Shown: positions 1 through 64,000 of the stretch, in pieces
Position numbering within the stretch: position 1 is the stretch's first letter
Layout of the letters: the number at the start of each line of letters is the position of its first letter
Origin: Candidatus Latescibacterota bacterium
Lineage (GTDB): Bacteria; Latescibacterota; UBA2968; UBA8231
Assembly (NCBI GenBank): GCA_965223905.1
Contig: CBDCXV010000010.1
Location: 1,120,001 to 1,184,000, forward strand
DNA length: 64,000 bases
Direction of reading: 5' to 3'
The notes under the pieces: generated by a model
The model's database searches: none
What the model saw: the letters and a program-made list of their open reading frames with translations, nothing else
Told to the model about the DNA's origin: nothing
Translations under genes and position numbers: made by a program

Positions 1-1
1 T

Positions 2-205
2 CGCTTTGAGAACACGGGGACCAATGCCGAACCGCTCTTCAAGCTCCCACGGGAGATGAGGTTCGGTGACGATATCCTGAAGCGCGGGATGGGACATGCC
101 GTGAACCCCAGCTTTACCAACTGGTTTGGCCGCGAAAAAAACGACATGCTGCTGGGAACGGAGGACGGGCGAGTTTACCTCTACAGGCGGGAGCTTCTGT
201 CGTAA
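2..205 (+). CDS. C-terminal fragment of an FG-GAP/VCBS-repeat (beta-propeller) protein, 5'-truncated by the window edge
   Basis: Frame from nt 2 reads RFENTGTNAEPLFK...NDMLLGTEDGRVYLYRRELLS* (TAA 203-205). ENTGT and DxLxGxxDGxVY are FG-GAP-type motifs. Not in the ORF track. Confidence 0.6.
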   Translation, partial: RFENTGTNAEPLFKLPREMRFGDDILKRGMGHAVNPSFTNWFGREKNDMLLGTEDGRVYLYRRELLS

Positions 206-255
206 CTACTCGGACAACCAGTCGGTGAACTCCCTGCTGCCGGCGCGACGGGGAG

Positions 256-2994
256 TTATTCTTGAGTTCTTTGTTGCCGTTCATCGAAAAAGCGCCGCAC
301 TTCCTTCGCAGGCAACTGAGAAAGAAGAGTTTTCCTGTAAGCGACTAGCCGGTGCATGATATTTCGCAAGGATGGAGTTGCCGGCAGGTGCTCCAAAGCC
401 ACTTTCCCGTGCTGGATCGCATCGTCCACTTTCTTCAATTCCGTTGCCGATGTTGCATACCTGTCGATCGAGAAATAACGGCCCAACACTTCGGACCACA
501 ACTGGGAGACCCGGCCGTACTTGTCGAACAAGTCGGATTCTTCCTCCTGGAGATTGACGACAAACCGCCGAAAGTCAACAGGCCGGAATGGGAGCGCGTC
601 CAACAGGTTATTGTCTCCCAGTTGGCTGTACTGGTGGAAACCGAACGCGGTGAAGAACTCGAGGATTGGCCGGTCATCGGTGTGCACGGGGACTTCGCCG
701 ACGTAATCCCGCACTCCGTCCTCATCCAACAGCAGGAAGTGCACGAACTGAAACGGATGCGTGATGTTCACGTCCTTCAGGTCCGCACTAATACTCGAAT
801 TGTCAAACCCCTCCCGCAGGCGGTCGAGGTCGATCTCGAGCCGCCCGGGCGTCGCCACGAAGATGGAAAAGGTGGTGAAATCGTGGTTCATCGTCCACAC
901 GCTCGGGTGCTCGAACACATCCGCAAACGTATGTAGCAGGATCTTGAACTCGGCTTCGCTGAGCTGTACATGCGGCGTCCAGGCACAGGCAATTCCCCCG
1001 CTGGCCAGCCGCGATTTCATGAGCACGAAATACTCCCGCGTATACAGATTGCCGTTCTGCTTGTATTGCAGGTTGGTCACGTCCGTCGAGATCACATCGT
1101 AGCGCTCGTCGGTTATGTGTAGATGATTGCGCGCGTCGTTCAGGATCAACCGGAAGCTGGGTTGCCGCAGGGCGTTGGTGTTCTGATGAAAAAACAGGGA
1201 GGCGGCGCGCACCACCTCGGGCTCAATTTCCGCACAGTCCGTTTCAATCTCGTGCAGCGTCATCGACCGCGAGGTCCCGCCGCTTCCAAAACCGACGGTC
1301 AAGGCCCGTTTGGGGTCTGGATGCAGCAGCAGCGGCAGATGGGCGAGCATTTTTGAATCGATCCGGTTGCTGAGCGAGGAGGCGGCCACGGCCTGGTCGT
1401 CGACGTACAGGGTAGTCCAGGAGGACTTGCTTCCGGACCTTGTGGAACGTTTGGCCATGACCGTTCCCGAGCGGCCGGCCTTGTACAGCAACAGCGTGGT
1501 AGCTCTGCTTGAGTCGCTTCGAGCCGGCACAATCCAGTTCCCATCTCGAAAGATTACATGGCTGTTTTTCAAGAAAGGATGGCCGTGGACGCCGTAGATG
1601 ACAGCACCAACTGCTAGCAAGGCGGAACAAGCCACCCAAACGAATCTTCCGCGAATAGGATCGTCTCTTCCGGCCAGCAGTGTGAGGCCAGCCAACAGGC
1701 AACTCGCGCAGCACAAAGACCCCAGGCTGCCAACCAGGCCCAGCAGTGGAATGAGAAAGAAACCCAGAAGCACCACCCCTGACATGGATCCCAGAGTGCC
1801 GATAAAGTAGTACCGGCCACTCTGCTCAGCAGTGGACTCCTTGCGCGGGATCAACACCTGGCAGAGCGCCGGATAGGCCAGGCCCATGAACACGGTCGGC
1901 AAAAAGACCATCGCCAGGGAAAAAGAGGCTTCGACACCCGTTAACATGGCCGGCGTCAGAGCCTCTCGTTTTGCCGGGATATCGATGAAAACTCTTTTCA
2001 TTGCCGGAAACGAGTATACCACAGGTAACGTGGCAAGAATTGTGAGCGCGGTTCCCAGATTGGAGACCACGAATACGGTCAACCCCTTTACCCGTCGCGC
2101 CAGCAACGGAAACAGCAGAATGCTGCCAGTAGAAAAACCCAGCAGGTACGTTGAGAGGAGGAGCGTGAAGGTGATAAGACTGTTGGTGGTGTAGATGGCG
2201 AGGATCCGGAACCAGAGGATTTCGTAACCCAGGGCAAGGGTTCCGGCGAAAAAATAGATGATGACCAGCGTCTTCGGAGACGGAAACGGTTCCATGCCGT
2301 TTTGGCTTTCCCGTGTTCCCGAGCCGGTGGCTTGTACCGCGCTGTCACGGCTCGGCCAGGCGTTGGACAAGGTGATCAACACCACCACACCGTTTACACA
2401 ACCAGCCAAATACAGGCTGGTCTGCACTCCCAATTCGCGGATCAGGACAAAACCCGTGGCCAGGCAGCCCAGCACTGCCCCAATCGTGTTGATGCCGTAT
2501 GCCAGCGCAACTCCGCGTCCGACGCCGCAGCCCTGTTCCACCAGGAGCCGGTTCATGGCCGGAATCGTGGCGCCCATCCCCAGCGTGGCCGGCAGGACGA
2601 CGATGATGGAAAGGACAAACCGGTAAAACAGGGACAGCAGCGGACCGGCCTCACTTCCCTGAAACAAGTGCAGGTAGACCTGGTCCGTTGCCGCCAGTAA
2701 GACGGGTACCGCCAGCGCCCATACTGCTATCCAAAGCTCCACCCAGCCGTAAAAGGCGAGGGTGTTATTGATACGTTTCAGCAATCTGCCGCCGAAGTAG
2801 CTGCCGAATGCGATACCGCAGAAGAATGCGGTCAGAATGGCAGTCGTGGCCGGGGCGCTGGCGCCGAATACCAGTATCATCTTTCGCTGCCACAAGGTCT
2901 CATAAATGAGAGCGCTGCAGCCGGACAGGAAGAACAACAGCACCAGCAATCTGGAAGAGAAGATTTTCCGCGGATCCTTTTTGACTATATCCAT
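256..2994 (-). CDS. Multi-TM membrane domain fused to a spermidine-synthase-like (class I SAM/dcSAM) domain
   Basis: N-terminal half has about 13 hydrophobic segments with the duplicated FFLSGxSALIYE/FFAGTLALGYE motif. C-terminal half has ALTVGFGSGGT, AEIEPEV, NDAR, YDVISTD, LYTREYF and TDDRPILEF. Confidence 0.85.
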   Translation of the reverse strand: MDIVKKDPRKIFSSRLLVLLFFLSGCSALIYETLWQRKMILVFGASAPATTAILTAFFCGIAFGSYFGGRLLKRINNTLAFYGWVELWIAVWALAVPVLLAATDQVYLHLFQGSEAGPLLSLFYRFVLSIIVVLPATLGMGATIPAMNRLLVEQGCGVGRGVALAYGINTIGAVLGCLATGFVLIRELGVQTSLYLAGCVNGVVVLITLSNAWPSRDSAVQATGSGTRESQNGMEPFPSPKTLVIIYFFAGTLALGYEILWFRILAIYTTNSLITFTLLLSTYLLGFSTGSILLFPLLARRVKGLTVFVVSNLGTALTILATLPVVYSFPAMKRVFIDIPAKREALTPAMLTGVEASFSLAMVFLPTVFMGLAYPALCQVLIPRKESTAEQSGRYYFIGTLGSMSGVVLLGFFLIPLLGLVGSLGSLCCASCLLAGLTLLAGRDDPIRGRFVWVACSALLAVGAVIYGVHGHPFLKNSHVIFRDGNWIVPARSDSSRATTLLLYKAGRSGTVMAKRSTRSGSKSSWTTLYVDDQAVAASSLSNRIDSKMLAHLPLLLHPDPKRALTVGFGSGGTSRSMTLHEIETDCAEIEPEVVRAASLFFHQNTNALRQPSFRLILNDARNHLHITDERYDVISTDVTNLQYKQNGNLYTREYFVLMKSRLASGGIACAWTPHVQLSEAEFKILLHTFADVFEHPSVWTMNHDFTTFSIFVATPGRLEIDLDRLREGFDNSSISADLKDVNITHPFQFVHFLLLDEDGVRDYVGEVPVHTDDRPILEFFTAFGFHQYSQLGDNNLLDALPFRPVDFRRFVVNLQEEESDLFDKYGRVSQLWSEVLGRYFSIDRYATSATELKKVDDAIQHGKVALEHLPATPSLRNIMHRLVAYRKTLLSQLPAKEVRRFFDERQQRTQE

Positions 2995-3026
2995 GCTATT
3001 GGGACATATCGCCTGAGCTTACGAAA

Positions 3027-5213
3027 TCAATATACCACGGAGAGAGTGCCGATTTGCGCGTCGTCCGTGGCGGCGTCCAGCGCCAGTCGGTACACGTAGG
3101 TCCCGGGGGCGACGAGCCGTCCGGAGCGGTCCCGACCGTCCCACCTGAAATCATCCTGACCGCTTCTGGACAGATTGGGTGGGAGCTCTCTGATCCGCGT
3201 GCCGGCGAGGTCGAAGATCACCAGCGATATCGGGCGGTCCACCGTTACGTCGCGCAGCCCGTACGAAATGTTGGCCGTGTCATTGATGCCATCTCCGTTC
3301 GGCGTGAAGGGATTGGGGAACACACCGATCCCCACCAACAGGTCGCCACCCACGGGGGTCGTCACGCTCAGGGTGTTGCTGGAAAACCGGTAGGTCGCAT
3401 CTCCCGGTTCGACCTGCTGTTTGACCTGGGCAGGATTGCCACTGTTGTACACCCATCCTCTGAATTCGGTGCCGAAGCGCAGCACCGCAATGTTGAAGCC
3501 GACCTCGATCCGCTTGGCACTGTCTCCTTTCCCCTTGAGCCGGGGAAAATGGATGACGATCCGGTCATTCAGTATGTCTGGCGGGTAACCCGTCGTGGCG
3601 TCAGGGTCCGTGTAGGCTCCCAGGTCTACCGCCACACCGTCCACCTCAACCGAGCGAACCGTGTCGACGCGCGCATGAGTGAGGATTTCCAGGCGATCGA
3701 AGCCCAGATTCTCATCCAAAAAAGTGGGACGCACGACGTAGGAGAAAGTCGTCGGTGAGAAGGAGTCCACCTCGGAGGGCCAGATCTCACCCGTGATCTT
3801 CTCCGCTGCGAAATCCGGCGATAGCTGTAGCGTTAGTTCATCGAGCCGCGGCGCGGCGTTGGCCGTAGCGAAGAGCTCGATCTCGATCTGCATGTACCGG
3901 CTCGACCCCAGAGAGAGAAGAGGCGTGCCGTCTGTCCAGTCTTCGGGGGCCTGGGTGCGGTCGCGCAGACCCGCCTCGAACTCATAGGGCGGCGACCACG
4001 AGCCCCAGTTGTCAATATCCTCGACCCGGACAGCTTCGGCTTGCATGACATTGGCAGTCCCTTCCCCCGACCCAAAAGACGATGTAGCGGTAATTTGGTC
4101 GTATTCCTTCTTGGAGACAGGGACGGGGTTGTCGTTTGGGTCTGATTTGAAATACAGTCTTGGATCCGGCGTGTTCCCCGCACGGGTGCGGATCTGCACC
4201 CGCGTTCCTTTCGGCATGTCGCCACTCCAGCGAATCTTGCCCCAATTGACCTTGGTCCCGAAGTCCACGATGCGGGATAGGAAGGCGGTTTCTCTGACAA
4301 ATCCCTCGCCGTACACCTCGAACTCGGCGATCTCCCAACCGCGTTGGGTGAGTACCCTCAACGTGAGAAAGCGGATGGACTGGGTCGGGAAGCGCAGGTC
4401 CACGACCACATCCTCGCCTTCCGTCTCGAGGCGCAGCACTGTTGGCAGGAAGGCCTTGTGGCTGTATGTCCAGATTCTCTCAGGATTCGGCTCGCAGGGG
4501 CCGCTGCGCTTCAGGGGATACGAGCTGTCGGCGACGCGGATTTCGTATTGGTCTACGAAATTGTCGGCAAAGCTCACCTTGCCGAAGGCCTCCTCTGGTG
4601 GTTTGGGATCCGCCAAACTCCGGATATACAGAAGACCGTCCTCGCTGCCGAGACGGGGATAGAAGCGGATGCGGTTGATCGGCAGATCTGCGCCCAGATC
4701 GATGACGGTCGGTGCCCCGTTCAGGTCGAAGCCGGCTGCCTGGGGATTGAGGAAAAACGCAGTCGCCGGATCTCCGTCGAACATCGGCTTGACCAACTTC
4801 CGGAACCCGTATTCGCGGCCGCAGTCTCGCGAAAACCAGACGTCCCCTCCAGTAAACGGCAGGGGAATCGTGTTTTCGGATGACTGGGGATCGGCCAGCG
4901 TCAGGTTGACCGTTGGGTCTAGAAACCGCGGTCTAAGGAAGCGGATTTTGCGGCCGCCGATGGTGGTGTCCGCGAAATCGACCATCGACTCCTCGCCGCC
5001 ACCGTATGGCGTGGTGATCACCGGAACCGCCCCCTCCAGATTCCCCTGTGCATCGAAGAGCTGGTACACCCCGGCATCCTCGGACAGGGCGACCTGCCAG
5101 GGGTTGCCATCCTCACCCCCAAGTCGGTACTCCGTTCCACCCGGCGCATCGGAGGCGCTCAGCAACAGACCGCCCAACCACAGCGCTGAGGATCGTCTGA
5201 TAAGCCGAGTCAT
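3027..5213 (-). CDS. Secreted protein with discoidin-like domain and C-terminal CHU_C/FlgD-Ig hybrid domain (paralogue 1)
   Basis: Signal-like MTRLIRRSSALWLGGLLLSAS after AGGAGG (alternative start 5282). IDLG..INRIRFYPR...EIAEFEVYG; C-terminus PNPFTPNGDGINDT...IFDLAG...WDGRD..G..VAPGTY...LSVVY. Confidence 0.8.
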   Translation of the reverse strand: MTRLIRRSSALWLGGLLLSASDAPGGTEYRLGGEDGNPWQVALSEDAGVYQLFDAQGNLEGAVPVITTPYGGGEESMVDFADTTIGGRKIRFLRPRFLDPTVNLTLADPQSSENTIPLPFTGGDVWFSRDCGREYGFRKLVKPMFDGDPATAFFLNPQAAGFDLNGAPTVIDLGADLPINRIRFYPRLGSEDGLLYIRSLADPKPPEEAFGKVSFADNFVDQYEIRVADSSYPLKRSGPCEPNPERIWTYSHKAFLPTVLRLETEGEDVVVDLRFPTQSIRFLTLRVLTQRGWEIAEFEVYGEGFVRETAFLSRIVDFGTKVNWGKIRWSGDMPKGTRVQIRTRAGNTPDPRLYFKSDPNDNPVPVSKKEYDQITATSSFGSGEGTANVMQAEAVRVEDIDNWGSWSPPYEFEAGLRDRTQAPEDWTDGTPLLSLGSSRYMQIEIELFATANAAPRLDELTLQLSPDFAAEKITGEIWPSEVDSFSPTTFSYVVRPTFLDENLGFDRLEILTHARVDTVRSVEVDGVAVDLGAYTDPDATTGYPPDILNDRIVIHFPRLKGKGDSAKRIEVGFNIAVLRFGTEFRGWVYNSGNPAQVKQQVEPGDATYRFSSNTLSVTTPVGGDLLVGIGVFPNPFTPNGDGINDTANISYGLRDVTVDRPISLVIFDLAGTRIRELPPNLSRSGQDDFRWDGRDRSGRLVAPGTYVYRLALDAATDDAQIGTLSVVY

Positions 5214-5275
5214 AGCTCTCTTTCCCTCCTGATTCCGACCCTTCGGGGCTGTGGCCTTGCACGCCATGACACGCC

Positions 5276-6268
5276 TTACCATTTCAGTACTTGCTCGATC
5301 TGCTTCTGCAGTTCGGTCTGCGCCACGGCGTGGATCTTCCGGGCTCGGTCCGTCCGGGCGAACTCCGCTACGTGACGCCGCGCCGCCCTCTCGTCTCCTG
5401 TCCGTTGGTAGACGTTCGCCAATGCCTGGTACACGTAGGGATCCTCCGGTGTCACCTCGAGGATTCTGCTCAGATGCTCAATGGCGGGGACGTACCGGCC
5501 CTGCCTCATCAGAAGCAACGCCAGACTCCAGCGAGCCCCGAGGTCATTCGGACTGTGCTCTACGGCTGAGCGCAGGTGCTTCTCCGCAAGATCCGTCCTC
5601 TCGGTCCGCCCCAATCGTACGGTCTCGCCGTCACCTTCTTCGAGCCTGATCAGCAGGTCCGCTATGCGGGTGCGGAGTTCCGGTTCTTGGGGGAACTCCT
5701 CCACCAAGGTTTTCCATTCTCCGATGGCGGCTTGCGTGTTGCCCAACCTCTGGTGCAGCCTGGCCAGCCGGTAGCGTACCGAACTCGAGTCCGGGGCCAT
5801 GGTCAGAGCGCGCCCGTAGGCCTCCGTCGCCGGTAACGGCCGGCCCGCCATCTCGTAGGCGTAGCCTAGTTGAGCCCACAGATCCGGCCACTGCGGCCGC
5901 CGGTCGGCGAGATCTTCAAAAACGGCTATGGCCTCGTCGTGGCGCTGCCTCCGGGCATAGGTCCTCGCCAGACGCAACCCGACCGACAGTGAATCCGGTT
6001 GACGAGCGAGAAATCTCCTGTACATCTCGATGGCCTCAGCCTGGTCCTGATCGTCGTACAACCTGGCCAGCCGCAACAAGGCCCCTTCGTGGTCTGCATG
6101 CCCTTCGAGGACCGACCGATACTCGCGGATGGCATGGGCCGTCATTCCTCGTCTTTCGTAGTCCTGACCGAGGCGGTAGTGCTGGCCGCCGTCCCTGAGT
6201 CGAAAAACAGCAGCCAGGCCTATCAGGCCGATCAGAATCGCCAGGACGGCGTAAGAGCGACGACGCAT
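5276..6268 (-). CDS. Tetratricopeptide-repeat protein with N-terminal membrane anchor
   Basis: N-terminal hydrophobic helix, then many LARLY/LARTY/LGYAY...A...Y..AL...P repeats. Confidence 0.85.
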   Translation of the reverse strand: MRRRSYAVLAILIGLIGLAAVFRLRDGGQHYRLGQDYERRGMTAHAIREYRSVLEGHADHEGALLRLARLYDDQDQAEAIEMYRRFLARQPDSLSVGLRLARTYARRQRHDEAIAVFEDLADRRPQWPDLWAQLGYAYEMAGRPLPATEAYGRALTMAPDSSSVRYRLARLHQRLGNTQAAIGEWKTLVEEFPQEPELRTRIADLLIRLEEGDGETVRLGRTERTDLAEKHLRSAVEHSPNDLGARWSLALLLMRQGRYVPAIEHLSRILEVTPEDPYVYQALANVYQRTGDERAARRHVAEFARTDRARKIHAVAQTELQKQIEQVLKW

Positions 6269-8956
6269 CTACTCAAGGCCGGCGAACACGGTGATGAAGC
6301 TCTGAGTAAGCGTCAGCGGAGCCCGCCCCCTCGGATCCCGGCGATCGATCTTCAGACCAAATTGGGTGATGAACTTGTACCCGAGGTAATCGGAGGCATT
6401 GGTGAACTGGCTGGCCGCGGCCACACCGTTGAAATCGTTGTCGTCCCTGATCAGATCATTCAGGAAGGTCAGTTCCAGTCCCGCCTGAAACGTAGTATGG
6501 CTCAACATGGGCAGCGCCAGGATCACGCCGCCGATTTCGGCCAGCTCCTCTCTTTTGTCAGTCGAGGCGAGATCGAGGGTCTGTTTTCGGTATTCGCTTT
6601 TCCAGCGGGGCTCGATCCACAGCCGGCCCAATTCGAAGCGATAGCTGGCTTTGTTGATCACGCCGAAGAAGTAATCGCGCTTGTTCAGATCCAGGACGTC
6701 GCGCTCACTCTGGTTCAGGCGCTGATGATAGAACTCCCATTTGAGAGAATTGACAGTACTCAAGCCGGCGTACTGATAATCGTGGCCGATCCAGAGAGAA
6801 TTCACCCAGGTATCCGGCGCTATCAGAGGATCGATGATTTTCGTCGCCTGCCCCAGGTGGACATCGACGTTTGGCAGAAATTGCAGGAGGTCGTTGGGGA
6901 TATCGTCCTTCACCGATTTCAACATGTCGAATAGCCTGAACCGACCGTAGCGGGGAAGGCTCCGGTCAACGGTGAGGAGAAGGTAGCTGATGTCATTTTT
7001 CTGGTCGGTGGAAATGAGCTCCTCACGCAGTACCCCGGCCATGAGTCGGATGCCCGGGGTCAGATGGGTCCCCCCATACACGTTGTACCCTTCGTGATCC
7101 CTGCGGTACGGAAAGTCCGGCTCCTCGTCGTTCTCGAACCGGTCCACCCAGACGTTGTTGTTGAGGTCGATGCCGAAGAGAAACTCGGGACGATCCACGT
7201 TGTGGCGCAGGAAAGCCTCGTCGTAGTCCGGCGTCAAATCGGGCAGGATGCGGTTGTCGTTCTGGTTGAAGTCCGAGATGAAATCATTGTTCTCGTCCCA
7301 GCCAGGAAAAACCGTGCGGTCACCTGCCGGATGGTCTCTGCGCTCGGTATCCGGATCCCTGTCCTGGTCGTCGTTGTCTTCCACGAATTCCACCGCGAAG
7401 ACGCGTTTATCCTCGTAATCGAAGCGGCCATCCTCGGCAGTGACGAAGGTGCGCGTGTTATAGCGGGGATCCATGCTGTAGGCTTCTCCAAAAACGAACC
7501 AGGGGTAGTCGGCTCGCGAGAGATTCACCATCCAGGCCGGAGCCGATCGCGCCCCTCTGATGCCGGACGAGAAAGAGTGATCCGCCGTGGATTTATTCGG
7601 GTATTTGGTGTAGGAATAACTCACATCGTATTCCCCGTAGAAGTCAAAGCCCTTCACCTGCCCTAGCTCCAGGGATATGCCCCAGATCTGTGTCGCTGTG
7701 GGCAGGCCGTACTCGAACTCCACGATCTGTAGATTGGTGTTGTCCTGAACGTTGCCCTCCGCCTGGGCGACCAGCAGCAGGACGGGCTCGTTGGTTCGAT
7801 TCAGCTGCTTGCTTGAGGTGACCCAGACCTGGTAGTCATTCCCCAGGACGAGTCGAAATGCGACCTTCTTGATTTCTTCCTTCGGCCTGCTGGCCCGGGT
7901 GGCAAAACTCGGGCCGTTGAAGTCGTACCGGAGGCGGATCTCTTCGGTGCCGTCGGCCGACAGGTGCCCCTCCTGTTCGAAACCACCTTCGATGATGGGT
8001 CCGAAGCGGATCCTTTTGCCCTCGTCTACGGTACCGTCCAGGTAGGTGATGATGATGTCCGATCCGGCCTGAAAGAAGGTGGCGCCACCGGCTCTGTCAT
8101 CGGGGGAATCATCCCTCAGCACGATCTCGATGAAATCGATGAATTCGTTCTGGTCAATCGTCAATTCCCCTGTAATAGGGTTGCCGGCAAACCCGGCGAT
8201 CAGCGTGTTGGAGTGGTGCGCATTGACGGACGTGAGCCCCAGTGTGGCAAAGTCTCCGACCTGAGCCGTGACCCGCCCACCGATCAGAGCGGTGGTATTC
8301 GTGACGAGTCGTTCGCCCCCGGTGGCCTCCCCCCCGGGCGAACTGAGCCGTGAGTATATGACCGTGGCCTGATATTTGTCGACAGCGTAGTCGAACTGCA
8401 CTCCGTCCCAAGCGGGTTTGGAGAAGGTCATCGGGGTGAGGGTGGTGCGCAGCTCATTGCCGATCGTCATGGCGTAATAGTGTTGCCCCTTGGTGTCTGT
8501 GGAGAGGAGGAGGCCGCTGAACCAGTTCTGGAAATTGGTTGACTTGAGCACAGAGCTGCCGAACTGCTCGGGCTGCCTCTGAGAATTGTTGAAGATCAGC
8601 CAACCCCGGGTGACGAAATTGCCGTAGAGATCGTAGAAGTAGTCGCCCTCGAGCGCCGAGTCCACGTATCTCTGGTAGGGGCTTCTGGCGTAGTTTGAGT
8701 ATTCCCACTGACGCCACCGGTATTCATTATAAAGCTCTTGGGGGATGTACCATTTCTTCACCGCTGGATCCAGGGCCCCGAACAGGACGCCCGGACCCTG
8801 CGGCTCATACGATAGTTCCCCACCCCGTTTCACCGAACCCAGGCGGGCACCGTAGTCCTGAGCCGATAGCTGCGCGGAGGCCAGCACGAAACTGCCCGTG
8901 ACACATACCAGGAGATGGACATATCTGCTCACGGCACGCCTCCTCTGTTCAACCAA
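6269..8956 (-). CDS. Large exported protein, probable outer-membrane beta-barrel with Asp-rich central region
   Basis: Signal peptide (LLVCVTGSFVLASAQLSAQD). C-terminal ~280 aa has alternating amphipathic beta pattern ending TQSFITVFAGLE. Central DNDDQDRDPD/WDENNDFISD/DLNNNVWVD acidic motifs. Confidence 0.65.
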   Translation of the reverse strand: MVEQRRRAVSRYVHLLVCVTGSFVLASAQLSAQDYGARLGSVKRGGELSYEPQGPGVLFGALDPAVKKWYIPQELYNEYRWRQWEYSNYARSPYQRYVDSALEGDYFYDLYGNFVTRGWLIFNNSQRQPEQFGSSVLKSTNFQNWFSGLLLSTDTKGQHYYAMTIGNELRTTLTPMTFSKPAWDGVQFDYAVDKYQATVIYSRLSSPGGEATGGERLVTNTTALIGGRVTAQVGDFATLGLTSVNAHHSNTLIAGFAGNPITGELTIDQNEFIDFIEIVLRDDSPDDRAGGATFFQAGSDIIITYLDGTVDEGKRIRFGPIIEGGFEQEGHLSADGTEEIRLRYDFNGPSFATRASRPKEEIKKVAFRLVLGNDYQVWVTSSKQLNRTNEPVLLLVAQAEGNVQDNTNLQIVEFEYGLPTATQIWGISLELGQVKGFDFYGEYDVSYSYTKYPNKSTADHSFSSGIRGARSAPAWMVNLSRADYPWFVFGEAYSMDPRYNTRTFVTAEDGRFDYEDKRVFAVEFVEDNDDQDRDPDTERRDHPAGDRTVFPGWDENNDFISDFNQNDNRILPDLTPDYDEAFLRHNVDRPEFLFGIDLNNNVWVDRFENDEEPDFPYRRDHEGYNVYGGTHLTPGIRLMAGVLREELISTDQKNDISYLLLTVDRSLPRYGRFRLFDMLKSVKDDIPNDLLQFLPNVDVHLGQATKIIDPLIAPDTWVNSLWIGHDYQYAGLSTVNSLKWEFYHQRLNQSERDVLDLNKRDYFFGVINKASYRFELGRLWIEPRWKSEYRKQTLDLASTDKREELAEIGGVILALPMLSHTTFQAGLELTFLNDLIRDDNDFNGVAAASQFTNASDYLGYKFITQFGLKIDRRDPRGRAPLTLTQSFITVFAGLE

Positions 8957-8979
8957 CCACGGTCGCCAGTGACCGTCGT

Positions 8980-11900
8980 CTAGTAAGCCACGGCGATTGA
9001 CCGCAGCAACGTGATATCACCAGAGTCGGTCTCCAGTCTTATCTGGCAGATGTAGATGCCGGGCAGCACTTTTTGCCCGCTTGTATCGGTGCCGTCCCAT
9101 GGCATGACCGCTCGTCCACTGCTGACCATCTGCGACCTTTCGTACACCCGGCTGCCATCGAGCTGGTAGATTCGCATCTCGACCCGGCGCCTGGCACTGA
9201 TATCGAGGATGCTCATGTGGACGAGGGTTTCGTCATTGATACCGTCACTGTTGGGCGAGAACGGGTTGGGGGCAATCTCGGACACCTCGATAGCCTTGGT
9301 CTCGAGCGGCAGACCGATGGAGAGCGTATTCCCTTCGCGCAGCTTCGAGGCATCACCGGCTTCGACGTCCTGCCAGAGGGCTGTCGGGTCGGCACCTCCT
9401 GCCGCGTTGCGGACGGCGACGGCGAGGGTGGTGCCGTTCCTGAAGACGGGGGCTGCAAAGCGCACCCGTATCTCAGGGCCTGCGCCGACAACGGTGCCCT
9501 GCTTGTCCCCGGTCAGCCGTCTGTGTCCTGTCGCATCTAGCGAATCACCTTCGACGCCAAAGGGGAACTGCGGCCCGTCGCCGAGCAACACCCGGAAATA
9601 CCGTATGGGCCCCCTCTCTTCTTCCTCCAGCTCGCCCCAGATTAACTGGGGGACCTTATCTCCGACTGAGTCGATTTTCGTCAACCGAATCCTGCCGCCG
9701 GTAATGATCTGGCGAAAGTACAGGATTTTTCCCTGCTCTTCCTCTTCGAGCCCTCCATAGGCTATTGCCGAGAGCGGCAGACCTTCATGGTCCACGGGAA
9801 CCTGGTCGCCGGCAACCGTGACCGCGTTGTATGTCCTCTTGGCCTCGCTCGTGGGGAGTATGTTGACGGTTGAAGAAAATCGCACTCGGATGGAATCGGT
9901 GGAGCTTGTCACTACCTGTAGCTCCTTGCCTTCATCGTCCACGAAGATGCCATCGACCCCGGAGGGGTGGAATTCCTGTTTCGCTGCGCCGGTTTGGGAG
10001 TCGACACCCACGTCGATCCCGAGCAGGTCAACGGGTACTCCCGACGGCATGACCAGCCGCATTTCATCGAAGCCCTTGCTTCGAGATCCCACCGGCCGTT
10101 CGACGAAATGGGTCAGGATGAAGGCCTCGAAGGTGTCCACCCGCCCCGCAACCGCAACCTGCGTCGGCCACAGCTCAGCGAGAAGGTCTTCGCCCACCAA
10201 CTCCGTGAGTCCTATGTCGATGGAGCTGATCGACGCTGCCGCCTCGCGGGCTCGGCTTTTCAGCTTGACCTGGAGCTGGAGAAACTTCCTTCCCCCGGGC
10301 GAGGTGACGGGCACCCCCGGATGCTCATAGTTGCGACTCCAGGCGCTCCAGCCGACGGTGGGTACGAAGGTCGTGTCGGACGTCCGCCAGGAATTGAGCA
10401 GACGATTCCATGTGGCAAGGTCGATCTCGTGGCCGGTATTCTTGTTGTAATAGCGAATTTCCTTCCCGAGAATGTCGCCCGTGCGAGTCTGGACCTCCAG
10501 ATCAGTTCCAGACGGGGTATCGCCGACCCATGAAATGCGGGCTGGAGTGCTCCCGGAGGGAATCTCGATCAAGTCCGAGGTCAATACCGCCTCGGCGACA
10601 TGTCCTCGCGAAAAGAGCCCGTATTCAGCGATGCAGGCACTGGTGTTCGCGAGGTTTTGCAGATCCTTCGTAGTGAAGATTGTCATCTCCAGAAACCGCA
10701 ACTGCCGGGGGGGATCGTACACGTCCATGAGTTGCTTGTAATTGTTCACCGAGTTTTCTGTGCGTTCCGGAGGACTGAGGGGTTCCCAATTGAACCCTCC
10801 GGTCGCGTCGCGGCTGCCGTCTGAGCTGCGGTGTATGTATCCGTCGAAGTCCTGGCACGCGCGACCGAGAATATCCACTGCCGATACACGGACGATGTCC
10901 AGCCAGAAGGTGGCACCGAGGTCGACCGTCAAAATCCCGGCAGGGGCCCCCGGAATCGGGATTTCGTGATCGTAGAAGGTGCTGAAGTCTCCGTCGAAGG
11001 CGAGGGGCGGAGGATTCAAAACGGACGGCACGAGGAGACTGAAATTGCCGCCACCTTCTAGAAGATTCGGGCTGATGTTGTCCCCGAAACCCCACACCTC
11101 GAGGTCGGCCAGGCGGGGGCGCTCGTGACGGTAGTAGACTTTGCTCCCCTGCCGTGCCGCCGGCAATCGGTCGTATTCGTCCTTTTCAATCGGTTCCTCG
11201 ACCCCTTCCGAATCCTTGACAAAATGGAGGACATCGCCTCGATCCCCACTGTCCAGAGCGGTCCATTCCGCCTCGGAAATCTCCGTGTGCCTGCCGCCCC
11301 TGGTGTCGGTCACCACGATCCGGATGGTTTCGACCATTCTGCCCGTCCACCCTGGGGCTGCTTCCAGATTGTCCTGCAGCGGAACCGAGAAAGTCCGGAG
11401 CGCGTTGGGCTTGTCCGTACCCCCCACAACCCGCAACTGCAGCTGCAGTGCATTCTGCGTGACCGGCTCCTGATGGAAAGAAGTCAAGACCTTGAACTGA
11501 CGGAACGGATCGCCCTCCCCCTCGTCTGCGAATTTGAGAACCAGCGAATCCACGGGCACGGTCCGACCGAGGTCCACTTCGATCCACCATCGCTCGATCG
11601 GGTCATCGGAATCCGGCTCCCAGCATGTCGCCTGGATGCCGTCGAGGATATTCGCGGCTGAGTCCGGGTTCGAGCCCACGCGACTGATGCCAGGTTTGAC
11701 GAAATACTCGTAGACGGGCACTTCCCGACCCCCTTTTTTCTGCGTCAGGATCTCGCCCAGCGGGTCGCGCTTCACCGTGCTGTCGATGTTGGGGATGGCA
11801 ATGTCGTCGTTCTGGCGTCTCAGGTCCGGGAGCTTCCGACGGAATGTATTGAGATCGTCGAGGACGTTGTATCGATCCCGGAAGCGCCACGGTTTGACTC

Positions 11901-12135
11901 CCCCGGCAGTCACATCGAGGGCGTGAGTGGGCAGCTTCCAGTTGTGCCAGTGCCCTCTCCCCGCGCTGACGATCACCCGGTCTTCGCCCAGGACCAGGTG
12001 CCCTTTGTTGCTCTGGGGGTGAACGGATTGCGGGGCACCTAGAAACAAGGCCAGTCCCAAGACATGGATGAGTGAGACCGGGACACGGCTTGGCCCGGCG
12101 CCCGTGGCGAGCGCGCAGCTGACAGGCTGCCTCAT
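8980..12135 (-). CDS. Secreted protein with two discoidin-like domains and C-terminal CHU_C/FlgD-Ig hybrid domain (paralogue 2)
   Basis: Start reassigned to ATG 12135 (MRQPVS) because AGGAGG lies 5 nt upstream (12146-12141) and the track's start at 12159 falls inside the intron. WIEVDLG and LTVDLG discoidin motifs; PNPFSPNSDGINDE...WDGTD..G..VLPGIY...IAVAY. Confidence 0.8.
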   Translation of the reverse strand: MRQPVSCALATGAGPSRVPVSLIHVLGLALFLGAPQSVHPQSNKGHLVLGEDRVIVSAGRGHWHNWKLPTHALDVTAGGVKPWRFRDRYNVLDDLNTFRRKLPDLRRQNDDIAIPNIDSTVKRDPLGEILTQKKGGREVPVYEYFVKPGISRVGSNPDSAANILDGIQATCWEPDSDDPIERWWIEVDLGRTVPVDSLVLKFADEGEGDPFRQFKVLTSFHQEPVTQNALQLQLRVVGGTDKPNALRTFSVPLQDNLEAAPGWTGRMVETIRIVVTDTRGGRHTEISEAEWTALDSGDRGDVLHFVKDSEGVEEPIEKDEYDRLPAARQGSKVYYRHERPRLADLEVWGFGDNISPNLLEGGGNFSLLVPSVLNPPPLAFDGDFSTFYDHEIPIPGAPAGILTVDLGATFWLDIVRVSAVDILGRACQDFDGYIHRSSDGSRDATGGFNWEPLSPPERTENSVNNYKQLMDVYDPPRQLRFLEMTIFTTKDLQNLANTSACIAEYGLFSRGHVAEAVLTSDLIEIPSGSTPARISWVGDTPSGTDLEVQTRTGDILGKEIRYYNKNTGHEIDLATWNRLLNSWRTSDTTFVPTVGWSAWSRNYEHPGVPVTSPGGRKFLQLQVKLKSRAREAAASISSIDIGLTELVGEDLLAELWPTQVAVAGRVDTFEAFILTHFVERPVGSRSKGFDEMRLVMPSGVPVDLLGIDVGVDSQTGAAKQEFHPSGVDGIFVDDEGKELQVVTSSTDSIRVRFSSTVNILPTSEAKRTYNAVTVAGDQVPVDHEGLPLSAIAYGGLEEEEQGKILYFRQIITGGRIRLTKIDSVGDKVPQLIWGELEEEERGPIRYFRVLLGDGPQFPFGVEGDSLDATGHRRLTGDKQGTVVGAGPEIRVRFAAPVFRNGTTLAVAVRNAAGGADPTALWQDVEAGDASKLREGNTLSIGLPLETKAIEVSEIAPNPFSPNSDGINDETLVHMSILDISARRRVEMRIYQLDGSRVYERSQMVSSGRAVMPWDGTDTSGQKVLPGIYICQIRLETDSGDITLLRSIAVAY

Positions 12136-12140
12136 GTGTG

Positions 12141-12146
12141 CCTCCT
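12141..12146 (-). promoter_or_regulatory. Shine-Dalgarno AGGAGG of the 12135 gene; on the + strand it forms the intron 5' exon end (IBS1)
   Basis: Minus strand reads AGGAGG-cacac-ATG. Plus-strand CCTCCT abuts the intron 5' GTGCG. Confidence 0.8.
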
Positions 12147-14072
12147 GTGCGCCGGTCACACCGGCGAGGTGTTAGAGGTGAAAGTCCTTTGTGTTGAAGG
12201 TGTAGCGAACCACGACAGCCCCGAGTCATGCGTGTGCGCCGGTAACGGCGCAGGCGAAGCGTTGGCAGGGGGGAGCGTAGGTCCGGTATGGAGCCGCGAA
12301 AGAAATGAATCCCTTTCGGGTGGCCGACCCGTTAGGAGGCGAGGGAAGGCCCCATCGGTGGGCGCGATATCGCCAGCGTCCATCGGACCCGGCGCGGTCA
12401 GAGGCCCGGCGCAGGCGCCCAGGCACCTCGTACGGGAACCGGGAGGTCCGGCGGTTGGCCCGGGGGGATGGTCCCCGGGTCCGCATCGGGAACCCGAAAG
12501 GGGCACGCCGATGACGCACGACCGCCGGAAGTCGGACAGCCCCATACAACCGGGGAACCCCGCGCACAAGGGGGGTCAGTCCGCTGCGCCCCCGGCGGAG
12601 CGGGGGGAGGGAAGGGGGCTGGGCAAGGGGAACGCGAGCGAGCACCCCAGGTCCCGGGCGCAGATCCGGACCGACCTGCACCAGGCGCTCGAACGCGTAC
12701 GACAAGCAGCGGTTCGAGACAGGGAGTTGCCGTTCACGACGCTGTGGCATCACGTCTAGACCATCGAGCGCCTCCGGGAGGCCTACCTCGGCCTCAAGCG
12801 GCAGGCCGCACCGGGGGTCGATCGCATGACGTGGAGCGAGTACGGGCAGGGGTTGGAAGCACGTCTTCAGGACCTGTCGGCCCGGCTCAAGCGCGGCGCG
12901 TATCGAGCCAAACCGGTCAAACGGACGTACATCCCGAAAGGAGACGGAGGCAGGAGACCGCTGGGCCTTGCGGCGCTGGAGGACAAGATCGTCCAGAAGG
13001 CGACCGTGGAGGTGCTCAATGCGGTCTACGAAGTCGATTTTCTGGGATTCTCGTATGGGTATCGACCGGGGCGCAGCCCGCACAGGGCGCTGGATGCGTT
13101 GGCGGTGGGGATCCAACACCGCAAAGTGAACTGGGTACTCGACGCGGACATCCGTGGGTTCTTCGACACCATCGACCACGAAGGGCTGATGAGGTTCGTC
13201 GAGCACCGTGTGCGGGACCGACGCGTGGTGCGCCACCTCAGGAAGTGGCTCAACGCGGGGGTCCTGGAAGAGGGCAGACGTATCGACGCAGAGGCAGGGA
13301 TGCCCCAGGGGGCCAGCATTTCGCCCCTGTTGGCAAACATCTACCTGCACTACGTCTTCGACCTGTGGGCGCAACGATGGCGAAAGCGACGCGCGCAAGG
13401 GGAGGTACTCCTGGTGCGCTACGCGGACGACCTCGTGGCCCGCTTTCAACACCGAGCCGACGCCGAGGCGTTCGGCGCCGACCTGGCCGCGCGGCTGGCG
13501 AGGTTTTCCCTGCAGCTGCACCCGGACAAGACGCGACGGATCGAGTTCGGGCGCTTTGCCGCGGAAAACCGGCGCCGACGGGGCGAAGGGAAACCCGAAA
13601 CGTTCGATTTTCTCGGGTTTACCCACAGCTGCGACCAGACGCGCCGGGGCAAGTTCATCGTCCTGAGACAGACGGCCAAGGAGCGGATGCGGCGAAAGCT
13701 CAAAGAGGTCAAGGCGATCCTCCAACGGCGGATGCATGACCCCGTAGCCGAAGTGGCGTGCTACCTCCGCCGCGTGATCACCGGGCACCTGAACTATATG
13801 GCGTGCCCCGGAATGGTCCGGCGCTGTGCGCGTTCATCAAGGGCATCGCCATCCATTGGTAGCGGGCCCTCAAGCGACGGAGCCACAAAACCAGGGTCAC
13901 GGGGCGGCGCATGAAGGATCTCTGGTACCAACTGTTGCCTCCTCCGCGCATCACTCACCCCTATCCCGAACAGCGCTTTGCCGTCATGACCCGAGGCAGG
14001 AGCCCAGTGCGGTAACTCCGCTCGTTGGGATCTGTGGAGGGGGTGGTCAGTAATGGTCATTCCTACTCCGAC
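12147..14072 (+). mobile_element. Group II intron (IIB-type, resembles bacterial class E), inserted antisense to the host operon
   Basis: 5' GTGCG at 12147 followed by GGTGAAAGTCC. Domain V GAGCCCAGTGCGGTAACTCCGCTCGTTGGGATC from 14000; domain VI ending CCTACTCCGAC at 14072; internal RT ORF. Confidence 0.9.
12511..14015 (+). pseudogene. ltrA: Group II intron reverse transcriptase/maturase, inactivated
   Basis: AAPGVD, YIPKGDG..RPLG, GFSYGYRPGRS, DADIRGFFD, GMPQG..ISPLLANIYL, RYADD, FDFLGF. In-frame TAG at 12757-12759, a 1-nt frameshift near 13797 (GHLNY|YGVP) and a second TAG at 13860-13862. Tail ...PRITHPYP...SPVR* ends at 14015. Confidence 0.9.
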
Positions 14073-14092
14073 GCGGAACTGCTGACGTGGCG

Positions 14093-15745
14093 TCAACCTT
14101 CCAAAAGACTTTCGGGCAGTGCTTCGGCAAGACGGGACTCGAACACCCTGACCTCGGCGGCGTATTTGTCGCGCAGCTGTCCCAGCAACTCCTCGAAGCC
14201 TTCCTTTGCTTTTTGCACCAGCAGCAGCTGCGTGGCCTGTTGCTTCACCGTTGCATACGGTTGCTGCGTCTGTGGCTCCTTGCGCAGCACGGTGAATATC
14301 GACCATCCCCCCTTCACTTCGACGGGACCGACGATCTCCCCCTCAGGTGCTGCCATGATGGCCGCCAAGAGCCTGGGATATATGATCCTTTCGCGATTAT
14401 GAAAGTGAAATTGGCCCGTGGACTCCCGGGCCCCCTCCCTCAAGCTGCTGATCGTGAAGTCCTCCCAGGGCTCTCCCGCTACCAGCCGCCGATGCACCTC
14501 CTCCGCCTCGTCCCTGGTGGAGGACAGCACCTCCTTGATATAGACCGAAAGCTCGGTCATGAACAATTCGGGGTGGCTGTCGTAATACTCCCTCACTTGC
14601 TCCTCGGATAGGCTTACGCGTTCGGGCACGGCGGACTTCCTCATCGCTTCGAGCAGGGTTTGCTCCACGGTTTGCTCCTCGAACTCGCGGACGTCAAGTC
14701 TGTCGTACAACCCGGCCTGCCGGGCGGCCGCGTCGAACAGGGCGGGACGGAGGACCAACTCCTCGAGGGTGGAGACGGTCTTTGCGCTGTCCGCCAGCTG
14801 TTGGAAATGGTCCGGCCGCCCCATGACTTCGTAGGCCTCGGCGACCGTTATCTCGCCACCCTCGAATCCGTACAGTACGACCCCGCTCTTTTCCGCTGCA
14901 GCGGTCTCCTTGTCGCGATAGGCCTCCCGGAGTTCGGTCAATCCCTCCGGATGAAGCCTGACCCGAAAGGACTCCCTGAGCGCTTCGAAGTGCTCCCCTG
15001 CCAGCTGGGATATTTTGCCCCCCAGGAGGTGATGCCTTGCCGCAAACCGGTACTTTTCAAACGGTACCGGGCGTTCTTGTGTGAATCGGAGGACGGACCA
15101 ATCGTTCGCTACACGCTGAGGTTTTGAGACCTCACCCAGGGGCAGAGAGACGAAGAGATCCGGTGGGATGCCGACCTTCGCTATATTGTACCGGTCCACC
15201 CACGTAAAGTGCCCTCCCGCGCTGGCGGAGCGCTCCTCCACGGAATACTCACGGGCTACTTCCTCGAAAGGACGGCCCGCCTCCAGTTCACCCACGACCT
15301 TGTCGATGTCTGCTCGAGTTTTCACCACAATCGCGGTGAACCAGCGTTCGATCTGGAAGCCGTGATGGGCGGAGAATGCGCGCAGCTCCTCCTCCGGGAC
15401 CTCGATTTTCGACAGGATCTTGTTATAGCGGTAGAGGGCCCGCACCTTCGTGTCGACCACATTCCGGACCGACTCCCGCACCGTCAAGGTCGTGTCCAGA
15501 CCACGGGATTTGGCCTCCATCAGCAACAGGCGGCCGTCTATGAGGGACTGCAGGTAGTGTCGCCGTGCTGCCTCGCCTGTTTTCTCTGTGCGCAATCCAG
15601 GCGCCAAACGGCTGACGAATTCTCGCAAGGCGGAGGGCGTAATCTCGTGCGATCCCACCACGGCCACCACGTCGTCCTGCTTCGGTTGACTGCAGCAGAC
15701 CAGCAGGCTTGTGAAAACGGCTATGGCGATCTGGACGTAAACCAT
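14093..15745 (-). CDS. Lipoprotein foldase with two PpiC/parvulin-type PPIase domains (PrsA/SurA-like)
   Basis: Lipobox-like LLVCC; VAVVGSHEIT; FEEVAREYS..SASAGG; EVSKP; second domain GEIVGPVEVKGGWSIF. Confidence 0.8.
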   Translation of the reverse strand: MVYVQIAIAVFTSLLVCCSQPKQDDVVAVVGSHEITPSALREFVSRLAPGLRTEKTGEAARRHYLQSLIDGRLLLMEAKSRGLDTTLTVRESVRNVVDTKVRALYRYNKILSKIEVPEEELRAFSAHHGFQIERWFTAIVVKTRADIDKVVGELEAGRPFEEVAREYSVEERSASAGGHFTWVDRYNIAKVGIPPDLFVSLPLGEVSKPQRVANDWSVLRFTQERPVPFEKYRFAARHHLLGGKISQLAGEHFEALRESFRVRLHPEGLTELREAYRDKETAAAEKSGVVLYGFEGGEITVAEAYEVMGRPDHFQQLADSAKTVSTLEELVLRPALFDAAARQAGLYDRLDVREFEEQTVEQTLLEAMRKSAVPERVSLSEEQVREYYDSHPELFMTELSVYIKEVLSSTRDEAEEVHRRLVAGEPWEDFTISSLREGARESTGQFHFHNRERIIYPRLLAAIMAAPEGEIVGPVEVKGGWSIFTVLRKEPQTQQPYATVKQQATQLLLVQKAKEGFEELLGQLRDKYAAEVRVFESRLAEALPESLLEG

Positions 15746-15929
15746 GCTTGTGCTCTCCTCACGCGTTGCGTGAATAGGTGACTGAATGCTACCGTACGAC
15801 CACTACCTGCTTTTCCCAGCCTATCCCTTCCTTACCCACCAATTGGTGGAATCGTACTCGATATTGTACCCTCAGAACAAGATGCCAAGAGTACCGGCTT
15901 AGGTCGTCAATCCGCGAATCGTATCGCCT

Positions 15930-18785
15930 TCAGCGCCGGCGCGCCCCAAGCAGGTGCTCCAGTTGCCTGCGAGTCCCACTCAACGACGGATCGACCTCGA
16001 GGGCTGCTCTGTAGGCGTCGATGGCCTCGTCCATCTTGCCCTGGGCGGCGTAGACCTCACCGAGGTTGCTGATGGTCGGGGCCAGTCCCGGTCTCAACCG
16101 TATAGCTTTCTGGTAGGCCTGCACGGCTGCTTCGAGTAGCCCCGACTCGAAATACGCCCGCCCCAAATCACTGAGGGCCTCCACGAGGCTCGGGTCGACT
16201 TGACCGGCCTTAATGTAGGCCTCTATGGCCCGCGTGAGATACCCCTTGTAGTGGAACGCGGCACCCATTCCATAGTGCGCCATACCATGGCCGGGATCGA
16301 GCTTGACGGCCTTCCCGAATGAGGCAAGGGCCTCGTCGTAGCGCCCTTGCTTGACGTATGCCCGACCCAGGCGGTAGCGCCATTCCGCTACATCCGGATA
16401 CTGCCTGATCTTGTCCTCGTACAGGTCCACCTGGTCCTGCACAGGCTGCAGCCGTTCGAAAATCCGTTGCTCCCGTTCAGACGCCTCTCGTTGAGCTTCA
16501 ATCTCGTACAACCGGACCAGCTGCAGGTGCGGCGCCGGCGCGTAGGGAGCCACCTTCGCCGCCCTCTTGAACGCTTTTTCTGCGGCCACCGTGTTCCTGA
16601 GGCGCAGATAGGCGAGTCCCATCCGGGCGTAACTTTGCCAGGGCGATGGATCCAGGGCGATGGACCGCTTCAGTGATTCTATGGCCCTTTCAGGCTCGTC
16701 GAGAGCCAGATAGACCGCCCCCAAGAGCGCCTGGATTTCCGCCCATGAGGAATCCAGTTGGACCGCCTCTTCGAGGACAGATGCTGCTTCCCTGGGTCTG
16801 CCCAGACCGGCATGGAGAGTGACCCCCAGGGCGTAATAGGCCTGCATGTAGTCGGGACGCAGCTGAATCGCACCCCTCAACAAGCCCAGGGCCTCCTCGT
16901 GACGTCCCTGGTCGTAGAGCCCGGTCCCGCGTGCGTAATGCTCGTCCGCCGTCAGCCTGGAGTTCACGACGTGGGTGCTCGGCACCTCCGGCTCGGGCCC
17001 CAGCGCCGATGTTGTGACCTCAGTCGCGACAGGCTGCTGCTTCGCGCCCGGCCCGGCGTACATGGCGATCACATCTTCCACTCCCTCCCGCACTACGAGA
17101 TAGTTGCGCAGCTGTGGATCCTCGAGCACCTGCTGACTCCCCGATGGCCAGCGAATTTCTATGCGGTCCACCCGCTCGTTCCCGCCCAGGCCGAAGACAA
17201 GCCGCGGATCGTGCTGTGACTGGAACCCGTATCCGCGATGCACCTCCCGCACCTGAGCCAAAGTGCCGGCCACCACCCGTACCCGCGCTCCGATGGCGTC
17301 CCGGTTGCTCTGGGCACCCTCGAGCTGCAGACCGAACCAGTTGTTGCCGTTGCCGCCGTCGTTCCGCAGCAAGGACGGCTTGTCGTTCAGGTTCATCAGC
17401 AGCACATCCACGTCGCCATCGTTGTCGTAGTCCCCGAGAGCCGCGGCCCTGGTCACCTTGGCGATGGCCCAGCCGGGACCGGTCTCTCGCCCTGCTTCGG
17501 CATAGCGGCCGTGCTCATTGTGATAGATCAGGTTGCGCTGCGCATAGCGCATGCCGGAGGGGTACTGCTCCAGCTGCGGGTACAGATGCCCGCAGGCTGT
17601 GAACAGGTCGAGCCAGCCGTCGTTGTCGTAGTCGAAAAAGCCGTTGCTCCAACACAGCAGAGGGCGCACCATCTCGAACAGGCCGGCAGCGAACGTCATG
17701 TCCGCAAAGGTGCCCTCGCCCTGGTTCTGGTAGAGGGTGTTCACGTCGTCGGAGAAATTGCTGACTACCAAGTCCAGATCCCCGTCGTTGTCGTAATCAC
17801 CGCTGGCCGCGCCCATGCCGGCCTGGCTCCTGCCGTCTTCGCTGTAGGCCACGCCGGCCACAACCCCGACCTCCGCCAATTGCCAGTCCCCGTCGTTGCG
17901 CAATAGCAGATTGGGCGCCGTATCATTGGCCACGTAAATGTCGAGATCCCCGTCATCGTCGTAGTCGCCGAAGACGACTCCGAGTCCCGGATGGGCCACC
18001 CGGTCCAAGCCTGTGGCCGCGCTCATATTCGTGAAGCTGCCGTCCTTGTTGTTCCGGTAGAGCACGTCTGGTTGGTGCGGCATGGCATCGGGACCGGCCA
18101 TGACGTCGAGCCCCTTGTAGAGTCCAATACCCGGCGGGTTCGCCAGGTCGAACCCGAGATAGTTGGTGACATACAGATCCAGAAAGCCATCCCCGTCCAC
18201 ATCCCCGAAGGCTGCGCTCGATCCCCATCTCTCATCGGCCACACCGGCGCTCTCGGCGAGCTCGACGAAGCCGCCATCACCGTCGTTGCGATAGAGCCGG
18301 TTGGGTCCCCAGTAAGTCACGTAGAGGTCGGGATCACCGTCATTGTCGTAGTCTCCCACGGCACAACCCATCCCCCAGCCGGTGTGGCCGATGCCGGCCT
18401 TTTCGGTCACCTCCCGGAAGACACGCCTGTCCTCGCCCTCCCGTCCTGGCGCTGGTCGATTGTGGTACAGTCTGTTCGTGGCACCTTCCACGGGACCGTC
18501 CAGCCTCGTGCCGTTGACGACGAACAGATCCAGCCACCCGTCGACGTCGTAGTCCAGGAAGGCGGCCCCGGCCGACATGCTTTCCAGCACGTACATCTGA
18601 GTCGGGCCGCCAGACACGTTCTCGAAATCCAGTCCCGCCTCCTCACTTACATCCACGAACTGGACGTGTCCCCGTGTCGACACGCCATCCATCCCGCCGT
18701 CGTCTTGCCCCGAGCGTTGGGAACAACCCGGGACGAGGATGAGGCCGATGAGACAGGTTATTGACTTGGCTTTCAGGTTGGACAT
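15930..18785 (-). CDS. CRTAC1-like FG-GAP propeller + ASPIC/UnbV domain + C-terminal TPR array, lipoprotein
   Basis: Start reassigned to MSNLKAK (AGGAAG upstream, lipobox VPGC). Repeated GDYDNDGDxDL; NRDAIGARV...DPRLVFGLG...IEIRWPSG (ASPIC/UnbV); about 9 TPRs. Confidence 0.88.
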   Translation of the reverse strand: MSNLKAKSITCLIGLILVPGCSQRSGQDDGGMDGVSTRGHVQFVDVSEEAGLDFENVSGGPTQMYVLESMSAGAAFLDYDVDGWLDLFVVNGTRLDGPVEGATNRLYHNRPAPGREGEDRRVFREVTEKAGIGHTGWGMGCAVGDYDNDGDPDLYVTYWGPNRLYRNDGDGGFVELAESAGVADERWGSSAAFGDVDGDGFLDLYVTNYLGFDLANPPGIGLYKGLDVMAGPDAMPHQPDVLYRNNKDGSFTNMSAATGLDRVAHPGLGVVFGDYDDDGDLDIYVANDTAPNLLLRNDGDWQLAEVGVVAGVAYSEDGRSQAGMGAASGDYDNDGDLDLVVSNFSDDVNTLYQNQGEGTFADMTFAAGLFEMVRPLLCWSNGFFDYDNDGWLDLFTACGHLYPQLEQYPSGMRYAQRNLIYHNEHGRYAEAGRETGPGWAIAKVTRAAALGDYDNDGDVDVLLMNLNDKPSLLRNDGGNGNNWFGLQLEGAQSNRDAIGARVRVVAGTLAQVREVHRGYGFQSQHDPRLVFGLGGNERVDRIEIRWPSGSQQVLEDPQLRNYLVVREGVEDVIAMYAGPGAKQQPVATEVTTSALGPEPEVPSTHVVNSRLTADEHYARGTGLYDQGRHEEALGLLRGAIQLRPDYMQAYYALGVTLHAGLGRPREAASVLEEAVQLDSSWAEIQALLGAVYLALDEPERAIESLKRSIALDPSPWQSYARMGLAYLRLRNTVAAEKAFKRAAKVAPYAPAPHLQLVRLYEIEAQREASEREQRIFERLQPVQDQVDLYEDKIRQYPDVAEWRYRLGRAYVKQGRYDEALASFGKAVKLDPGHGMAHYGMGAAFHYKGYLTRAIEAYIKAGQVDPSLVEALSDLGRAYFESGLLEAAVQAYQKAIRLRPGLAPTISNLGEVYAAQGKMDEAIDAYRAALEVDPSLSGTRRQLEHLLGARRR

Positions 18786-19012
18786 ACTTCCTGGCCCAGG
18801 ACATTCATCTTTCGTCGCCATAGTGATCCTATACAGCCTCTTAAGTAATCGCTGCCTGTAAGCGCAACTATTCATGACGCCGTGTGCCATGTATGACAGT
18901 CGTGGTTTCTTATGTATTGTGTGACGCATGAAATAGAAACGCCTGGCTCGATAACACCGTGTGCTGCGCCCCTCGGCTTGGCGCCATTTGACGAAGGTAG
19001 TCAGTTGCAAGA

Positions 19013-21094
19013 ATGAGTGCCGCTCTGCGTTGCTCCCTCCTGTTTCTGCTCCTCTTTTCCCTCGTCCCGCGATCCGGTCTTGCGCTCGAGACCTTCACGA
19101 CCGGCGAGAGCGGACAGTTCGACTGGCACGGTGAAGGAATTGCGCCGGTCGACGTCATCGATGCGCTGCATCGCGATGTCCTCAATCGGCGCACGAGGGA
19201 TCGCGACAGCCTCGTGGTGGGCAATGCGCCCGGGAACCTGATCGCATTCGACCCGGCGAATTTCCCGGATGCCGTCCACATTCTGCGCCTCGGAGATGAT
19301 GAGAACATCGCCCTCGGCACCATTGAGCGAGGCGGCAGTATCCGGTCACCCAATGTCTCCTTTCTCAAGCCCGGTACGCTCGAGGAGCTCCTTTCGGACG
19401 AGCCGGAGGGGGTGTTGAAGGCCTTCGAACGCAAGAGTCCCGATAACCCTCTGGGCGTTGTCATCTTTCTCGACCTCGGGGCGCGCATAGGCGTCGAGAA
19501 AATCCGCTTCTATCCGCGCAACACCATCCACTCATCTCCAACCACCCCCTTCGAGAACGACTTCCTGAGGGCTTTCGACCTGTCCATCAACGACGGGATT
19601 ACCCTGACGGAAAGCGGGAGTCCGATTTGGGGTGTGCCGGTGGTGTCCGAAAAAGACAACCAGAATACCGTGGCGGTGGTAGAGTTGGAGCCACCAAGGG
19701 TGATCCGGCACATACGCCTCGGCGCGCGCTCGGTCGTTGACTTCGAGATCGACGAGATCGAAGTAATCGGCAAGGGCTTCCTGCCTTCTGCTAGCTACAT
19801 CTCCGATATTTTCGATGCCGGACAACCCGCTTTGTGGGGAAACCTGCGCTGGACTGAAACCGTGATCGGCGATCCCAGGCTCTCCCGGATGGCAATTCGG
19901 ACGCGTACCGGCAGCGATTCTTCCTACTTCGTCTACAACCGCAAGCGGGTCGGCGATCCACTGGCTCCAGAGATCGCCACCTCCGTGCAGGACCCGACGC
20001 GTGAAATGGATCTGGCCGAGTACATGGGCCATTGGCCGCAGCGCGATAGCAGAAACCGCGACTGGACAGCCGGCTCTGTGACAGACGATCAGGTCAACTG
20101 GAGTGGGTTCAGCGCCCCTTTCCCGGAGCATGCGGCCAACGGGCCCGGGCTGCCCGTGCGCTCTCCCAGTCCCCGCCGATACTTCCAGTTTCAGGTGGAC
20201 TTTCTCAGCAGCGATCTGGAGGCCGCCCGCGTTCTGCGGTCTGTCTCCCTCGATATGCTGAGGCAGGCCATGGCCGATTCCCTCATCGCCGAGATCCACC
20301 CGCGAGAGGTCGAGGTGTCCGAGGTTGTTTCCTTCACCTACGCTGTGCGCACGTGCATGCAGACCGACGGCGGCCTCGGTTTCGACATCATCGAGGTCCG
20401 CACACCCGCCCGAGTGCACAGCATCGATGCGGTGAGCATATCAGATTCGAACGGAGAGCTTGTAGCGGCCCGTGCATTCGCCGGTGTCGACGATCCCTCC
20501 ACGACTGCCGGAATTGCCATCCTCTCGGTGGCTGAGGACCGCTTCATTCTCAGCCTTCCCCCGCTCCGCGAAGACGACACGCTCATACAGATTCGATTCA
20601 GCACCGAGGTCCTGAGCTACAGCACGACCTTTGCCGGATTGGTCAGACTCACCGGCGAGCCGGAAATCGCGCAGACGGTCACCTCGGGGGATGCGACATT
20701 TCTTGGCGAGGATGATGATCCCGACTTTTCAGGCACGACGGTTCTCAGTCCTCTTGTACTTGGGGGGGGCCAATTGCTCGACAATGTGGAGCTGGCGCCC
20801 AATCCGTTCACACCGAATGGGGACGGTGTCAACGACCAGCTTTCCGTCCGCTACAGCCTGCTTTCTCTTGCAGCCGGCCGCCCCGTCGGTATCAGTGTCC
20901 ACGACCTGAGCGGCCGTCTCGTACGGGTCATTCACGACAGCCCCGAGCGCAGCGGCCGTTACCGCGACAAGACCTGGGATGGACGGGATGCCCGGGGTCA
21001 ACTGGTGGCGTCGGGACTGTACATCGTGCGAATCTCGGTGGCAGGAGACGCTCTCGAAGAGGAACAGGCCCGGGTAGCAGCAATCGCGTATTGA
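19013..21094 (+). CDS. Secreted protein with discoidin-like domain and C-terminal CHU_C/FlgD-Ig hybrid domain (paralogue 3)
   Basis: Signal peptide; LDLG..IGVEKIRFYPR, EIDEIEVIGKG, RTRTG, WSGFSAP, SPSPRRYFQF; PNPFTPNGDGVND...VHDLSG...WDGRD..G..VASGLY...AAIAY. Confidence 0.8.
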   Translation: MSAALRCSLLFLLLFSLVPRSGLALETFTTGESGQFDWHGEGIAPVDVIDALHRDVLNRRTRDRDSLVVGNAPGNLIAFDPANFPDAVHILRLGDDENIALGTIERGGSIRSPNVSFLKPGTLEELLSDEPEGVLKAFERKSPDNPLGVVIFLDLGARIGVEKIRFYPRNTIHSSPTTPFENDFLRAFDLSINDGITLTESGSPIWGVPVVSEKDNQNTVAVVELEPPRVIRHIRLGARSVVDFEIDEIEVIGKGFLPSASYISDIFDAGQPALWGNLRWTETVIGDPRLSRMAIRTRTGSDSSYFVYNRKRVGDPLAPEIATSVQDPTREMDLAEYMGHWPQRDSRNRDWTAGSVTDDQVNWSGFSAPFPEHAANGPGLPVRSPSPRRYFQFQVDFLSSDLEAARVLRSVSLDMLRQAMADSLIAEIHPREVEVSEVVSFTYAVRTCMQTDGGLGFDIIEVRTPARVHSIDAVSISDSNGELVAARAFAGVDDPSTTAGIAILSVAEDRFILSLPPLREDDTLIQIRFSTEVLSYSTTFAGLVRLTGEPEIAQTVTSGDATFLGEDDDPDFSGTTVLSPLVLGGGQLLDNVELAPNPFTPNGDGVNDQLSVRYSLLSLAAGRPVGISVHDLSGRLVRVIHDSPERSGRYRDKTWDGRDARGQLVASGLYIVRISVAGDALEEEQARVAAIAY

Positions 21095-21107
21095 AGGTGA
21101 TTCCCGA

Positions 21108-22025
21108 TCACGGCTGGATCGCGTAATCCTCGTTCCCAAACTCCTCGACCAACTCCGATACCTGACGATCCCCGGGTCCGCGGCCTGGATGGATGATGAG
21201 GCGATAGCGGAACACAACGCTGTCTTCGGCTGAAATCGTCATGCTCGCGTCGAGGTTGTCATCGGCCTCGAAGCGGGAGACGCCGAAGGGATTCGCCGTG
21301 AACAGACCGTAGCCGCGGACCATCCAGTAAGTGGGGTAGCGGGGGTTTTTCGGATGGTCGACCATGGTATGGCCCCACTCCTCCCCGTTCGCCAAGGGGC
21401 CGGAGTAATCGCACCAGGCAGCGCGCTTTCCCCAGGTCACCTCCTCGCCGTGGCCGCTGTCGAAGACCCCGCCCTCCGAGTTCTCGATGCGGCCATCGCC
21501 GGTGGCGTCCATCGAAGTCGCCACTCGCAGGGACAGCAGCCCTGCGTCCTTGGTATCGCCCAGGGTCACGTCACCGTATCTCGCCCTGAGCTCGTTCCGC
21601 TGGTCCATCACTCGCAGATCGCCGACCGCGCGTATGTGTATGGTGCGTCGTTCCTTCAGGAGGCGCTGTCCCTCGGGGCCGAACCAGTCCACGATCCCGT
21701 CGATGGTGGCGGCGTCTCCGGCGAGTCCGACAACCGGTTCGCCCCGCTGCAGCATGGCGCCGTGGCCGTGACCTTCTGCCCATAGGTTGAATCCATTGAC
21801 CATCTCGTGGGCCGTGTAGATGCTCCGGTGATGAAAGTGGTCATCGGTTTCCCCTTCGTTTTCCTCTGTCGGGTACCCGCGCGTCAGGCGTTGGCCGCCC
21901 GGGGTCAGTACGGGGTAGAAGTAGGGCCTGCACACGAAGTGGCCATAGCGGTATTCCGTAAACAGCCGTCCGTCGACGGTGACGACGGCCTTGAAGTCCT
22001 GCGATTGAAGCTGGACATCGATCAT
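21108..22025 (-). CDS. DUF6807 / 'PmoA-family' beta-sandwich protein (not a methane monooxygenase)
   Basis: RPYFYPV.TP.G..LTR.YP, DHFHHRS, AAWCDYSG, DHPKNPRYPTYW.VRGYGLF.ANPFG, FRYRLIIH. Confidence 0.75.
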   Translation of the reverse strand: MIDVQLQSQDFKAVVTVDGRLFTEYRYGHFVCRPYFYPVLTPGGQRLTRGYPTEENEGETDDHFHHRSIYTAHEMVNGFNLWAEGHGHGAMLQRGEPVVGLAGDAATIDGIVDWFGPEGQRLLKERRTIHIRAVGDLRVMDQRNELRARYGDVTLGDTKDAGLLSLRVATSMDATGDGRIENSEGGVFDSGHGEEVTWGKRAAWCDYSGPLANGEEWGHTMVDHPKNPRYPTYWMVRGYGLFTANPFGVSRFEADDNLDASMTISAEDSVVFRYRLIIHPGRGPGDRQVSELVEEFGNEDYAIQP

Positions 22026-22270
22026 CGTGGATCCTTCCAGGTTAAGATCTCCTCAAGTTTAGAAAAAACAACTTATTACGTCAAATTAATGAAGGGGATC
22101 CGGGGGCAAAAAACTGCTTGTGCCTGCGCTTGCCAGACCATATCTTATTTTGTGCATTAGACCTATACTAACGCGGATCGATGAAAAATTCTAAAAAAAG
22201 AGCAGGCGAAAAAGGAGTGGAAAAGAAGGGTCACTCGCAAAGGGACTTTGCAGTCCCAGGAGGGCGTTTG

Positions 22271-23218
22271 ATGAGACGAGTCATTTTGCTGGGAATGGCC
22301 GCGCTTCTCGTGGTTGGTCTGGCGGGAATGGCGGCAGCCCACAAGCCACCGGGAGAAACCCGCTTCGCTTTCCAGTGGCCGGATGGGGCTATTCCCCAGA
22401 TGGATGGGGACCTCTCGGAATGGGATGTCGTGCCACCACAGTATGAGATCACCAACCCGGATCTCTTCCAGGTGCACGCTTTTGGAAAGCTGGGTTTGGA
22501 TACGCCACGGGGTGGAGTCGACGCAGCAGATATGTTCATACGCCATCGCATAGGGTGGAATGACAACACCAACCGGCTCTATTTCGCGACTTCGGTGTTT
22601 GACGACGAACACGATCGGAACCACACGGACAATTGCCTCTGGGACGATGACGACTGGGAAGTCCGTGTGGCTCCTAACATTCCGCAGGAGGAGCAAAATT
22701 CAGGTAATACTGAAGGGGCTATCATAAATTCCCCGATATTCCTCATCGCAGTTCCGCCTTTCGAGGGTGCTCCGATAGGCATTACCGGGTACCTCGATTA
22801 TCAGCCCTGGCAAGCCGCTGCAGACTTCCTGGCGGAGGGGAACACGGAGATTTGGGAGTTCGGCTGGGATTTCGAAGGTGAACCGCTCGGCGAGTCGACC
22901 TACTTCTACGAGCTGTCCTATCGTTGGATCGAAGCCGCACCCCCAGGAGATGTGCCCAGTTTCGACGACCTGACCCTCGTGGATCTCGAAGAGGGGGACA
23001 TCCTCCACATAAACATCATGAACGTTGACCAAGACCCAACTCTTGCAGAGGCTGGCCTAAAAGACAATGGTACATCGAAGTACAGTGGTGCCTGGTCGAT
23101 TTCTCCCGGACCGGACAACTGGCCGGAAGTCGACTTCGTGATGGCGGAGTTGGAGAATGTTGACTTTAGGACGGCGATCGAAGACAAGACCTGGGGGGCT
23201 ATCAAGGCCGGCATGTGA
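22271..23218 (+). CDS. Secreted DOMON/CBM9-like protein with C-terminal TWGxIK motif
   Basis: ATG 22271 after GGAGG; signal peptide MRRVILLG...AAAH; PQMDGDLSEWD, IGWND..NRLYF..SVFDD; ends TAIEDKTWGAIKAGM. Confidence 0.7.
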   Translation: MRRVILLGMAALLVVGLAGMAAAHKPPGETRFAFQWPDGAIPQMDGDLSEWDVVPPQYEITNPDLFQVHAFGKLGLDTPRGGVDAADMFIRHRIGWNDNTNRLYFATSVFDDEHDRNHTDNCLWDDDDWEVRVAPNIPQEEQNSGNTEGAIINSPIFLIAVPPFEGAPIGITGYLDYQPWQAAADFLAEGNTEIWEFGWDFEGEPLGESTYFYELSYRWIEAAPPGDVPSFDDLTLVDLEEGDILHINIMNVDQDPTLAEAGLKDNGTSKYSGAWSISPGPDNWPEVDFVMAELENVDFRTAIEDKTWGAIKAGM

Positions 23219-23259
23219 ACCAATAAAATCGGCTGTTTTTCGCCGACATTGCTCAACCG

Positions 23260-23304
23260 ACCCCTGTTTCGTTCCCGAAGGCGGAAGCGGAACAGGGGTT
23301 TTTT
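23260..23304 (+). terminator. Intrinsic terminator after the 22271 gene
   Basis: ACCCCTGTT...AACAGGGGT stem followed by a T run. Confidence 0.75.
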
Positions 23305-23340
23305 GTCGATGCGCGACTGCTTTTGTCGATCCGCGACTGA
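23301..23340. repeat. 20-bp tandem duplication
   Basis: TTTTGTCGATGCGCGACTGC / TTTTGTCGATCCGCGACTGA, 18 of 20 identical. Confidence 0.7.
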
Positions 23341-23380
23341 CGCTCGACGCTCGGCAATTACTGAGTCTGCTTTTATTTCC

Positions 23381-23880
23381 GGCTCGTCAGTAGCGTGGGG
23401 TGAATTGGGGTACGGGTAAATCGCCAAGCTGATGGAATGAAGCGATTTGGAGTGCCTTGAAGGTGCGGAATCCGAATGCTTTTCTCACCGTCAGATTCCA
23501 TTTCAGGTTCAAGCCCTCGACAATGCCGTTGTTGAACTGCTTCTTGGCCCTGAACCAATTGAGGATGAACTCTTGATGACGCCGCAGCATCTTGGCGATG
23601 TCTTTCATTGGGTTCGATGTTGCTTCTCATCGTACGGAAACACCAGCGCTGGAGAAACTTCCCTGCCCCCAGCGGTAGAGGTCGGTCAGGTGGTGCTTGC
23701 CCGTGCTCCAGGGGACCTTCTCGACGACCACCCGGCCGCAGGCTTTGCAGGCAACCCGGCGCATGCCATACACCAGAAAGACCGGGAACCCCCAGAGGGG
23801 AACAAACTCGAACAGCCGTGCCTCGGTGGCCGTGTCATAGGTGGGGGACAAGTGACCGCAGCCGCTGCACGCGCCCCTGG
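23381..23880 (-). mobile_element. ISL3-family insertion sequence remnant (internally deleted transposase)
   Basis: N-terminal zinc-finger piece CSGCG..YD...FEFVPLWG...RRVACKACG.VVEKVPW joined to the C-terminal piece NGIVEGLN.K......AFGFRTF...LGDLP.PQFT. GGCTC-type terminal IR starts at 23381. Confidence 0.8.
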
Positions 23881-23892
23881 AATTTTTCCAAT

Positions 23893-23929
23893 GAAAGCGG
23901 CCTCGGAGGAGGCATTCGGGGCCGCTTTC
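23893..23929 (-). terminator. Hairpin immediately downstream of lptG
   Basis: GAAAGCGGCCTCGGA...TTCGGGGCCGCTTTC inverted repeat 4 nt from the lptG stop. Confidence 0.65.
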
Positions 23930-23933
23930 CGTT

Positions 23934-25001
23934 TTACGAGTGTGCCTTCTTGAACAGCATCAGGCCCAGAAGGCCGAAAACGAGATTGGCCGCCCAGGCC
24001 CCCTGCCATGGGGGGATGATCTCGTTCCAGCCGAGCGCCTGTCCCGCCTTGACGCAGGTGTAGAGCAGGAAGCAGATCAGCACGCCGAGCCCGAAGCTGG
24101 CGGCGCGTCCCGAGCGACGGGTGTTGGCGGCCAGCGGCGCCGCGACCAGGACGATGGCGAAGGATGCGAGGGGAAAGGCGATTTTCAGGTGCAGGTCGAC
24201 GAGGTGGCGGGTGGCGTCCTCGCCGTTGGCGCGGGCGCGGTCCACGTAGGATCGCAGCTCACCGAAGTTCATCTCTTCCGGCTTCTTCCGCTGCCGCGAG
24301 AAATCGCCGGGCTCGAGGGTCAGGGTCGTAAGGGTCAGGGTGTCGAAGGAACTTGCCTCGAAGCGATCCCCGGCCAACCCGTAGCGGGTTCCATCGATCA
24401 GCACCCAGCGCCCCTCCTTCCATTCCAGCCGCTCGGCCGCGGCGCGCTCCCCGGTAAGCTCCCCGGGACGGCTCTCCCAAAGCACCTGCTGGGCCCTCTG
24501 CCGGGTGTGGTCGTAGGAGCGCGCGAACACCAGCTGTCCGCCGACGTCCTGAAGCAGCACCAGCCGCCGCGATCCGTCGCTACGGCTGTACGAGCGGATG
24601 TCGTCCCTGGTCGTGTTGTAGCGGAACGTTGCCGGAGGAACGACGTACTCCGTGAACAGCATGGTGCCGCCGCTGAACAGCAGGGCGCAGGCAAGCACCG
24701 GAACAAGGAGGCGGCGGAGACTGACCCCGGCCGCCTTCATCGCCGCGATCTCGCCCCGGTGCGCGAACCCGGTGAGGGCGAACAGGGTGGCGAGCATCGC
24801 CGCGGCCGGCAGGATCAGCACGATCCAGTAGGGGCTCCGGAAGAGGTAGTATCTCAGAATCTGGCCGGGCTGCGCGGCGTGGTCGAGGAAGGTGTCGATG
24901 CTCTCGATCAGGTCGACGATGGCGGCGATCAGCCACAGGGCCACGACGCTGATGGCGAGCCAGAGGGCGAACCGCCGCAGGAGGTAGAGATCGAGGATCA
25001 T
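23934..25001 (-). CDS. lptG: LPS export ABC permease LptG
   Basis: MILDLYLLRRF start overlaps the lptF stop (ATGA); GEIAAMKAAGVS; PEEMNFGEL; H.KIAFPLAS; P..GAW.AN. Confidence 0.88.
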   Translation of the reverse strand: MILDLYLLRRFALWLAISVVALWLIAAIVDLIESIDTFLDHAAQPGQILRYYLFRSPYWIVLILPAAAMLATLFALTGFAHRGEIAAMKAAGVSLRRLLVPVLACALLFSGGTMLFTEYVVPPATFRYNTTRDDIRSYSRSDGSRRLVLLQDVGGQLVFARSYDHTRQRAQQVLWESRPGELTGERAAAERLEWKEGRWVLIDGTRYGLAGDRFEASSFDTLTLTTLTLEPGDFSRQRKKPEEMNFGELRSYVDRARANGEDATRHLVDLHLKIAFPLASFAIVLVAAPLAANTRRSGRAASFGLGVLICFLLYTCVKAGQALGWNEIIPPWQGAWAANLVFGLLGLMLFKKAHS

Positions 25002-26446
25002 CGCACGCGGGCTCCCGGGCGGTAGTAGGCGAGGGCAGTCAGCAGCCGTTGGCCGAAGCGGCCCCCGGTCGGCTGGTCGAGGGCGACCACCCGCAGCAAC
25101 AGGATGCCGAGGCCGCCGAAGCAGAGATTGGGAGCCCACATCGCCAGGGCGGGGGGAAGGTACCCGCGGTCTGCCAGGCCCTCGCCGCCGATCAGGAACA
25201 TCCAGTACACAAAGAAGAAGACCAGGCTGAGGACGACGGCTGTCGCCGCCCCCCGCGTGCGCACCAGGGCGCCCGCCGGGGCCCCTACGAGTACGAAAAC
25301 GATGCATGCCGCGGCGATCGAGAATTTCTTGTGAATCTCCACGAGATAGGCGTTTGCGCGGCGCTCGCGGTTCTGGTTGAGGCGCCTCTGCCTGTGAAGC
25401 TGTTTGGCGATTTTCTCCGCCCTCGCCGGGAGCGACGGTTCGGACAGCCCTTCTCCGGTCTCATCCCCGGCAGTCGTTCCGTAGCTGGCCGCCACCGTGT
25501 CGAGGAAGGCGTGCACGGCAGAATCCATCGCCGCGGCTTCCCGGTCCTGCTCGACGCGATAGTCCGCCACCGCGGTCATCATGGCGCCGATATCCATCTC
25601 GCGGTCGCTGCGGTAGGAGGAGGAAGAAGAAGGGTATTTCCGCGAGGCGCGGTCGCGGTCCGTTATGTGAATCACCTGGCGCTCGAAGCGTCCCTCGACG
25701 AACTGAAGGGGATCGTCCGCGTCGATGCGGTGGAATTCGCCGTCGAACAGGGTCAAACGCATGTACTCACCGTCGTCGAAGATCCGCACCTCTGCCGAGT
25801 CAGCGTGCAGGGTCTGCGGCGGGCCGCTGCGGCCGCCGTCGACGAGGGTCAACCCGTAGAGCCTGTTTGCCTCCTCGTCGACGCGCCGGATCAGCAGGCT
25901 GTAGCCGCCCAGATCGCGGATGAAGAGGCCTTCCTTCTGCTTGAGAACGAGGGCGGCCTTGCGCCGCTTCAGGTCGGCCTGGATGCTGCGGGCCTTGTGG
26001 TTCCAGTCGGGGAGCACGCGATCGTTGAAAAGGACCATCAGCGCGGTCAGAGCCGCGGCGGCCACAAGGACCGGTTTCATCAACTGAACCAAGCTGATGC
26101 CGCTCGATTTCAGGGCGAGGATCTCGCTGTCGGCCGAGAGCCGGCCGAACGCCATCAACACCGCAACGAGCACGGCCATCGGCACGGCGAGGGCGACTAT
26201 CCAGCCGAGGTTGTAGAAGAAAAGCTGTCCCGCAGCGATGAACGAAAGCCCCCTGCTCAACACCCGGTCCATCATCTGCAGCGCCACGTCGATGACCAGC
26301 ACGAAAACGATCAGGGAACAGCCGAACAGAAACGGGCCCAGATGTTGTGAGAGGACGTAGCGTGAAAGTGGATTCAAGGGAACCGCCCGGCTTTCGGTGC
26401 GTGTTTCTTTAGGGACACTCCCGTGTAGGAGCGGAAACGTAGCCAT
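24998..26446 (-). CDS. lptF: LPS export ABC permease LptF
   Basis: LSRYVL; ALAVPMAVLVAVLMAFGRLSADSEILALKSSGIS; VEIHKKFSI; AMWAPN. Start uncertain (ATG 26446 or TTG 26377). Confidence 0.88.
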   Translation of the reverse strand: MATFPLLHGSVPKETRTESRAVPLNPLSRYVLSQHLGPFLFGCSLIVFVLVIDVALQMMDRVLSRGLSFIAAGQLFFYNLGWIVALAVPMAVLVAVLMAFGRLSADSEILALKSSGISLVQLMKPVLVAAAALTALMVLFNDRVLPDWNHKARSIQADLKRRKAALVLKQKEGLFIRDLGGYSLLIRRVDEEANRLYGLTLVDGGRSGPPQTLHADSAEVRIFDDGEYMRLTLFDGEFHRIDADDPLQFVEGRFERQVIHITDRDRASRKYPSSSSSYRSDREMDIGAMMTAVADYRVEQDREAAAMDSAVHAFLDTVAASYGTTAGDETGEGLSEPSLPARAEKIAKQLHRQRRLNQNRERRANAYLVEIHKKFSIAAACIVFVLVGAPAGALVRTRGAATAVVLSLVFFFVYWMFLIGGEGLADRGYLPPALAMWAPNLCFGGLGILLLRVVALDQPTGGRFGQRLLTALAYYRPGARVR

Positions 26447-26985
26447 CTCGGGACGAGGAGGGCAGCATACGCTCGGCCAAGCCCGGGAAGGGACGTTCCG
26501 ACCCACGGAAGAAACGGCGCGGAGGGCTCGGAATAGACCGGAGGCCGGCCCGCCAAGCCGCAGAGACCGACCTTGGCAGAGATAGTCTCCGCTGCCGCAG
26601 AAGGTGGCCCCGCTTGATGTAATCTAAGCCTTTATGCTATGTTTATTAAAGATTTAACTCACCCCACGGATCCGCGTGGAAAGGCCCCTCTTGACGGTTT
26701 CCCCAACTGATCCCGCCCATCTCCGGAGTCCGCTTATCGCTCCATAGCGAACGTGTGTAGGACCCTGCTCGGCGGCGTCGGCGCCCGCTGAAGCGGAGGA
26801 AATGCTCCAGGACTCCAGTAGCGTGTCCTGCGATCCGTTCGGCCTGCGTCAGGCCCTTGCGGGCTCACCCGTATGCGGGCGGATTCCCCGGACATGCCCC
26901 AAGCCATCACCGGTTTGCGAAGGACCATGCACGACACTCGCGGTACGATCCTTGCTGTACATCCGTGCCGTGAACGGAATTCGTC

Positions 26986-29900
26986 ATGAGCGTCAGATCT
27001 CGACTCACCGAGAAGAGGGCCCGGTTCGGGTTCCTGGGCTTCTTCGCGTGCACCCTGTGTGTCCGGATGTCGGCAGCCGAGGTCGGGTTGCGCGGCCAGC
27101 CCATGGTCGGACCAGTGGCGCAGCTGTTTCACCAGCCGCTCGAATACGGCGACATCACGCGCCCGGGCCAGCCGCTGCTGCGCTGGCGCTGGAAGAAGCC
27201 GATGCTGGAATCGGCGATGCCCTTTGACATGAAGGAGGTCACCGTCGACTCCAACGGCGTTCACTACACCCCGGTGGCGGCCGGCTTTCCAAGCAGCCCC
27301 ACCGTGACCCTGAAGGTCGATGACTACCTCGACCTGGGGTACGACCACACTCTGAGAACCCGGTGGCGGGATACCGTGCGCCGCAACCAGAAGGTGACGG
27401 CGGCCCGTCAGGCAGGGCGGCGAGGGCGCTTCGAGTGGAGGGTCCCCTTTCCCGCCCCGGCCCCGGTGCGGCGCTTCATCGGCGACGAGGGCAGCCTGAG
27501 GATCAACGGCAGCCATACCGCTACCCTGGCCGGAAAGAGCCAGTGGACCGCGGGCGAGGTGAGAACCAGGGCCGGAGGGCCGTCGAAGTTTCCGTCCCTT
27601 TCGATGGAGCAGGAATCGAAATTCTCCGTCGAAGGCAGCGTCGGCGAGGCGATCAACGTGCGCATCGATCAGGACTCGCAGCAGCTCGGCCAGGGGTTTG
27701 CCAGCGGCTTCAAGGACAAGCTGGCCAACGAGATCAAGCTCGACTACAAGGGGGACGAGGACGACATCTTCCAGGAGGTCGTCGCCGGCAACACCACCCT
27801 GGCCCTGCCGCAGACCCGCTTCGTGACCTTCAACCAGCAGCACAAGGGGCTGTTCGGAATCCGCGCCAAGGGGCGCCTGGGGCCGATGGCGTTCACGACC
27901 ATCGCGAGCCATGAAAAAAGCGAGAGCAACAGGCGCACTTTCCGCGGCGGGGCTCAGGTCGACACCTTCACGGTGAGGGACCACGACTACATCCGCAACA
28001 CCTACTTCTTCCTGGGAATGCGCTATCGCGACCGGCTCGGGGACTTTCGCGAGGTGGCCTCGACCCAGCCGCGCGGCCTCGTGCAGGCCGACATCATCGA
28101 CGAGGGCAGCCTCGAGGTCTACATAAACGACTTCAACACCAACAACGACGCCGAGCTCCTGGCCAAACAGGCGGTGGCGACAGTCGACGCCCAGGACGCG
28201 CAACTGGCCGCGGCGGGAGGTTCGCCCATCGAGTGCTTCGACGCCAGCGGTCCGGTGGACCGCACCGGGTGCCGCGAAGAGGGAACCTGGCACAGGCTCG
28301 ATCCCGACAACGACTACTCCCTGGTACGCGAGTTCGGCTTCATCATTCTCAACCGCTCCGTCCAGGATCGCCACGCCCTCGCCGTGAAGTACCGCACCGT
28401 CGGCGGCGAGGAGTCCGGCGCCGGCGGGGATCAGCTGCAGCTCAGGCTTATCAAGGCGCGCAACGCCCGCCCCGACTTTCCGACCTGGGACCTCGAGTGG
28501 AAGAACGTCTACCGCATCGTTCGCGGCTTCTCCCGGGGCCGCCAGTTCGAAAGGGACAAGATCCGCGTCGAGATCCTCGAAGAGGTGCCGGGGCGCGAGC
28601 CTTCCCCTTCCCAGGGCAGGAAGTCGCTGCTGCAGATCATGGGCCTCGACACGCACGGTCAGGACGCGGGAACCCCTCCCGATCAGCTGATCGACGCCGA
28701 CTACATCGGTCTCGACGAGAGCCGGGGGGTGCTGATCTTTCCGGACCTGACCCCGTTCGCCCCCAGCGACCAGCGCTTCTCCGCGCTCAAGAATCAGGTT
28801 CCCAAGATCTACAACTCGCACCAGCGCCGAGACCAGGAGGAGGTGAGCCGCTTCCTGGTCCAGGTCGTCAACAGCTCCGGCGAGCAGCGCATCAACCTGA
28901 CCCAGGGACGCCTGGCCGGCATCGACCCGGAGTCGGTGCAGGTGCGCCTCAACGGGAAAAGGCTGCAGCGCGACGTCGATTTCACCGTGTCGTCGTTCAC
29001 CGGCGACGTCACCTTCCTCGGCGAGGTGCAGAACAGCGTCGCCGACCCCGGGGCCGAGCTGGAGATCAGCTACGAGTCGCAGGACCTGCTCGGCCTCGGC
29101 AGCCAGCAGAAAACCCTGCTCGGCACGCGCGGGGAGTACGAGTTCCTGGGCGGGGACGCGACCGTGGGGGGCACGATCCTCTACAACAACGTGCGCAGCG
29201 CCGAACCCCGCGTCCGCGTCGGCACCGAGCCGGCGCGCACCGTGGTCTGGGACCTCGACCTCAAGGCGAAGTTCGACGCCCCGCTGCTGACCCGGGCGGT
29301 CGACGCCCTGCCGCTGCTGAAGACCGCGGCGAAGTCCGATCTCTCCTTCCACGCCGAGGTCGCCCAGAGCCGCCCCAACCTCAACACCAAGGGGCGCGGC
29401 TACATCGACGACTTCGAGGGCAGCGAAAGGCCGGAGGAATTCCGTGTATTCCGCAGAAACTGGACGCCGGCGAGCCGGCCGCTGGGCCTCGATGGCGAGG
29501 ACCGCGGCAGGATGATCTGGTACAACCCCTACAACAGGATCGCTCTCACCGAGATCTGGCCGCGGCAGGAGGATCAGATCGAAGCCAGCGAGAACAAGGC
29601 CGAGGTGCTGGTGATGGAGCTGACCCCCCTCGACGGGGTTCCGGAGTCCTGGGAAGGCCTTATGACCTGGACGACGGGAGTGCGCGATTTCTCCCAGAGC
29701 AAGTTTCTCGAGGTCTGGCTGCGCGGCACCGAGGGGGTGCTGCACATCGACCTGGGTTCGATCGACGAGGACTGGATCGAGAACGGCGTTATCGACACCG
29801 AGGACATCCCGTACGCGGGAAGCAGAACCGGGGACAACGTGGTCTCGAAGGAGGAGGACGTCGGCATCGACGGCCGCGACGACGCCGGGGAGCTCGCTTT

Positions 29901-32900
29901 CTACCTCGCCGCGGCCGGAGTCGGTACGGAGGGGCTCCCGGTGGAAGAGATGCGGGAACGGTTCCGGGCCCTGCCCCAGTACGATGACCGCGACCCGGGC
30001 GATCCGGAAGGGGACAACTGGCACTACGACTCGAGCCGCAGCCGCGAGGACTACAGCCGCATCAACGGTACCGAAGGCAACCGCAACAGCGAGACCGGGA
30101 AACGTCCCGACACCGAAGACCTCAACAACGACGGCATTCTCAACCGCAGCAACGACTACTACCATCACGTCATCGACTTGTCGGACGGCGGCCATGTCCC
30201 GGGTTCCGAAAGCCCGGCGGGCTGGCGTCTCTACAGGAGGCCGCTGTTCGACGAGAGGGTCGGACGCGCCGGTTCCCCCGACTCGAGCCGCATCGAGTAC
30301 GGGCGCCTGACCCTTGCAGGCGGCTCGCCGGCACCCGGGGAAACCACCCTCAAGGTGGAAATCGCCAAGATCGAGATCATCGGCAACGACTGGCAGGAAC
30401 AGGAGATTGCGGTGCTGCCCGGTGGCATGCCGCTCGAACCGGACAGCGAAGAGAGCTTCAACGTCACCGTGATCGGCACCGACGAAAGCCTGACCTACAA
30501 GCCTCCGCCGGGGGTCAAGGTCCGGCGCCAGCCCAACTCGAGGGCGCGGGAGAAGGAGCGTTCCCTGGTGCTGGAGTACGGCGACTTCGAAGCGGGGCAC
30601 CAGGCGGTGGCAACCAAGGTGTTGGCTGGCAAGTCGGACTACACGAAGTACACGCGGCTGAAAATGTTCGCCCACGGCGACTCGTCCGGGACCTATCTCG
30701 TCGACGTCGACTCCAGCGAGATCGAGCTTTTCGTGCGCTTCGGGCGGGACGGTTCCAACTACTACGAGTTCGCCACGCCGATCTTCCCGGGCTGGGACGA
30801 GCGCAACGAGGTCGACGTCGACCTGCTGCAGATGGCGCAGCTGAAGGCGCTGCTCGAGGAGGGCCGCACCGACGAGCTGGGAAATCCGGTTGCCGAAATC
30901 GACACGGTGATCGTCGATCCCGACCTCCGCGACGGCACCCCGGCGACCTACCGCGTGCGCGGCAGTCCGTCGATGCAGCAGATCAGGCAACTGGCCATCG
31001 GGGTGCGCAACCGCAGCGCCCTGCGTAGCTACTCGGGGCGCCTGTTCACCGACGAGCTGCGCCTGGACGAGGCGCGCAACGACCCCGGACTGGCGGCCTA
31101 TGCACGCGTCAACAGCTCGCTGGCCGATTTAGTCAACGTCGACGCCTCGGTCGACTGGCAGGGGGAGGACTTCCGCACCATCACCAACACCGGCCGCAAG
31201 CAATCCGACTTCCGGACGGCGCTCAACACCACGACCAACCTGCACAAGTTCCTGCCGGGGAGCTGGGGTTTCTCCATCCCGGTCAAGGCGACCTACTCGC
31301 GCAACCAGAGCCTGCCCCGCTTCGGTCCCAACTCCGACGTCGAGCTGAACCCGCAGGAGAAGCAGGAGCAGAAGTCGCGCCGGGCCAAGGAGCTCTACGA
31401 GATCTCGATCAGCAAACGCTCGAGCAAGAACTGGCTCACCCGCTGGTCGGTAGACCAGATCAACTTCCGCATGTCGCGGACCCGCGAGCGCGGTTTCTCC
31501 CCGATTCGCCCGCTCGAAAACAGGGACAACCAGAACCTCAGCTTCAGCTACAAGATGCCCCTGCCCAAACCGTCGTTGCGGATTCTCGCCTGGCTCCCGG
31601 GCTTGGCGCCGGACTCGTGGTCGAAGACCGAACTGCGCTTCATGCCGACCACCGCCAACTACTCGATGTCCGTCAATCAAAGGGAGTCGGCTACCCTGCA
31701 GCGCTCGAACGTCGATACGACCTTCCAGGAAGACTTCGCGATGAGGGAAACCTACACCGCCAAGGCCAATCCGCTGAAAGCCCTGTCGGCGAATTACAGC
31801 CTCCAGATAAACCGCGACCTGCGCAAGAAGTACGACCTCAGGAAGCTGAGCTTCGGCCGCGAGGTCAGGCGAAACCAGAAGGCGGACGTCAAGCTGACGC
31901 TCAGGTTCCTGAAATGGCTCGACCAGAGCTATACCTTCCAGGCCAACTACGAGGAGATCAACGATCCGAGGAGAAGGCAGGCGCAGGCGGTCATCGACTC
32001 GGTCACCGGACTCCCGGTCAAGACGATCGACATTACGACCAAGAACAATATTTCCGGCCGCGCGAATTTCCGCCTCGGGCAGCTGATGAAGGCGGTCGGC
32101 AAGCCGGGGGTGAAGCAGAGGAGGAGTTCCAGGAAGGACAGGGAGGGGGACGCGAAAAAGAGCAGCGGGGAGAAGAGCAGCGCCCCCCGGGGGGACGAGG
32201 GGGGGCCGCCGCAGCCGTTCTTTCTGCGCCGATTCCTGCATTTCGCCGGCGGCCGCGTCGACCCGTTGAGCGCCAACTGGCGCCGCAGCGGGGAGGCGCG
32301 AAACTACAACCTCGTCGGACGCCCGGCATTCTCGTACCAGCTAGGGCTCGCCGACAGCCTCGAGATCCGGCGCGCCGCCGCGGGGTTGACCAGGCAGGAT
32401 CAGCACAGCCGCAACGAGAACCTCGAGCTGTCGACCGGGGTCAAGCTGCCGGTGGGGTTCAGCGTCAAGACCAACTACAAGGACCAGACCTCGCGCCGAA
32501 GCGGCAGCACCCGCAACCGGTTGCGGGTGCGTCGCGAGGAGACCTTTCCAAGCGTCACCATCAGCTGGGGCCGGGCCGACCGCATTCCCTACATCAGGAG
32601 GTTCCTCAACAGCGCCCGGGTGAGCGCCTCGATCGACGGCGGGGTTACCGACGAGGGGAACAACTCCCTGCTTCCGCACAACCTGCTGAGCGAGGAAACG
32701 TCTGACGAGATGCGCCTGTCCTGGACCGGACAATGGCGCTGGGGTCCGAGCACCCGCATCGGAGTGACGCGTTCCCGGTCGGACGAAACCAACTACGAGC
32801 TCGCCGCCGCGGACGCCGGGGTGGACGGGAGACCCCCCGTGCGCGGCAGCGGGACGAGCGAGCGGAGCTCGACCAGCCTCGAGGTGAAGTACCGGCTGAA

Positions 32901-33183
32901 GCCTCGGGAGCTGCCGCTTTTCGGCAAACTGAAGAGCGAAGTCGACCTCGCCTTCGAGGTCGAGCGCGGGTCGAAGAAAAGATCGAGCGCCACCGGCCTG
33001 GAAGAACCTGTGCCTCTCGAATCGAAGAATGAATGGAAAGCGGAACTGAAGGGGACGTACCGCTTCAGCGACACCTTCCGGGGCAACGGCGTAGTGCGCA
33101 TGGACTACAGCCACGACGACCGGAGAGACCAGTTGCGCAAGGTGCACGAGGTGAGGGTTTCCGGCATGCTGACTTTCCGCTGA
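26986..33183 (+). CDS. sprA: SprA/Sov-family giant outer-membrane beta-barrel (T9SS translocon homologue)
   Basis: 2065 aa. IKLDYKGDEDDIFQEVVAGN..L.L....F......GLFGI.A...LG; WDLEWKNVY; KTLLGTR; EVAQSRPN.N..G.GYIDDFEGS; LHIDLG.I.ED; DVGIDG; PDTEDLN; NYYEF; ELRL. Confidence 0.85.
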   Translation: MSVRSRLTEKRARFGFLGFFACTLCVRMSAAEVGLRGQPMVGPVAQLFHQPLEYGDITRPGQPLLRWRWKKPMLESAMPFDMKEVTVDSNGVHYTPVAAGFPSSPTVTLKVDDYLDLGYDHTLRTRWRDTVRRNQKVTAARQAGRRGRFEWRVPFPAPAPVRRFIGDEGSLRINGSHTATLAGKSQWTAGEVRTRAGGPSKFPSLSMEQESKFSVEGSVGEAINVRIDQDSQQLGQGFASGFKDKLANEIKLDYKGDEDDIFQEVVAGNTTLALPQTRFVTFNQQHKGLFGIRAKGRLGPMAFTTIASHEKSESNRRTFRGGAQVDTFTVRDHDYIRNTYFFLGMRYRDRLGDFREVASTQPRGLVQADIIDEGSLEVYINDFNTNNDAELLAKQAVATVDAQDAQLAAAGGSPIECFDASGPVDRTGCREEGTWHRLDPDNDYSLVREFGFIILNRSVQDRHALAVKYRTVGGEESGAGGDQLQLRLIKARNARPDFPTWDLEWKNVYRIVRGFSRGRQFERDKIRVEILEEVPGREPSPSQGRKSLLQIMGLDTHGQDAGTPPDQLIDADYIGLDESRGVLIFPDLTPFAPSDQRFSALKNQVPKIYNSHQRRDQEEVSRFLVQVVNSSGEQRINLTQGRLAGIDPESVQVRLNGKRLQRDVDFTVSSFTGDVTFLGEVQNSVADPGAELEISYESQDLLGLGSQQKTLLGTRGEYEFLGGDATVGGTILYNNVRSAEPRVRVGTEPARTVVWDLDLKAKFDAPLLTRAVDALPLLKTAAKSDLSFHAEVAQSRPNLNTKGRGYIDDFEGSERPEEFRVFRRNWTPASRPLGLDGEDRGRMIWYNPYNRIALTEIWPRQEDQIEASENKAEVLVMELTPLDGVPESWEGLMTWTTGVRDFSQSKFLEVWLRGTEGVLHIDLGSIDEDWIENGVIDTEDIPYAGSRTGDNVVSKEEDVGIDGRDDAGELAFYLAAAGVGTEGLPVEEMRERFRALPQYDDRDPGDPEGDNWHYDSSRSREDYSRINGTEGNRNSETGKRPDTEDLNNDGILNRSNDYYHHVIDLSDGGHVPGSESPAGWRLYRRPLFDERVGRAGSPDSSRIEYGRLTLAGGSPAPGETTLKVEIAKIEIIGNDWQEQEIAVLPGGMPLEPDSEESFNVTVIGTDESLTYKPPPGVKVRRQPNSRAREKERSLVLEYGDFEAGHQAVATKVLAGKSDYTKYTRLKMFAHGDSSGTYLVDVDSSEIELFVRFGRDGSNYYEFATPIFPGWDERNEVDVDLLQMAQLKALLEEGRTDELGNPVAEIDTVIVDPDLRDGTPATYRVRGSPSMQQIRQLAIGVRNRSALRSYSGRLFTDELRLDEARNDPGLAAYARVNSSLADLVNVDASVDWQGEDFRTITNTGRKQSDFRTALNTTTNLHKFLPGSWGFSIPVKATYSRNQSLPRFGPNSDVELNPQEKQEQKSRRAKELYEISISKRSSKNWLTRWSVDQINFRMSRTRERGFSPIRPLENRDNQNLSFSYKMPLPKPSLRILAWLPGLAPDSWSKTELRFMPTTANYSMSVNQRESATLQRSNVDTTFQEDFAMRETYTAKANPLKALSANYSLQINRDLRKKYDLRKLSFGREVRRNQKADVKLTLRFLKWLDQSYTFQANYEEINDPRRRQAQAVIDSVTGLPVKTIDITTKNNISGRANFRLGQLMKAVGKPGVKQRRSSRKDREGDAKKSSGEKSSAPRGDEGGPPQPFFLRRFLHFAGGRVDPLSANWRRSGEARNYNLVGRPAFSYQLGLADSLEIRRAAAGLTRQDQHSRNENLELSTGVKLPVGFSVKTNYKDQTSRRSGSTRNRLRVRREETFPSVTISWGRADRIPYIRRFLNSARVSASIDGGVTDEGNNSLLPHNLLSEETSDEMRLSWTGQWRWGPSTRIGVTRSRSDETNYELAAADAGVDGRPPVRGSGTSERSSTSLEVKYRLKPRELPLFGKLKSEVDLAFEVERGSKKRSSATGLEEPVPLESKNEWKAELKGTYRFSDTFRGNGVVRMDYSHDDRRDQLRKVHEVRVSGMLTFR

Positions 33184-33245
33184 CGGCGATGATCATCCCG
33201 GGTGTGCGCAAAGGTTTGACCCTGCTTCTTCAGCCGGTATCTTCG

Positions 33246-33632
33246 ATGTTCAACCGGCAGGAGCAGGCCGCGCTGCTGCTGCTTTCGGCAGCGCTCCTGG
33301 TGGGCACCGGCGTAGCCGTCGTCGAGCGCTGGGATCCCGAGGCGATGGAGGAGTTTCACGTAATCGCAGGGGCGGTAGAGGTGCCGGCCGGGGCGCCCGC
33401 CGCCGATCGCGACCCGCCTCCGCCCCCCGAACAGGCCGCGCCGGTAGCCGTCAACACGGCGACCGCGGCGCAGCTGCAGAGGCTCCCCTCGATAGGGCCG
33501 AAGACCGCGGCGCGCATCATCAGCTTCCGGGAGGAGAACGGGCCCTTTGCCAGGCTGGAAGATCTTCTGGAGGTCAAGGGCATCGGCCCCGCAACACTCG
33601 AAAAGATCCGTCCGCAAGTCACCCTGAACTGA
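33246..33632 (+). CDS. comEA: ComEA-like helix-hairpin-helix DNA-binding protein
   Basis: N-terminal TM, then VNTATAAQLQRLPSIGPKTAARII.FRE.NGPF...EDLLEVKGIG..TLEKI. Start could be 33189. Confidence 0.85.
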   Translation: MFNRQEQAALLLLSAALLVGTGVAVVERWDPEAMEEFHVIAGAVEVPAGAPAADRDPPPPPEQAAPVAVNTATAAQLQRLPSIGPKTAARIISFREENGPFARLEDLLEVKGIGPATLEKIRPQVTLN

Positions 33633-33636
33633 AGAC

Positions 33637-34608
33637 ATGCTGCGGCCACGGAGAAAGCGAGCCACCGGCATCCACTTCGATGATCGGGGGTTGTACGCGG
33701 TCGAATTGACCCGGACGCGCGGGAGGACGGCGCTGGCCGGAAGCGTACACGTCGACCTGGAGGCCTTCGCAGGCGTCGAAGGTCCCACCGATTCTTCGCT
33801 GCGCGCCGGGCTCACCGCGGCCCTCAGGAAGGCGCGCAACCACCGCGGTATGCGCTTCGAGAATCCGTACGCGACCCTGCGTTACGGGGCCGTGCACCTC
33901 AAGCAGAGACCGCTCTTCTACCGCAAGGGTTCAAAGAACCGGGGCCAGCTCGAATGGGAGGCACGGCAGTTCCTGTCCGACGACCTCCGCTCCTACACCC
34001 TCGATTGCTTCACGACGACGAGAGCCGCCTTCGTCGTGGCCGCGCGCCGCGAGGGAATCGAGGAGGTGGCGGGGATCTGCCGCGGCGCCGGCATTTCCCG
34101 GCCAAGGGTGGATGTCGCCGCACTGGCATTGTGCAACGCCGCCGAGTCGTGCGGGGCATCCTCGCCGGTCGGGATCGACCTGGTTCTGGATTTCGCCGGG
34201 GACCGGGTCACCATGATTCTGATCGCTCGCGGGGAACTGCTTGCGGTCGAGGGCTGCAACTGGGATGGGCGCTACGCTCCGTACGCGCAAGGGGCGCTCG
34301 ACATCCAGGGGGAGAGTGGGCCCGCGGCAACCGCGGCCGCGAACCCGACCCGTGGAGAGCTGTTGTCGGAATCGCTGCGCAGGATGATGGATCTCGAGCT
34401 GGGAGGCGAGGAGCCGGACCGGGTCTGGCTCTCGGGCAGGGAGGCTCTCGATGGGTGGCCGCAGGAGGTCGAGACCAGGCTGTCCCTGGGCAGCAAGGCG
34501 CTCGACCCGTTTGCCAACGTCGACACCACGGGGGCGGACGAGGTGAACGAACCGTTCGCCTTTGCAACCGCGGCCGGCCTCGCCTTTCGAGGCCTGTCCG
34601 AAGCCTAG
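33637..34608 (+). CDS. pilM: Type IV pilus assembly PilM-like (actin-fold) protein
   Basis: GIHFDD...AVEL; QLEWEARQFL; VVAARRE; VDVAALALCNA; LDFAG; VWLSG; LDPF; FATAAGLAFRG. Confidence 0.75.
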   Translation: MLRPRRKRATGIHFDDRGLYAVELTRTRGRTALAGSVHVDLEAFAGVEGPTDSSLRAGLTAALRKARNHRGMRFENPYATLRYGAVHLKQRPLFYRKGSKNRGQLEWEARQFLSDDLRSYTLDCFTTTRAAFVVAARREGIEEVAGICRGAGISRPRVDVAALALCNAAESCGASSPVGIDLVLDFAGDRVTMILIARGELLAVEGCNWDGRYAPYAQGALDIQGESGPAATAAANPTRGELLSESLRRMMDLELGGEEPDRVWLSGREALDGWPQEVETRLSLGSKALDPFANVDTTGADEVNEPFAFATAAGLAFRGLSEA

Positions 34609-34831
34609 TGCCCATCGATTTCTCGCCATTACCCCGATCCACTTTGAGGGAAAAATCGCGGTTCAATCGAAACCTCATCTGGGCGATTTTTCCCTCAATC
34701 CCGGCTTGCGGCGTTGCCCCGTCTTGCCGTAAACCTTCGGTAAGACGGGGCAAGGCGCCCTGGGAGCCGGGTGCCTCGGCGATTCGGGTTTTTTCAATCT
34801 GTTACCGGGACAGGACACTAGTTTCTCCTTC

Positions 34832-35674
34832 ATGATACGCGTAGAGCTGCTCCCATCCCAGCGCCTGCGCTGGTTGCTGATCGCCGCTCTGGCCGGGGCG
34901 GCCGTGGGCGTGGGCGTGGTCGCTTTTCTGCCGGCGGGAGAGGGGCCCTTGCCCCTCTCCCGGGATTTGCGCGCCACTTTGTCGGAAAAGCTGCACCCGG
35001 TCCGGCACGAGCCGGCGCCGGAAGAGGCGCCTGTTTCCGTCGCCCCAGAAAGGCCGCGGGGGACCAGCGCCTGCCTGCGTATCCTGCGCCTGGGGAATCA
35101 GCTGTCGCCGCGGTTGCGCCTGACCTCGCTGGCGGCCGACGCCGGCGGCGGATACAACCTGGAAGGGTCGTGCCGGGCAGATCAGGTGGAGAGCTTGCAG
35201 AGCATTCTCGATAGCCTGAAGGGGCTGCCGGCGGAGGCGAGCCTGTCGTACTGGCGCGACCGGAATGCGGGGGAAAACCAGTACCGTTTCGCATTCCGGG
35301 GCAGGCTGAGCGGGTTCGGCGGCATTCCGCTGCCCCCGGTGTCCGCGGCCGAAGGGGCATTGCTGTTCGAGCAGGTGGTGGAGCGGGCGCGGGCTGCCGG
35401 ACTGCGCGGCGTCAATGCCGACGCGGTGGCGGAGCAGCGGCTCGGCGATTCCCTTCTGCGGAAGAGGGGGAAGTTCTGGGCTTCCGGCTCCCGTCCTCAA
35501 ATCACCGCTTTCGCGCGCGGGATCGGATTGCCGACGCAGCGGCACGCCCTGGTCGAGTTGCTCGTCGTTCCGGGCTACCCCGGGGCGGACGCGGAGTGGG
35601 AGAGCGCCCAGATGTTCGCGACCGTCGACGTGGTGGTGATGGCCGCCGGACACAGAAACGGAGGTTTGCGATGA
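34832..35674 (+). CDS. PilN-like protein, probably a PilN-PilO fusion
   Basis: MIRVELLP resembles the PilN INLLP PilM-binding motif. One TM, then two alpha/beta units; follows pilM. Confidence 0.5.
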   Translation: MIRVELLPSQRLRWLLIAALAGAAVGVGVVAFLPAGEGPLPLSRDLRATLSEKLHPVRHEPAPEEAPVSVAPERPRGTSACLRILRLGNQLSPRLRLTSLAADAGGGYNLEGSCRADQVESLQSILDSLKGLPAEASLSYWRDRNAGENQYRFAFRGRLSGFGGIPLPPVSAAEGALLFEQVVERARAAGLRGVNADAVAEQRLGDSLLRKRGKFWASGSRPQITAFARGIGLPTQRHALVELLVVPGYPGADAEWESAQMFATVDVVVMAAGHRNGGLR

Positions 35675-36150
35675 AGACCGCCCTCTATCCTGGAAGCTTC
35701 GACCCGATCACCCTGGGTCACATCAACATCATTGAGCGCGCCCTGGACATCTTCGATCGGCTGACCGTTCTCATCGCCGTCAACCCTTCTAAAAAATCGC
35801 TGTTCCCGCTGGAGGAGAAGATCGAGATGATCCGCGAGGCGACGGAACAGTGGCCGCAGGTGAAGGTCGACCATACCTCCGGTCTGCTGGTGGAGTACGC
35901 CCGCGCCAACGGGATCACTCACGCGGTGCGCGGATTGCGCGCCCTCACCGACTTCGATGTCGAATTCTCCATGGCCCTTACCAACCGCGAGCTGTGGGCT
36001 GAATTCGACACCGTCTTCCTGATGACGAGCCAGGAGTACATGTACCTCCATTCCTCCGTCGTGCGCCAGGTGGCGGAAATGGGGGGCGAAGTCACCCGCT
36101 TCGTGCCACCCGGGGTCGCCGCCAGGCTGAAGAGCCGCTTCGGCCGCTGA
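35671..36150 (+). CDS. coaD: Phosphopantetheine adenylyltransferase
   Basis: MKTALYPGSFDPITLGH; RGLRALTDF; SSVVRQVA. Confidence 0.95.
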   Translation: MKTALYPGSFDPITLGHINIIERALDIFDRLTVLIAVNPSKKSLFPLEEKIEMIREATEQWPQVKVDHTSGLLVEYARANGITHAVRGLRALTDFDVEFSMALTNRELWAEFDTVFLMTSQEYMYLHSSVVRQVAEMGGEVTRFVPPGVAARLKSRFGR

Positions 36151-36171
36151 CCGCGGCCTGCAGGGGCAGCC

Positions 36172-37167
36172 GTGTTCATCGACGAGGTCTCACTCACCCT
36201 TCGCTCCGGCGACGGGGGCAATGGCTGCAGCAGCTTCCGGCGCGAGAAGTACCGGCCGCTAGGAGGCCCCGACGGCGGCGACGGCGGCGACGGGGGCAGC
36301 GTGATCTTCCGCGTCGACGACCGCCTCGATACCCTGCTCGACTACCGCTACCGGCCGCTGATCTCCGCGGGGCTTGGGACCCATGGCCGCGGCGGGAACA
36401 TGACCGGAGCCCGAGGCGAGGACGCGGTCATCAGGGTGCCCCCCGGGACGGTGGTCCGCACCGAGGCTGGGGAGATCATCGTCGACCTCCTCGTCGCCGG
36501 CCAGGAGTTCCGCTTCCTCGAGGGAGGCCGCGGGGGACGCGGAAACGCGCGCTTCGCGACCTCCCGCAACCAGGCGCCCACGCGTGCCGATGAGGGCCGG
36601 CCCGGGGAGAAGGCCGCGGTCCTCCTCGAGCTCAAGCTGCTGGCGGACGTCGGACTCGTCGGCCTGCCCAACGCCGGCAAGTCGACGCTGCTGTCCCGCC
36701 TGTCCGCAGCGCGTCCGAAGATCGCCGGCTACCCCTTCACCACCCTCGAACCGCACCTCGGAATCGTGCGCTGGAGCGAGTACGAGACCTTCCTGATGGC
36801 CGACCTGCCCGGGTTGATCGAAGGCGCCCACCAGGGCAGGGGACTGGGGACGCGTTTTCTGCGCCACGTCGAGCGCACTCGCATCCTGCTGTTCACCCTC
36901 GACGCCGCCAGCCCTCATCCGGAGGGGGATCTCGAGCTGTTGCGCCACGAGTTGCGCCGGAGCAATCCCTCGCTGCTCGCCAAACCGCACGCCGTCGCCT
37001 TGACGAAAGCGGATCTGTTCGAGGTTCCGGACCAGGCGCTTCCCGCGTCGTGGAGCGACCCGGCACCCCGCTTCGCAATCTCGGCGGTCAGCGGGCACGG
37101 ACTCGGCGACCTCGTCTCCTTCCTCGGGAACCGGGTCAGGGAGACGCGCGAGGAGGAACGGCGATGA
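36172..37167 (+). CDS. obgE: GTPase Obg/CgtA
   Basis: FIDEV...GDGGNGC.SFRREKY...GGPDGGDGG; VGLPNAGKSTL; YPFTTL; DLPG; TKAD. Confidence 0.95.
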   Translation: MFIDEVSLTLRSGDGGNGCSSFRREKYRPLGGPDGGDGGDGGSVIFRVDDRLDTLLDYRYRPLISAGLGTHGRGGNMTGARGEDAVIRVPPGTVVRTEAGEIIVDLLVAGQEFRFLEGGRGGRGNARFATSRNQAPTRADEGRPGEKAAVLLELKLLADVGLVGLPNAGKSTLLSRLSAARPKIAGYPFTTLEPHLGIVRWSEYETFLMADLPGLIEGAHQGRGLGTRFLRHVERTRILLFTLDAASPHPEGDLELLRHELRRSNPSLLAKPHAVALTKADLFEVPDQALPASWSDPAPRFAISAVSGHGLGDLVSFLGNRVRETREEERR

Positions 37168-38246
37168 ACGGCGCCGGGGAAGCGAGAGCGGCCCTGGAGT
37201 TGCGGCGGCTTCCCCACATAGGGGACGGTCGCGCCGGCCGGCTGATCCGGGAGTACGGCTCGGCGACCGCCGCCCTCGCGCATCGCGGCAGCGACTGGGT
37301 GGGCATCGTCGGTGAAGCAGCCGCCCGGGAGGCCGCGGGCGCAGAGCCCGACAGGGAGTGGGCGGAATCGCAGATCGCCGCGGCGCGCGCCGCCGGGGTG
37401 GAGATCGCACCGTTCGCGAGCGAAAAATATCCCGCGCCGGTGGCGGAGCTGCGCCCGCCGCCGGCCGTTCTCTACATCGCCGGAAATCTGGGCGACCGCT
37501 GCATCGCCGTCGTCGGCACGCGCCGGTGCAGCGAAAGCGGGCGCCGGCTCGCCCGCAGAATGGCGGCAGAGCTGGCCGCGGCCGGGGTCTGCGTAGTCAG
37601 CGGCATGGCGGATGGCATCGACGCCGCGGCTCACGAGGGCGCCCTCGAGGCCGGGGGCGCAACCGCGGCGGTGCTCGGCAGCGGCCTCGACATGCCCTCC
37701 CCCGCGGGCAATCGCACTCTGTACAAGAGGATACTGGAGACAGGTGCGGCGGTTGCGGAGCAGCCGATGGGGACCCCGGCCTCGGCCGGCACCTTTCCGA
37801 AGCGCAACCGCATCATCAGCGCCCTGTGCACCGCGGTAGTCGTCGCCGAGGCCCCGGCGCGCAGCGGTGCCCTGATCACCGCCCGCATCGCCGGCGACCT
37901 GGGGCGGCCCCTGTTTGCCGTGCCGGGGGACGTCGCCGGCGGCAAGAGCTCCGGGTGCCATGGGTTGATCCGCCGCGGCGAGGCCGGGCTGGTCGAAAGG
38001 GCGGCTGACGTGCTGGAGTCCCTCGGACTGGCCGCGGCGCCGCATCCCGGGCCGCCGGGCAGGCCCCCGGCGGACGACGGCTCGCCGGAAGGGGTGGTCG
38101 CGGCCCTGCTGGACGAGACCCGCCACGTCGACGAGCTGAGCGAGCTGAGCGGCCTGGGCCCGGCGCGGACCCTCGATCTGCTGCTGCGAATGGAGATGTC
38201 GGGAAGGGTGGTCCAGCTGCCGGGAAAGCGGTTCTGCCGCCCGTAG
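37164..38246 (+). CDS. dprA: DNA processing protein DprA/Smf
   Basis: IAVVGTR; VVSGMADGIDAAAH.GAL; FPKRNRIISAL; VVAEA...SGALITA; FAVPG; C-terminal winged helix. Confidence 0.93.
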   Translation: MNGAGEARAALELRRLPHIGDGRAGRLIREYGSATAALAHRGSDWVGIVGEAAAREAAGAEPDREWAESQIAAARAAGVEIAPFASEKYPAPVAELRPPPAVLYIAGNLGDRCIAVVGTRRCSESGRRLARRMAAELAAAGVCVVSGMADGIDAAAHEGALEAGGATAAVLGSGLDMPSPAGNRTLYKRILETGAAVAEQPMGTPASAGTFPKRNRIISALCTAVVVAEAPARSGALITARIAGDLGRPLFAVPGDVAGGKSSGCHGLIRRGEAGLVERAADVLESLGLAAAPHPGPPGRPPADDGSPEGVVAALLDETRHVDELSELSGLGPARTLDLLLRMEMSGRVVQLPGKRFCRP

Positions 38247-38250
38247 TCCC

Positions 38251-39087
38251 ATGCAAACGCAGTTCACGCGTCCCTACCGCCTAATCGAGGTCCACCCGGT
38301 CTCCGGCGCCCTCGGCGCCGAGATCAGGGGCGCCGATCTATCCCGGCCTCTCGAACCCGACCTGCTGGCGGAGATCCGCCGCGCCTTCCTCGACCACCTG
38401 GTCATCTGCTTCCGGGATCAGGAACTCACCCCTCGGGAAGAGCTCGCCTTCGCCCGGCAGATGGGCGAACCGATGCCCTATCCGCAACTCGAAGGGTTGC
38501 GGGGATTTCCCCTGATCACCGAGGTGATAAAACGGGAGCACGAGCGGGTGAATTTCGGCGGCGTCTGGCATTCGGACACCGCCTACCTCGAATCTCCACC
38601 GAAGGCGAGCCAGCTGTACGCCATCGAGGTCCCACCCCATGGCGGCGACACGATCTTCGCCAACCAGTACATCGCCTACGAAACCCTTTCGCAGGGACTC
38701 AGGGGGACGCTTGCCGGCCTGGCTGCCGTCAACACTTCCTCGAAACCGGAAATCGCAAGGACGAGGGATGATCGCCTGCGGGACAAGGGGGAAGCGCTCA
38801 AAGTGCTGAGCGCGGTGCATCCGGTCGTGCGCACCCATCCCGAGACCGGGCGCAAGGCCCTCTACGTCAACCGCGGCCATACGATCCGGTTCGAAGGGTG
38901 GACGGAGCGGGAGAGCCGGCCTTTGCTCGACTACCTGTTCGACCACCAGGTGCGCCCGGAGTTCACCTGCCGCATCCGGTGGGAAAGGGGGACCCTCATC
39001 CTCTGGGACAATCGCTGTGCCCAGCACCTGCCCCTGAATGACTACCAGGGCTTCCGGCGCCTGATGCACCGGGTGACGCTGGCTTGA
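38251..39087 (+). CDS. TauD/TfdA-family Fe(II)/2-oxoglutarate dioxygenase
   Basis: GALGAEI; WHSD; GGDTIFA; HPVVRTHPETGRKALYVN; WDNRCAQH; R.MHRVT. Confidence 0.9.
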   Translation: MQTQFTRPYRLIEVHPVSGALGAEIRGADLSRPLEPDLLAEIRRAFLDHLVICFRDQELTPREELAFARQMGEPMPYPQLEGLRGFPLITEVIKREHERVNFGGVWHSDTAYLESPPKASQLYAIEVPPHGGDTIFANQYIAYETLSQGLRGTLAGLAAVNTSSKPEIARTRDDRLRDKGEALKVLSAVHPVVRTHPETGRKALYVNRGHTIRFEGWTERESRPLLDYLFDHQVRPEFTCRIRWERGTLILWDNRCAQHLPLNDYQGFRRLMHRVTLA

Positions 39088-39395
39088 TGATTGCGTTCAA
39101 CTGACTGCGATTTCCCCCCAAGGTGGAGTGGCGACGGAACGGCGCTCCCCCTCGCGCACGTAAATCCTGGCGAGGACATCGAGGAGACCTGCTCGCCCGC
39201 CCGGCCCTGAGCTGTCACCGGCGGCCGACAGGATCGCGGGCAGGGCCTCGCCATCGGCCATGAGCAGTTCGATCTTCGTCCGCTCGGGGAACAACCGCAA
39301 GGTATCGCCAGGAGACATCGGTACGCCTTGCGACAACGCATCCCGGGCGAACGGGAATGCCGCCCCGACCCCGGACGGCCGCCGCCCTCGGACTC

Positions 39396-40943
39396 CTACC
39401 GCCGGCTCGCCTTGACGCTCACCACCGCGACGCCGACCACCAGCAGGATCACGCCGCCGATCAGGAGGGCATTCCGCACCAGGTCAGCCCTCGCCTTGAC
39501 CCGGATGGTGATGTCCCGCTCTTCCGCTTCAATTCGCTCGTCGCCGTCGTACCCCATCGCCTCGACGCGGACGTCGAATTCGCTCTCTCCCAGCCCGTCG
39601 GGGGGCACGAGTGTGATGCTGACCGGTTCCTTCTCGGTCGGCAGGATCCTGTCGATCGTATCCGGCCTTGCCGTGTAGCTCCAGCCGAGCGGCGGCAGCA
39701 GCACGAGGTGCACCCGCTCGACCTCCAGGGTGCCCGTATTCAGCAGGTCTACGCGCACTGTCGCTTTCTCCCCGGTTCTGATCTCCTGGTAGCGGTTGGC
39801 AACGATGCACTCGAGCGTCGCCTTTCCTCGCGGGATCAGCTGAAACACCTCGCTGCTGCCCCTGACCTCTGCGATTTTCTCCACGGGCGCCGTCTTTTCT
39901 CCGTACTCGCGGTTGAGGCCGGCAATCTGCAGGAATCCCTCCTGGTCGGTGATGAAAACGTGGAACTCGATCGTCTGGTCGACGAACCGGCGGCTGAGCT
40001 TTTCGGGAATCTGCAACTCGAGTTCCAGCTGTTGACGTGTGGCCTCCTCACTGAACTTCACCTGGGTCAGACTGGCGCCGTTGCGAGGGTCGAGGAAAGC
40101 GGGGTCGATCTCCCGGGGCAGGTTGACGAGGGCGAGGCGGAACGTCTTCTCGTCTTCCGCCAGGCGTTCGAGTATCAGGTCGTAACGCACCGTCGTGTTG
40201 AGGTCGCCTTCCTGTGAGAACTGCACCGAGTTGATCGTCGGAATGTCCTGCAGGCTCTCCCGCCGGAGCACGATGTGCATGTCCTCGAGCTCATCATTCT
40301 GCAGCCGCATCGACACGACGGCGGTTTCGCGATCCTGCAGGAGGCGGAATGTCAGGCTCCTCTCTTCCCCGAGCTTCAGCGACGGAATCCCGGTCTCGTA
40401 CGGCTCGGCCACCGTCAACCCGACGACGGACTCCAGCGACACGGTAATGTTCTGGATTTCGAGGAGCGCCGCGATCTCCGCTCTCGACTTTCCGGGGTTG
40501 AGCGACATCGCCTGGGTGATGTTGGAGGCGTTCTTCAGGGTAATGTCGACCTGCCGGTGCCCCCCGGGGGCGCGGTACTTGATCGCCTCGACCACGGAGA
40601 TGTGGGTGGCGTCGGCGAGGAAATCGAGCCGCGTGCGCTCCAGTTTGAACACCGCTTCTTCGTATTCTAGGTTCGCCTGCTCGTAGTCGCGCTTGGCTTT
40701 GTTGAGCTTGTCGAGGGTCTCGATTTTCTGCTCGTAGAGATCCTGGATGACTTCATACTCGTTCTTGCTGTTTTCCATCTCAAGCTGCTGCGAGTCGACG
40801 TCCCAGCGCGCCTGGCGCAGCTTGATGTCGTAGAGGCGCTGCTCCTTGGTGCGCAGATCCTTGGCCGCGAGCTCTGTTGTGAAGGCGGCCACCCCAAGCA
40901 CCAGCACGAGTATGGCGGCGGCACCGCGCAGGGAACCGGTCAT
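39396..40943 (-). CDS. Signal peptide + coiled-coil hairpin + Ig-like/NEW3 domains + C-terminal TM anchor (paralogue B)
   Basis: Start MTGSLRG at 40943 overlaps the upstream stop. Heptad region EYEVIQDLYEQK...AKRDYEQA; NEW3-like LLNTGT...PLGWS....P......EK..V.ITL.PP; ends LLIGGVILLVVGVAVVSVKASRR. Confidence 0.7.
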   Translation of the reverse strand: MTGSLRGAAAILVLVLGVAAFTTELAAKDLRTKEQRLYDIKLRQARWDVDSQQLEMENSKNEYEVIQDLYEQKIETLDKLNKAKRDYEQANLEYEEAVFKLERTRLDFLADATHISVVEAIKYRAPGGHRQVDITLKNASNITQAMSLNPGKSRAEIAALLEIQNITVSLESVVGLTVAEPYETGIPSLKLGEERSLTFRLLQDRETAVVSMRLQNDELEDMHIVLRRESLQDIPTINSVQFSQEGDLNTTVRYDLILERLAEDEKTFRLALVNLPREIDPAFLDPRNGASLTQVKFSEEATRQQLELELQIPEKLSRRFVDQTIEFHVFITDQEGFLQIAGLNREYGEKTAPVEKIAEVRGSSEVFQLIPRGKATLECIVANRYQEIRTGEKATVRVDLLNTGTLEVERVHLVLLPPLGWSYTARPDTIDRILPTEKEPVSITLVPPDGLGESEFDVRVEAMGYDGDERIEAEERDITIRVKARADLVRNALLIGGVILLVVGVAVVSVKASRR

Positions 40944-42460
40944 CTTCTCGAGATCGCAACACTGGCCAGCCCGATCCCCACCACGAGCAACACCAGCAGA
41001 CCGATGAGAATCGCATGCCCGGTCAGGTTCGAGCGGGCGCCGACGCGGACGGTGATGTTCTTCTCCAGCGACTCGACGTTGAGGTTGCCGACCTGGCCCT
41101 GCGCCTCGATCCCGACTTCGTAGCTGCCGACGGCGATGTCCTCCGGCGGCTCGGCGCTTACCTCGACGAGGGTGCGTTCGTCGGGATCGAGGATTTTGAT
41201 CAACGTCGGTTTGACGGCGCTTTTCCATTCGTACGGCAGGTCTACGACGGCCTTGATATTCTGCACCGCGGCGGAACCCCGGTTGAGAAACTGCACTTGG
41301 ATATCCATGACGTCGCCGACCTCGATTTCCTGGTAGCGATTCGACACGATCACCTCGAGCTCGCCGACCCCTTTGGGAATAAGCTCCAGCTTGACGTAGT
41401 CGACGTTAAGGCGCGCAACCTCCTCTTCGGGAATCGGGTCGTCGCCGTATTTCGCCTGCAATGTATTTATCGGGCCGTACTCGGTCGGTTCTGCGACCAT
41501 GGCGAAGAAGGTCCGCGTGCGGCCGATGTATTTGGAATCGAGGTTTTCCGGGATTCGCAGACGCAGGGTCAGGGTCGTTTTCGAGGTCGTTTCGTCGAAC
41601 TTCACCTGGTTGATCTTCGCCCCCTCATCGACGAACGAATAGTCGATTCGCCGCGGCAGACCTACAGCGGCCAGGGCGAAGCTGCGCTCGTCCTCGGAGA
41701 GGCGCTCGAGGGTCAGGCCGAACCCGACTTCCGATTCGAGATCGCCCGTCTGCGAAAACTGGGACGAATTGATGCTCGGCAGGTTCTGGTCGGAGCCTTT
41801 CTTGAGAATGACCGAGCGGCGATCGGAATCGACATCGAGGTAACTCATGGCGACGACGACGGCGCTTTCATCCCTCAGGAGGCGATAGGTCAACAGTTTT
41901 CGCTCGCCGACTTCGAGCGACGGGATCAGCATCTCGTACGGCTCCCCGACGATGGGGCCGTTGCGCAGCGAGACGTAGATGTTCTCCACGGTGAGGAGTG
42001 TGCGCAGTTCCTCTTCGCTGAGCGAAGCGTCGACGAGGAGGGCGTCGCGGATGTCCGAGGCGTTCTCGAGGACGATGTCGACCATGCCCCGGCCGTCGTC
42101 CGTCTTGTACTTGCGCGCCTCGACGACGGCCAGGTGGGTGGCGTTTCTCAGCAGGTCGAGCTTCGTCTCCTCCAGCCGGATCTGCGCCGCTTCGAACCGC
42201 AGCAGCGCATCCTGGTAGCTGTTTTCCGCCAGTTCGAAGGTCTGCAGGGCCAAGTACCCGTCGTTGTAGAGGGCGCGAACCGTTTCCAGCTCCTCCCGCT
42301 GAGTCTGCAGACTGGTTCGGCTGTGTTCGAGTTGCGACAGCCGCTCGTCGAGTCTGAGCTTGCCGAGTTGCTGCTGGCGCGTCAGTTGGCCTTCGTTTGT
42401 GGCGTCGCCCGGCAACGCCAGCAAGAGCAGCGCGACAGACCAGGGGAGCGCGGCCGTCAT
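40940..42460 (-). CDS. Signal peptide + coiled-coil hairpin + Ig-like/NEW3 domains + C-terminal TM anchor (paralogue A)
   Basis: Start MTAALPW at 42460 overlaps the TolC stop. Collinear with paralogue B (ATH.xVVEAxKY, PxINSxQFSQxGDL, LERLxEDE, ANRYQEI/SNRYQEI); ends VGIGLASVAISRR. Confidence 0.7.
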   Translation of the reverse strand: MTAALPWSVALLLLALPGDATNEGQLTRQQQLGKLRLDERLSQLEHSRTSLQTQREELETVRALYNDGYLALQTFELAENSYQDALLRFEAAQIRLEETKLDLLRNATHLAVVEARKYKTDDGRGMVDIVLENASDIRDALLVDASLSEEELRTLLTVENIYVSLRNGPIVGEPYEMLIPSLEVGERKLLTYRLLRDESAVVVAMSYLDVDSDRRSVILKKGSDQNLPSINSSQFSQTGDLESEVGFGLTLERLSEDERSFALAAVGLPRRIDYSFVDEGAKINQVKFDETTSKTTLTLRLRIPENLDSKYIGRTRTFFAMVAEPTEYGPINTLQAKYGDDPIPEEEVARLNVDYVKLELIPKGVGELEVIVSNRYQEIEVGDVMDIQVQFLNRGSAAVQNIKAVVDLPYEWKSAVKPTLIKILDPDERTLVEVSAEPPEDIAVGSYEVGIEAQGQVGNLNVESLEKNITVRVGARSNLTGHAILIGLLVLLVVGIGLASVAISRR

Positions 42461-43809
42461 TCGACGTACCCCATGAGCCGCCTCAGGCCGGCCTGGCGGC
42501 TGATGTAGGTGGCCTGGGTCACGAAGTACCGGTCCTGCTCCCTGAAGAACTGGTCGCGCACCTGCTCGAGCTTGGCTTCGTCGGCTTTGCCCTTGTCTTT
42601 CAGGAACTGGTTGATCTCGAGGCGGCGCCGGGCGATTGTGACGCGTTGCTGCTGAATTCGCTGTTCCTCCTCTGCTTCGAGCATCGATTGGAAGGCCTGG
42701 CGCACGCGCAGGTCGACGCCTGCCCGCAGGTCGCGGATCGACGCCATGATCCGCTGCAGCTTCGCCTTTTCCTTCGCTTCCTGTCCGAGGCGCGAGCCCC
42801 CCTCGAAGATCGGAATGCGCGCCTCTACCTGGGCCGTCCACTGGGCGCCTTCAGGACCCTGCGGATCCTCTTCCTCGTTCAGTTCGAAGTCCGACTCGAC
42901 GTCGACCCCCCACGTTCCGTCGTCGCGGTCGACGCGGACCCGGGCGTCCTTGCGACCGTCCTCGACGCCGGCGTCCAGCGACACGTCGGGGGAATACCGC
43001 CATGCGACTTCTCCCAGGGCGCGACGCTGCTCGTCGAGTTGTTCCTCGCGCAGGGCGAGATGCACGTCCCGCTGCAGCGCGATATCGACAGCCGCTTCCA
43101 CATCCAGCGGGAAGGGTGCGATGTCGCCGGCGAGCATTACACCCGTTCCAATCGGCTGACCGATCAGCCGCAGCAGTTCCATCCTGTTGTTGAATTGCTG
43201 CCGCACGAGCCGGTTGATCGCCAGCTCTTCGTTGAGGACGTTGAGCTCGGCGTTCAGCTTGTCCTCTTCCGACGCCAACCTTTTGTCGAAGCGGGCCTGC
43301 TGTCGTTCGAGGGCGGCCTGAAAGTTGTCCCTCGACCGGCGCCGCGACTCGATCTGCCGGTTCTGCAGCAGGATGAGATGGTAAACCTCCCACACCCGGG
43401 CCATCACCTCGTGCAGCTTGTCTTCGTACGCGAAGACGGCTTCGCGCAGGTCCGCCCTCAGCCTGATCTCGCGCCCGGCATCCGGCCCGAACTCGAACAG
43501 ACGCTGGGTGAACTGCAACCTGCTGCCCAGGCGGTCTTCGGTCCTGGCGCCCGGGCTTGCCGGGGTTCGCTGGCCGTCGTAGGTCGTCTTCAGGCTGAGG
43601 TGGGGCAGGAAACGGGAACGCACCACGACGTGGTCCCCCTGAATCTCGTCGATCCGTTCTCGCGCCTGGATCAGCTCGCGGTTGAATTCAGAGGCAGCGG
43701 CGAGCGTCTTCGCCAGCGAGAGGGATTTCCCGGTGATGGGTGGTTCCGCGGCGACGGAAACGCCCCAGAAGGACAGCAGGACTGCGGACCTGCAGAAGCA
43801 ACGCGGCAA
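42457..43809 (-). CDS. TolC-family outer-membrane efflux protein
   Basis: LSLAKTLAAA...N; RSRFLPHLSL; QRLFEFG; AVDIAL; IPIFEGG; VRQAF; two-repeat OEP layout. Confidence 0.8.
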   Translation of the reverse strand: MPRCFCRSAVLLSFWGVSVAAEPPITGKSLSLAKTLAAASEFNRELIQARERIDEIQGDHVVVRSRFLPHLSLKTTYDGQRTPASPGARTEDRLGSRLQFTQRLFEFGPDAGREIRLRADLREAVFAYEDKLHEVMARVWEVYHLILLQNRQIESRRRSRDNFQAALERQQARFDKRLASEEDKLNAELNVLNEELAINRLVRQQFNNRMELLRLIGQPIGTGVMLAGDIAPFPLDVEAAVDIALQRDVHLALREEQLDEQRRALGEVAWRYSPDVSLDAGVEDGRKDARVRVDRDDGTWGVDVESDFELNEEEDPQGPEGAQWTAQVEARIPIFEGGSRLGQEAKEKAKLQRIMASIRDLRAGVDLRVRQAFQSMLEAEEEQRIQQQRVTIARRRLEINQFLKDKGKADEAKLEQVRDQFFREQDRYFVTQATYISRQAGLRRLMGYVE

Positions 43810-43828
43810 TCGGAGGATGCTGGCGATT

Positions 43829-45241
43829 TCAGTTTATCTCGCAGCGGAGGAAGGACAGGTAGGCGCCCATGAAAAGGAAGACGTTCCACAGAGCGAGCAG
43901 CAGGATGTCCAGCTGCACGAGGCCGAGGCGGTCGCTGAACGGCATGTAGGAGAACTCGAACCGGGGATAGTCGCTGAGGTCGACGGCGAACTCTTGTTGC
44001 TCGGTGAAATAGATCACTTTCGCGCCCTCTCGCTGCTGCTCCGCCATCCACTTGAATAACGCTTCCTGCTTTTTTTGGGTGTATTCCTGCCAGGTGAGGC
44101 TGTAGCCTTCAAGGGCCTCGACGAAGCGCCTCTCCTGCTCGATGCCGGTGGCGGTCAGATCGCAGGCGGCGAGGTTGAAAGAGGTCAGCGGTGAAATGCG
44201 GGCGGCAAATCCCGACCAGCGCGTCTGCGCCTGCACGCCGGAGGCGTACGCCTCGTCCAGTTTCTTCAGCTCCTCCTCCATTTTCTCACTTTCGATCATC
44301 ATCTTCTCCCGGAACCCGGAATTCTCCCAGACATCTTCCACGCCGGTGCGCTCCTGCTCCTCTTTGGCTTGCTCTTCCATCCTCCGCTGCTGGATCAATC
44401 TCATCTCCTTCTGTTCGCGGTCGACGCTTTCCCGCGCCGGAATCGGCATCAGCTGCGTGGCCGCGTACGGCGCCATGTTGGGAATGGCGAGAATGAGGGT
44501 GACCCAGACGAGCAGCAGCACTGTGATGGAGGTTGACGCAGTCTGGGTTCGGCACGACACCAGTATCCCCAGCGAGTACATCGCCGCGATGTAGAGCAGG
44601 GCAATCCCGAACAGGCCCGCAATGCTCAGCGCATCCTCGGGCGCCGGGTCTGTTTCCGCCATCAGCAAGGCCACCAGCAACCCGGCGAGGAAGGCGATTG
44701 CAAACGGGCCGATGAGGGCGAGAAACCCGCCCAGCCACTTTCCGAGAATGACCCGGTCGCGCGGGATGGAGTACGACATCAGCAGCATCAGCACCCCGCT
44801 TTCGCGCTCGCCCGAGACGGCGTCGTAGGCAAACGCCAGCGCCAACAGGCTCATGATGACGCCGACGATGAACACGAAGTCGACGTCGGGAAAAAGCGCC
44901 GCCACGGCGTTCTCTTGGGCAACTTCCTCGAACTCGAGGCGGTTGCGCTGTACCTTGACCCTTTCTGTAAGGTCTGCGGCCACCCCCCTGACCAGGATGT
45001 TCATCGCGTTCAACGGCCGCTCGACCGTAATGTCATCGACATCCCATGGGCTGGTGACCTGCAACAGCTCGTTGCGGTGCATCGTCCTGTTCATGTGGTA
45101 GGTCGACGATGCCTCGGCGAAGTCCCGGGTCGTCAGACCGATGCTCAGGAGAAACACCACCAGGCAGACGATGCAGGCGATGGCGAATCGCAGCGACAAC
45201 ATCTGATCGAGCAGCTCCCTGCGGGCGACGTGGAAGAGCAT
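43829..45241 (-). CDS. ABC-2-type transporter permease with large periplasmic loops
   Basis: VARREL; DFVFIVGVIMSLLALAFAYDAVSGERESGVLMLLMS..IPRDRVILGKW.GG; ARISP; FLRCE. Confidence 0.85.
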   Translation of the reverse strand: MLFHVARRELLDQMLSLRFAIACIVCLVVFLLSIGLTTRDFAEASSTYHMNRTMHRNELLQVTSPWDVDDITVERPLNAMNILVRGVAADLTERVKVQRNRLEFEEVAQENAVAALFPDVDFVFIVGVIMSLLALAFAYDAVSGERESGVLMLLMSYSIPRDRVILGKWLGGFLALIGPFAIAFLAGLLVALLMAETDPAPEDALSIAGLFGIALLYIAAMYSLGILVSCRTQTASTSITVLLLVWVTLILAIPNMAPYAATQLMPIPARESVDREQKEMRLIQQRRMEEQAKEEQERTGVEDVWENSGFREKMMIESEKMEEELKKLDEAYASGVQAQTRWSGFAARISPLTSFNLAACDLTATGIEQERRFVEALEGYSLTWQEYTQKKQEALFKWMAEQQREGAKVIYFTEQQEFAVDLSDYPRFEFSYMPFSDRLGLVQLDILLLALWNVFLFMGAYLSFLRCEIN

Positions 45242-45250
45242 GGCGGGCCT

Positions 45251-46624
45251 TCAGGTCACGTCGTAGCGCAGGAAACAGAGGTAGGATGCCATGAAGAAAA
45301 CCACGTTGTAGATCGCCAGCAGCAGGATATCTGTCAGCGCGGCGTCGAGGCTGTCGGACAGGCCTTCCGCAACCATGTCGAAGCGCGGCAGGTCTTCGAT
45401 GCTGAACCAGTCCTGATTTTTGACACGCCGTCCATTCGAATCCCAGTCGACTTTCCGGTAGATCTCGTTCAGGTATTTCTGCGCGCTCTCCTTGAAGCGC
45501 TGGTCAGCGTGGGCAAACTCCTCCGCCAGGGCCGGCCCGGTGCCGGCCAGCCGGGTCGCGGCGAACAGGTAAGTGGCCGATGGCGACAGACGCGCCAGGT
45601 TCTGGGTGACGCCGACCTGCAGGCTCAGCTTGTCCCGGTAGAACTCCTCCAGCATCTCGCGCCGCCTGTCTTTCTCTTCGCGGAGCTCTTCCCGCTTCTT
45701 CGGGTCGAGGTTTCCCCGGTTGCGCAAGCTCTCCTCGACGAGCCGATACCGTGTGCCCAGCGCCTTGATCTCTGCGTCGATCACCTTGCGGCTCGGCACC
45801 GGTGCGGCGAGCCGGGCGACGACCGGGGCGAGGTTGGGCACCACGAGAATCCAGGCGATCCACACCATCAGCGAAAACAGCAGGGCGGTGGCGCTGCGGT
45901 GGGTGAGGACCGAGATCATCAGTCCGAGGGTGAAGAAGCAGGAGATGTAGAGGAGCGACACGAGGACGATCGCCGCGAATCGGGACGTGCCTTCGCCGCC
46001 GAGAGGCAGGGCGCCGGCAATGTAGACGTAGGCGAAGCCGGCGAGCGCCGCGACGGCGAAGGGAGCGGCGATCGACAGGTAGCCGCCGATCCACTTGCCG
46101 AACAGGACCACATCTCTCGGCACTGCGTTCGACATCAACAGTTTCAGACTGCCCTGCTCCTTTTCGCCGCACACCGAGTCGAACACGAACAGCAGCGCCA
46201 GCAGGCTGATGACGAGGGACACGACATAGGCGAAGTCGGGTGTCTGGAAAATATCGAACAAGAGGTTCCTGCTCAGGCGGTCTTCGCCGCTGCTCCACCA
46301 GGCCCGGGTCTTCGACTGCGTCGGCAGCATGGCGTCGAGCCCTTTGGCCAGGATTCCGAGAACCTTGGGCTGGCGCACGCCGGTCAGGCCGGTCTGCTGA
46401 AACTCGCTGAACTGTTTGTCTGGGTCTTCGATCCCGTCTATGGCGGTGAGGTTGTCGCGCTCCGTGTTGACTTCGGTCGTGTACGACTGGAATCTCGCCC
46501 GGTAATCGTTGGTCATCAGGAATACCGACAGCAGCACGAGACAGAAGAGCAGCACGTGGGTGATCATGAAGCGGAAGCTGAGAACGTTGCTGACGATCTC
46601 TCGTTTGATGATCAGTGACAGCAT
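45251..46624 (-). CDS. ABC-2-type transporter permease (paralogue)
   Basis: Start MLSLIIKREI; PDFAYVVSLVISLLALLFVFDSVCGEKEQGSLKLLMSNAVPRDVVLFGKW.GG; FLRYDV. Confidence 0.85.
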   Translation of the reverse strand: MLSLIIKREIVSNVLSFRFMITHVLLFCLVLLSVFLMTNDYRARFQSYTTEVNTERDNLTAIDGIEDPDKQFSEFQQTGLTGVRQPKVLGILAKGLDAMLPTQSKTRAWWSSGEDRLSRNLLFDIFQTPDFAYVVSLVISLLALLFVFDSVCGEKEQGSLKLLMSNAVPRDVVLFGKWIGGYLSIAAPFAVAALAGFAYVYIAGALPLGGEGTSRFAAIVLVSLLYISCFFTLGLMISVLTHRSATALLFSLMVWIAWILVVPNLAPVVARLAAPVPSRKVIDAEIKALGTRYRLVEESLRNRGNLDPKKREELREEKDRRREMLEEFYRDKLSLQVGVTQNLARLSPSATYLFAATRLAGTGPALAEEFAHADQRFKESAQKYLNEIYRKVDWDSNGRRVKNQDWFSIEDLPRFDMVAEGLSDSLDAALTDILLLAIYNVVFFMASYLCFLRYDVT

Positions 46625-46643
46625 GGGGCAGCTTTCACCCGCT

Positions 46644-48023
46644 TCAGAACAGGAAGAACCCGTAGGTTTCCTGGGTCCGCATGTCGGGATAGCTGCGCGT
46701 CCACTGGCTCCAGTTGACATGCGCCCGGTAGCCGCGCTGAATGCGGATGCCCCACAGCGAGCCCGGCTTCGGGTGGGGAATCTCCGGCTCGTATGAGAGC
46801 CCCGTCTGTCCGAACAGGAGCTTGTACTCGACGGACCAGTATTCCTCCCCTACGAAGGCTGCCGCTTCGGATTCTGCCGTCCAGGAGTAGTCGTATTCCT
46901 GCCAGTTCGGCAGCGTCGAGCAGCCGTCGGTGATTACCCCCAGGGAGTTGACGGTTACTCTGCAGGTATTCTTCTGGTCGCGGTCGATGTCGAAGAAAAC
47001 CTGGAACAGGTCCTGCAGGGGCTCATCGGTCTGATCGCGCTCGGTAGTCGACACGATGAGGCTTTCCGGGTGTGCCTCCTCGAAGCGGGCTCCGAAGTAG
47101 AGCGCCGCTTCCGTTCTCAGGATGGCGACATCGCTGACATGCTCCGACAGTTGCGCGGCGCTGTGTGTGCCCCAGGAATAGAAGGGCCCTGTCCTCGCGG
47201 CCCGATCCCAGACGGAATCGTCCAGGCGGCCATCGATCACCGGGGCCTTCTCGACCGCGGGGATGTCGAGCAGCCAGCCGCTTCGGCGCCAGATGTCAAT
47301 CGCTTCATCCACGTGTTCATTGTCGTAGAGGAAACGCCCGTACGCGAAGTTCGCTTTCTTGTCCTCCGGAGCGAAGGAGAGCGCCGTCTTGTAGATGGAA
47401 TCGGCCGCTGCCAGCGATCCCTTGAGCGCAGCGCCTCGAGCCTCCTTCAGCCAGGCGCTCACTTTCTCCGCGACGATGATCCTCGCTTCGAGACTGGAGT
47501 CCCGGTGCCCGTCGTCCAGGTGTTCTCGCGCGCTGGCGACGAGCCTCTCCTCCTGGGGCTCGGTCAGCTTGTCGCGAATCAGGTGGAGCGCCCGGAAAAC
47601 CCTGGCGCAAACGTCCCCTTCCTCATCGCCCGTGGCCTGCAGGATTTCATCGGCGAAATCCGCTCGCTTCAGGATGCCCAGCTCGTGGGCGATACGGGCG
47701 CGCACAGCCGCATCGGGATCGCTCACAAAGTGTGAACGCAAGGCCGCGCTCAGGCGCTCGTCTTCGAGCCGCATCAGCAGACCGGTCAGCACCTCCGTCA
47801 GCTCTACGCGCACCTCTGTGCGGGTGTCTTCTTCAAAAGCGGCGAGCAGGTCGGGAATCGCCTCCCCCTTGGCGAGCAGCAGCTCCTGCTTCGCCATTTC
47901 GAGATCTTCACCGCGTTGCCCAAGCCCGTCGATCAGGTCGTCTGTCGAGGGGCCGCAGTTCGCCAGGCAGAGGATCGCCAGCATGGCCAGCGCCCTCGAT
48001 CGCGCCCTGAAAATCGCTGTCAC
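46644..48023 (-). CDS. Lipoprotein with HEAT/TPR-like repeats and C-terminal CBM9-like domain
   Basis: Lipobox LANC; DPDAAVRARIA..LG HEAT motif; APVIDGRLDDSVW..A; ALYFG; WSVEY. Confidence 0.7.
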   Translation of the reverse strand: MTAIFRARSRALAMLAILCLANCGPSTDDLIDGLGQRGEDLEMAKQELLLAKGEAIPDLLAAFEEDTRTEVRVELTEVLTGLLMRLEDERLSAALRSHFVSDPDAAVRARIAHELGILKRADFADEILQATGDEEGDVCARVFRALHLIRDKLTEPQEERLVASAREHLDDGHRDSSLEARIIVAEKVSAWLKEARGAALKGSLAAADSIYKTALSFAPEDKKANFAYGRFLYDNEHVDEAIDIWRRSGWLLDIPAVEKAPVIDGRLDDSVWDRAARTGPFYSWGTHSAAQLSEHVSDVAILRTEAALYFGARFEEAHPESLIVSTTERDQTDEPLQDLFQVFFDIDRDQKNTCRVTVNSLGVITDGCSTLPNWQEYDYSWTAESEAAAFVGEEYWSVEYKLLFGQTGLSYEPEIPHPKPGSLWGIRIQRGYRAHVNWSQWTRSYPDMRTQETYGFFLF

Positions 48024-48033
48024 TACAGTCGCC

Positions 48034-48756
48034 TCAGGCCGCCCGCTCGGCCGGCTGGGTCACGTACTCGACGTAGATCTTCTCCAGGTCCTGTTGCTCG
48101 AGCTCTTCGCGGGTAAACTCTTTCACCAGATGGCCCTCGACCATGATGCCGATGCGGTCGGCGATCGCCTTGGCGCGAAAGATGTCGTGTGTGGTCATCC
48201 AGATCACCTTGTTTTCGGAACGCAGTTCGGAAAGCAGATCGAGAAACTCCGCGCCCGATTTCGGATCGAGCCCCGAGGTCGGCTCGTCGAGGAGGATGAC
48301 CTCGGCGTTTTTCATGATGGCGATGGCGATACCCAACTTTTGCCGCATCCCCTTGGAGAACCCCTTCACACGGCGCTGAAAGGCGTCCTGCTGCAGACCG
48401 ACCCGTTCCATTACATGTCGATAGTCGGCATCGGTGGCATCTTTGCGTCCACCCAGTTTGGTGAAGAAGTCGAGGTTCTGGCGCGCGGTGAAGTTGCCGT
48501 AAAGCATGACGTTTTCCGACACGTAGGCCACGTGTTTCTTCGCCTCGAGCGGGTCTCTGGTGACGTCGATACCGCAGATCTTCACCGTGCCCTCGGTCGG
48601 CTCGGTGAAGCCGAGGGCAACCATCAGCGTCGTGGTCTTTCCGGCGCCGTTGGCGCCGAGCATGGTGAAGATCTCGCCTGGCTCGACCGTGACGTTGAGG
48701 TTGTTGACGGCGTGAACGTCCCCGTAGTGTTTGGTCATTCCGATGATTTCGAGCAT
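48034..48756 (-). CDS. ABC transporter ATP-binding protein
   Basis: GANGAGKTT; FSKGMRQKLGIA; ILLDEPTSGLDP; TTHD. Confidence 0.92.
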   Translation of the reverse strand: MLEIIGMTKHYGDVHAVNNLNVTVEPGEIFTMLGANGAGKTTTLMVALGFTEPTEGTVKICGIDVTRDPLEAKKHVAYVSENVMLYGNFTARQNLDFFTKLGGRKDATDADYRHVMERVGLQQDAFQRRVKGFSKGMRQKLGIAIAIMKNAEVILLDEPTSGLDPKSGAEFLDLLSELRSENKVIWMTTHDIFRAKAIADRIGIMVEGHLVKEFTREELEQQDLEKIYVEYVTQPAERAA

Positions 48757-48804
48757 CTGTACCTATTCGCTTTCTCGCCCCCCCGGGGGTCGTTCCGAGA
48801 ACGT

Positions 48805-48820
48805 ATTGGATATGGCGAAT
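48805..48820. promoter_or_regulatory. Candidate DtxR/MntR-type operator upstream of the ABC/TolC operon
   Basis: ATTGG-ATATGG-CGAAT: imperfect 5-6-5 palindrome whose spacer is identical to that of the feo box at 52072. Confidence 0.4.
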
Positions 48821-48869
48821 GTTGAACAGGTGTTTTGGACCGACTTCACAGGCGTGGGTGATGCCCGGG

Positions 48870-49200
48870 CCGGGACGGACTCCAACCGGTACGCGGCGAT
48901 CTTGGCCAACAGCATCTTGCGCGTGATCCCGAGCCGGGTGGCCGCACGCGTGCGGCTATGGCCCTTTTCCGCAAAGGGCCTCGGCGATCGCCTGCCGTTC
49001 GACGACGGCGAGGCGTTCGGCAAGGCTCCCCGCATGCGGGACTTTGCTGACGGATGGCGCAGACGGGGCGGCAGGTCTTCCCCGCTGACCTGCAGGCCGT
49101 TGCAGAGGATGGCGGCGCCCCGGATGACGTTCTCCAGTTCGCGCACGTTTCCCGGCCAGGCATTCCGCTGCGGGAGGTCCTTGGCACCGGGGGTGACGGC
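48870..49200 (-). pseudogene. C-terminal remnant of a sigma-54-dependent (NtrC/Fis-type) activator
   Basis: WPGNVRELENVI..AAIL and Fis HTH GHSRTRAATRLGITRKMLLAKI, but no Walker A or GAFTGA region upstream. Confidence 0.7.
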
Positions 49201-49289
49201 CTCCACCGGCTTCATCTATTCGGGGGGCTACATCCCGACAGCAACAGGCCGCTCCGCTGCCGTTGCCGCACCTTCTCGAGGCGTTCGGT

Positions 49290-49472
49290 TCAGTTGCGAC
49301 TGGGCGGGTCGATCTCGATGAGGGGGGAGTCGGGGCCTTTCTCCTCCTCCTCCTCCTCGCGGCGGCGTCGGGAGAACGGCGCCAGGACGCGCACCGCCAC
49401 CCAGCCGGCGCAGAACCCGGCCACGAGCAGCGCCGCTCCAGTCTGCCAGTTCTCGGTCAGGAAGGCGGCCAC
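49290..49472 (-). CDS. Small single-TM protein downstream of feoB
   Basis: 60 aa, 18 nt after the feoB stop; WQT.AALLVA... TM, then RRRR-EEEEEE and PLIEID. Confidence 0.5.
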   Translation of the reverse strand: MAAFLTENWQTGAALLVAGFCAGWVAVRVLAPFSRRRREEEEEEKGPDSPLIEIDPPSRN

Positions 49473-49490
49473 AGTTTCTTAGCCGGGCGT

Positions 49491-51683
49491 TTACCCCAAC
49501 CCCAGCCACAGGCCGCCGCGGTAGGTCGCGAGAGCCCCGAGGTATGCCAGCAGGGTCATGTAGGCGAAGGTCAGCAGCGGCCACTTCCAGGATCCGGACT
49601 CCCGCTTTATCACCGCCAGCGTCGACATGCATTGGGCGCAGAGCGCGAAGAAGACCATGATCGACAGGGCGACGGAGATACCGATAGCCGGACTCCCGTC
49701 GGCGCGCCTGGCCGCTTGCAGGGCATGGCTCAGGTCTTCGGAGGTTTCGTCCTGATCCCCTCCGAGGCTGTAGATCGTTCCCAGCACCGACACGATCACC
49801 TCGCGCGCCGGGAAGGAGGCCAGGGTCGCCATGCCTATGCGCCAGTCCCACCCCAGGGGGGCGACGACCGGCTCGACGAACTGGCCCGCCTGGCCGAGAT
49901 AGCTGACTTCCAGCAGGTGGGCGGCCTGGCGGCGTTCGATATCCTGGATCTCCTGGGCCGCGGTCGCGCCCAGGCGCTCCCTCTCGTACTGCTGCACGAC
50001 CTCGCCGGGCCGCGGGAAATAGGCAAGCGCCCACATGACGATGGTGGTCGCGAGGATGATGCTGCCGGCGCGCAGGACGAAAGCCTTGCTGCTGTGGTAG
50101 ACCCGCAGGGCGACGGTGCGCGGCGCCGGCAATTTGTACGACGGCATCTCGAGCAGAAAGGGGGGCGGATCCCCCTTCAGCAAGGTCCCCTTGAGCAGCC
50201 AGGCGACCGGGACGGCGACCGCGGCCCCGACGCAGTACATGGCGAACAGGGTCAGTCCCTGCAGGCCGATCCAGCTGCCGAGGAGGGCGCGGTCCGGGAT
50301 GAAGGCGCCGATGAAGAGGACGTAAACCGGCAGCCGTGCCGAGCAGCTCATCAGCGGCGCCACCATCATCGTCGTCAGGCGATCGCGCCGGTCCTCCACG
50401 GTGCGCGTCGCCATCACTCCGGGAACGGCGCAGGCAAAGCTGGAAAGCAGCGGCAGGAACGACTTTCCCGACAGCCCGCAGCGGCTCAGCAGCCGGTCCA
50501 TCAGCAGGGCGGCGCGCGCCATGTAGCCGCAATCCTCGAGCACGGAGATGAACAGGAACAGGATGGCGATCTGTGGCAGAAAGATCACCACGCCGCCGAC
50601 TCCGGCTACGACCCCGTCGACAATCAGGCTGTGAAGCGGGCCGGGGGCCATCGCCGCGGAGATGGCGGCGCCCAGGCCCGAGAACAGCGTGTCGATGGCG
50701 TCCATGACCGGCACCGCCCAGGCGAAGATCGCCTGGAACACGAGCGCACTGAGGAGGGCGAACACCGCCACGCCGGCGACCCGGTGCATGAGGACGCGGT
50801 CGATTCTGTCGGAACGGCTCGGGAGCAACCGTCCCCCCTGAATCACCGAGTCCTCGAGTACCCGCTCGATCCATGCATAGCGGACCTCGGTCTCGAGCGC
50901 GGCGAGCGGGCCCGCGGAGCCGACCTCGCCTCTCATTCGTTCCAGACGGGTGTTGATGCCTCCTCCCAGTGAGGCGCCGAGGCGCTGTTCGATGACCCCG
51001 CCCGCGTCGACGAGGGCGCGAAACGCCTCGACCCGGGACAGGGAGCGCTCGCGGCCACCCGCGGCCACGGGGAGCCCCGCGAGCGCCTGTGCCTGCTCGC
51101 TCAGGAGCTCGGGGAACTCCGGCAGGTTCGGGTGCGGTTGCTCCGCGGTGTTCAGAACCGCCTCCAGGGCCTGTTTCAGGGCCCGCAAGCCCTGGCGCCG
51201 CCTCGCGGAGATCGGAACGACCGGCACCCCGAGGCGGGCGGACAGGACACTGGCGTTGACCTCGACGCCGCGGCGCCGGGCGATGTCGGTCATGTTGAGG
51301 GCGATGACGATCGGAGTGCCGACCTCGAGCAGCTGCGAGACCAGGTAGAGATTGCGGCGCAGGTTGCTGGCGTCGACGATGGCGAGAACGAGATCGACCT
51401 CGGGAGCGCCGGCCTGCTGGCCGAGAAGGAGGTCGACGGCGATGAGCTGGTCCGGGGCGTGAGCGGCGAGGCTGTAGGTTCCCGGCAGATCGATCAATTC
51501 CGCGGTGGCCCCCCCGCTCAACGAGAGGGTGCCGCTCATGTGCTCGACGGTCACACCAGGGTAGTTGCCGACGTGCTGCGAGAGCCCGGTGAGGGCGTTG
51601 AACAGGGTGGTCTTGCCGGTGTTGGGGTTGCCGATCAGGGCGATCGAGGGCGCCGGCCCGCCCCCGGGTGATGCTGCGGTCAT
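49491..51683 (-). CDS. feoB: Ferrous iron transporter B
   Basis: GNPNTGKTTLFNALTG; VGNYPGVTVE; DLPGTYSL; NMTD; LEDCGYMARAA; ACAVPG; MSCSARLPVY. Confidence 0.96.
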   Translation of the reverse strand: MTAASPGGGPAPSIALIGNPNTGKTTLFNALTGLSQHVGNYPGVTVEHMSGTLSLSGGATAELIDLPGTYSLAAHAPDQLIAVDLLLGQQAGAPEVDLVLAIVDASNLRRNLYLVSQLLEVGTPIVIALNMTDIARRRGVEVNASVLSARLGVPVVPISARRRQGLRALKQALEAVLNTAEQPHPNLPEFPELLSEQAQALAGLPVAAGGRERSLSRVEAFRALVDAGGVIEQRLGASLGGGINTRLERMRGEVGSAGPLAALETEVRYAWIERVLEDSVIQGGRLLPSRSDRIDRVLMHRVAGVAVFALLSALVFQAIFAWAVPVMDAIDTLFSGLGAAISAAMAPGPLHSLIVDGVVAGVGGVVIFLPQIAILFLFISVLEDCGYMARAALLMDRLLSRCGLSGKSFLPLLSSFACAVPGVMATRTVEDRRDRLTTMMVAPLMSCSARLPVYVLFIGAFIPDRALLGSWIGLQGLTLFAMYCVGAAVAVPVAWLLKGTLLKGDPPPFLLEMPSYKLPAPRTVALRVYHSSKAFVLRAGSIILATTIVMWALAYFPRPGEVVQQYERERLGATAAQEIQDIERRQAAHLLEVSYLGQAGQFVEPVVAPLGWDWRIGMATLASFPAREVIVSVLGTIYSLGGDQDETSEDLSHALQAARRADGSPAIGISVALSIMVFFALCAQCMSTLAVIKRESGSWKWPLLTFAYMTLLAYLGALATYRGGLWLGLG

Positions 51684-51713
51684 TCCTGATTGCCGCGCGG
51701 TGGCCGGGTATAG

Positions 51714-52019
51714 CTACGTCGCCGCGGGATGGGCGGGCCTGCTCGAGGAAACCGCCCGGTCCAGGGTGCGCACGCGAATGGCGGAGGCGTCTTTCCGGCG
51801 CATGGCGACGCGCCCTTCTCCTACCTGAAGGACGATGCGGCTGCCGCTTCGAATGACGCGAACGCGCACTCCGGGAACCAGACCGATTTCGCGGAGCCGC
51901 GTCTCGACCGAGGTATTGCAGGGGGCTTCGACCACCTCGGCTTCGGCATGAAGACCGCATTCCGACAGATTGGTGATCCCCGCGTCCTGCCCGTTTCGGG
52001 AGCTTCCGTTTACGTTCAT
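51714..52019 (-). CDS. feoA: Ferrous iron transport protein A
   Basis: RLREIGLVPG..V.VIR.G...L.V...RVAMR...A..I.V; directly upstream of feoB. Confidence 0.85.
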   Translation of the reverse strand: MNVNGSSRNGQDAGITNLSECGLHAEAEVVEAPCNTSVETRLREIGLVPGVRVRVIRSGSRIVLQVGEGRVAMRRKDASAIRVRTLDRAVSSSRPAHPAAT

Positions 52020-52062
52020 TCCATTCCTGTCGTTTCCAACCGGTGACCTGCCGTATGTGTGA

Positions 52063-52135
52063 CAAACAATCTGTTTGATATGGCAAACAAATGATTGCTA
52101 TGCCTAATATAGGGGTCCCGCTCGGCGCTAGTCAA
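52063..52135 (-). promoter_or_regulatory. feoAB promoter with phased DtxR/MntR-type boxes
   Basis: -35 TTGACT (52135-52130), 18 nt, -10 TATATT (52111-52106). Palindromes TGTTTG-ATATGG-CAAACA (52072-52089) and GATTG-CTATGC-CTAAT (52093-52108), plus a half-site CAAACA at 52063. Confidence 0.65.
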
Positions 52136-52300
52136 CCGCCTTTTTGCGGTTGTGATCCGCTGGATTTGCGCGCCTGAGCGCGCCAGTCTTAATCGCCGGG
52201 CAGGGCCCGGAACCACCTGTTCACGCATGGGCAAAAGGACGGAGGATGGATTGTCGGAAGCCGAACAGGAGCCGGGCTCCCCTTCGGGTCGAACGGCGCT

Positions 52301-53584
52301 TCAAAGGGTGGGGGGGATCTCCTTGCCCTGGGGGTCGAGCGCCCGCTCGGCCACCTGCCGGTCGATCTCGCGTTCCAGGCGCTCGTCGATGTAGTGCTCG
52401 AGGATGTCGGCCGGATCGTGCACGTGGTCGGGCCTGATCCCCAGCTCGTTGAGATAGGTCTCCCACAGCCGGTGGCCGCGCAGCAGCCGCAGCCCCTGGC
52501 TGCGGCCAAGTTCGGTCAGGCGCAGCCCGGTCGCCGTCTGCTGGAGCAGGGCGCGGCGGCGCAGGCGGCGCAGGGCGAGGCGGGCAAGCAGGGTATTGAC
52601 CGATGCCTCACCGCGCAGCTGCCGGGCGGGCCAGCGCCGGTTCTCGTCGACCTCGGCAGCCCGCACCATCGAGAGCAACAGGTGGTCCTGGGCGATACTG
52701 ACCGACAGCCGGCACCGCTGCCAGAGGCGCGCCAACAGTCCCTGCCGCGGCGCGAGGAACACCGACAAGGCGAAGGCCGCGCCGAGGAGCACCACGATGG
52801 CACCGGCGATCGAGCTGTTCCAGATGCCGGCCGCGTAGTAGCCGCCCACGGCCGCGGCGATCCCGAACAGCACCGCAACTGCCAGCACGACCGGCAGGCG
52901 GTCGCTCCACAGGCAGGCCGCGGCGCCGGGAACGATCAGCAGGGCGACCACGAGAATGGCGCCTACGGACTCGAAGCTCGCCACGGTGGTCACCGACACC
53001 GCCCCCATCAGCAGGTAGTGGACGAGGGTGGCGTTGATGCCGACCGACAGGGCCATGGCCGGATCGAACGAGGCGATCACCAGTTCCTTGTACAGAAATC
53101 CGACGAACAGCAGGTTGAGGAGGAGGACCGAGCCGAGGATCCAGACGGGTCGCGGACCGAGATCGGTATCCCCCCAGACCAAGGTGTCCCAGGGGGTGTA
53201 GGCGATCTCTCCGTAGAGGACGCACTCCTGGTCGAGATCGACCTGCCCGGCATACGCGGAGATCAACACCACGCCGAAGGCGAACAGGGAGGTGAAGACG
53301 ATGCCGATCGAGGCGTCCTCCGGGACCTGCCAGCGGCGGTGGAAGACTTCGACGAGCAGGGTGGTGACCAGCCCGAAGGCCGCGGCGCCGGCGAACATCG
53401 GCAGGATGGCGCGGCTCCCGGAGAAAAGGAAGGCGATGGCGATCCCGGGAAGCACCGCGTGGCTCAGGGCATCGCCGAGCAGCGACATCCGGCGCAGCAC
53501 CAGGAAGGTGCCGACTAAGGCGCAGGAAGCCGCGGCGAGCGCCGCGGTCAGCAGAATGGACCACTCCCCCTGGACCGCGGTCAC
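52301..53584 (-). CDS. troD: Mn/Zn/Fe ABC permease (TroD/MntD-like) fused to a DtxR-like domain
   Basis: GTG start overlaps the upstream stop; FLVLRRMSLLGDALSHAVLPG; VDLDQECVLYGEI; C-terminal LTELG...GHRLWETYL...DHVHDPADILEH. Confidence 0.85.
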   Translation of the reverse strand: MTAVQGEWSILLTAALAAASCALVGTFLVLRRMSLLGDALSHAVLPGIAIAFLFSGSRAILPMFAGAAAFGLVTTLLVEVFHRRWQVPEDASIGIVFTSLFAFGVVLISAYAGQVDLDQECVLYGEIAYTPWDTLVWGDTDLGPRPVWILGSVLLLNLLFVGFLYKELVIASFDPAMALSVGINATLVHYLLMGAVSVTTVASFESVGAILVVALLIVPGAAACLWSDRLPVVLAVAVLFGIAAAVGGYYAAGIWNSSIAGAIVVLLGAAFALSVFLAPRQGLLARLWQRCRLSVSIAQDHLLLSMVRAAEVDENRRWPARQLRGEASVNTLLARLALRRLRRRALLQQTATGLRLTELGRSQGLRLLRGHRLWETYLNELGIRPDHVHDPADILEHYIDERLEREIDRQVAERALDPQGKEIPPTL

Positions 53585-54915
53585 AAGGCCGCCCTCCCTT
53601 CGTCGCCGGCTCCGTAGCCGCTTCCGGTCTCGTGGATGTTGATCACCCTGGCCGGATCGAGTCCGTGATCGCGCTGCAGGATCTCCTCGAGACGGGCGAT
53701 GATTTCGGGCGTCAGCAGGTGCTCGACCTCGTCGGCAGGCCGGTCGACGTGGTCGGCGGCGAGGATGTCGCGGTAGACGAGGAAATGTTCCCACAGGCGG
53801 TGCGACTTGACGACGAAGGTCGCCTCGGACATCCCCGCCCCTGTCAGCGCGATGCCGTCGTTTTTCACCTCGGCGAGGCCGGCGCGCGCCAGGCGCTTCG
53901 CCTCCGTCTCCGCCCGTCCCGCATCCGAGCCCAACTCCGCTGCGACCTCGCCGATGGAAAACCGCTGCCTCCCGGGATGCCCCTCGAGCAGCTCGACCAC
54001 TGCCCGCAGGATATGGTGACGCCGCTCGCGGCGCTCGTTGGCGCGTCGCCGGCGCAGACGCGCCAAAATGCCGCGCCGGGGTCCGAAGAGGACGGACAAC
54101 AGGAAGAATCCGGTCGCCACCATGACCATCACCGGCCCTGTCGGCAGGCGCGGGGCCATGGCGCTCAGGGAGGTCCCGACAATGCCCGACAGGCCGCCGA
54201 AGAGCGCCGCAAGCAGCACCATGCGGTGCAGGCGCTCGGTCCAGAAACGGGCCGCCATGGCCGGGGTGATCAGCATGGCGGCGATCAGCACCACTCCGAC
54301 CGCCTGCAGCCCGACCATGACCGTCATCACGATCAGGCCCATCAGCGCCATGTCGATGGCCCGCACCGGGAACCCAAGGGACTGCAGGAAGCCCGGGTCG
54401 AAGATCAGGGCCTTGAACTCCTTGTAGAGCAACAGGAGGACGGCGATGATGGCGAGGCTCATCGCCGCCATGACGAGGATGTCCTCCTCGACGATGGCCG
54501 CGGCCTGGCCGAACAGGAACTTGTCGAGGCCGCTCTGGTTGCCGACGCCGCTGCGCTGGATGTGGGTGAGAAGGACGATGCCCCCCCCGAAAAAGACCGA
54601 GAGCACGATGCCGATGGCGGAATCGGCCTTGAGGCGCGTGTGGTGGACGACGAACTGGATGACCAGCATGCCGGCGACCCCGGTGGCGGTGGCGCCTGCG
54701 ATCAGCACCGGCAGCGACTTGCTGCCGGTCATCATGAAGGCGAGGGCGACCCCGGGAAGAGCCGCGTGTGCCAGGGCGTCACCCATCAGGCTGCGGCGCC
54801 GGAGGACGGCGAACGTCCCCAGCATGCCGCCGGTTGCGCCGATGAGAAGGGAGCCGGCGAGGACGAAACGCACGTTGGCGTCGGTCAGCGAGAGGACTTC
54901 CCAGAGGCCCGTCAT
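53581..54915 (-). CDS. troC: Mn/Zn/Fe ABC permease (TroC/MntC-like) fused to a DtxR-like domain
   Basis: FAVLRRRSLMGDALAHAALPG; SGLDKFLFGQAA; PTGP; C-terminal wHTH and SHRLWEHFL...DHVDRPADEVEH. Confidence 0.85.
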   Translation of the reverse strand: MTGLWEVLSLTDANVRFVLAGSLLIGATGGMLGTFAVLRRRSLMGDALAHAALPGVALAFMMTGSKSLPVLIAGATATGVAGMLVIQFVVHHTRLKADSAIGIVLSVFFGGGIVLLTHIQRSGVGNQSGLDKFLFGQAAAIVEEDILVMAAMSLAIIAVLLLLYKEFKALIFDPGFLQSLGFPVRAIDMALMGLIVMTVMVGLQAVGVVLIAAMLITPAMAARFWTERLHRMVLLAALFGGLSGIVGTSLSAMAPRLPTGPVMVMVATGFFLLSVLFGPRRGILARLRRRRANERRERRHHILRAVVELLEGHPGRQRFSIGEVAAELGSDAGRAETEAKRLARAGLAEVKNDGIALTGAGMSEATFVVKSHRLWEHFLVYRDILAADHVDRPADEVEHLLTPEIIARLEEILQRDHGLDPARVINIHETGSGYGAGDEGRAAL

Positions 54916-54924
54916 CGCCCCGGA

Positions 54925-55734
54925 TCACCCGCGGTAGTCCTGGACCGCCTCGGCGGCCTGCGACAGCACCGTGAGGCGGCCGCCGTAGGTCTTGTGGAGG
55001 TTCTCTTCGGAGAACACCTCCGCCGTGGGTCCGCTGGCGACGACGCGCATGTTGAGCATGATGACCCAGTCGAAGTAGCGGGTCACGGTCTGCAGGTCGT
55101 GATGCACGCAGAGAATCGTCCTGCCGAGAGCGCGCAGCTCCATCAGGATGTCGATGATCGCCTGTTCCGTGGTCGCGTCGACCCCGGCGAACGGCTCGTC
55201 CATCAGGTAGATGCGGGTGTCCTGCGCCAAGGCACGCGCCAGGAAGACGCGCTGCTGCTGGCCGCCGGACAGCTGGCTGATCTGGCGGCCGGCGAAATCC
55301 CCCATGCCGACCTTGTCGAGCGCCTCCTCGGCGGCGCGGCGGTCCTCCCTGCGCGGCCTGCGCATCCACCCCAGGCGGCCGTAGCGTCCCATGGTCACCA
55401 CCTCCAGCGCACTGATCGGGAAGTCCCAGTCGACGGACTCCCGCTGCGGCACGTACCCGACCGACCTGCGCATGCGCTCGTACGGCTTGCCGTAGATGCG
55501 CACCCAGCCCGAGGCCTTGGGAAGCAGGTCCATGATCGCCGTGATCATCGTGCTCTTGCCGGCTCCGTTTGGGCCGATGATGCCGACCAGCTGGCCTTCG
55601 GGCACGTCGAGGTCGACGTCCCAGAGCACCGGCTTGCGGTGGTAGGCGATCGTCATGTCGTGTATCTGGATCGGGATCTCGCTCGGATCGACCCCGTCCA
55701 GCAGCCGGACCGCGGGGTTGCGCGGGGTCGTCAC
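54925..55734 (-). CDS. troB: Mn/Zn/Fe ABC ATPase
   Basis: GPNGAGKST; YVPQRESVDWDFP; LSGGQQQRVFLARAL; MDEPFAGVD; HHDL. Confidence 0.9.
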   Translation of the reverse strand: MTTPRNPAVRLLDGVDPSEIPIQIHDMTIAYHRKPVLWDVDLDVPEGQLVGIIGPNGAGKSTMITAIMDLLPKASGWVRIYGKPYERMRRSVGYVPQRESVDWDFPISALEVVTMGRYGRLGWMRRPRREDRRAAEEALDKVGMGDFAGRQISQLSGGQQQRVFLARALAQDTRIYLMDEPFAGVDATTEQAIIDILMELRALGRTILCVHHDLQTVTRYFDWVIMLNMRVVASGPTAEVFSEENLHKTYGGRLTVLSQAAEAVQDYRG

Positions 55735-56708
55735 TTCAGCGCCTCGACGATGGTGTCGACGTTGGAGCGCACCATCCCGGCGTAGGTGTCCGCCCCGCTG
55801 CCGGCCGCCCCCATGGCGTCGGAATAAAGGGTGCCGCCGATGACGACCTCGTGGCCGCGGGCGAGACAGCCTGCGCGCACGGCGTTGATCGAGCGCTCAG
55901 GCACGCTGCTTTCGACGAAGATCGCCGGTACGCCGCGGGCGACGATGAGGTCGACGAGGTTGCGCACGTCGGCGACTCCGTACTCGGCAACGGTCGAGAT
56001 CCCCTGCAGGCCGACGACCTTGATTCCGTAGGCGCGGCCGAAGTAGCCGAAGGCGTCGTGGGCGGTGACCAGCACCCGCCGTTCCGCCGGGACCTGCTGC
56101 AGGCGCTCGCGAACCCAGTCATCGAGCTCGGCCAGCTCCGAGCCGTACCTCGCCCCGTTGGCCTCGAAAAGGGAGGCTCCCCCGGGGTCCGCTTTCGCCA
56201 GGGTGGCGGCGACGACGCTGATCGCCGAGCGCCACATGTCGACGTCGAACCAGATGTGGGGGTCGTAGTTGCCCTCGAACTCCGCGGGTTTGCGAAGCTG
56301 CTCTTCGGGAACGGCGCTCGAGACGGCGACCACCGTCCCGGAGCGGGCCATCTTGCGGAAGATCTGGTCGAGCTTGCCCTCGAGGAAGAGCCCGTTGTAG
56401 AAGATGACGCGGGCGGCGGCAAGGTGTTCGAGATCCCCCCGGGTGGCCTTGTAGTAGTGGGGATCGACGCCGGGCCCCATCAGGCCGGTCACCTCGACCC
56501 GGGAGCCGCCGACTTCGGCGACCATGTCGGCGATCATACCGGTGGTCGCAACCACCTTGAGGCCGCCCGGGCGGGACTGGCCGGTTTCGACCCGGGGATC
56601 GGTGCACCCGGCCATGTAGGCCGCGGCGATGACGACAGCGACGATTCCCGCCATCATCCTGGAAGGGTTGCGTTCCCATTTTTTCCAGTGGGATGCGAAT
56701 GAAAGCAT
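55731..56708 (-). CDS. troA: Mn/Zn/Fe-binding lipoprotein (TroA/MntA cluster A-I)
   Basis: Lipobox MAGC; LMGPGVDPH; YNGL.LEG; DPHIWFD; TAHDAFGYF; FVESSV; LYSDAMG. Confidence 0.9.
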   Translation of the reverse strand: MLSFASHWKKWERNPSRMMAGIVAVVIAAAYMAGCTDPRVETGQSRPGGLKVVATTGMIADMVAEVGGSRVEVTGLMGPGVDPHYYKATRGDLEHLAAARVIFYNGLFLEGKLDQIFRKMARSGTVVAVSSAVPEEQLRKPAEFEGNYDPHIWFDVDMWRSAISVVAATLAKADPGGASLFEANGARYGSELAELDDWVRERLQQVPAERRVLVTAHDAFGYFGRAYGIKVVGLQGISTVAEYGVADVRNLVDLIVARGVPAIFVESSVPERSINAVRAGCLARGHEVVIGGTLYSDAMGAAGSGADTYAGMVRSNVDTIVEALK

Positions 56709-56714
56709 GACGAC

Positions 56715-56743
56715 AATTTAGTCTTGGCTAAATTTAAAGTCAA
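56715..56743 (-). promoter_or_regulatory. troA promoter overlapped by a DtxR/MntR/SirR-type palindrome
   Basis: -35 TTGACT (56743-56738), 17 nt, -10 TAAATT (56720-56715). Palindrome AATTTAG-TCTTGG-CTAAATT at 56715-56734. Confidence 0.75.
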
Positions 56744-56981
56744 TGACCAGCTAGTGGCCTCCCCCGCATGATGGAATTTCCGCAATTCAAAAGGGAGGGA
56801 AGGCGTGGCGGATCGATCCGGGCATGCCAGGCGGGAAGGGGGGCGCGAACTGGTTTCCGGAGGGTCTGGTTTTCCGGTGCCGTGTCCCTGCCGTGCCGGG
56901 TTCCCTCGCCGCGCCTATCTTGCGAGCGGTGGTTCCGGAATAGAGAACAGGCTGCCGAGGCCGTTACCAGGAGAGGACAGG

Positions 56982-57875
56982 ATGAACCGAGTTCTTGCGA
57001 CCGCTGCGGCCCTGGCGGCGACCTTGTCGCCCGCTGCGGCTGAGGATTTCTACGCCCACTGGGGAGACGGACGCGCCGAGCTCTCGAGTTACCGCATCGA
57101 GCAGCCCCGCTACGGGGAGTCGAGAGAGGCGTACGGGGTGCTGATCTTCGTCACCGAAGACCTGCACGCCGGCACCGGGATCAAGGTGGAGTCTCCGGCT
57201 CCCGCGGCCGACCGCGTATACGTCCTCAAGCTCAACAACGTGCTGAAGTTCACGACCGGTATCTACGACTACTCGGTGATGACGTCGGTATTCAGCGCCG
57301 TGGAGCCGCGTACCGGGGCGGAGCCGTTCGAGCTGTGGAAGGTCAGCCTGAGCTCGCAGGAGTGGTGCGGGCACGTGTTCGAGGAAGTGCGCGTCGCACC
57401 GGATTCCCTGCGGGGGGACCTCAACAGCTACTTCGAGCGCGAGGGCCGCCAGCAGTGGAGCCTGCAAACGCCGGCGGATTTCGGAAGCGAGGACAACCTG
57501 CTGATCCGCATCCGCGAGCTGAAGGGGGAGTGGATGAAGACCGGGGAGGCGCGCCAGCTCCGGCTGCTGCCGGGTCTGTGGAAGGTCCGGGCGCGCGAGG
57601 CGCCGCGAGAGCTGGTGCACGCCACCCTGACCAAGGGCGCAGTCGAGGAGATCGAGGCAGGCGGGATTCCTGCGGCCGCGGTGCGCTGGACCTGGGGGTA
57701 CGGCCACGGGCAGACGGTGGTCTGGGTCGAGCAGGCCGCCCCCCGCCGCATACTGGCGTGGCGGGACTCGGGCGGCAGCTCGGGGCAGCTGATGCGCACC
57801 CTCCGCGTCCCCTACTGGGAGCTGCAAAGCAACGGCGACGAGACCTACCGCGAGCAGCTGGGGATTCCGAAGTAG
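56982..57875 (+). CDS. Conserved secreted hypothetical protein
   Basis: ATG 56982 after GAGGA; signal peptide MNRVLATAAALAATLSPAAA; W.DGRAELSSY..EQ.RYGE, LIFVTED, VLKLN, TGIYDYS.MTSVF, QEWCGH, YW.. Confidence 0.7.
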   Translation: MNRVLATAAALAATLSPAAAEDFYAHWGDGRAELSSYRIEQPRYGESREAYGVLIFVTEDLHAGTGIKVESPAPAADRVYVLKLNNVLKFTTGIYDYSVMTSVFSAVEPRTGAEPFELWKVSLSSQEWCGHVFEEVRVAPDSLRGDLNSYFEREGRQQWSLQTPADFGSEDNLLIRIRELKGEWMKTGEARQLRLLPGLWKVRAREAPRELVHATLTKGAVEEIEAGGIPAAAVRWTWGYGHGQTVVWVEQAAPRRILAWRDSGGSSGQLMRTLRVPYWELQSNGDETYREQLGIPK

Positions 57876-57978
57876 CAGGCCCGGTTTCCGCAGTCCCGGC
57901 TCAGATTGCCCGCCGCGGCCCCATGGGATAGGTTGGAGACCTTCCGCCTCTCATCCCGATCAACGGAGCCGCAAATCC

Positions 57979-58746
57979 ATGGCCGAAACGCCCGACCGCG
58001 ACCTGCTCGAGAAGCTCCGCAGGTTCGACACCCCCTCGATCACCAACGTCGTCGCCACCTACCCGAACAACCCGCTCTGCCTCGGCTTGTACCATCCCTG
58101 GACGGAGAACTGGTACACCGATCAGCGCATCCGCTGCATGTATCCCGAGCTGGGAGCGGTCGCCGGGTACGCGGTGACCTGCGTCTTCGGCATGCCCGAC
58201 CCCAACTTCAACCGCCTGTCGTTCATGGACGTGCTCGACGCCCTCGAGGCTTCGCGGCAACCGGCGATTCTCGCCTTCGAGCAGAAATTCCCGCGCCGGC
58301 TCGCCGGCAAGGTGGGGTTGGCCGGGGGCAACATGGTAACGGCGATGAAGGCGGTCGGCTGTATCGGGGCGATTTCCAACGGCCCCTCCCGCGACGTCGA
58401 GGAGATCCGGCCGATGGAGTTCCAGTACCTGCTGAGCGGGGTCACCCCCGGACACGGGGAGATGCAGCTCCACGCCGTCAACGTGCCGGTGTCGATCTCG
58501 GGGATGGACGTCAGCCCGGGGGAGATCATCCACATGGACGAGCACGGGGCCTGCAAATTTCCCGCCGAGCACCTGCGGGCGGTGCACGACAATGTCGCCA
58601 CCCTGCTCGCCGAGGAAGCGGAGCAGCAGGCGCGCATGCGGAAGGCGACGTCGGCGGCGGAGCTGCGCGCTATTTTCGCCGGTCACACCTACGGCGACCA
58701 GGACAGGGCCGGGAAGCGAAAAGCCGCGAAAAAGAAAAAGAAGTAG
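57979..58746 (+). CDS. RraA / HMG-CHA aldolase-like protein
   Basis: FDTPSITN; GYAVT; G.NM...MKAVG..G.I.NG..RDVEEI; VPV.I.G..V.PGEIIH.D.HG. Confidence 0.8.
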   Translation: MAETPDRDLLEKLRRFDTPSITNVVATYPNNPLCLGLYHPWTENWYTDQRIRCMYPELGAVAGYAVTCVFGMPDPNFNRLSFMDVLDALEASRQPAILAFEQKFPRRLAGKVGLAGGNMVTAMKAVGCIGAISNGPSRDVEEIRPMEFQYLLSGVTPGHGEMQLHAVNVPVSISGMDVSPGEIIHMDEHGACKFPAEHLRAVHDNVATLLAEEAEQQARMRKATSAAELRAIFAGHTYGDQDRAGKRKAAKKKKK

Positions 58747-58771
58747 CGGGCAAGCGCTTCGCCCCACTGCC

Positions 58772-59612
58772 ATGACGGAAAGGGAGCTCATCACCCGCTC
58801 CTACGACGACGGGGCGCAACGCGAGTACGGTCGGTTGCTGCTGTCTCCACTGCATGAAGCGGAGTGGGAGCTGACGGTCGAGCTGATCGACGAGTACGTC
58901 GCCGAGGGCTCGAAGGTCGTCGACATCGGGGCGGGGCCGGGCCGCTACTCGGAGTACCTGCTGAAGCGGCGGGGGTGCGAGGTCGGCCTGGTCGATCTCT
59001 CGGGGAGCTGCCTGGCGCTGTTCAACAGCCGCATCGGCGAAGCCCACCGCGGCCGCGTGCAGTTCACCTGGAAATCCTGCGCCACCGACCTGAGCTGGAT
59101 CCCGGGAGGAGCAGTTCGACGCCGCCCTGCTGATGGGGCCGCTCTACCACCTGCTGGAGGAGGAAGAACGCCGCCGGGCGATCGCCGAAACCTGCCGCGT
59201 CCTCAAGCCGGGTGGAATCGCCGTCGCCTCGTTCATCAGCCGCTACCCGGTGTTCTCGCGCATGCTCACGCACGACCCTTCCCTGCTGCACGACGCCGCC
59301 TTCCTCGACGACCTGCTCGACCGGGGCCTGGTCCGGGCCGCGAGCGGCATCACCTCGATGACCGACCACTTCCGCTGCTGGCCGCAGGAGGCGAGGGCCA
59401 TGATGGAAGCAGGGGGCTTCGAGACCCTGCGCATGCGCAACCTCGAGGGAGTCGGGGCATTCTTCCAGGTCCGCCAGGAGAAGGTCCTGGCGGAAGAGCG
59501 GGACAAACAGGCCTGGTTCGACATTCTGCGCAGAACCTGCGAGCTCCCCGACCTGCTGGGGGCCACCCTGCATTTCCTCCACGTCGGCAGAAAGAACCGG
59601 GGCAATGCCTGA
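58772..59612 (+). pseudogene. Class I SAM-dependent methyltransferase split by a +1 frameshift near 59105
   Basis: VVDIGAGPGRYS...LVDLS...ATDLS in one frame; FDAALLMGPLYHL...RVLKPGG in the next. One extra G in CCGGGAGGAG. Confidence 0.75.
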
Positions 59613-60510
59613 GCTGCCGGACGTCGCCCTCTACATCGACGCCCTCGGCCGCGACATCGGCGGCAGGACCATCGCCGGGACCGAGCTGAGGAGCCCGTTC
59701 TTCGTGCGTTCCTTCGACCCGGGGCTCGAGGCCGCCGACGGCAGGGAGGTGCGCGGGTTCCGCCGCATCGGCAAGAGGATCGTCTGGGAGCTGGAGGGGG
59801 AGCTGTTCCTCGTCTTCCACCTGATGATCGCCGGCCGCTACCACTGGAGGAAGCCCGGTTCGAAACCGAGGGGCAGGATCGACCTGGCGGCGTTCCATTT
59901 CGACCAAGGGGTTCTGATGGTGACCGAGGCGGGGTCGAAGAAGCGCGCCTCCCTGCACGTCGTTCAGGGTGAGGCCGGCCTGGCGGGCCACGACCCGGGG
60001 GGGATCGAGGTGCTCGACGCCGGGGTGGAGGAGTTCCGGGGGGCGCTGCTGAGCGAGAACCACACCCTCAAGCGCTCCCTCACCGATCCCCGCCTGTTCA
60101 GCGGCATAGGCAACGCCTACTCCGACGAAATCCTCCATGCCGCCCGCCTCTCCCCGGTCAGGTGGACGAGCCGGCTGAGCGAAGAGGAAATCGCGCGGCT
60201 GCACGAGGCGGCGCGCTCGACCCTGGCGCTGTGGATCGAGCGGCTCCGCCGCGAAGGCGCCGACAGTTTTCCCGAAAAGGTCACCGCCTTCCGCCCGGGA
60301 ATGGCGGCCCACGGCCGTTTCGGTGAGCCGTGTCCGGTCTGCGGGACGCCGATTCAGCGCATCGAGTACGCCGCCAACGAGACCAACTACTGTCCGCGCT
60401 GCCAGACCGGGGGAAAGATCCTCGCCGACCGCCAGCTCTCGAAGCTGCTCAAGAAGGACTGGCCGCGAACGATCGACGAGCTGGAGAACCGCCGGGGGTT
60501 CGGCGTCTGA
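59605..60510 (+). CDS. Fpg/Nei-family DNA glycosylase
   Basis: MPELPDV; R.GKRI; HLMIAG; H2TH SGIGNAYSDEIL; zinc finger CPVC...CPRCQ. Confidence 0.9.
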   Translation: MPELPDVALYIDALGRDIGGRTIAGTELRSPFFVRSFDPGLEAADGREVRGFRRIGKRIVWELEGELFLVFHLMIAGRYHWRKPGSKPRGRIDLAAFHFDQGVLMVTEAGSKKRASLHVVQGEAGLAGHDPGGIEVLDAGVEEFRGALLSENHTLKRSLTDPRLFSGIGNAYSDEILHAARLSPVRWTSRLSEEEIARLHEAARSTLALWIERLRREGADSFPEKVTAFRPGMAAHGRFGEPCPVCGTPIQRIEYAANETNYCPRCQTGGKILADRQLSKLLKKDWPRTIDELENRRGFGV

Positions 60511-60627
60511 CCGGTCCGACCGGGAAAAAGCGTGGCCTCCGGCGATTGCCACTGACTCCCGAGCGCATTAATTTTCAATGCTTTACGTCAATATCCCAGA
60601 TAAATCCCAAGGCCTCCCGAAGCAGCG

Positions 60628-61740
60628 ATGATCGACTCCCAGGATTTCAGGATCGCCGATCCTGACGGCATCGAAACGCCCGCCATGGTCCTGTTCGAGG
60701 CCATGGTGGATCACAATATCGCGGCGATGGCGGAAGAGGCCGGCGGGGCCGCGAGGCTGATGCCGCACGTCAAGACCCACAAGTCGCAGGCGGTAGCCGG
60801 CAAGCAGCTCGAGTCCGGGGTCAGCGGTTTCAAGTGCGCGACCCTCCGGGAGCTGCAGATGGTGCTCGAGGCCGGCGCCGAGGAGGCGATCCTGTCGTAC
60901 CCACTGGTGCAGCGCTCCAAGGTCGAGCGCCTCGCCGAGCTGACCGCCGCACATCCGGGCGCCCTCGTCCACGCCATAGTCAGCAGCGATTGCCACGTCG
61001 ATGTCCTGGCCTCGGTGGCGCGGGAGAAATCCCTGACCCTGCACGCGATGCTCGACCTCGACGCCGGCCAGCACCGGACGGGGGTGGCGTTCGGGGAACC
61101 GGCGATGGCCCTGTACCGGCGCCTGGCGCGCGAGGATCACCTCGAGGGAAGCGGCCTGCACATCTACGACGGGCACGAGCACTTCAGCGACCGCACCCTG
61201 CGGGAGGCCGCGGCCAACCGCCACATAGAGGAGGCAGGAAAGCTCATCGCCGCGCTCGAGGCCGAGGGGATGGAGGTCCGGCGCGTCGTCGGCGGCAGCA
61301 GCTTCTCCTATCCGTTCTACGCCCGCTCCGAGGGGATGCTCGGTTCCCCCGGGGCCTGCATCTACTGGGATGCCGGCTACCAGGGCGGGATGCCGGACAC
61401 CCCTTTCCGGTTCGCCGCCCTGGTGCTGACCCAGGTCGTCGACCGCCACCCCGACCAGAAGACCTTCACGACCGATCTCGGGTACAAGGCGATCGCCGGA
61501 GATCCGCCGCTGTCCAGCCGGGCCAGCCTGCTCGGCATGGGGGGTGCCCACCTGGCCAGGCAGAACGAGGAGCACGGCGTCTTCGCCTGCGACGGCGACC
61601 TGCCCGGGATAGGGACCTACCTGCTCGCCGTCCCCGGGCACGTCTGCCCGACGACGGTCCGCTACCCGGGCAGCTACGTGATCGGCGGCGAAGGGCAGGT
61701 CGTCGACTACTACCCGCACTCCGCCCGCGACCGCTCCTAG
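60628..61740 (+). CDS. D-threonine aldolase / D-serine dehydratase-like PLP enzyme (alanine racemase fold)
   Basis: ETP; PHVKTHKS; DLDAGQHRTG; HIYDGH; DLGYKAI; NEEHG; PGHVCPT. Confidence 0.85.
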   Translation: MIDSQDFRIADPDGIETPAMVLFEAMVDHNIAAMAEEAGGAARLMPHVKTHKSQAVAGKQLESGVSGFKCATLRELQMVLEAGAEEAILSYPLVQRSKVERLAELTAAHPGALVHAIVSSDCHVDVLASVAREKSLTLHAMLDLDAGQHRTGVAFGEPAMALYRRLAREDHLEGSGLHIYDGHEHFSDRTLREAAANRHIEEAGKLIAALEAEGMEVRRVVGGSSFSYPFYARSEGMLGSPGACIYWDAGYQGGMPDTPFRFAALVLTQVVDRHPDQKTFTTDLGYKAIAGDPPLSSRASLLGMGGAHLARQNEEHGVFACDGDLPGIGTYLLAVPGHVCPTTVRYPGSYVIGGEGQVVDYYPHSARDRS

Positions 61741-61759
61741 GCTCGGTCGAGCCCGTCCC

Positions 61760-62446
61760 ATGAAGCCGCCGCCGCGCTCACCCTTCTCGGTGAACTGGCT
61801 GGTCCACAGCATCCACCGGCGCTGCGTCGAGGACGCGGTCAGCCGCTGCGCCCGCGGCCGCATCCTCGACGTCGGCTGCGGCGAGCGGCCGTTCGCGCCC
61901 CAGCTTGCCGCCGCGGGGGAAGCCCTGACCCATCTCGAGTTCGACCGCCGCCGCTTCGCCGCTTCTCCTCCCGATGTATGGGGGGACGCCCTCGCCCTGC
62001 CGTTCCGGGAGGACAGCTTCCAGACCGTGGTCTCCTTCCAGGTACTAGAGCACGTGCCGCGGCCGGCGCGGATGGTCGAGGAGATGGCGCGGGTGCTGGC
62101 CCCTGGCGGTTGCCTGATCGTGACCGCCCCCCACATGTGGGGAGTCCACGAGGAGCCCCGCGACTATTTCCGCTTCACCGGCTTCGGACTGCGCCAGCTC
62201 GCCGGGGACGCCGGCCTCGAGGTGGCGAGCGTGCGGGCCCTGGCGGGCTACTGGGTGACCGCGGCGGCGCGCGCCTGCCAGTATCTGCAGCAGTTCGAGA
62301 AGATCGGTCTCGCCTGGGTGACGCGGCCGCTCTACGCGCTGATCCAGGTAGCCGGCCTCCTCCTCGACAGGCTCCACCGCGTCGAAGGAGACGCGTGGAA
62401 CTTCCTGCTGATCGCCGAGCGCCCCGGAGGAGGGGGGGCACTGTGA
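61760..62446 (+). CDS. Class I SAM-dependent methyltransferase (glycan-locus type)
   Basis: ILDVGCGERP; GDALALPF; QVLEHVP; RVLAPGG; HEEPRDYFRFT. Confidence 0.85.
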   Translation: MKPPPRSPFSVNWLVHSIHRRCVEDAVSRCARGRILDVGCGERPFAPQLAAAGEALTHLEFDRRRFAASPPDVWGDALALPFREDSFQTVVSFQVLEHVPRPARMVEEMARVLAPGGCLIVTAPHMWGVHEEPRDYFRFTGFGLRQLAGDAGLEVASVRALAGYWVTAAARACQYLQQFEKIGLAWVTRPLYALIQVAGLLLDRLHRVEGDAWNFLLIAERPGGGGAL

Positions 62447-63888
62447 CCGCGGTCCCCGTACGGCCCCTGGTCGACCCTCGCGACAGCCGCCTGATCGCCG
62501 CGGTCTGCGCGCTCATGTGCGCCGTCGCCGTGGGGCCTGCTTTCTGGTTTGCCCATTACGCCCCGCTGTTCGCCGCGGCCCTGCTGACCGCCGGCGCCAT
62601 GCTGTTCTCGGTCAGGCGCTCGCTGGTCGTCCTGCTCGTGGCGACCGCGGTGATTCCGGGACCGGTGCTCGAGCTCCTGCGCATACCCCTCGGGTTCAAG
62701 CTGACCGAGGTGCTGTTGATCGCAACCCTGCTGTTCCTGGTGATCGACGTCGTCTGGGCGCGCCGGCTGCGGGTGACGACCACGGATGTCGACGGCCTCG
62801 TCGCCGCCTTTCTCGCCGCTGCCCTGCTGTCGGCCCTGTTGGGGGTGCATTACGGCAACGACGACAAGGAGAGCATCCTCCGCAATCTCCGCTATCCCCT
62901 CTATTACGTCGCCTTCTTCGCCGCCACCCAGGCCTTCTCGGCCCGAGACGGGGCGCGCCTGATCGCACCGGTCCTCATGCTCGTCGGTCCGGTGGTGGGA
63001 GCGACCTACATCTTCGAGTTTCTCGGGGCCATCGACCTGTCGGCCGGGGAGCGCTTCTTTCGCGTCGCGCGCCCGCAGGGGGTGGTGTTGCCGGTGGCCA
63101 TGCTGCTGACAGCCAACCTCTTCATCCACGACCCGCGGCGCTTCGGGCGCCTGCTGCCGGCGCTGGCGTTCATTCCCACCGGGCTGGCGTTCGTCCTTAC
63201 CGTGGGGCGCGGGATGTGGCTCGCCTTCGCGGTCGGCCTGGCGGCGACTTTGTGGCTCAGACACCGCGCTCTGCCGTCCGGGGCGCGCAGGGCATGGGGC
63301 GCCGTGGTTCTCGCGGTGGCGGTAGTCGCCGTTCTCGCCGCTTCGGCACTTGTGTTCCAGCGCATCACCGGCGCCGCCATCACCGCGCACGCAGTCGAAC
63401 GCTCGCGCACCTTCGTCGACTACACCCGCGACGTGCAGGTGCTGGGGCGCCTCATCGGCTATTCCGAGGTACTGCGGGCGATTGCCGAGCGCCCGCTTCT
63501 CGGCAGCGGCCAGGGCAGGACCGTGAGGCTTTACGGCTTCAATCCCGACCAGGGCCGGTTCGAAACCTGGGACTCCTGGACCGTCGACAGCCTGTTCCTG
63601 ACCCTGTGGTTGAAGATGGGTCTGCCCGGGCTGATCCTTTTTTCGCTGTTGTATCTCCGCTTGCTGCGAACTTCCTGGGACCGGTTTCACTCAGGGGCCG
63701 TTGCCGACCAGCGCGCCTTCGCCGCCGGGGCCTTCAGCGCCCTGGTGGCGATGGGGGTCCTCGGCATCGCCGACGGCTCGATGATAAACGGCCGCTTCGC
63801 CGTTCTGTTCGCTATTCTGTTCGCCGCGGTGGCGCGCGCCGCCCCGGCCACGACCCAGACCCCCGGATCAGCGCATGCAGCTTCTTGA
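62443..63888 (+). CDS. O-antigen ligase/Wzy-like multi-TM protein
   Basis: GTG start overlaps the upstream stop; about 12 TMs; LTVGRGMWLA; R......I.ERPLLGSGQG; DS.FL.LW.KMGL.G. Confidence 0.75.
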   Translation: MTAVPVRPLVDPRDSRLIAAVCALMCAVAVGPAFWFAHYAPLFAAALLTAGAMLFSVRRSLVVLLVATAVIPGPVLELLRIPLGFKLTEVLLIATLLFLVIDVVWARRLRVTTTDVDGLVAAFLAAALLSALLGVHYGNDDKESILRNLRYPLYYVAFFAATQAFSARDGARLIAPVLMLVGPVVGATYIFEFLGAIDLSAGERFFRVARPQGVVLPVAMLLTANLFIHDPRRFGRLLPALAFIPTGLAFVLTVGRGMWLAFAVGLAATLWLRHRALPSGARRAWGAVVLAVAVVAVLAASALVFQRITGAAITAHAVERSRTFVDYTRDVQVLGRLIGYSEVLRAIAERPLLGSGQGRTVRLYGFNPDQGRFETWDSWTVDSLFLTLWLKMGLPGLILFSLLYLRLLRTSWDRFHSGAVADQRAFAAGAFSALVAMGVLGIADGSMINGRFAVLFAILFAAVARAAPATTQTPGSAHAAS

Positions 63889-64000
63889 GGAGATCGCCGC
63901 CAAGGGCAGCCGGCTCGTCGTCGGTCAGATGACGGGGACTTCCGTGGACGGCATCGACGCCGTGCTGGCCCGGATCTCCGCATCGGGGCCAGCCACCGGG
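63875..64000 (+). CDS. anmK: Anhydro-N-acetylmuramic acid kinase, N-terminal fragment (3'-truncated by the window edge)
   Basis: MQLLEEIAAKGSRLVVGQMTGTSVDGIDAVLARI matches the AnmK G.MSGTS.DG.D motif. Not in the ORF track. Confidence 0.75.
   Translation, partial: MQLLEEIAAKGSRLVVGQMTGTSVDGIDAVLARISASGPATG

Follow-up and report, generated by a model that had tools for sequence, protein, structure and literature searches.

The gene cassette and its surroundings

The window, a 64,000-nucleotide stretch of a Candidatus Latescibacterota contig (CBDCXV010000010.1), holds three genes for putative secreted proteins, a predicted outer-membrane barrel gene, several accessory genes and a homologue of the T9SS translocon gene sprA:

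256..2994, minus strand: fused membrane/spermidine-synthase-like protein (NF037959, 115.9 bits), closing the gene string on its downstream side
3027..5282, minus strand: A-type paralogue, 751 aa as the longest ORF; predicted all-beta secreted protein; clade A in the tree
5276..6268, minus strand: TPR protein, 330 aa, between the barrel and A-type genes (TPR_19, 109.5 bits, and others)
6269..8956, minus strand: outer-membrane barrel of no named family, 895 aa; proposed cognate partner of the Tyr-ended tails
8980..12159, minus strand: B-type paralogue, 1059 aa, with an F5/8 type C (discoidin) domain; clade B
12181..14072, plus strand: complete group II intron (D1-D4, 12181-12407; RT ORF, 12826-13914; D5-D6, 13998-14072)
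14093..15745, minus strand: PpiC-type peptidyl-prolyl isomerase, SurA-like, 550 aa (Rotamase_2, 75.2 bits; Rotamase, 47.7 bits)
15930..19010, minus strand: FG-GAP/ASPIC beta-propeller and TPR protein, 1026 aa as the longest ORF
19013..21094, plus strand: C-type paralogue, 693 aa; clade C
26986..33183, plus strand: SprA/Sov homologue, 2065 aa (TIGR04189, 606.8 bits; cut-off 200); the single T9SS translocon gene

The three open reading frames singled out, and correctly placed, by the original prediction are indeed paralogues. Over whole-length alignment two of them are 26% and 31% identical to the first (3027-5282), and the motifs attributed to them reappear as conserved columns (W..G..RW, RTR.G, W..WS, EI.P, GFD, PNPF.PN.DG.ND and WDG.D..G..V..G.Y). 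All three have the hydrophobic-Tyr C-termini described (LSVVY, IAVAY and AAIAY), and each carries a C-terminal domain, or tail, of about 108 residues, the last two being Val/Ala-Tyr. The tail is encoded at 3030-3359 in the A-type gene (where it is Tyr-ended and CHU_C-like), at 8983-9312 in the B-type gene, which stops 23 nt short of the barrel gene on its upstream side, and at 20762-21091 in the C-type gene. Translation of the A-type gene more likely starts at the Met preceding a hydrophobic stretch, about 69 nt downstream of the longest-ORF start. A discoidin-like domain, expected in all three proteins, was found in the 1059-aa paralogue (F5_F8_type_C, 37.2 bits) and not in the other two, and the signal peptides are putative, judged by eye.

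The A-type body is common to 42 other class-1 (Tyr-ended) proteins, and the predicted structure of the C-type protein (pLDDT 89.9) is a chain of beta-sandwich domains with adhesin-like fold matches. The window genes form one triad, with one member from each of the old subfamilies A, B and C; such triads occur in 10 of the genome's 25 gene clusters, the window's included. The best explanation is that they belong to a family of lectin- or adhesin-like, all-beta proteins that Latescibacterota secrete, within an overall reading that we regard as about evenly poised.

The PpiC isomerase, likely a periplasmic helper, and the TPR protein had been proposed as helpers, and their paralogues are enriched near these genes: 11 of 18 and 8 of 17, respectively, have a barrel gene within 10 kb, compared with 6.6% of the genome. 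The propeller protein (FG-GAP_3, 147.2 bits; UnbV_ASPIC, 77.3 bits; plus TPR models) probably bears a lipoprotein signal, judging by eye, and 14 of its 49 paralogues are near barrel genes. Cassette membership of the spermidine-synthase-like protein (3 of 9 paralogues near barrel genes) is doubtful. The group II intron (RF02005, 163.5 bits; RF00029, 34.2 bits, short of its gathering score of 40; TIGR04416, 315.7 bits) lies antisense between the PpiC and B-type genes and is outside the system.

Two classes of C-terminal tail

The predicted kinship of the tail with T9SS sorting domains was upheld. CHU_C matches 47 of 47 Tyr-ended tails in the genome (best E 4.9e-15), the match covering the profile from one end to the other (positions 3-82 of 86), and TIGR04131 matches 40 of the 47 at E 0.01 or better. 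On the whole window proteins, CHU_C scores 33.3, 31.4 and 24.9 bits and FlgD_ig 29.8, 17.4 and 27.4 bits (gathering score 27 for each). TIGR04131 yields 24.9 bits with the whole protein and 30.3 with the isolated tail, not reaching the NCBI type-B cut-off of 35; TIGR04183 yields 16.7 bits on the window tails, under its cut-off of 23. The further suggestion of a hybrid CHU_C/FlgD_ig domain had to be abandoned. The CHU_C, FlgD_ig and Por_Secre_tail models cross-match both tail classes of the genome, and FlgD_ig, which matches 44 of the 47 Tyr-ended tails, also matches 20 of 20 sampled type-A-like tails; a match to it thus marks the fold, not flagellar function. Judged by its profile matches, the tail belongs among the T9SS type-B (Pfam CHU_C) domains as a divergent form, distinguished in this lineage by the invariant C-terminal Tyr (...V-x-V-[A/V]-Y).

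An HMM built from the three window tails matched 168 of the genome's 41,702 six-frame ORFs, far beyond chance. Fifty-six of these align to the last residue, which is Y in 54, F in one and W in one; 51 of the 55 ORFs of at least 300 aa ending in [VILMA][AV]Y fall in the Tyr-ended class. The tails of the genome fall into two classes: about 56 that end in Tyr, and about 90 of a type-A-like kind that end in Lys/Arg and are carried by unrelated proteins (TIGR04183 matches 19 of 20 sampled). The two are clear homologues (hhalign probability 99.6%, class against class), the type-A-like class being without the 7-residue TPNGDGI insert of the Tyr-ended class. The notion of a general, lineage-specific sorting signal fits these counts poorly: 51 of the 56 Tyr-ended tails are carried by one protein family, the body of which is shared by none of the 90 type-A-like proteins. 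Because it is almost confined to one family, the tail may be an assembly domain peculiar to that family and not a signal for export.

The barrel as partner of the Tyr-ended tails

We found that the consistent partner of the Tyr-ended tails is the 895-aa barrel, not sprA. The genome has 35 barrel paralogues; within 10 kb of one of them lie 48 of the 56 Tyr-tail genes, versus 3 of the 90 type-A-like genes. The linkage has exceptions: 8 of the 56 Tyr-tail genes lie farther from any barrel gene. Related loci with a barrel relative, 75 in all from about 36 other Latescibacterota assemblies, without exception hold one to four Tyr-tail genes, and every one of their 194 tails ends in Tyr. Linkage persists among five distant families of the phylum, whose barrels are far more diverged: of 13 barrel loci there, 7 are preceded at about 1 kb, on the same strand, by a gene with a Y-ended tail, whereas 6 have no Y-ended neighbour, 3 of these having a K-ended tail gene instead. 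Cassettes duplicate as units, and linkage inside one genome is therefore partly inherited. The barrel had been mentioned only in passing in the original prediction.

The phyletic pattern points the same way. Among 121 genomes of the phylum the barrel is present in 72, and a best tail E-value of 1e-18 or lower, a threshold picked after the data were seen, occurs in 71 of these 72 and in none of the 49 barrel-negative genomes. In the sister families f2-f4 (44 genomes) SprA is always present, the barrel is absent and tail matches are weak (1e-12 to 2e-16). The tail is not common in sprA-less genomes; this comparison has little power, since almost every genome of the phylum has SprA (116 of 121) and co-occurrence with it cannot discriminate. 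Four barrel-bearing genomes have no SprA match (G015, G044, G046 and G048). PorU is present in three of them, and G044, which is 68% complete, is without PorU and PorV; in G015 the missing SprA is probably an assembly gap, this genome being 96% complete and having both PorU and PorV.

The genome does encode SprA, as predicted, together with PorU (617 bits) and PorV, which form a gene pair. That the distance of about 6 kb between sprA and the C-type gene is a meaningful link was not supported: sprA, flanked by lptF/lptG, obg and dprA, is single-copy, and of about 25 gene clusters just this one adjoins it. Profile searches of the genome did not find GldL, GldM or GldN, and GldK gave only sub-threshold matches (92.5 bits against 350); were the motor truly missing, SprA-dependent export would be less certain.

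The barrel has no match in Pfam or NCBIfam. Its AlphaFold2 model (pLDDT 75.9, pTM 0.73) contains 23 or more strands that are each at least 10 residues long, and Foldseek retrieved only large outer-membrane barrels (SlpA, MtrB, FimD, LptD and others) at TM 0.35 or less. A PorP/SprF relative was considered and rejected: the best TIGR03519 match in the genome (17.4 bits) is at the PorV gene, and the barrel is about three times the PorP/SprF length, with those 23 or more long strands. We conclude that this large unnamed barrel is probably the dedicated partner of the Tyr-tail proteins.

Export, retention and related systems

The reading we favour is the following pathway, all the evidence for which is computational and to which we assign roughly equal chances of being right or wrong. 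Tyr-tail proteins would be exported by Sec to the periplasm, where the PpiC isomerase and the TPR/propeller proteins of the cassette may assist; the tail would direct passage through the SprA translocon; and the barrel of the same cassette, of about 900 residues, would capture the protein and hold it at the cell surface. The barrel would thus play the part of the 14-stranded PorP/SprF with type-B cargo in Bacteroidota. In published descriptions, neighbouring cognate PorP/SprF barrels accompany the secretion of such cargo and anchor it, and PorE has TPR and propeller domains (PMC9143113, PMC12618676).

It is also worth considering that the cassette serves nutrient capture and uptake in the manner of SusC/SusD, with the barrel as transporter, the three lectin-like proteins as putative surface binding subunits and the many copies perhaps serving different glycans. 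As a physiological role this is compatible with export through SprA and holding by the barrel, and we regard it as a tentative possibility. The 25 or so diverged copies per genome, the discoidin domain of the B type and the adhesin- and lectin-like beta-sandwich chains are in keeping with it, as is the presence of SusC and TonB-dependent receptor barrels among the weak fold matches; the nearest named Atlas cluster, the TonB-receptor-like DUF6029 (0.88), is a lead only. However, the barrel matched neither a plug or TonB box nor TonB_dep_Rec, and none of the cassette genes in the window was seen to encode a glycoside hydrolase.

A less likely scheme would make the barrel itself the exporter, in usher or two-partner manner and with no need of SprA, the ...V-x-V-A-Y strand being a strand-insertion or barrel-recognition signal and PpiC a periplasmic chaperone. 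These tails close on a run of alternating hydrophobic residues with an aromatic one last, which may be akin to an outer-membrane beta-signal. The size of the barrel, its closest folds (the ushers FimD and PapC, plus LptD, MtrB and SlpA), its amplification together with the cargo genes, the SurA-like PpiC and the failure to find the motor genes would all suit such a scheme. Yet the fold similarity to exporters is weak, the tail is no bare strand but folds as an Ig-like domain with homology to T9SS domains, and the SprA-less genomes mostly carry PorU, with a probable assembly gap in G015.

Slightly less likely again is the original proposal, in which SprA itself reads a lineage-specific tail, PpiC and TPR proteins assist and nothing specific is left to the barrel. 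The T9SS components, the homology of the tail, the proximity of sprA and the helper enrichment agree with it, but the tail follows the barrel instead, occurs on a single family and is not strong in the f2-f4 genomes despite their SprA, and no other cluster lies beside sprA. That the tail is merely a structural domain of the Ig-like (FlgD_ig) type, taking no part in sorting or anchoring and linked to the barrel as a co-duplicated unrelated neighbour, is highly improbable: its FlgD_ig matches, its confinement to one family and the partly inherited linkage are offset by a terminal Tyr kept throughout the 194 relatives despite a mean column identity of about 38% among the genome's own tails, by its position at the extreme C-terminus in every case, by linkage persisting with far more diverged barrels and by the absence of the FlgD N-terminal domain.

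Among known systems, the FlgD Ig-like domain (PF13860) shares the WDG.D..G..V..G.Y core, near the gathering score in two window proteins, but these have no flagellar context. The SusC/SusD loci of Bacteroidota likewise exist as many diverged copies per genome, in which a gene for a large barrel is combined with genes for proteins that bind at the surface; the window cassette differs in having no TonB-dependent receptor or SusD homology and in binding proteins that bear a secretion-type tail instead of lipoprotein signals. T9SS type-A domains (TIGR04183/Por_Secre_tail) belong to the same beta-sandwich superfamily, and the same genome has the roughly 90 proteins of this kind and the PorU-PorV gene pair, but the window tails have the TPNGDGI insert, end in Tyr rather than ...LL[KR], fall below the TIGR04183 cut-off and are not tied to diverse cargo. 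The nearest known type is that of SprB-SprF in Flavobacterium johnsoniae and PG1035-PorP-PorE in Porphyromonas gingivalis, in the descriptions drawn on here (PMC9143113, PMC12618676). The window departs from it in the barrel, of about 900 residues and no named family against the roughly 300-residue, 14-stranded FadL-type PorP/SprF; in the Tyr ends (five tails on other bodies, P0037, P0072, P0074, P0075 and P0076, are Arg-ended, 4 of them CHU_C-annotated); in cargo from one family in A+B+C triads; and in an organism outside Bacteroidota in which GldKLMN were not found. It shares a C-terminal domain of about 100 residues of the CHU_C/TIGR04131 kind with FTPNGDGxND and WDG...G.Y motifs, a cargo gene adjoining an outer-membrane barrel gene, many such pairs per genome, the presence of SprA, and nearby TPR and propeller accessory proteins that recall PorE.

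The Tyr-ended tail and the family that carries it

The window (G000:C10:1120001-1184000) belongs to a genome of 7.9 Mb, in 11 contigs, with 64% G+C. The three paralogous open reading frames on which the original prediction was built, designated A, B and C, are as described there, and they are found among the following genes:

3027-5282 (-): A, ORF of 751 aa
5276-6268: TPR protein (Pfam/NCBIfam scan)
6269-8956 (-): 895-aa protein without any family match
8980-12159 (-): B, ORF of 1059 aa
14093-15745: PpiC-type isomerase (Pfam/NCBIfam scan)
15930-19010: FG-GAP/ASPIC plus TPR protein (Pfam/NCBIfam scan)
19013-21094 (+): C, ORF of 693 aa
26986-33183: SprA (606.8 bits, cut-off 200)

Aligned over their full length, B and C are 26% and 31% identical to A. 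The motifs singled out by the original prediction occupy conserved columns of this alignment, all three proteins (3/3) end in a hydrophobic residue followed by Tyr, and each begins with a hydrophobic stretch that, judged by eye, is signal-like. The discoidin-like domain attributed to all three was recognized by Pfam in B (F5/8 type C) and not in A or C. The gap between the PpiC and B genes holds a complete group II intron in antisense orientation (12181-14072, +; Rfam RF02005, 163.5 bits; RF00029, 34.2 bits), whose reverse-transcriptase ORF (12826-13914) scores 315.7 bits on TIGR04416; the intron may interrupt co-transcription of the cassette. Elsewhere in the window, a metal ABC uptake operon (52301-56708, -; ZnuA, ABC ATPase) includes two ABC-3 permease genes, each with the metal-binding domain of iron-dependent repressors at its C-terminal end (Fe_dep_repr_C, 65.5 and 41.1 bits), an unusual fusion, and two paralogous NPCBM_assoc-domain proteins (39396-48756, -) adjoin an outer-membrane efflux protein, two ABC-2 permeases, a HEAT-repeat protein and an ABC ATPase.

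The tail had been described as a hybrid of the CHU_C and FlgD-Ig signatures. On whole A, B and C, CHU_C (PF13585) scores 33.3, 31.4 and 24.9 bits and FlgD_ig 29.8, 17.4 and 27.4 bits, the gathering score being 27 for either model. The type-B model TIGR04131 gives 24.9 bits on whole A and 30.3 on its isolated tail (cut-off 35); the type-A model TIGR04183 gives 16.7 bits on C, below its cut-off of 23, and no match on whole A and B at E ≤0.01. The NCBIfam scan of the window proteins also matches the C-terminal end of PorU. As for FlgD, the Ig-like model alone matches: no FlgD N-terminal domain was found in A, B or C, and full-length FlgD equivalogs reach 20-22 bits against cut-offs of at least 230. 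An HMM of the three tails, run at E ≤1e-3 against the 41,702 six-frame ORFs of the genome, matched 168, in 150 of which no more than 20 residues follow the domain; the match reaches the final residue in 50-56 of the 168, A, B and C included. Fifty-six ORFs, the Tyr class, are matched to the final residue and end in [VILMA][AV] followed by Tyr (54), Phe (1) or Trp (1). Another 90, the K/R class, which are type-A-like tails on unrelated proteins, are matched in the core alone and have ends like ...LL[KR]; the remaining 22 lie outside both classes.

Database models matching 47 Tyr-ended tails and 20 K/R-ended tails, the latter sampled evenly from 86 of at least 200 aa
Model: Tyr-ended; K/R-ended
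Pfam CHU_C: 47/47 (E ≤0.01, best 4.9e-15); 11/20
Pfam FlgD_ig: 44/47; 20/20
Pfam Por_Secre_tail: 3/47; 14/20
TIGR04131 (type B): 40/47 (E ≤0.01); absent from the 12 families listed
TIGR04183 (type A): 31/47; 19/20

Comparison with hhalign shows the two classes to be homologous (probability 99.6%, E 1e-23); they differ in a 7-residue TPNGDGI insert and in the last strand; blocks of the form PNPF.PNGDG.ND and WDG...G.Y are conserved in the tail alignment. Since CHU_C, FlgD_ig and Por_Secre_tail cross-match both classes, and the classes are homologous, a hybrid origin is ruled out and the tail is best regarded as a type-B-like member of one fold family. Its proposed kinship with T9SS sorting domains is upheld, CHU_C recognizing every Tyr-ended tail compared. 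Wherever an ORF of the genome has a TPNGDG.ND-like motif suitably spaced from its C-terminus, its last residue is aromatic (46/46), whereas five tails on other bodies (P0037, P0072, P0074, P0075 and P0076) all end in Arg; four of these five are annotated as CHU_C, and the own tail of P0074 is type-A-like. The Tyr end thus characterizes the Tyr-class group and not CHU_C domains generally.

Searches with the tail removed recovered 51 of the 56 Tyr-class proteins and 0 of the 90 in the other class. A single expanded family therefore owns the Tyr-ended tail, which is unlike what a general sorting signal would show. Two of the five proteins missed by the body search are fragments lying beside body fragments. 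Tail-only ORFs of 87 and 145 aa adjoin body-only ORFs of the same family at C10:1947416-1948673 and C8:42111-43654 of this genome; such pairs are probably frameshifted or broken copies. A FastTree phylogeny of the 53 Tyr-class proteins of at least 450 aa resolved three clades of 13, 16 and 12 members (98-100% support, the values being local only), besides 12 divergent members. Each clade contains one of A, B and C, and in 10 of 25 gene clusters one member per clade occurs together with 1-3 genes for relatives of the 895-aa protein. This recurrence of triads argues that A, B and C are an old conserved set and not recent duplicates. Two B-type genes 7 kb apart at another locus (L009:6383-6712 and L009:13419-13748; C10, ~1983 and ~1990 kb) encode proteins of 477 and 938 aa whose last 110 residues are identical, suggesting that a segment was recently duplicated and one copy truncated.

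A predicted barrel as neighbor of the tail genes

The genome encodes 35 paralogues of the 895-aa protein, whose AlphaFold2 model (31-row alignment, pLDDT 75.9, pTM 0.73) contains at least 23 strands of at least 10 residues and is that of a large outer-membrane barrel. The protein has no Pfam or NCBIfam match, and 31 paralogues scanned with Pfam gave two weak matches to SlpA_C only (E 1e-4). Searching the sequences of the PDB with the barrel profile returned nothing meaningful (best E 0.092), and the ESM Atlas returned unnamed clusters, the nearest named one being DUF6029 at 0.88, below the level that counts. Nor did the family profile show similarity to the window SprA (probability 0.5%). Among 1.84 billion cluster representatives the family numbers 1301 at E ≤0.001, 947 at 1e-10 and 462 at 1e-30.

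Within the genome, 48 of the 56 Tyr-class genes lie no more than 10 kb from a barrel paralogue, against 3 of the 90 in the other class; 6.6% of the genome is that close to a barrel gene. Divergent clusters comprise up to three tandem barrel genes and one tail gene, a layout that recurs in distant families. Three tandem barrels with a single Tyr-tail gene are seen at C1:1494-1502 kb, C10:2104-2113 kb and C2:278-295 kb of this genome and at loci L140 and L141. Set beside the clusters with one barrel and an A+B+C triad, these mirror layouts hint, as far as gene order can tell, at a three-fold assembly of barrel and cargo.

Other genes share this neighborhood. Paralogues of the PpiC, TPR and ASPIC proteins are found within 10 kb of a barrel gene in 11 of 18, 8 of 17 and 14 of 49 cases, respectively. 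The suggestion that PpiC and TPR proteins are helpers is borne out to the extent that their genes are enriched near barrel genes; the helper role itself is inferred. PMC9143113 describes a peptidyl-prolyl isomerase that associates with SprA, as well as PorE, which combines TPR and beta-propeller domains. GldK-like (FGE-sulfatase-type) ORFs edge three barrel/tail cassettes (C11:1107530-1107895, C10:1852707-1853108 and C2:283274-283996); they score far below the GldK cut-off and may represent a further accessory gene of the cassette.

The assumption that a T9SS is present proved correct: SprA, PorU (617.4 bits, cut-off 420) and PorV (47 bits, cut-off 27), which together identify the system, all exceed their cut-offs, the PorU and PorV genes lying side by side on another contig than the window. 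GldK (TIGR03525) reaches 92.5 bits at best, against a cut-off of 350, and the GldL/M/N models (TIGR03513, TIGR03517, TIGR03523) matched neither this genome nor any control genome. PorP/SprF was not found genome-wide, the best TIGR03519 score being 17.4 bits, at the PorV gene, against a cut-off of 90.55. The neighbor of the tail genes is the 895-aa barrel in place of a PorP/SprF-like gene, and this protein shows no homology to TIGR03519 or PF11751.

Distribution in the phylum

When one genome per species was scanned, 565 stretches proved to encode a barrel relative, and the best 80 of them yielded 75 loci from about 36 assemblies, as counted by record prefixes. The record titles name Latescibacterota or Latescibacteria, some Gemmatimonadetes, Gemmatimonadota or Gemmatimonadaceae, and, singly, Handelsmanbacteria, Woeseia and an 'uncultured bacterium'. 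In each of the 75 loci from the best 80 of 565, between one and four Tyr-class tail genes lie no more than 10 kb away, three being the commonest number; every one of the 194 full tails encoded there ends in Tyr.

Of 121 genomes sampled evenly across the phylum, related genomes not being independent, 72 have the barrel, among them all 40 other genomes of the window's family; it is found in 0 of 29, 0 of 13 and 0 of 2 genomes of three sister families (f2-f4). The best tail match has E ≤1e-18 in 71 of the 72 barrel-positive genomes and in none of the 49 barrel-negative ones, a threshold set after the data had been seen and one that marks a wide gap within the class (5e-27 vs 2e-16) and a narrow one for distant families (9.5e-19 vs 5.9e-18). 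In f2-f4 the best tail E values are only 1e-12 to 2e-16. SprA is present in 116 of the 121 genomes, including all 44 of f2-f4, and gave no match in five. One of these five, G015 (96% complete), lacks a SprA match whether the family model or the window protein is used, and carries three tandem barrels, a Tyr-tail gene and adjacent PorU and PorV genes. We considered it as a counter-example, with barrel and tail in the absence of SprA, and set it aside since PorU and PorV are there; an assembly gap is the simpler reading and probably accounts for the missing SprA.

Of the 13 barrel loci from five distant families, seven are preceded, at about 1 kb and in the same orientation, by a Y-ended tail gene; three have a K-ended tail gene and three have none within reach. 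The K-ended, type-A-like tail genes lie within 10 kb of the barrel gene at L131, L138 and L139 (genomes G003 and G012); the one at L138 is immediately upstream, in the same orientation. The link between the barrel family and a single tail type may not hold everywhere.

Possible mechanism and relation to known systems

Judged from sequence, a single protein family carries this type-B-like domain as its tail, and the fixed partner of that family is a new, predicted ~900-residue barrel. One could envision two steps, in which the tail proteins would be exported through SprA and the exported proteins would then be held on their cognate barrel. We regard this as the most likely mechanism, with the chances for and against it about evenly balanced. 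Complex prediction with barrel residues 100-895 and the tail (score 0.00, mark 0.32) argues neither for nor against binding. A nutrient-capture role of the cassette, compatible with export and holding, can be proposed tentatively; in its AlphaFold2 model (46-row alignment, pLDDT 89.9, pTM 0.82), C consists of beta-sandwich domains arranged in a chain, and the Foldseek matches, all with low TM-scores, were to adhesin-type, Ig-like, FN3-like and galactose-oxidase chains.

It seems unlikely that the barrel is itself the exporter. Foldseek with the 895-aa model retrieved large outer-membrane barrels only (SlpA, MtrB, FimD, LptD, SprA and SusC), at TM ≤0.35. Direct reading of the tail by SprA alone, a protein found in nearly all genomes of the sample, we consider slightly less probable still. 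The original prediction had the tail read by the SprA encoded nearby. The sprA gene is single-copy and lies between lptFG and obg/dprA, so that its nearness to paralogue C looks incidental, and we no longer take it as a meaningful link; tail genes track barrel genes, and the barrel is the consistent partner instead. That the tail has no sorting role is very improbable.

It is tempting to speculate further, and with rather more doubt, that Latescibacterota possess a distinct T9SS branch in which ~900-residue barrels replace PorP/SprF shuttles, the C-terminal Tyr marks the cargo for its barrel, and a modular, three-fold barrel-cargo device for glycan capture has been amplified about twenty-fold. 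The invariant terminal residue provides a simple target for mutation, and hundreds of natural tail-barrel pairs are usable for co-variation analysis. Should the pairing be physical, it would add to the means by which secreted proteins are known to be retained on the cell surface and would account for a large share of the surface proteome in an abundant uncultured phylum.

The T9SS is still mostly described as a trait of Bacteroidota. A 2016 survey found it in no clade other than Bacteroidetes, where 60 of 97 genomes had it (PMC4793230), and the library we searched holds no paper joining 'Latescibacter*' with 'type IX secretion' or 'T9SS'. According to PMC12618676, the type-B CTD has five motifs (A-E) within the last 100 residues; secretion requires these motifs, whereas shuttle specificity is not determined by them. 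How type-B cargo is recognized, and which outer-membrane partner recognizes it, is an active question (PMC12618676, PMC9143113). In Bacteroidota, according to PMC9143113, type-B CTD proteins have cognate PorP/SprF-like neighbors, 14-stranded barrels of the FadL type, together with which they are secreted and which anchor them. The present case offers a whole phylum with a type-B-like tail and a different, much larger partner family: PorP/SprF proteins have about 300 residues and 14 strands, whereas the window barrel has 895 residues and, in its model, at least 23 strands. A glycan-capture device of this kind, if real, would correspond in function to polysaccharide utilisation loci and be made from the parts of a secretion system.

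Follow-up and report, generated by a model that had tools for sequence, protein, structure and literature searches.

A decayed group II intron beside a ribosome-binding site, from a lineage with a putative Shine-Dalgarno-like EBS1

Results

As shown in Table 1, two minus-strand genes in the window (the whole 64,000-nt stretch of DNA analysed here) are separated by one decayed copy of a mobile group II intron. This identity had been proposed in an earlier sequence-only reading of the same DNA and was borne out by matches to RNA models and to a protein domain. The model RF02005 (group-II-D1D4-6) aligned with 12181-12407 over model positions 1-225 at 163.5 bits (E 2.6e-47; gathering score, 49). 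RF00029 aligned over its full length (1-77) at 13998-14072 and reached the exact 3' end of the intron, with a score (34.2 bits, E 2.1e-5) below its gathering score of 40; the open reading frame (ORF) of the intron matched RVT_1. The 5' end, GUGCG at 12147-12151, fits GUGYG, and the 3' end, GAC at 14070-14072, fits AY; the terminal sequence ...CUACUCCGAC, which ends at 14072, was found identically in full-length relatives. Five copies of the window's clade had the same two ends, as did 24 full-length copies from elsewhere. Moreover, a bulged branch-type A was visible in the RF00029 alignment at 14065, 7 nt from the 3' end, and the domain V hairpin at 14009-14021 (GCGG-UAACU-CCGC) has a 5-nt loop rather than a tetraloop. 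The ribozyme part 5' of the ORF comprises about 365 nt (12147-12510), and about 57 nt follow the ORF stop; an ORF-deleted relative is 911 nt long. According to the RF02005 alignment, the EBS1 hairpin is followed by a stem-loop at 12353-12387, and UCGC in the loop of the latter could pair with GCGA in an earlier loop (a candidate alpha', picked out by eye and without covariation). Self-splicing and retromobility of the window intron are inferred functions, for which there are no bench data.

Table 1. Features of the intron and its insertion site, in window coordinates.
Feature	Position	Strand	Details
Gene with RBS abutting the intron 5' end	8980..12135	-	1051 aa; F5/8 type C and CHU_C (type IX secretion) domains; Shine-Dalgarno (SD) sequence and start codon intact
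ATG start codon (CAT on the intron strand)	12133..12135	-	11 nt from the insertion point
IBS1 GCCTCCT	12140..12146	+	final 7 nt of the 5' exon; complement of the SD sequence AGGAGGC of gene 8980..12135 (-)
Group II intron	12147..14072	+	1926 nt; antisense to both neighbouring genes; non-autonomous copy
One-sided 16-nt bulge AAAGAAAUGAAUCCCU	12299..12314	+	AUGA 12305-12308, candidate EBS2, complementary to TCAT 12132-12135
EBS1 AGGAGGC (predicted)	12334..12340	+	loop of domain I hairpin 12324-12349; rests on RF02005 alignment and exon covariation including register shifts
Reverse transcriptase/maturase remnant	12511..14015	+	RVT_1, E 2.6e-36; in-frame TAG at 12757-12759 and 13860-13862; frameshift near 13795
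Domains V and VI	13998..14072	+	AGC triad; 5-nt domain V loop UAACU (14013-14017); terminal AC 3'
3' exon	14073..14092	+	20-nt spacer from the stop codon of the upstream minus-strand gene to the SD sequence; +1 is G
Upstream gene, PPIase, SurA-like	14093..15745	-	stop TGA 14095-14093

The natural stop codon of the reverse transcriptase gene, TAA at 14013-14015, falls within domain V. A copy from the same genus encodes an intact protein of 501 aa, with Tyr and Trp at the places of the two premature stops in the window. No domain besides RVT_1 was found in this intact relative at E values up to 0.01, and the best solved relatives were group II intron reverse transcriptases. Because its reverse transcriptase gene is broken, the window copy is unable to move by itself; given that a second copy with the same lesions lies at another site, the window copy was probably mobilised in trans. 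Its current mobility and the strand from which it is transcribed are inferred. Contigs from two RNA-library runs (X11 and X12) covered parts of the intron and bridged its 3' junction, with DNA carry-over possible and the strand unknown. No contig joining across the intron was found in four runs, which gives no evidence for or against splicing. Also, neither a sigma-70-like promoter nor a terminator-like site was found on either strand between 11900 and 14400, a result that neither supports nor tests an outward promoter.

When 12147-14072 was removed from the minus strand, the sequence read TGA (14095-14093), 20 nt (14092-14073), AGGAGG, cacac, and ATG (12135-12133), confirming from coordinates the intron-free arrangement that had been described before. 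The insertion parts the gene from its upstream transcription signals by 1.9 kb; the idea of the earlier reading that such sites are safe harbours, at which no splicing is required, is an inference only. Searching the DNA of 5 relatives for an empty site with the sequences on either side of the intron brought up no usable match. By way of the neighbouring protein, an uninterrupted orthologous junction was located in a family-level relative, where the ortholog of the PPIase/SurA-like gene is directly followed by AGGAGG-N5-ATG (in full, TGA-31 nt-AGGAGG-ttacc-ATG). Since the uninterrupted ortholog already has its SD sequence in this arrangement, the SD sequence pre-dates the insertion.

Between EBS1 and IBS1, 7/7 Watson-Crick pairs are possible, and the sequences that the earlier reading had reported (GCCTCCT, the AGGAGGC that is its perfect 7-bp complement, and GTGCG from 12147 on) were all found where it had put them. 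Its suggestion that folding of domain I would confirm EBS1 met with a divided outcome. In the RF02005 alignment, UUAGGAGGC is placed in a hairpin loop, whereas the minimum-energy fold of the single sequence placed the GGC of AGGAGGC in a stem and left just AGGA in the loop. Because the single-sequence fold buries part of EBS1, the evidence for the loop comes from the covariance-model alignment and from its covariation with the exon. As for the latter, the loops and exons of 49 related copies matched at a mean of 6.31 of 7 pairs, compared with 4.55 +/- 0.14 after shuffling of loops and exons between copies, and none of 5000 shuffles reached as high a value. At least 6 of the 7 pairs were possible in 45/49 copies, with compensatory changes and register shifts: 5' exons ending in CTCC, CTCCT, CTCCTT, CTCCG, or CTCCA tracked the loops GGAGnnn, AGGAGnn, AAGGAGn, CGGAGnn, or UGGAGnn, respectively. 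GGAG was kept in the loop of 42 relatives; the other 7 loops were found at matching non-SD sites, which shows that the loop is EBS1. Neither of the findings that would have refuted the sequence-only reading, namely relatives with other EBS1 sequences at random sites or a position of AGGAGGC outside the Id3 loop, was encountered. When distinct domain I sequences were compared, 77/87 were SD-type, and the remaining 10 were dispersed singly among them. The covariation shows that the EBS1 loop pairs with the 7 nt before the insertion point and fixes the insertion to the base, and the EBS1 of this lineage is one that carries a Shine-Dalgarno sequence (NGGAGNN). Given that EBS1 pairs with the preceding 7 nt, the target is the strand antisense to the gene, at the 5' border of the SD complement.

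The sites of other copies were then compared. In the host organism, all four known 5' junctions (copies A, B, D, and C7-type, the last seen whole in a DNA contig) read CTCCT/GTGCG, the slash marking the insertion point, with CAT upstream. In the taxonomic class of the host, 17/18 distinct 5' junctions coincided with an SD-like motif in antisense that has a CAT no more than 21 nt upstream, and an ORF of at least 50 codons was present at 14 of the 16 junctions that could be tested. Genome contigs were scanned blind to the flanks, by selecting with the first 24-27 nt of the intron alone; this gave 80 loci, 63 real introns, and 60 unique sites. Antisense GGAG was found within 8 nt at 50/60 of these sites, 49 of which also had an ATG and an ORF; among SD-type full-length copies, 19/19 fitted the pattern. 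In metagenome contigs, antisense GGAG was present at 60/69 sites, with an antisense ATG nearby at 57 of the 60. Sites without GGAG thus numbered 10/60 and 9/69, respectively; metagenome and MAG contigs may in part have the same origin, as some flanks recur. Insertions lay 10-15 nt from the start-codon complement and left the SD sequence and ATG intact. T was usual at +1 (4/5 copies of the window's clade and 16/19 SD-type full-length copies), in contrast to the G in the window. At copy B and L025, both SD-type and of the window's clade, the ORFs after the site had just 24 and 19 codons. The 49 target ORFs formed 44 similarity clusters, and, to judge by record titles, soil and sponge bacteria commonly carry the lineage (Acidobacteriota, Proteobacteria, Planctomycetota, and others). 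The targeted genes are numerous and unrelated to one another, and they belong to many phyla. The tabulation of flanks that the earlier reading had suggested came out as predicted and on a scale much beyond expectation, and its inference that this lineage homes to anti-SD sequences is supported by the class, genome, and metagenome counts alike.

In one isolate genome, nine copies that were 98-100% identical were all at RTCTCCG, with CAT 3-7 nt upstream, and all were beside start codons. When matching 7-mers in the same genome were counted, only 257/2111 (12%) were in a start-codon context; the probability of 9/9 under this background was 5.9e-9. In the host genome, crude gene calls assigned an SD-plus-start context to 2-14% of CTCC-type motifs overall and to 10-33% of those that are non-genic. 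The backgrounds rest on two genomes, one scored with a home-made gene caller and the other by counting patterns. The isolate counts indicate that something beyond EBS1 pairing ties insertion to start codons. Statistically, these data show that EBS1 pairing alone does not account for site choice, and that nearly every insertion is at an SD-like motif with a start codon after it. The premise that EBS1/IBS1 pairing sets the target was thus upheld as to pairing and covariation, but not as an explanation of the start-codon association.

A rival explanation is that EBS1 and EBS3 pairing is followed by nothing more than purifying selection: the intron would insert at any CTCC-type match, copies within genes or at otherwise harmful places would be lost, and the survivors would accumulate at RBSs, the most frequent GGAG motifs in non-genic DNA. 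Such a filter would agree with the enrichment of SD-plus-start sites among non-genic matches (up to 33% for 8-mers), with the relatives of changed EBS1, which are not at start codons, and with the lack of any sequence signal around the ATG that sets targets apart from neighbouring genes. We nevertheless consider it unlikely. The isolate copies are very recent and yet all at start codons, every one of the 19 SD-type full-length copies fits, and 49/50 sites were observed where at most about 1/3 would be expected (P about 1e-22). Moreover, it is not evident why a site between transcription signals and the SD sequence should be safer than a site between convergent genes, none of which was seen occupied, and the CCTCCT end of the 16S rRNA gene is likewise unoccupied.

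A candidate for a second contact is the AUGA in the domain I bulge (Table 1). The earlier reading had proposed it as EBS2 one base away, at 12306-12309. The AUG of the bulge, and hence its pairing with CAT, is conserved in the window's clade and in three other bulge variants; it is not conserved in the main group, and so that proposal holds for the window's sub-lineage only. Site-specific complementarity of EBS2 was marginal (mean longest complement, 3.90 vs 3.60 shuffled, P 0.047), and complements of at least 5 nt were found in 13/48 copies against 10 expected (P 0.16). In the window's class, C preceded the ATG at 14/17 sites against a background of 0.41 (P 5.7e-4); the wide set showed no such enrichment (45% in both). 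Base frequencies around the ATG of 49 targets were not clearly different from those of 60 neighbouring SD-led genes, and the junction, which was 12-13 nt away from the ATG in 36/49, was no more tightly spaced than SD sequences naturally are; in G132, N=4 was likewise the commonest natural spacing (50 rows, counted by hand). Local GC content was rejected as a cause, the values at -25..-8 (0.54 at start sites, 0.61 at other non-genic sites, and 0.66 at genic sites) differing too little for the bias. GC skew around four host-genome copies was too weak to tell which replication strand had been hit.

Ordinary homing to one long site, in a repeated element or in a single conserved gene that includes the RBS, would account for the few recurring flanks, for the one gene start common to four loci (L044, L102, L109, and L172), and for the same 93-nt stub in a paralogous gene family of one genus. 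It is very improbable in view of the diversity of target ORFs, of flanks that have only CAT...CTCC in common, and of the marginal EBS2 complementarity. That the CTCC motif always adjoins the element end might suggest that it belongs to the element, which would bring its own SD sequence to genes, an idea that is barely credible because group II introns begin at GUGYG, the flanking sequence is variable and changes in step with the internal loop, AGGAGG is already present in the uninterrupted ortholog, and neither the spacer nor the SD variant is constant among sites.

Discussion

The explanation that we favour, and hold to be highly likely, is that the window intron is a decayed member of a widespread group II lineage in which an SD-like EBS1 targets the antisense strand of RBSs, together with a second site determinant. 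Insertion would proceed by reverse splicing into DNA, as for other group II introns; this is inferred, without bench data. The second determinant is also an inference. Its best candidate, in the sub-lineage, may be an EBS2-like pairing of the conserved (C)AUG with the antisense CAT(G), although contacts made by the protein or local melting of the DNA could serve instead. SD-plus-start motifs being ubiquitous, thousands of sites would be available per bacterium, much like terminators for IIC introns. A further possibility, which we offer tentatively and would not yet call probable, is that the intron RNA mimics the start region of an mRNA, with the SD sequence as EBS1 and, in one or more sub-lineages, a single-stranded AUG pairing, over a variable distance, with the antisense start codon. 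If true, one element could find thousands of sites in any bacterium, which could explain its spread across phyla.

Comparisons with known systems are given here as far as the available portions of the cited sources go. IIC introns, which insert after intrinsic terminators, use a generic, abundant non-coding motif and have a small ribozyme and no endonuclease domain (Zimmerly & Semper 2015, PMC4424553; Gomes et al. 2025, PMC12584367). The window lineage is like them in its generic and abundant target in place of one long homing site, in its many genomic places, in its small ribozyme, and in a protein without an endonuclease domain. However, IIC introns read a DNA hairpin along with a short EBS/IBS pairing and sit downstream of genes in sense orientation, whereas the window lineage has a full 7-nt EBS1 against the SD complement and lies antisense at the 5' end of the gene. 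Membership in group IIC was rejected given the absence of terminator-like sites (0 in 11900-14400), flanks that consist of an SD sequence and a start codon, and an EBS1 pairing of 7 nt. The IIC-attC introns of integrons, for which outward-facing promoters that keep downstream cassettes expressed are reported (PMC3001079, in part), are likewise antisense to surrounding genes, but they insert into the attC recombination site rather than beside an RBS. The IIB1 start/stop-codon lineage is monophyletic, and how it finds these codons is stated to be unknown (PMC12584367, summarising Michel et al. 2007). Both lineages are tied to translation signals of ordinary genes; in contrast, IIB1 introns, as far as the source goes, share the orientation of the gene, interrupt or adjoin the codon itself, depend on splicing, and have a 300-700 nt insertion in domain I. 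Membership was rejected, since the window lineage is antisense, inserts at the SD border with 10-15 nt between it and the start codon, and has a 5' ribozyme part of about 365 nt.

By its features rather than by protein phylogeny, the lineage resembles the IIE/IIF classes (bacterial classes E and F), which have ribozymes of 450-700 nt without the ORF and in which the EBS2 pairing is reported to be dispensable for splicing (PMC3753933, in part). Likenesses are the small ribozyme (about 440 nt without the ORF) and the UAACU loop of 5 nt in domain V. Two less certain ones are the stem-loop that follows the EBS1 hairpin, where alpha' could lie in the terminal loop, and the protein, in which no endonuclease domain was found. 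The portions of the IIE/IIF literature available (PMC3753933, PMC3552965) make no mention of an SD-like EBS1 or of RBS targets.

No literature linking group II intron targets to Shine-Dalgarno sequences or RBSs was found. A 2015 review listed, in the text available, just three target specificities for bacterial group II introns (PMC4424553), and a 2025 paper, equally seen in part, described how any lineage locates start or stop codons as still unknown (PMC12584367). A lineage that lands precisely at RBSs would add a new target strategy for these introns. With nine near-identical copies and an apparently intact element in one genome, the isolate would be a tractable case. For genome annotation, short 5' stubs of such introns stand before many genes.

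The window's copy and its neighbours

RF02005 (group-II-D1D4-6) was the sole Rfam family to reach its gathering score in the whole 64-kb window, and RF00029 (domains V-VI), although below its gathering score of 40, aligned over its full length; this alignment set the 3' end of the intron (...CUACUCCGAC). The coordinates of these and other features are collected in the table below. The ORF in domain IV contained an RVT_1 domain and was broken by two TAG codons and a frameshift. In two DNA runs, a G at 13861 gave Trp in place of the second stop. The protein of a copy from the same genus is intact at 501 aa, and Tyr and Trp stand where the window's copy has its two TAGs; domains besides RVT_1 were sought in this protein and none was found, and its closest solved relatives were group II intron reverse transcriptases. 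As a dead member, the window's copy is itself ordinary; it is the habit of the lineage that is of interest.

Features of the intron and its surroundings in the window
Feature	Position	Strand	Detail
F5/8-type-C + CHU_C protein gene	8980..12135	-	flanking gene
ATG at the junction	12135-12133	-
5' exon end	12140-12146		GCCTCCT
Group II intron	12147-14072	+	1926 nt; 5' end GUGCG
RF02005 match	12181-12407		163.5 bits; E 2.6e-47
EBS2 candidate bulge	12299-12314		one-sided
Domain I loop	12334-12340		AGGAGGC
ORF lesion	12757-12759		in-frame TAG
ORF lesion	near 13795		frameshift
ORF lesion	13860-13862		second TAG
RF00029 alignment	13998-14072		34.2 bits; E 2.1e-5
Bulged A	14065
PPIase/SurA-like protein gene	14093..15745	-	flanking gene
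520-codon open frame	12226-13788	-	antisense to reverse-transcriptase gene

Both neighbouring genes lie on the minus strand, and thus the intron is antisense to both; its site is the 20+7+5-nt gap that separates them. An uninterrupted counterpart of the site, in place of the empty allele that the sequence-only reading had suggested seeking, was found in a family-level relative, in which the same two genes are joined without an intron by TGA, 31 nt, AGGAGG, ttacc and ATG. Because this uninterrupted junction already has AGGAGG, the Shine-Dalgarno (SD) sequence belongs to the host. The 520-codon open frame was accepted by a GC3-based gene caller; a shadow ORF, as arises in GC-rich DNA, is the most likely reading, and it calls for caution in annotation.

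Pairing of the domain I loop with the 5' exon

It had been proposed from the sequence that EBS1 is itself an SD sequence and that the intron inserted antisense beside an RBS. The observation behind this proposal was confirmed: AGGAGGC is exactly complementary to the 7 nt with which the 5' exon ends, and the minus strand at the junction reads SD, then cacac, then ATG. In the Rfam alignment, UUAGGAGGC is a hairpin loop, whereas a single-sequence energy fold instead paired the GGC of AGGAGGC into a stem. Given this disagreement, comparative support was needed for the loop assignment, and it was provided by co-varying copies. When five full 5' parts from the host's taxonomic class were aligned, loop and exon were found to change together, as listed below.

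Loop and 5' exon end in the aligned 5' parts and, in the last row, in the non-SD relative
Loop	5' exon end	Remark
AGGAGGC	GCCTCCT
AGGAGAC	GACTCCT
UGGAGAC	CTCTCCA
GGAGGAC	GGCCTCC	junction shifted one base toward core
UAACCGA	ACGGTTA	non-SD relative

Loop and exon were both available for 49 copies; 7 pairs were formed in 20, 6 in 25, 5 in 3 and 4 in 1. The mean of 6.31 pairs compares with 4.55 +/- 0.14 after loops and exons were shuffled, and none of 5000 shuffles reached the observed value. GGAG was present in the loop of 42 copies; the other seven loops (e.g. GGGGCUC, CAGAGGC, AUGCAUA, GGUGACA) each match the non-SD exon of the same copy, away from start codons. Judged by this covariation between sequences, the domain I loop is EBS1 and determines the insertion site. 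Of 87 distinct domain I sequences, 77 were of SD type, and the 10 others were scattered singly among them in a quick FastTree tree whose support values were not inspected. This distribution suggests that the SD-type loop is the normal state of the lineage, with retargeted copies sporadic. The first base of the 3' exon (+1), which is G in the window, was T in 16/19 full-length SD-type copies and in 4/5 from the window's clade.

Target sites across the lineage

DNA searches of 61 and then 132 genomes of the host's class gave matches in 12 genomes, which reduced to 18 distinct 5' junctions once orthologous or paralogous sites were merged. Sixteen ended in CTCC, CTCCT, CTCCA or CTCCG; one, in a paralogous gene family of one genus, was CCTTTCT (antisense AGAAAGG), and one (L015/L019) was the non-SD ACGGTTA. 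CAT was found at most 21 nt away in 17/17 SD-like sites, and at 14 of the 16 that could be tested the ATG opened an ORF that was 50 codons or longer or ran off the locus; the exceptions were short ORFs at copy B in the host genome (24 codons) and at L025 (19 codons). With an antisense SD-like sequence and CAT at 17 of 18 class sites, these flanks gave class-wide support to the proposed targeting.

Public contigs were also scanned blind to the flanks. With only the intron's first 24-27 nt as query, the genome contigs yielded at least 117 stretches. Among the matches listed, 17 of 80 loci were chance hits inside coding sequence and 63 were real intron ends, which gave 60 unique sites after removal of one short flank and two duplicates. 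At 50/60 sites, the opposite strand had GGAG no more than 8 nt from the junction; at 49 of the 50, an ATG lying 3-21 nt from it opened an ORF that had at least 50 codons or ran off the locus. Also among the matches listed, all 19 full-length SD-type copies fitted the SD and start pattern; the hosts, judged by record title, included Acidobacteriota, several Proteobacteria, Planctomycetota, Myxococcota, Rokubacteria and others; and the 49 target ORFs formed 44 similarity clusters of ordinary-looking genes. A metagenome scan of like design gave 80 loci and, after removal of 8 with flanks below 45 nt and 3 duplicates, 69 unique sites, including one chance match. GGAG was present at 60/69, with an ATG 3-21 nt away in 57/60; in 50/60 the ORF had 50 or more codons or ran off the contig. 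The two collections are not fully independent, as some flanks occur in both. These combined data support SD targeting at the scale of the whole lineage.

Start-codon specificity beyond EBS1 pairing

In the window's genome (5397 genes by a crude gene caller, 81% coding), CTCC-type motifs of 4-8 nt adjoined a called start in 2-14% of all cases and in 10-33% of those outside genes. The canonical CCTCCT at the end of the host 16S rRNA gene carried no intron. The isolate genome of Variovorax sp. WS11 (8.5 Mb) contained nine copies, 98-100% identical across 400 nt and preceding nine different ORFs (65 to >496 codons). All nine followed RTCTCCG with CAT 3-7 nt upstream; 257 of the 2111 RTCTCCG sites in this genome have such a CAT, and the probability of 9/9 is 5.9e-9. 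These copies are so young that there has been little time for selection. From such site statistics it emerges that EBS1 pairing alone does not account for site choice, with an additional, unexplained start-codon specificity.

The AUGA in the bulge had been read as a possible EBS2 pairing with TCAT. All six bulge variants from the window's clade together with three other sub-lineages did have AUG at this position, usually as CAUG; however, the lineage's largest group shows the same start-codon association with no AUG in its bulge, and the assignment is only partly supported. Complementarity of the bulge reached 5-6 bases in four copies (TTCATT, TCATGG, CATGG, GCATG), and site-specific complementarity overall was marginal (P = 0.047). 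CATG was present at 14/17 sites in the window's class, whereas in the background C precedes 41% of ATGs (P = 5.7e-4). Bases around the ATG, spacing and local GC content were checked and gave no further signal. The second determinant could be RNA pairing of a short and flexible kind, contact of a protein with the -12 to -16 region, or a DNA property of the initiation region.

Copies in the host genome

Four intron copies or fragments were found in the host genome: the window's copy A; copy B, 93% identical across positions 1-1188; copy D, a 137-nt 5' stub; and a copy truncated by the end of contig C7. The 5' junctions of A, B and D end in CATgtgtgCCTCCT, CATgcttcgaCTCCT and CATgaatcttCTCCT, and a DNA contig from a public run contained a whole C7-type copy with the C7 3' flank and the 5' flank ...CATTTTTAACCTCCT. 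With this flank seen, all four host junctions consist of antisense SD, spacer and ATG in otherwise unrelated surroundings. The C7 copy (C7:20676-21490) occupies a different site, shares the frameshift and second TAG of A, and differs at 3/815 positions; hence, a defective element reached a new site. Presumably, the defective intron was mobilised in trans. The host genome, 93.6% complete, yielded no intact copy. Two more RF02005-type introns (37-49 bits) with a different 5' hairpin lie on contig C11, at 95945-96239 (+) and 1963194-1963486 (-); their EBS1 sequences, CGUAUAA and UGGAUUU, face exons TTATATG and GGCTCCA, and neither is beside a start codon.

Comparison with known introns

IIE/IIF introns are described as having a small ribozyme, a 5-nt domain V loop, an alpha' stem-loop and a protein that lacks an endonuclease domain (PMC3753933). 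The ribozyme fits this description, without a phylogeny to place it, in four respects: it is small, its domain V loop has 5 nt, the stem-loop after EBS1 could carry alpha', and the protein lacks an endonuclease domain. The lineage resembles IIC introns, with terminators as generic target, in strategy, and IIC-attC introns in orientation, but does not meet the defining features of either. A IIB1 lineage at start or stop codons is described as lying in sense orientation with a large domain I insertion (PMC12584367), whereas the present lineage is antisense. Only three target specificities of bacterial group II introns are named in the accessible portion of a 2015 review (PMC4424553). In our full-text literature search, which did not extend to supplements or to several important subscription papers, no article connected the targets of group II introns with SD sequences or RBSs.

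Stubs, deletions and odd copies

Stubs of 27-181 nt from the 5' end, still abutting the SD, were found at L003, L012-L014, L016, L020-L024 and many of L044-L240. Incomplete reverse transcription is expected to leave 3' fragments, contrary to the 5' stubs seen; the abundant 5' stubs might reflect deletions that spared the adjoining RBS, although 3' stubs were not surveyed in other genomes. In one DNA run, summed depth was 87 at 12143-12223, about 24 in the intron body and 11 in the flank. A 40-95-nt 5' stub directly before AGAAAGG-N7-ATG precedes six paralogous genes for MKRHCF... signal-peptide proteins (L026-L031; G111, G099, G103), four of them in one genome, and seems to have been duplicated together with the gene family.

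An ORF-deleted copy of 911 nt (L041, G001:C3:959200-961800), missing intron positions 577 to 1589, has its own SD/ATG site; elsewhere in the same genome lies a full-length copy whose protein gene is intact. In another copy (L018/L021, G019:C1:4188058-4189857), an inserted element of roughly 1.4 kb, which has an opposite-strand ORF and looks like an insertion sequence, follows position 126 and divides the intron. Finally, a retargeted relative with EBS1 GGGGCUC is present in one MAG as three copies (L075, L089, L117) at a repeated GGGGGTT-CGGGGGC-NNN-GCCCC motif, with EBS2-like complementarity of 5-7 nt; it thus behaves as an ordinary site-specific homing intron.
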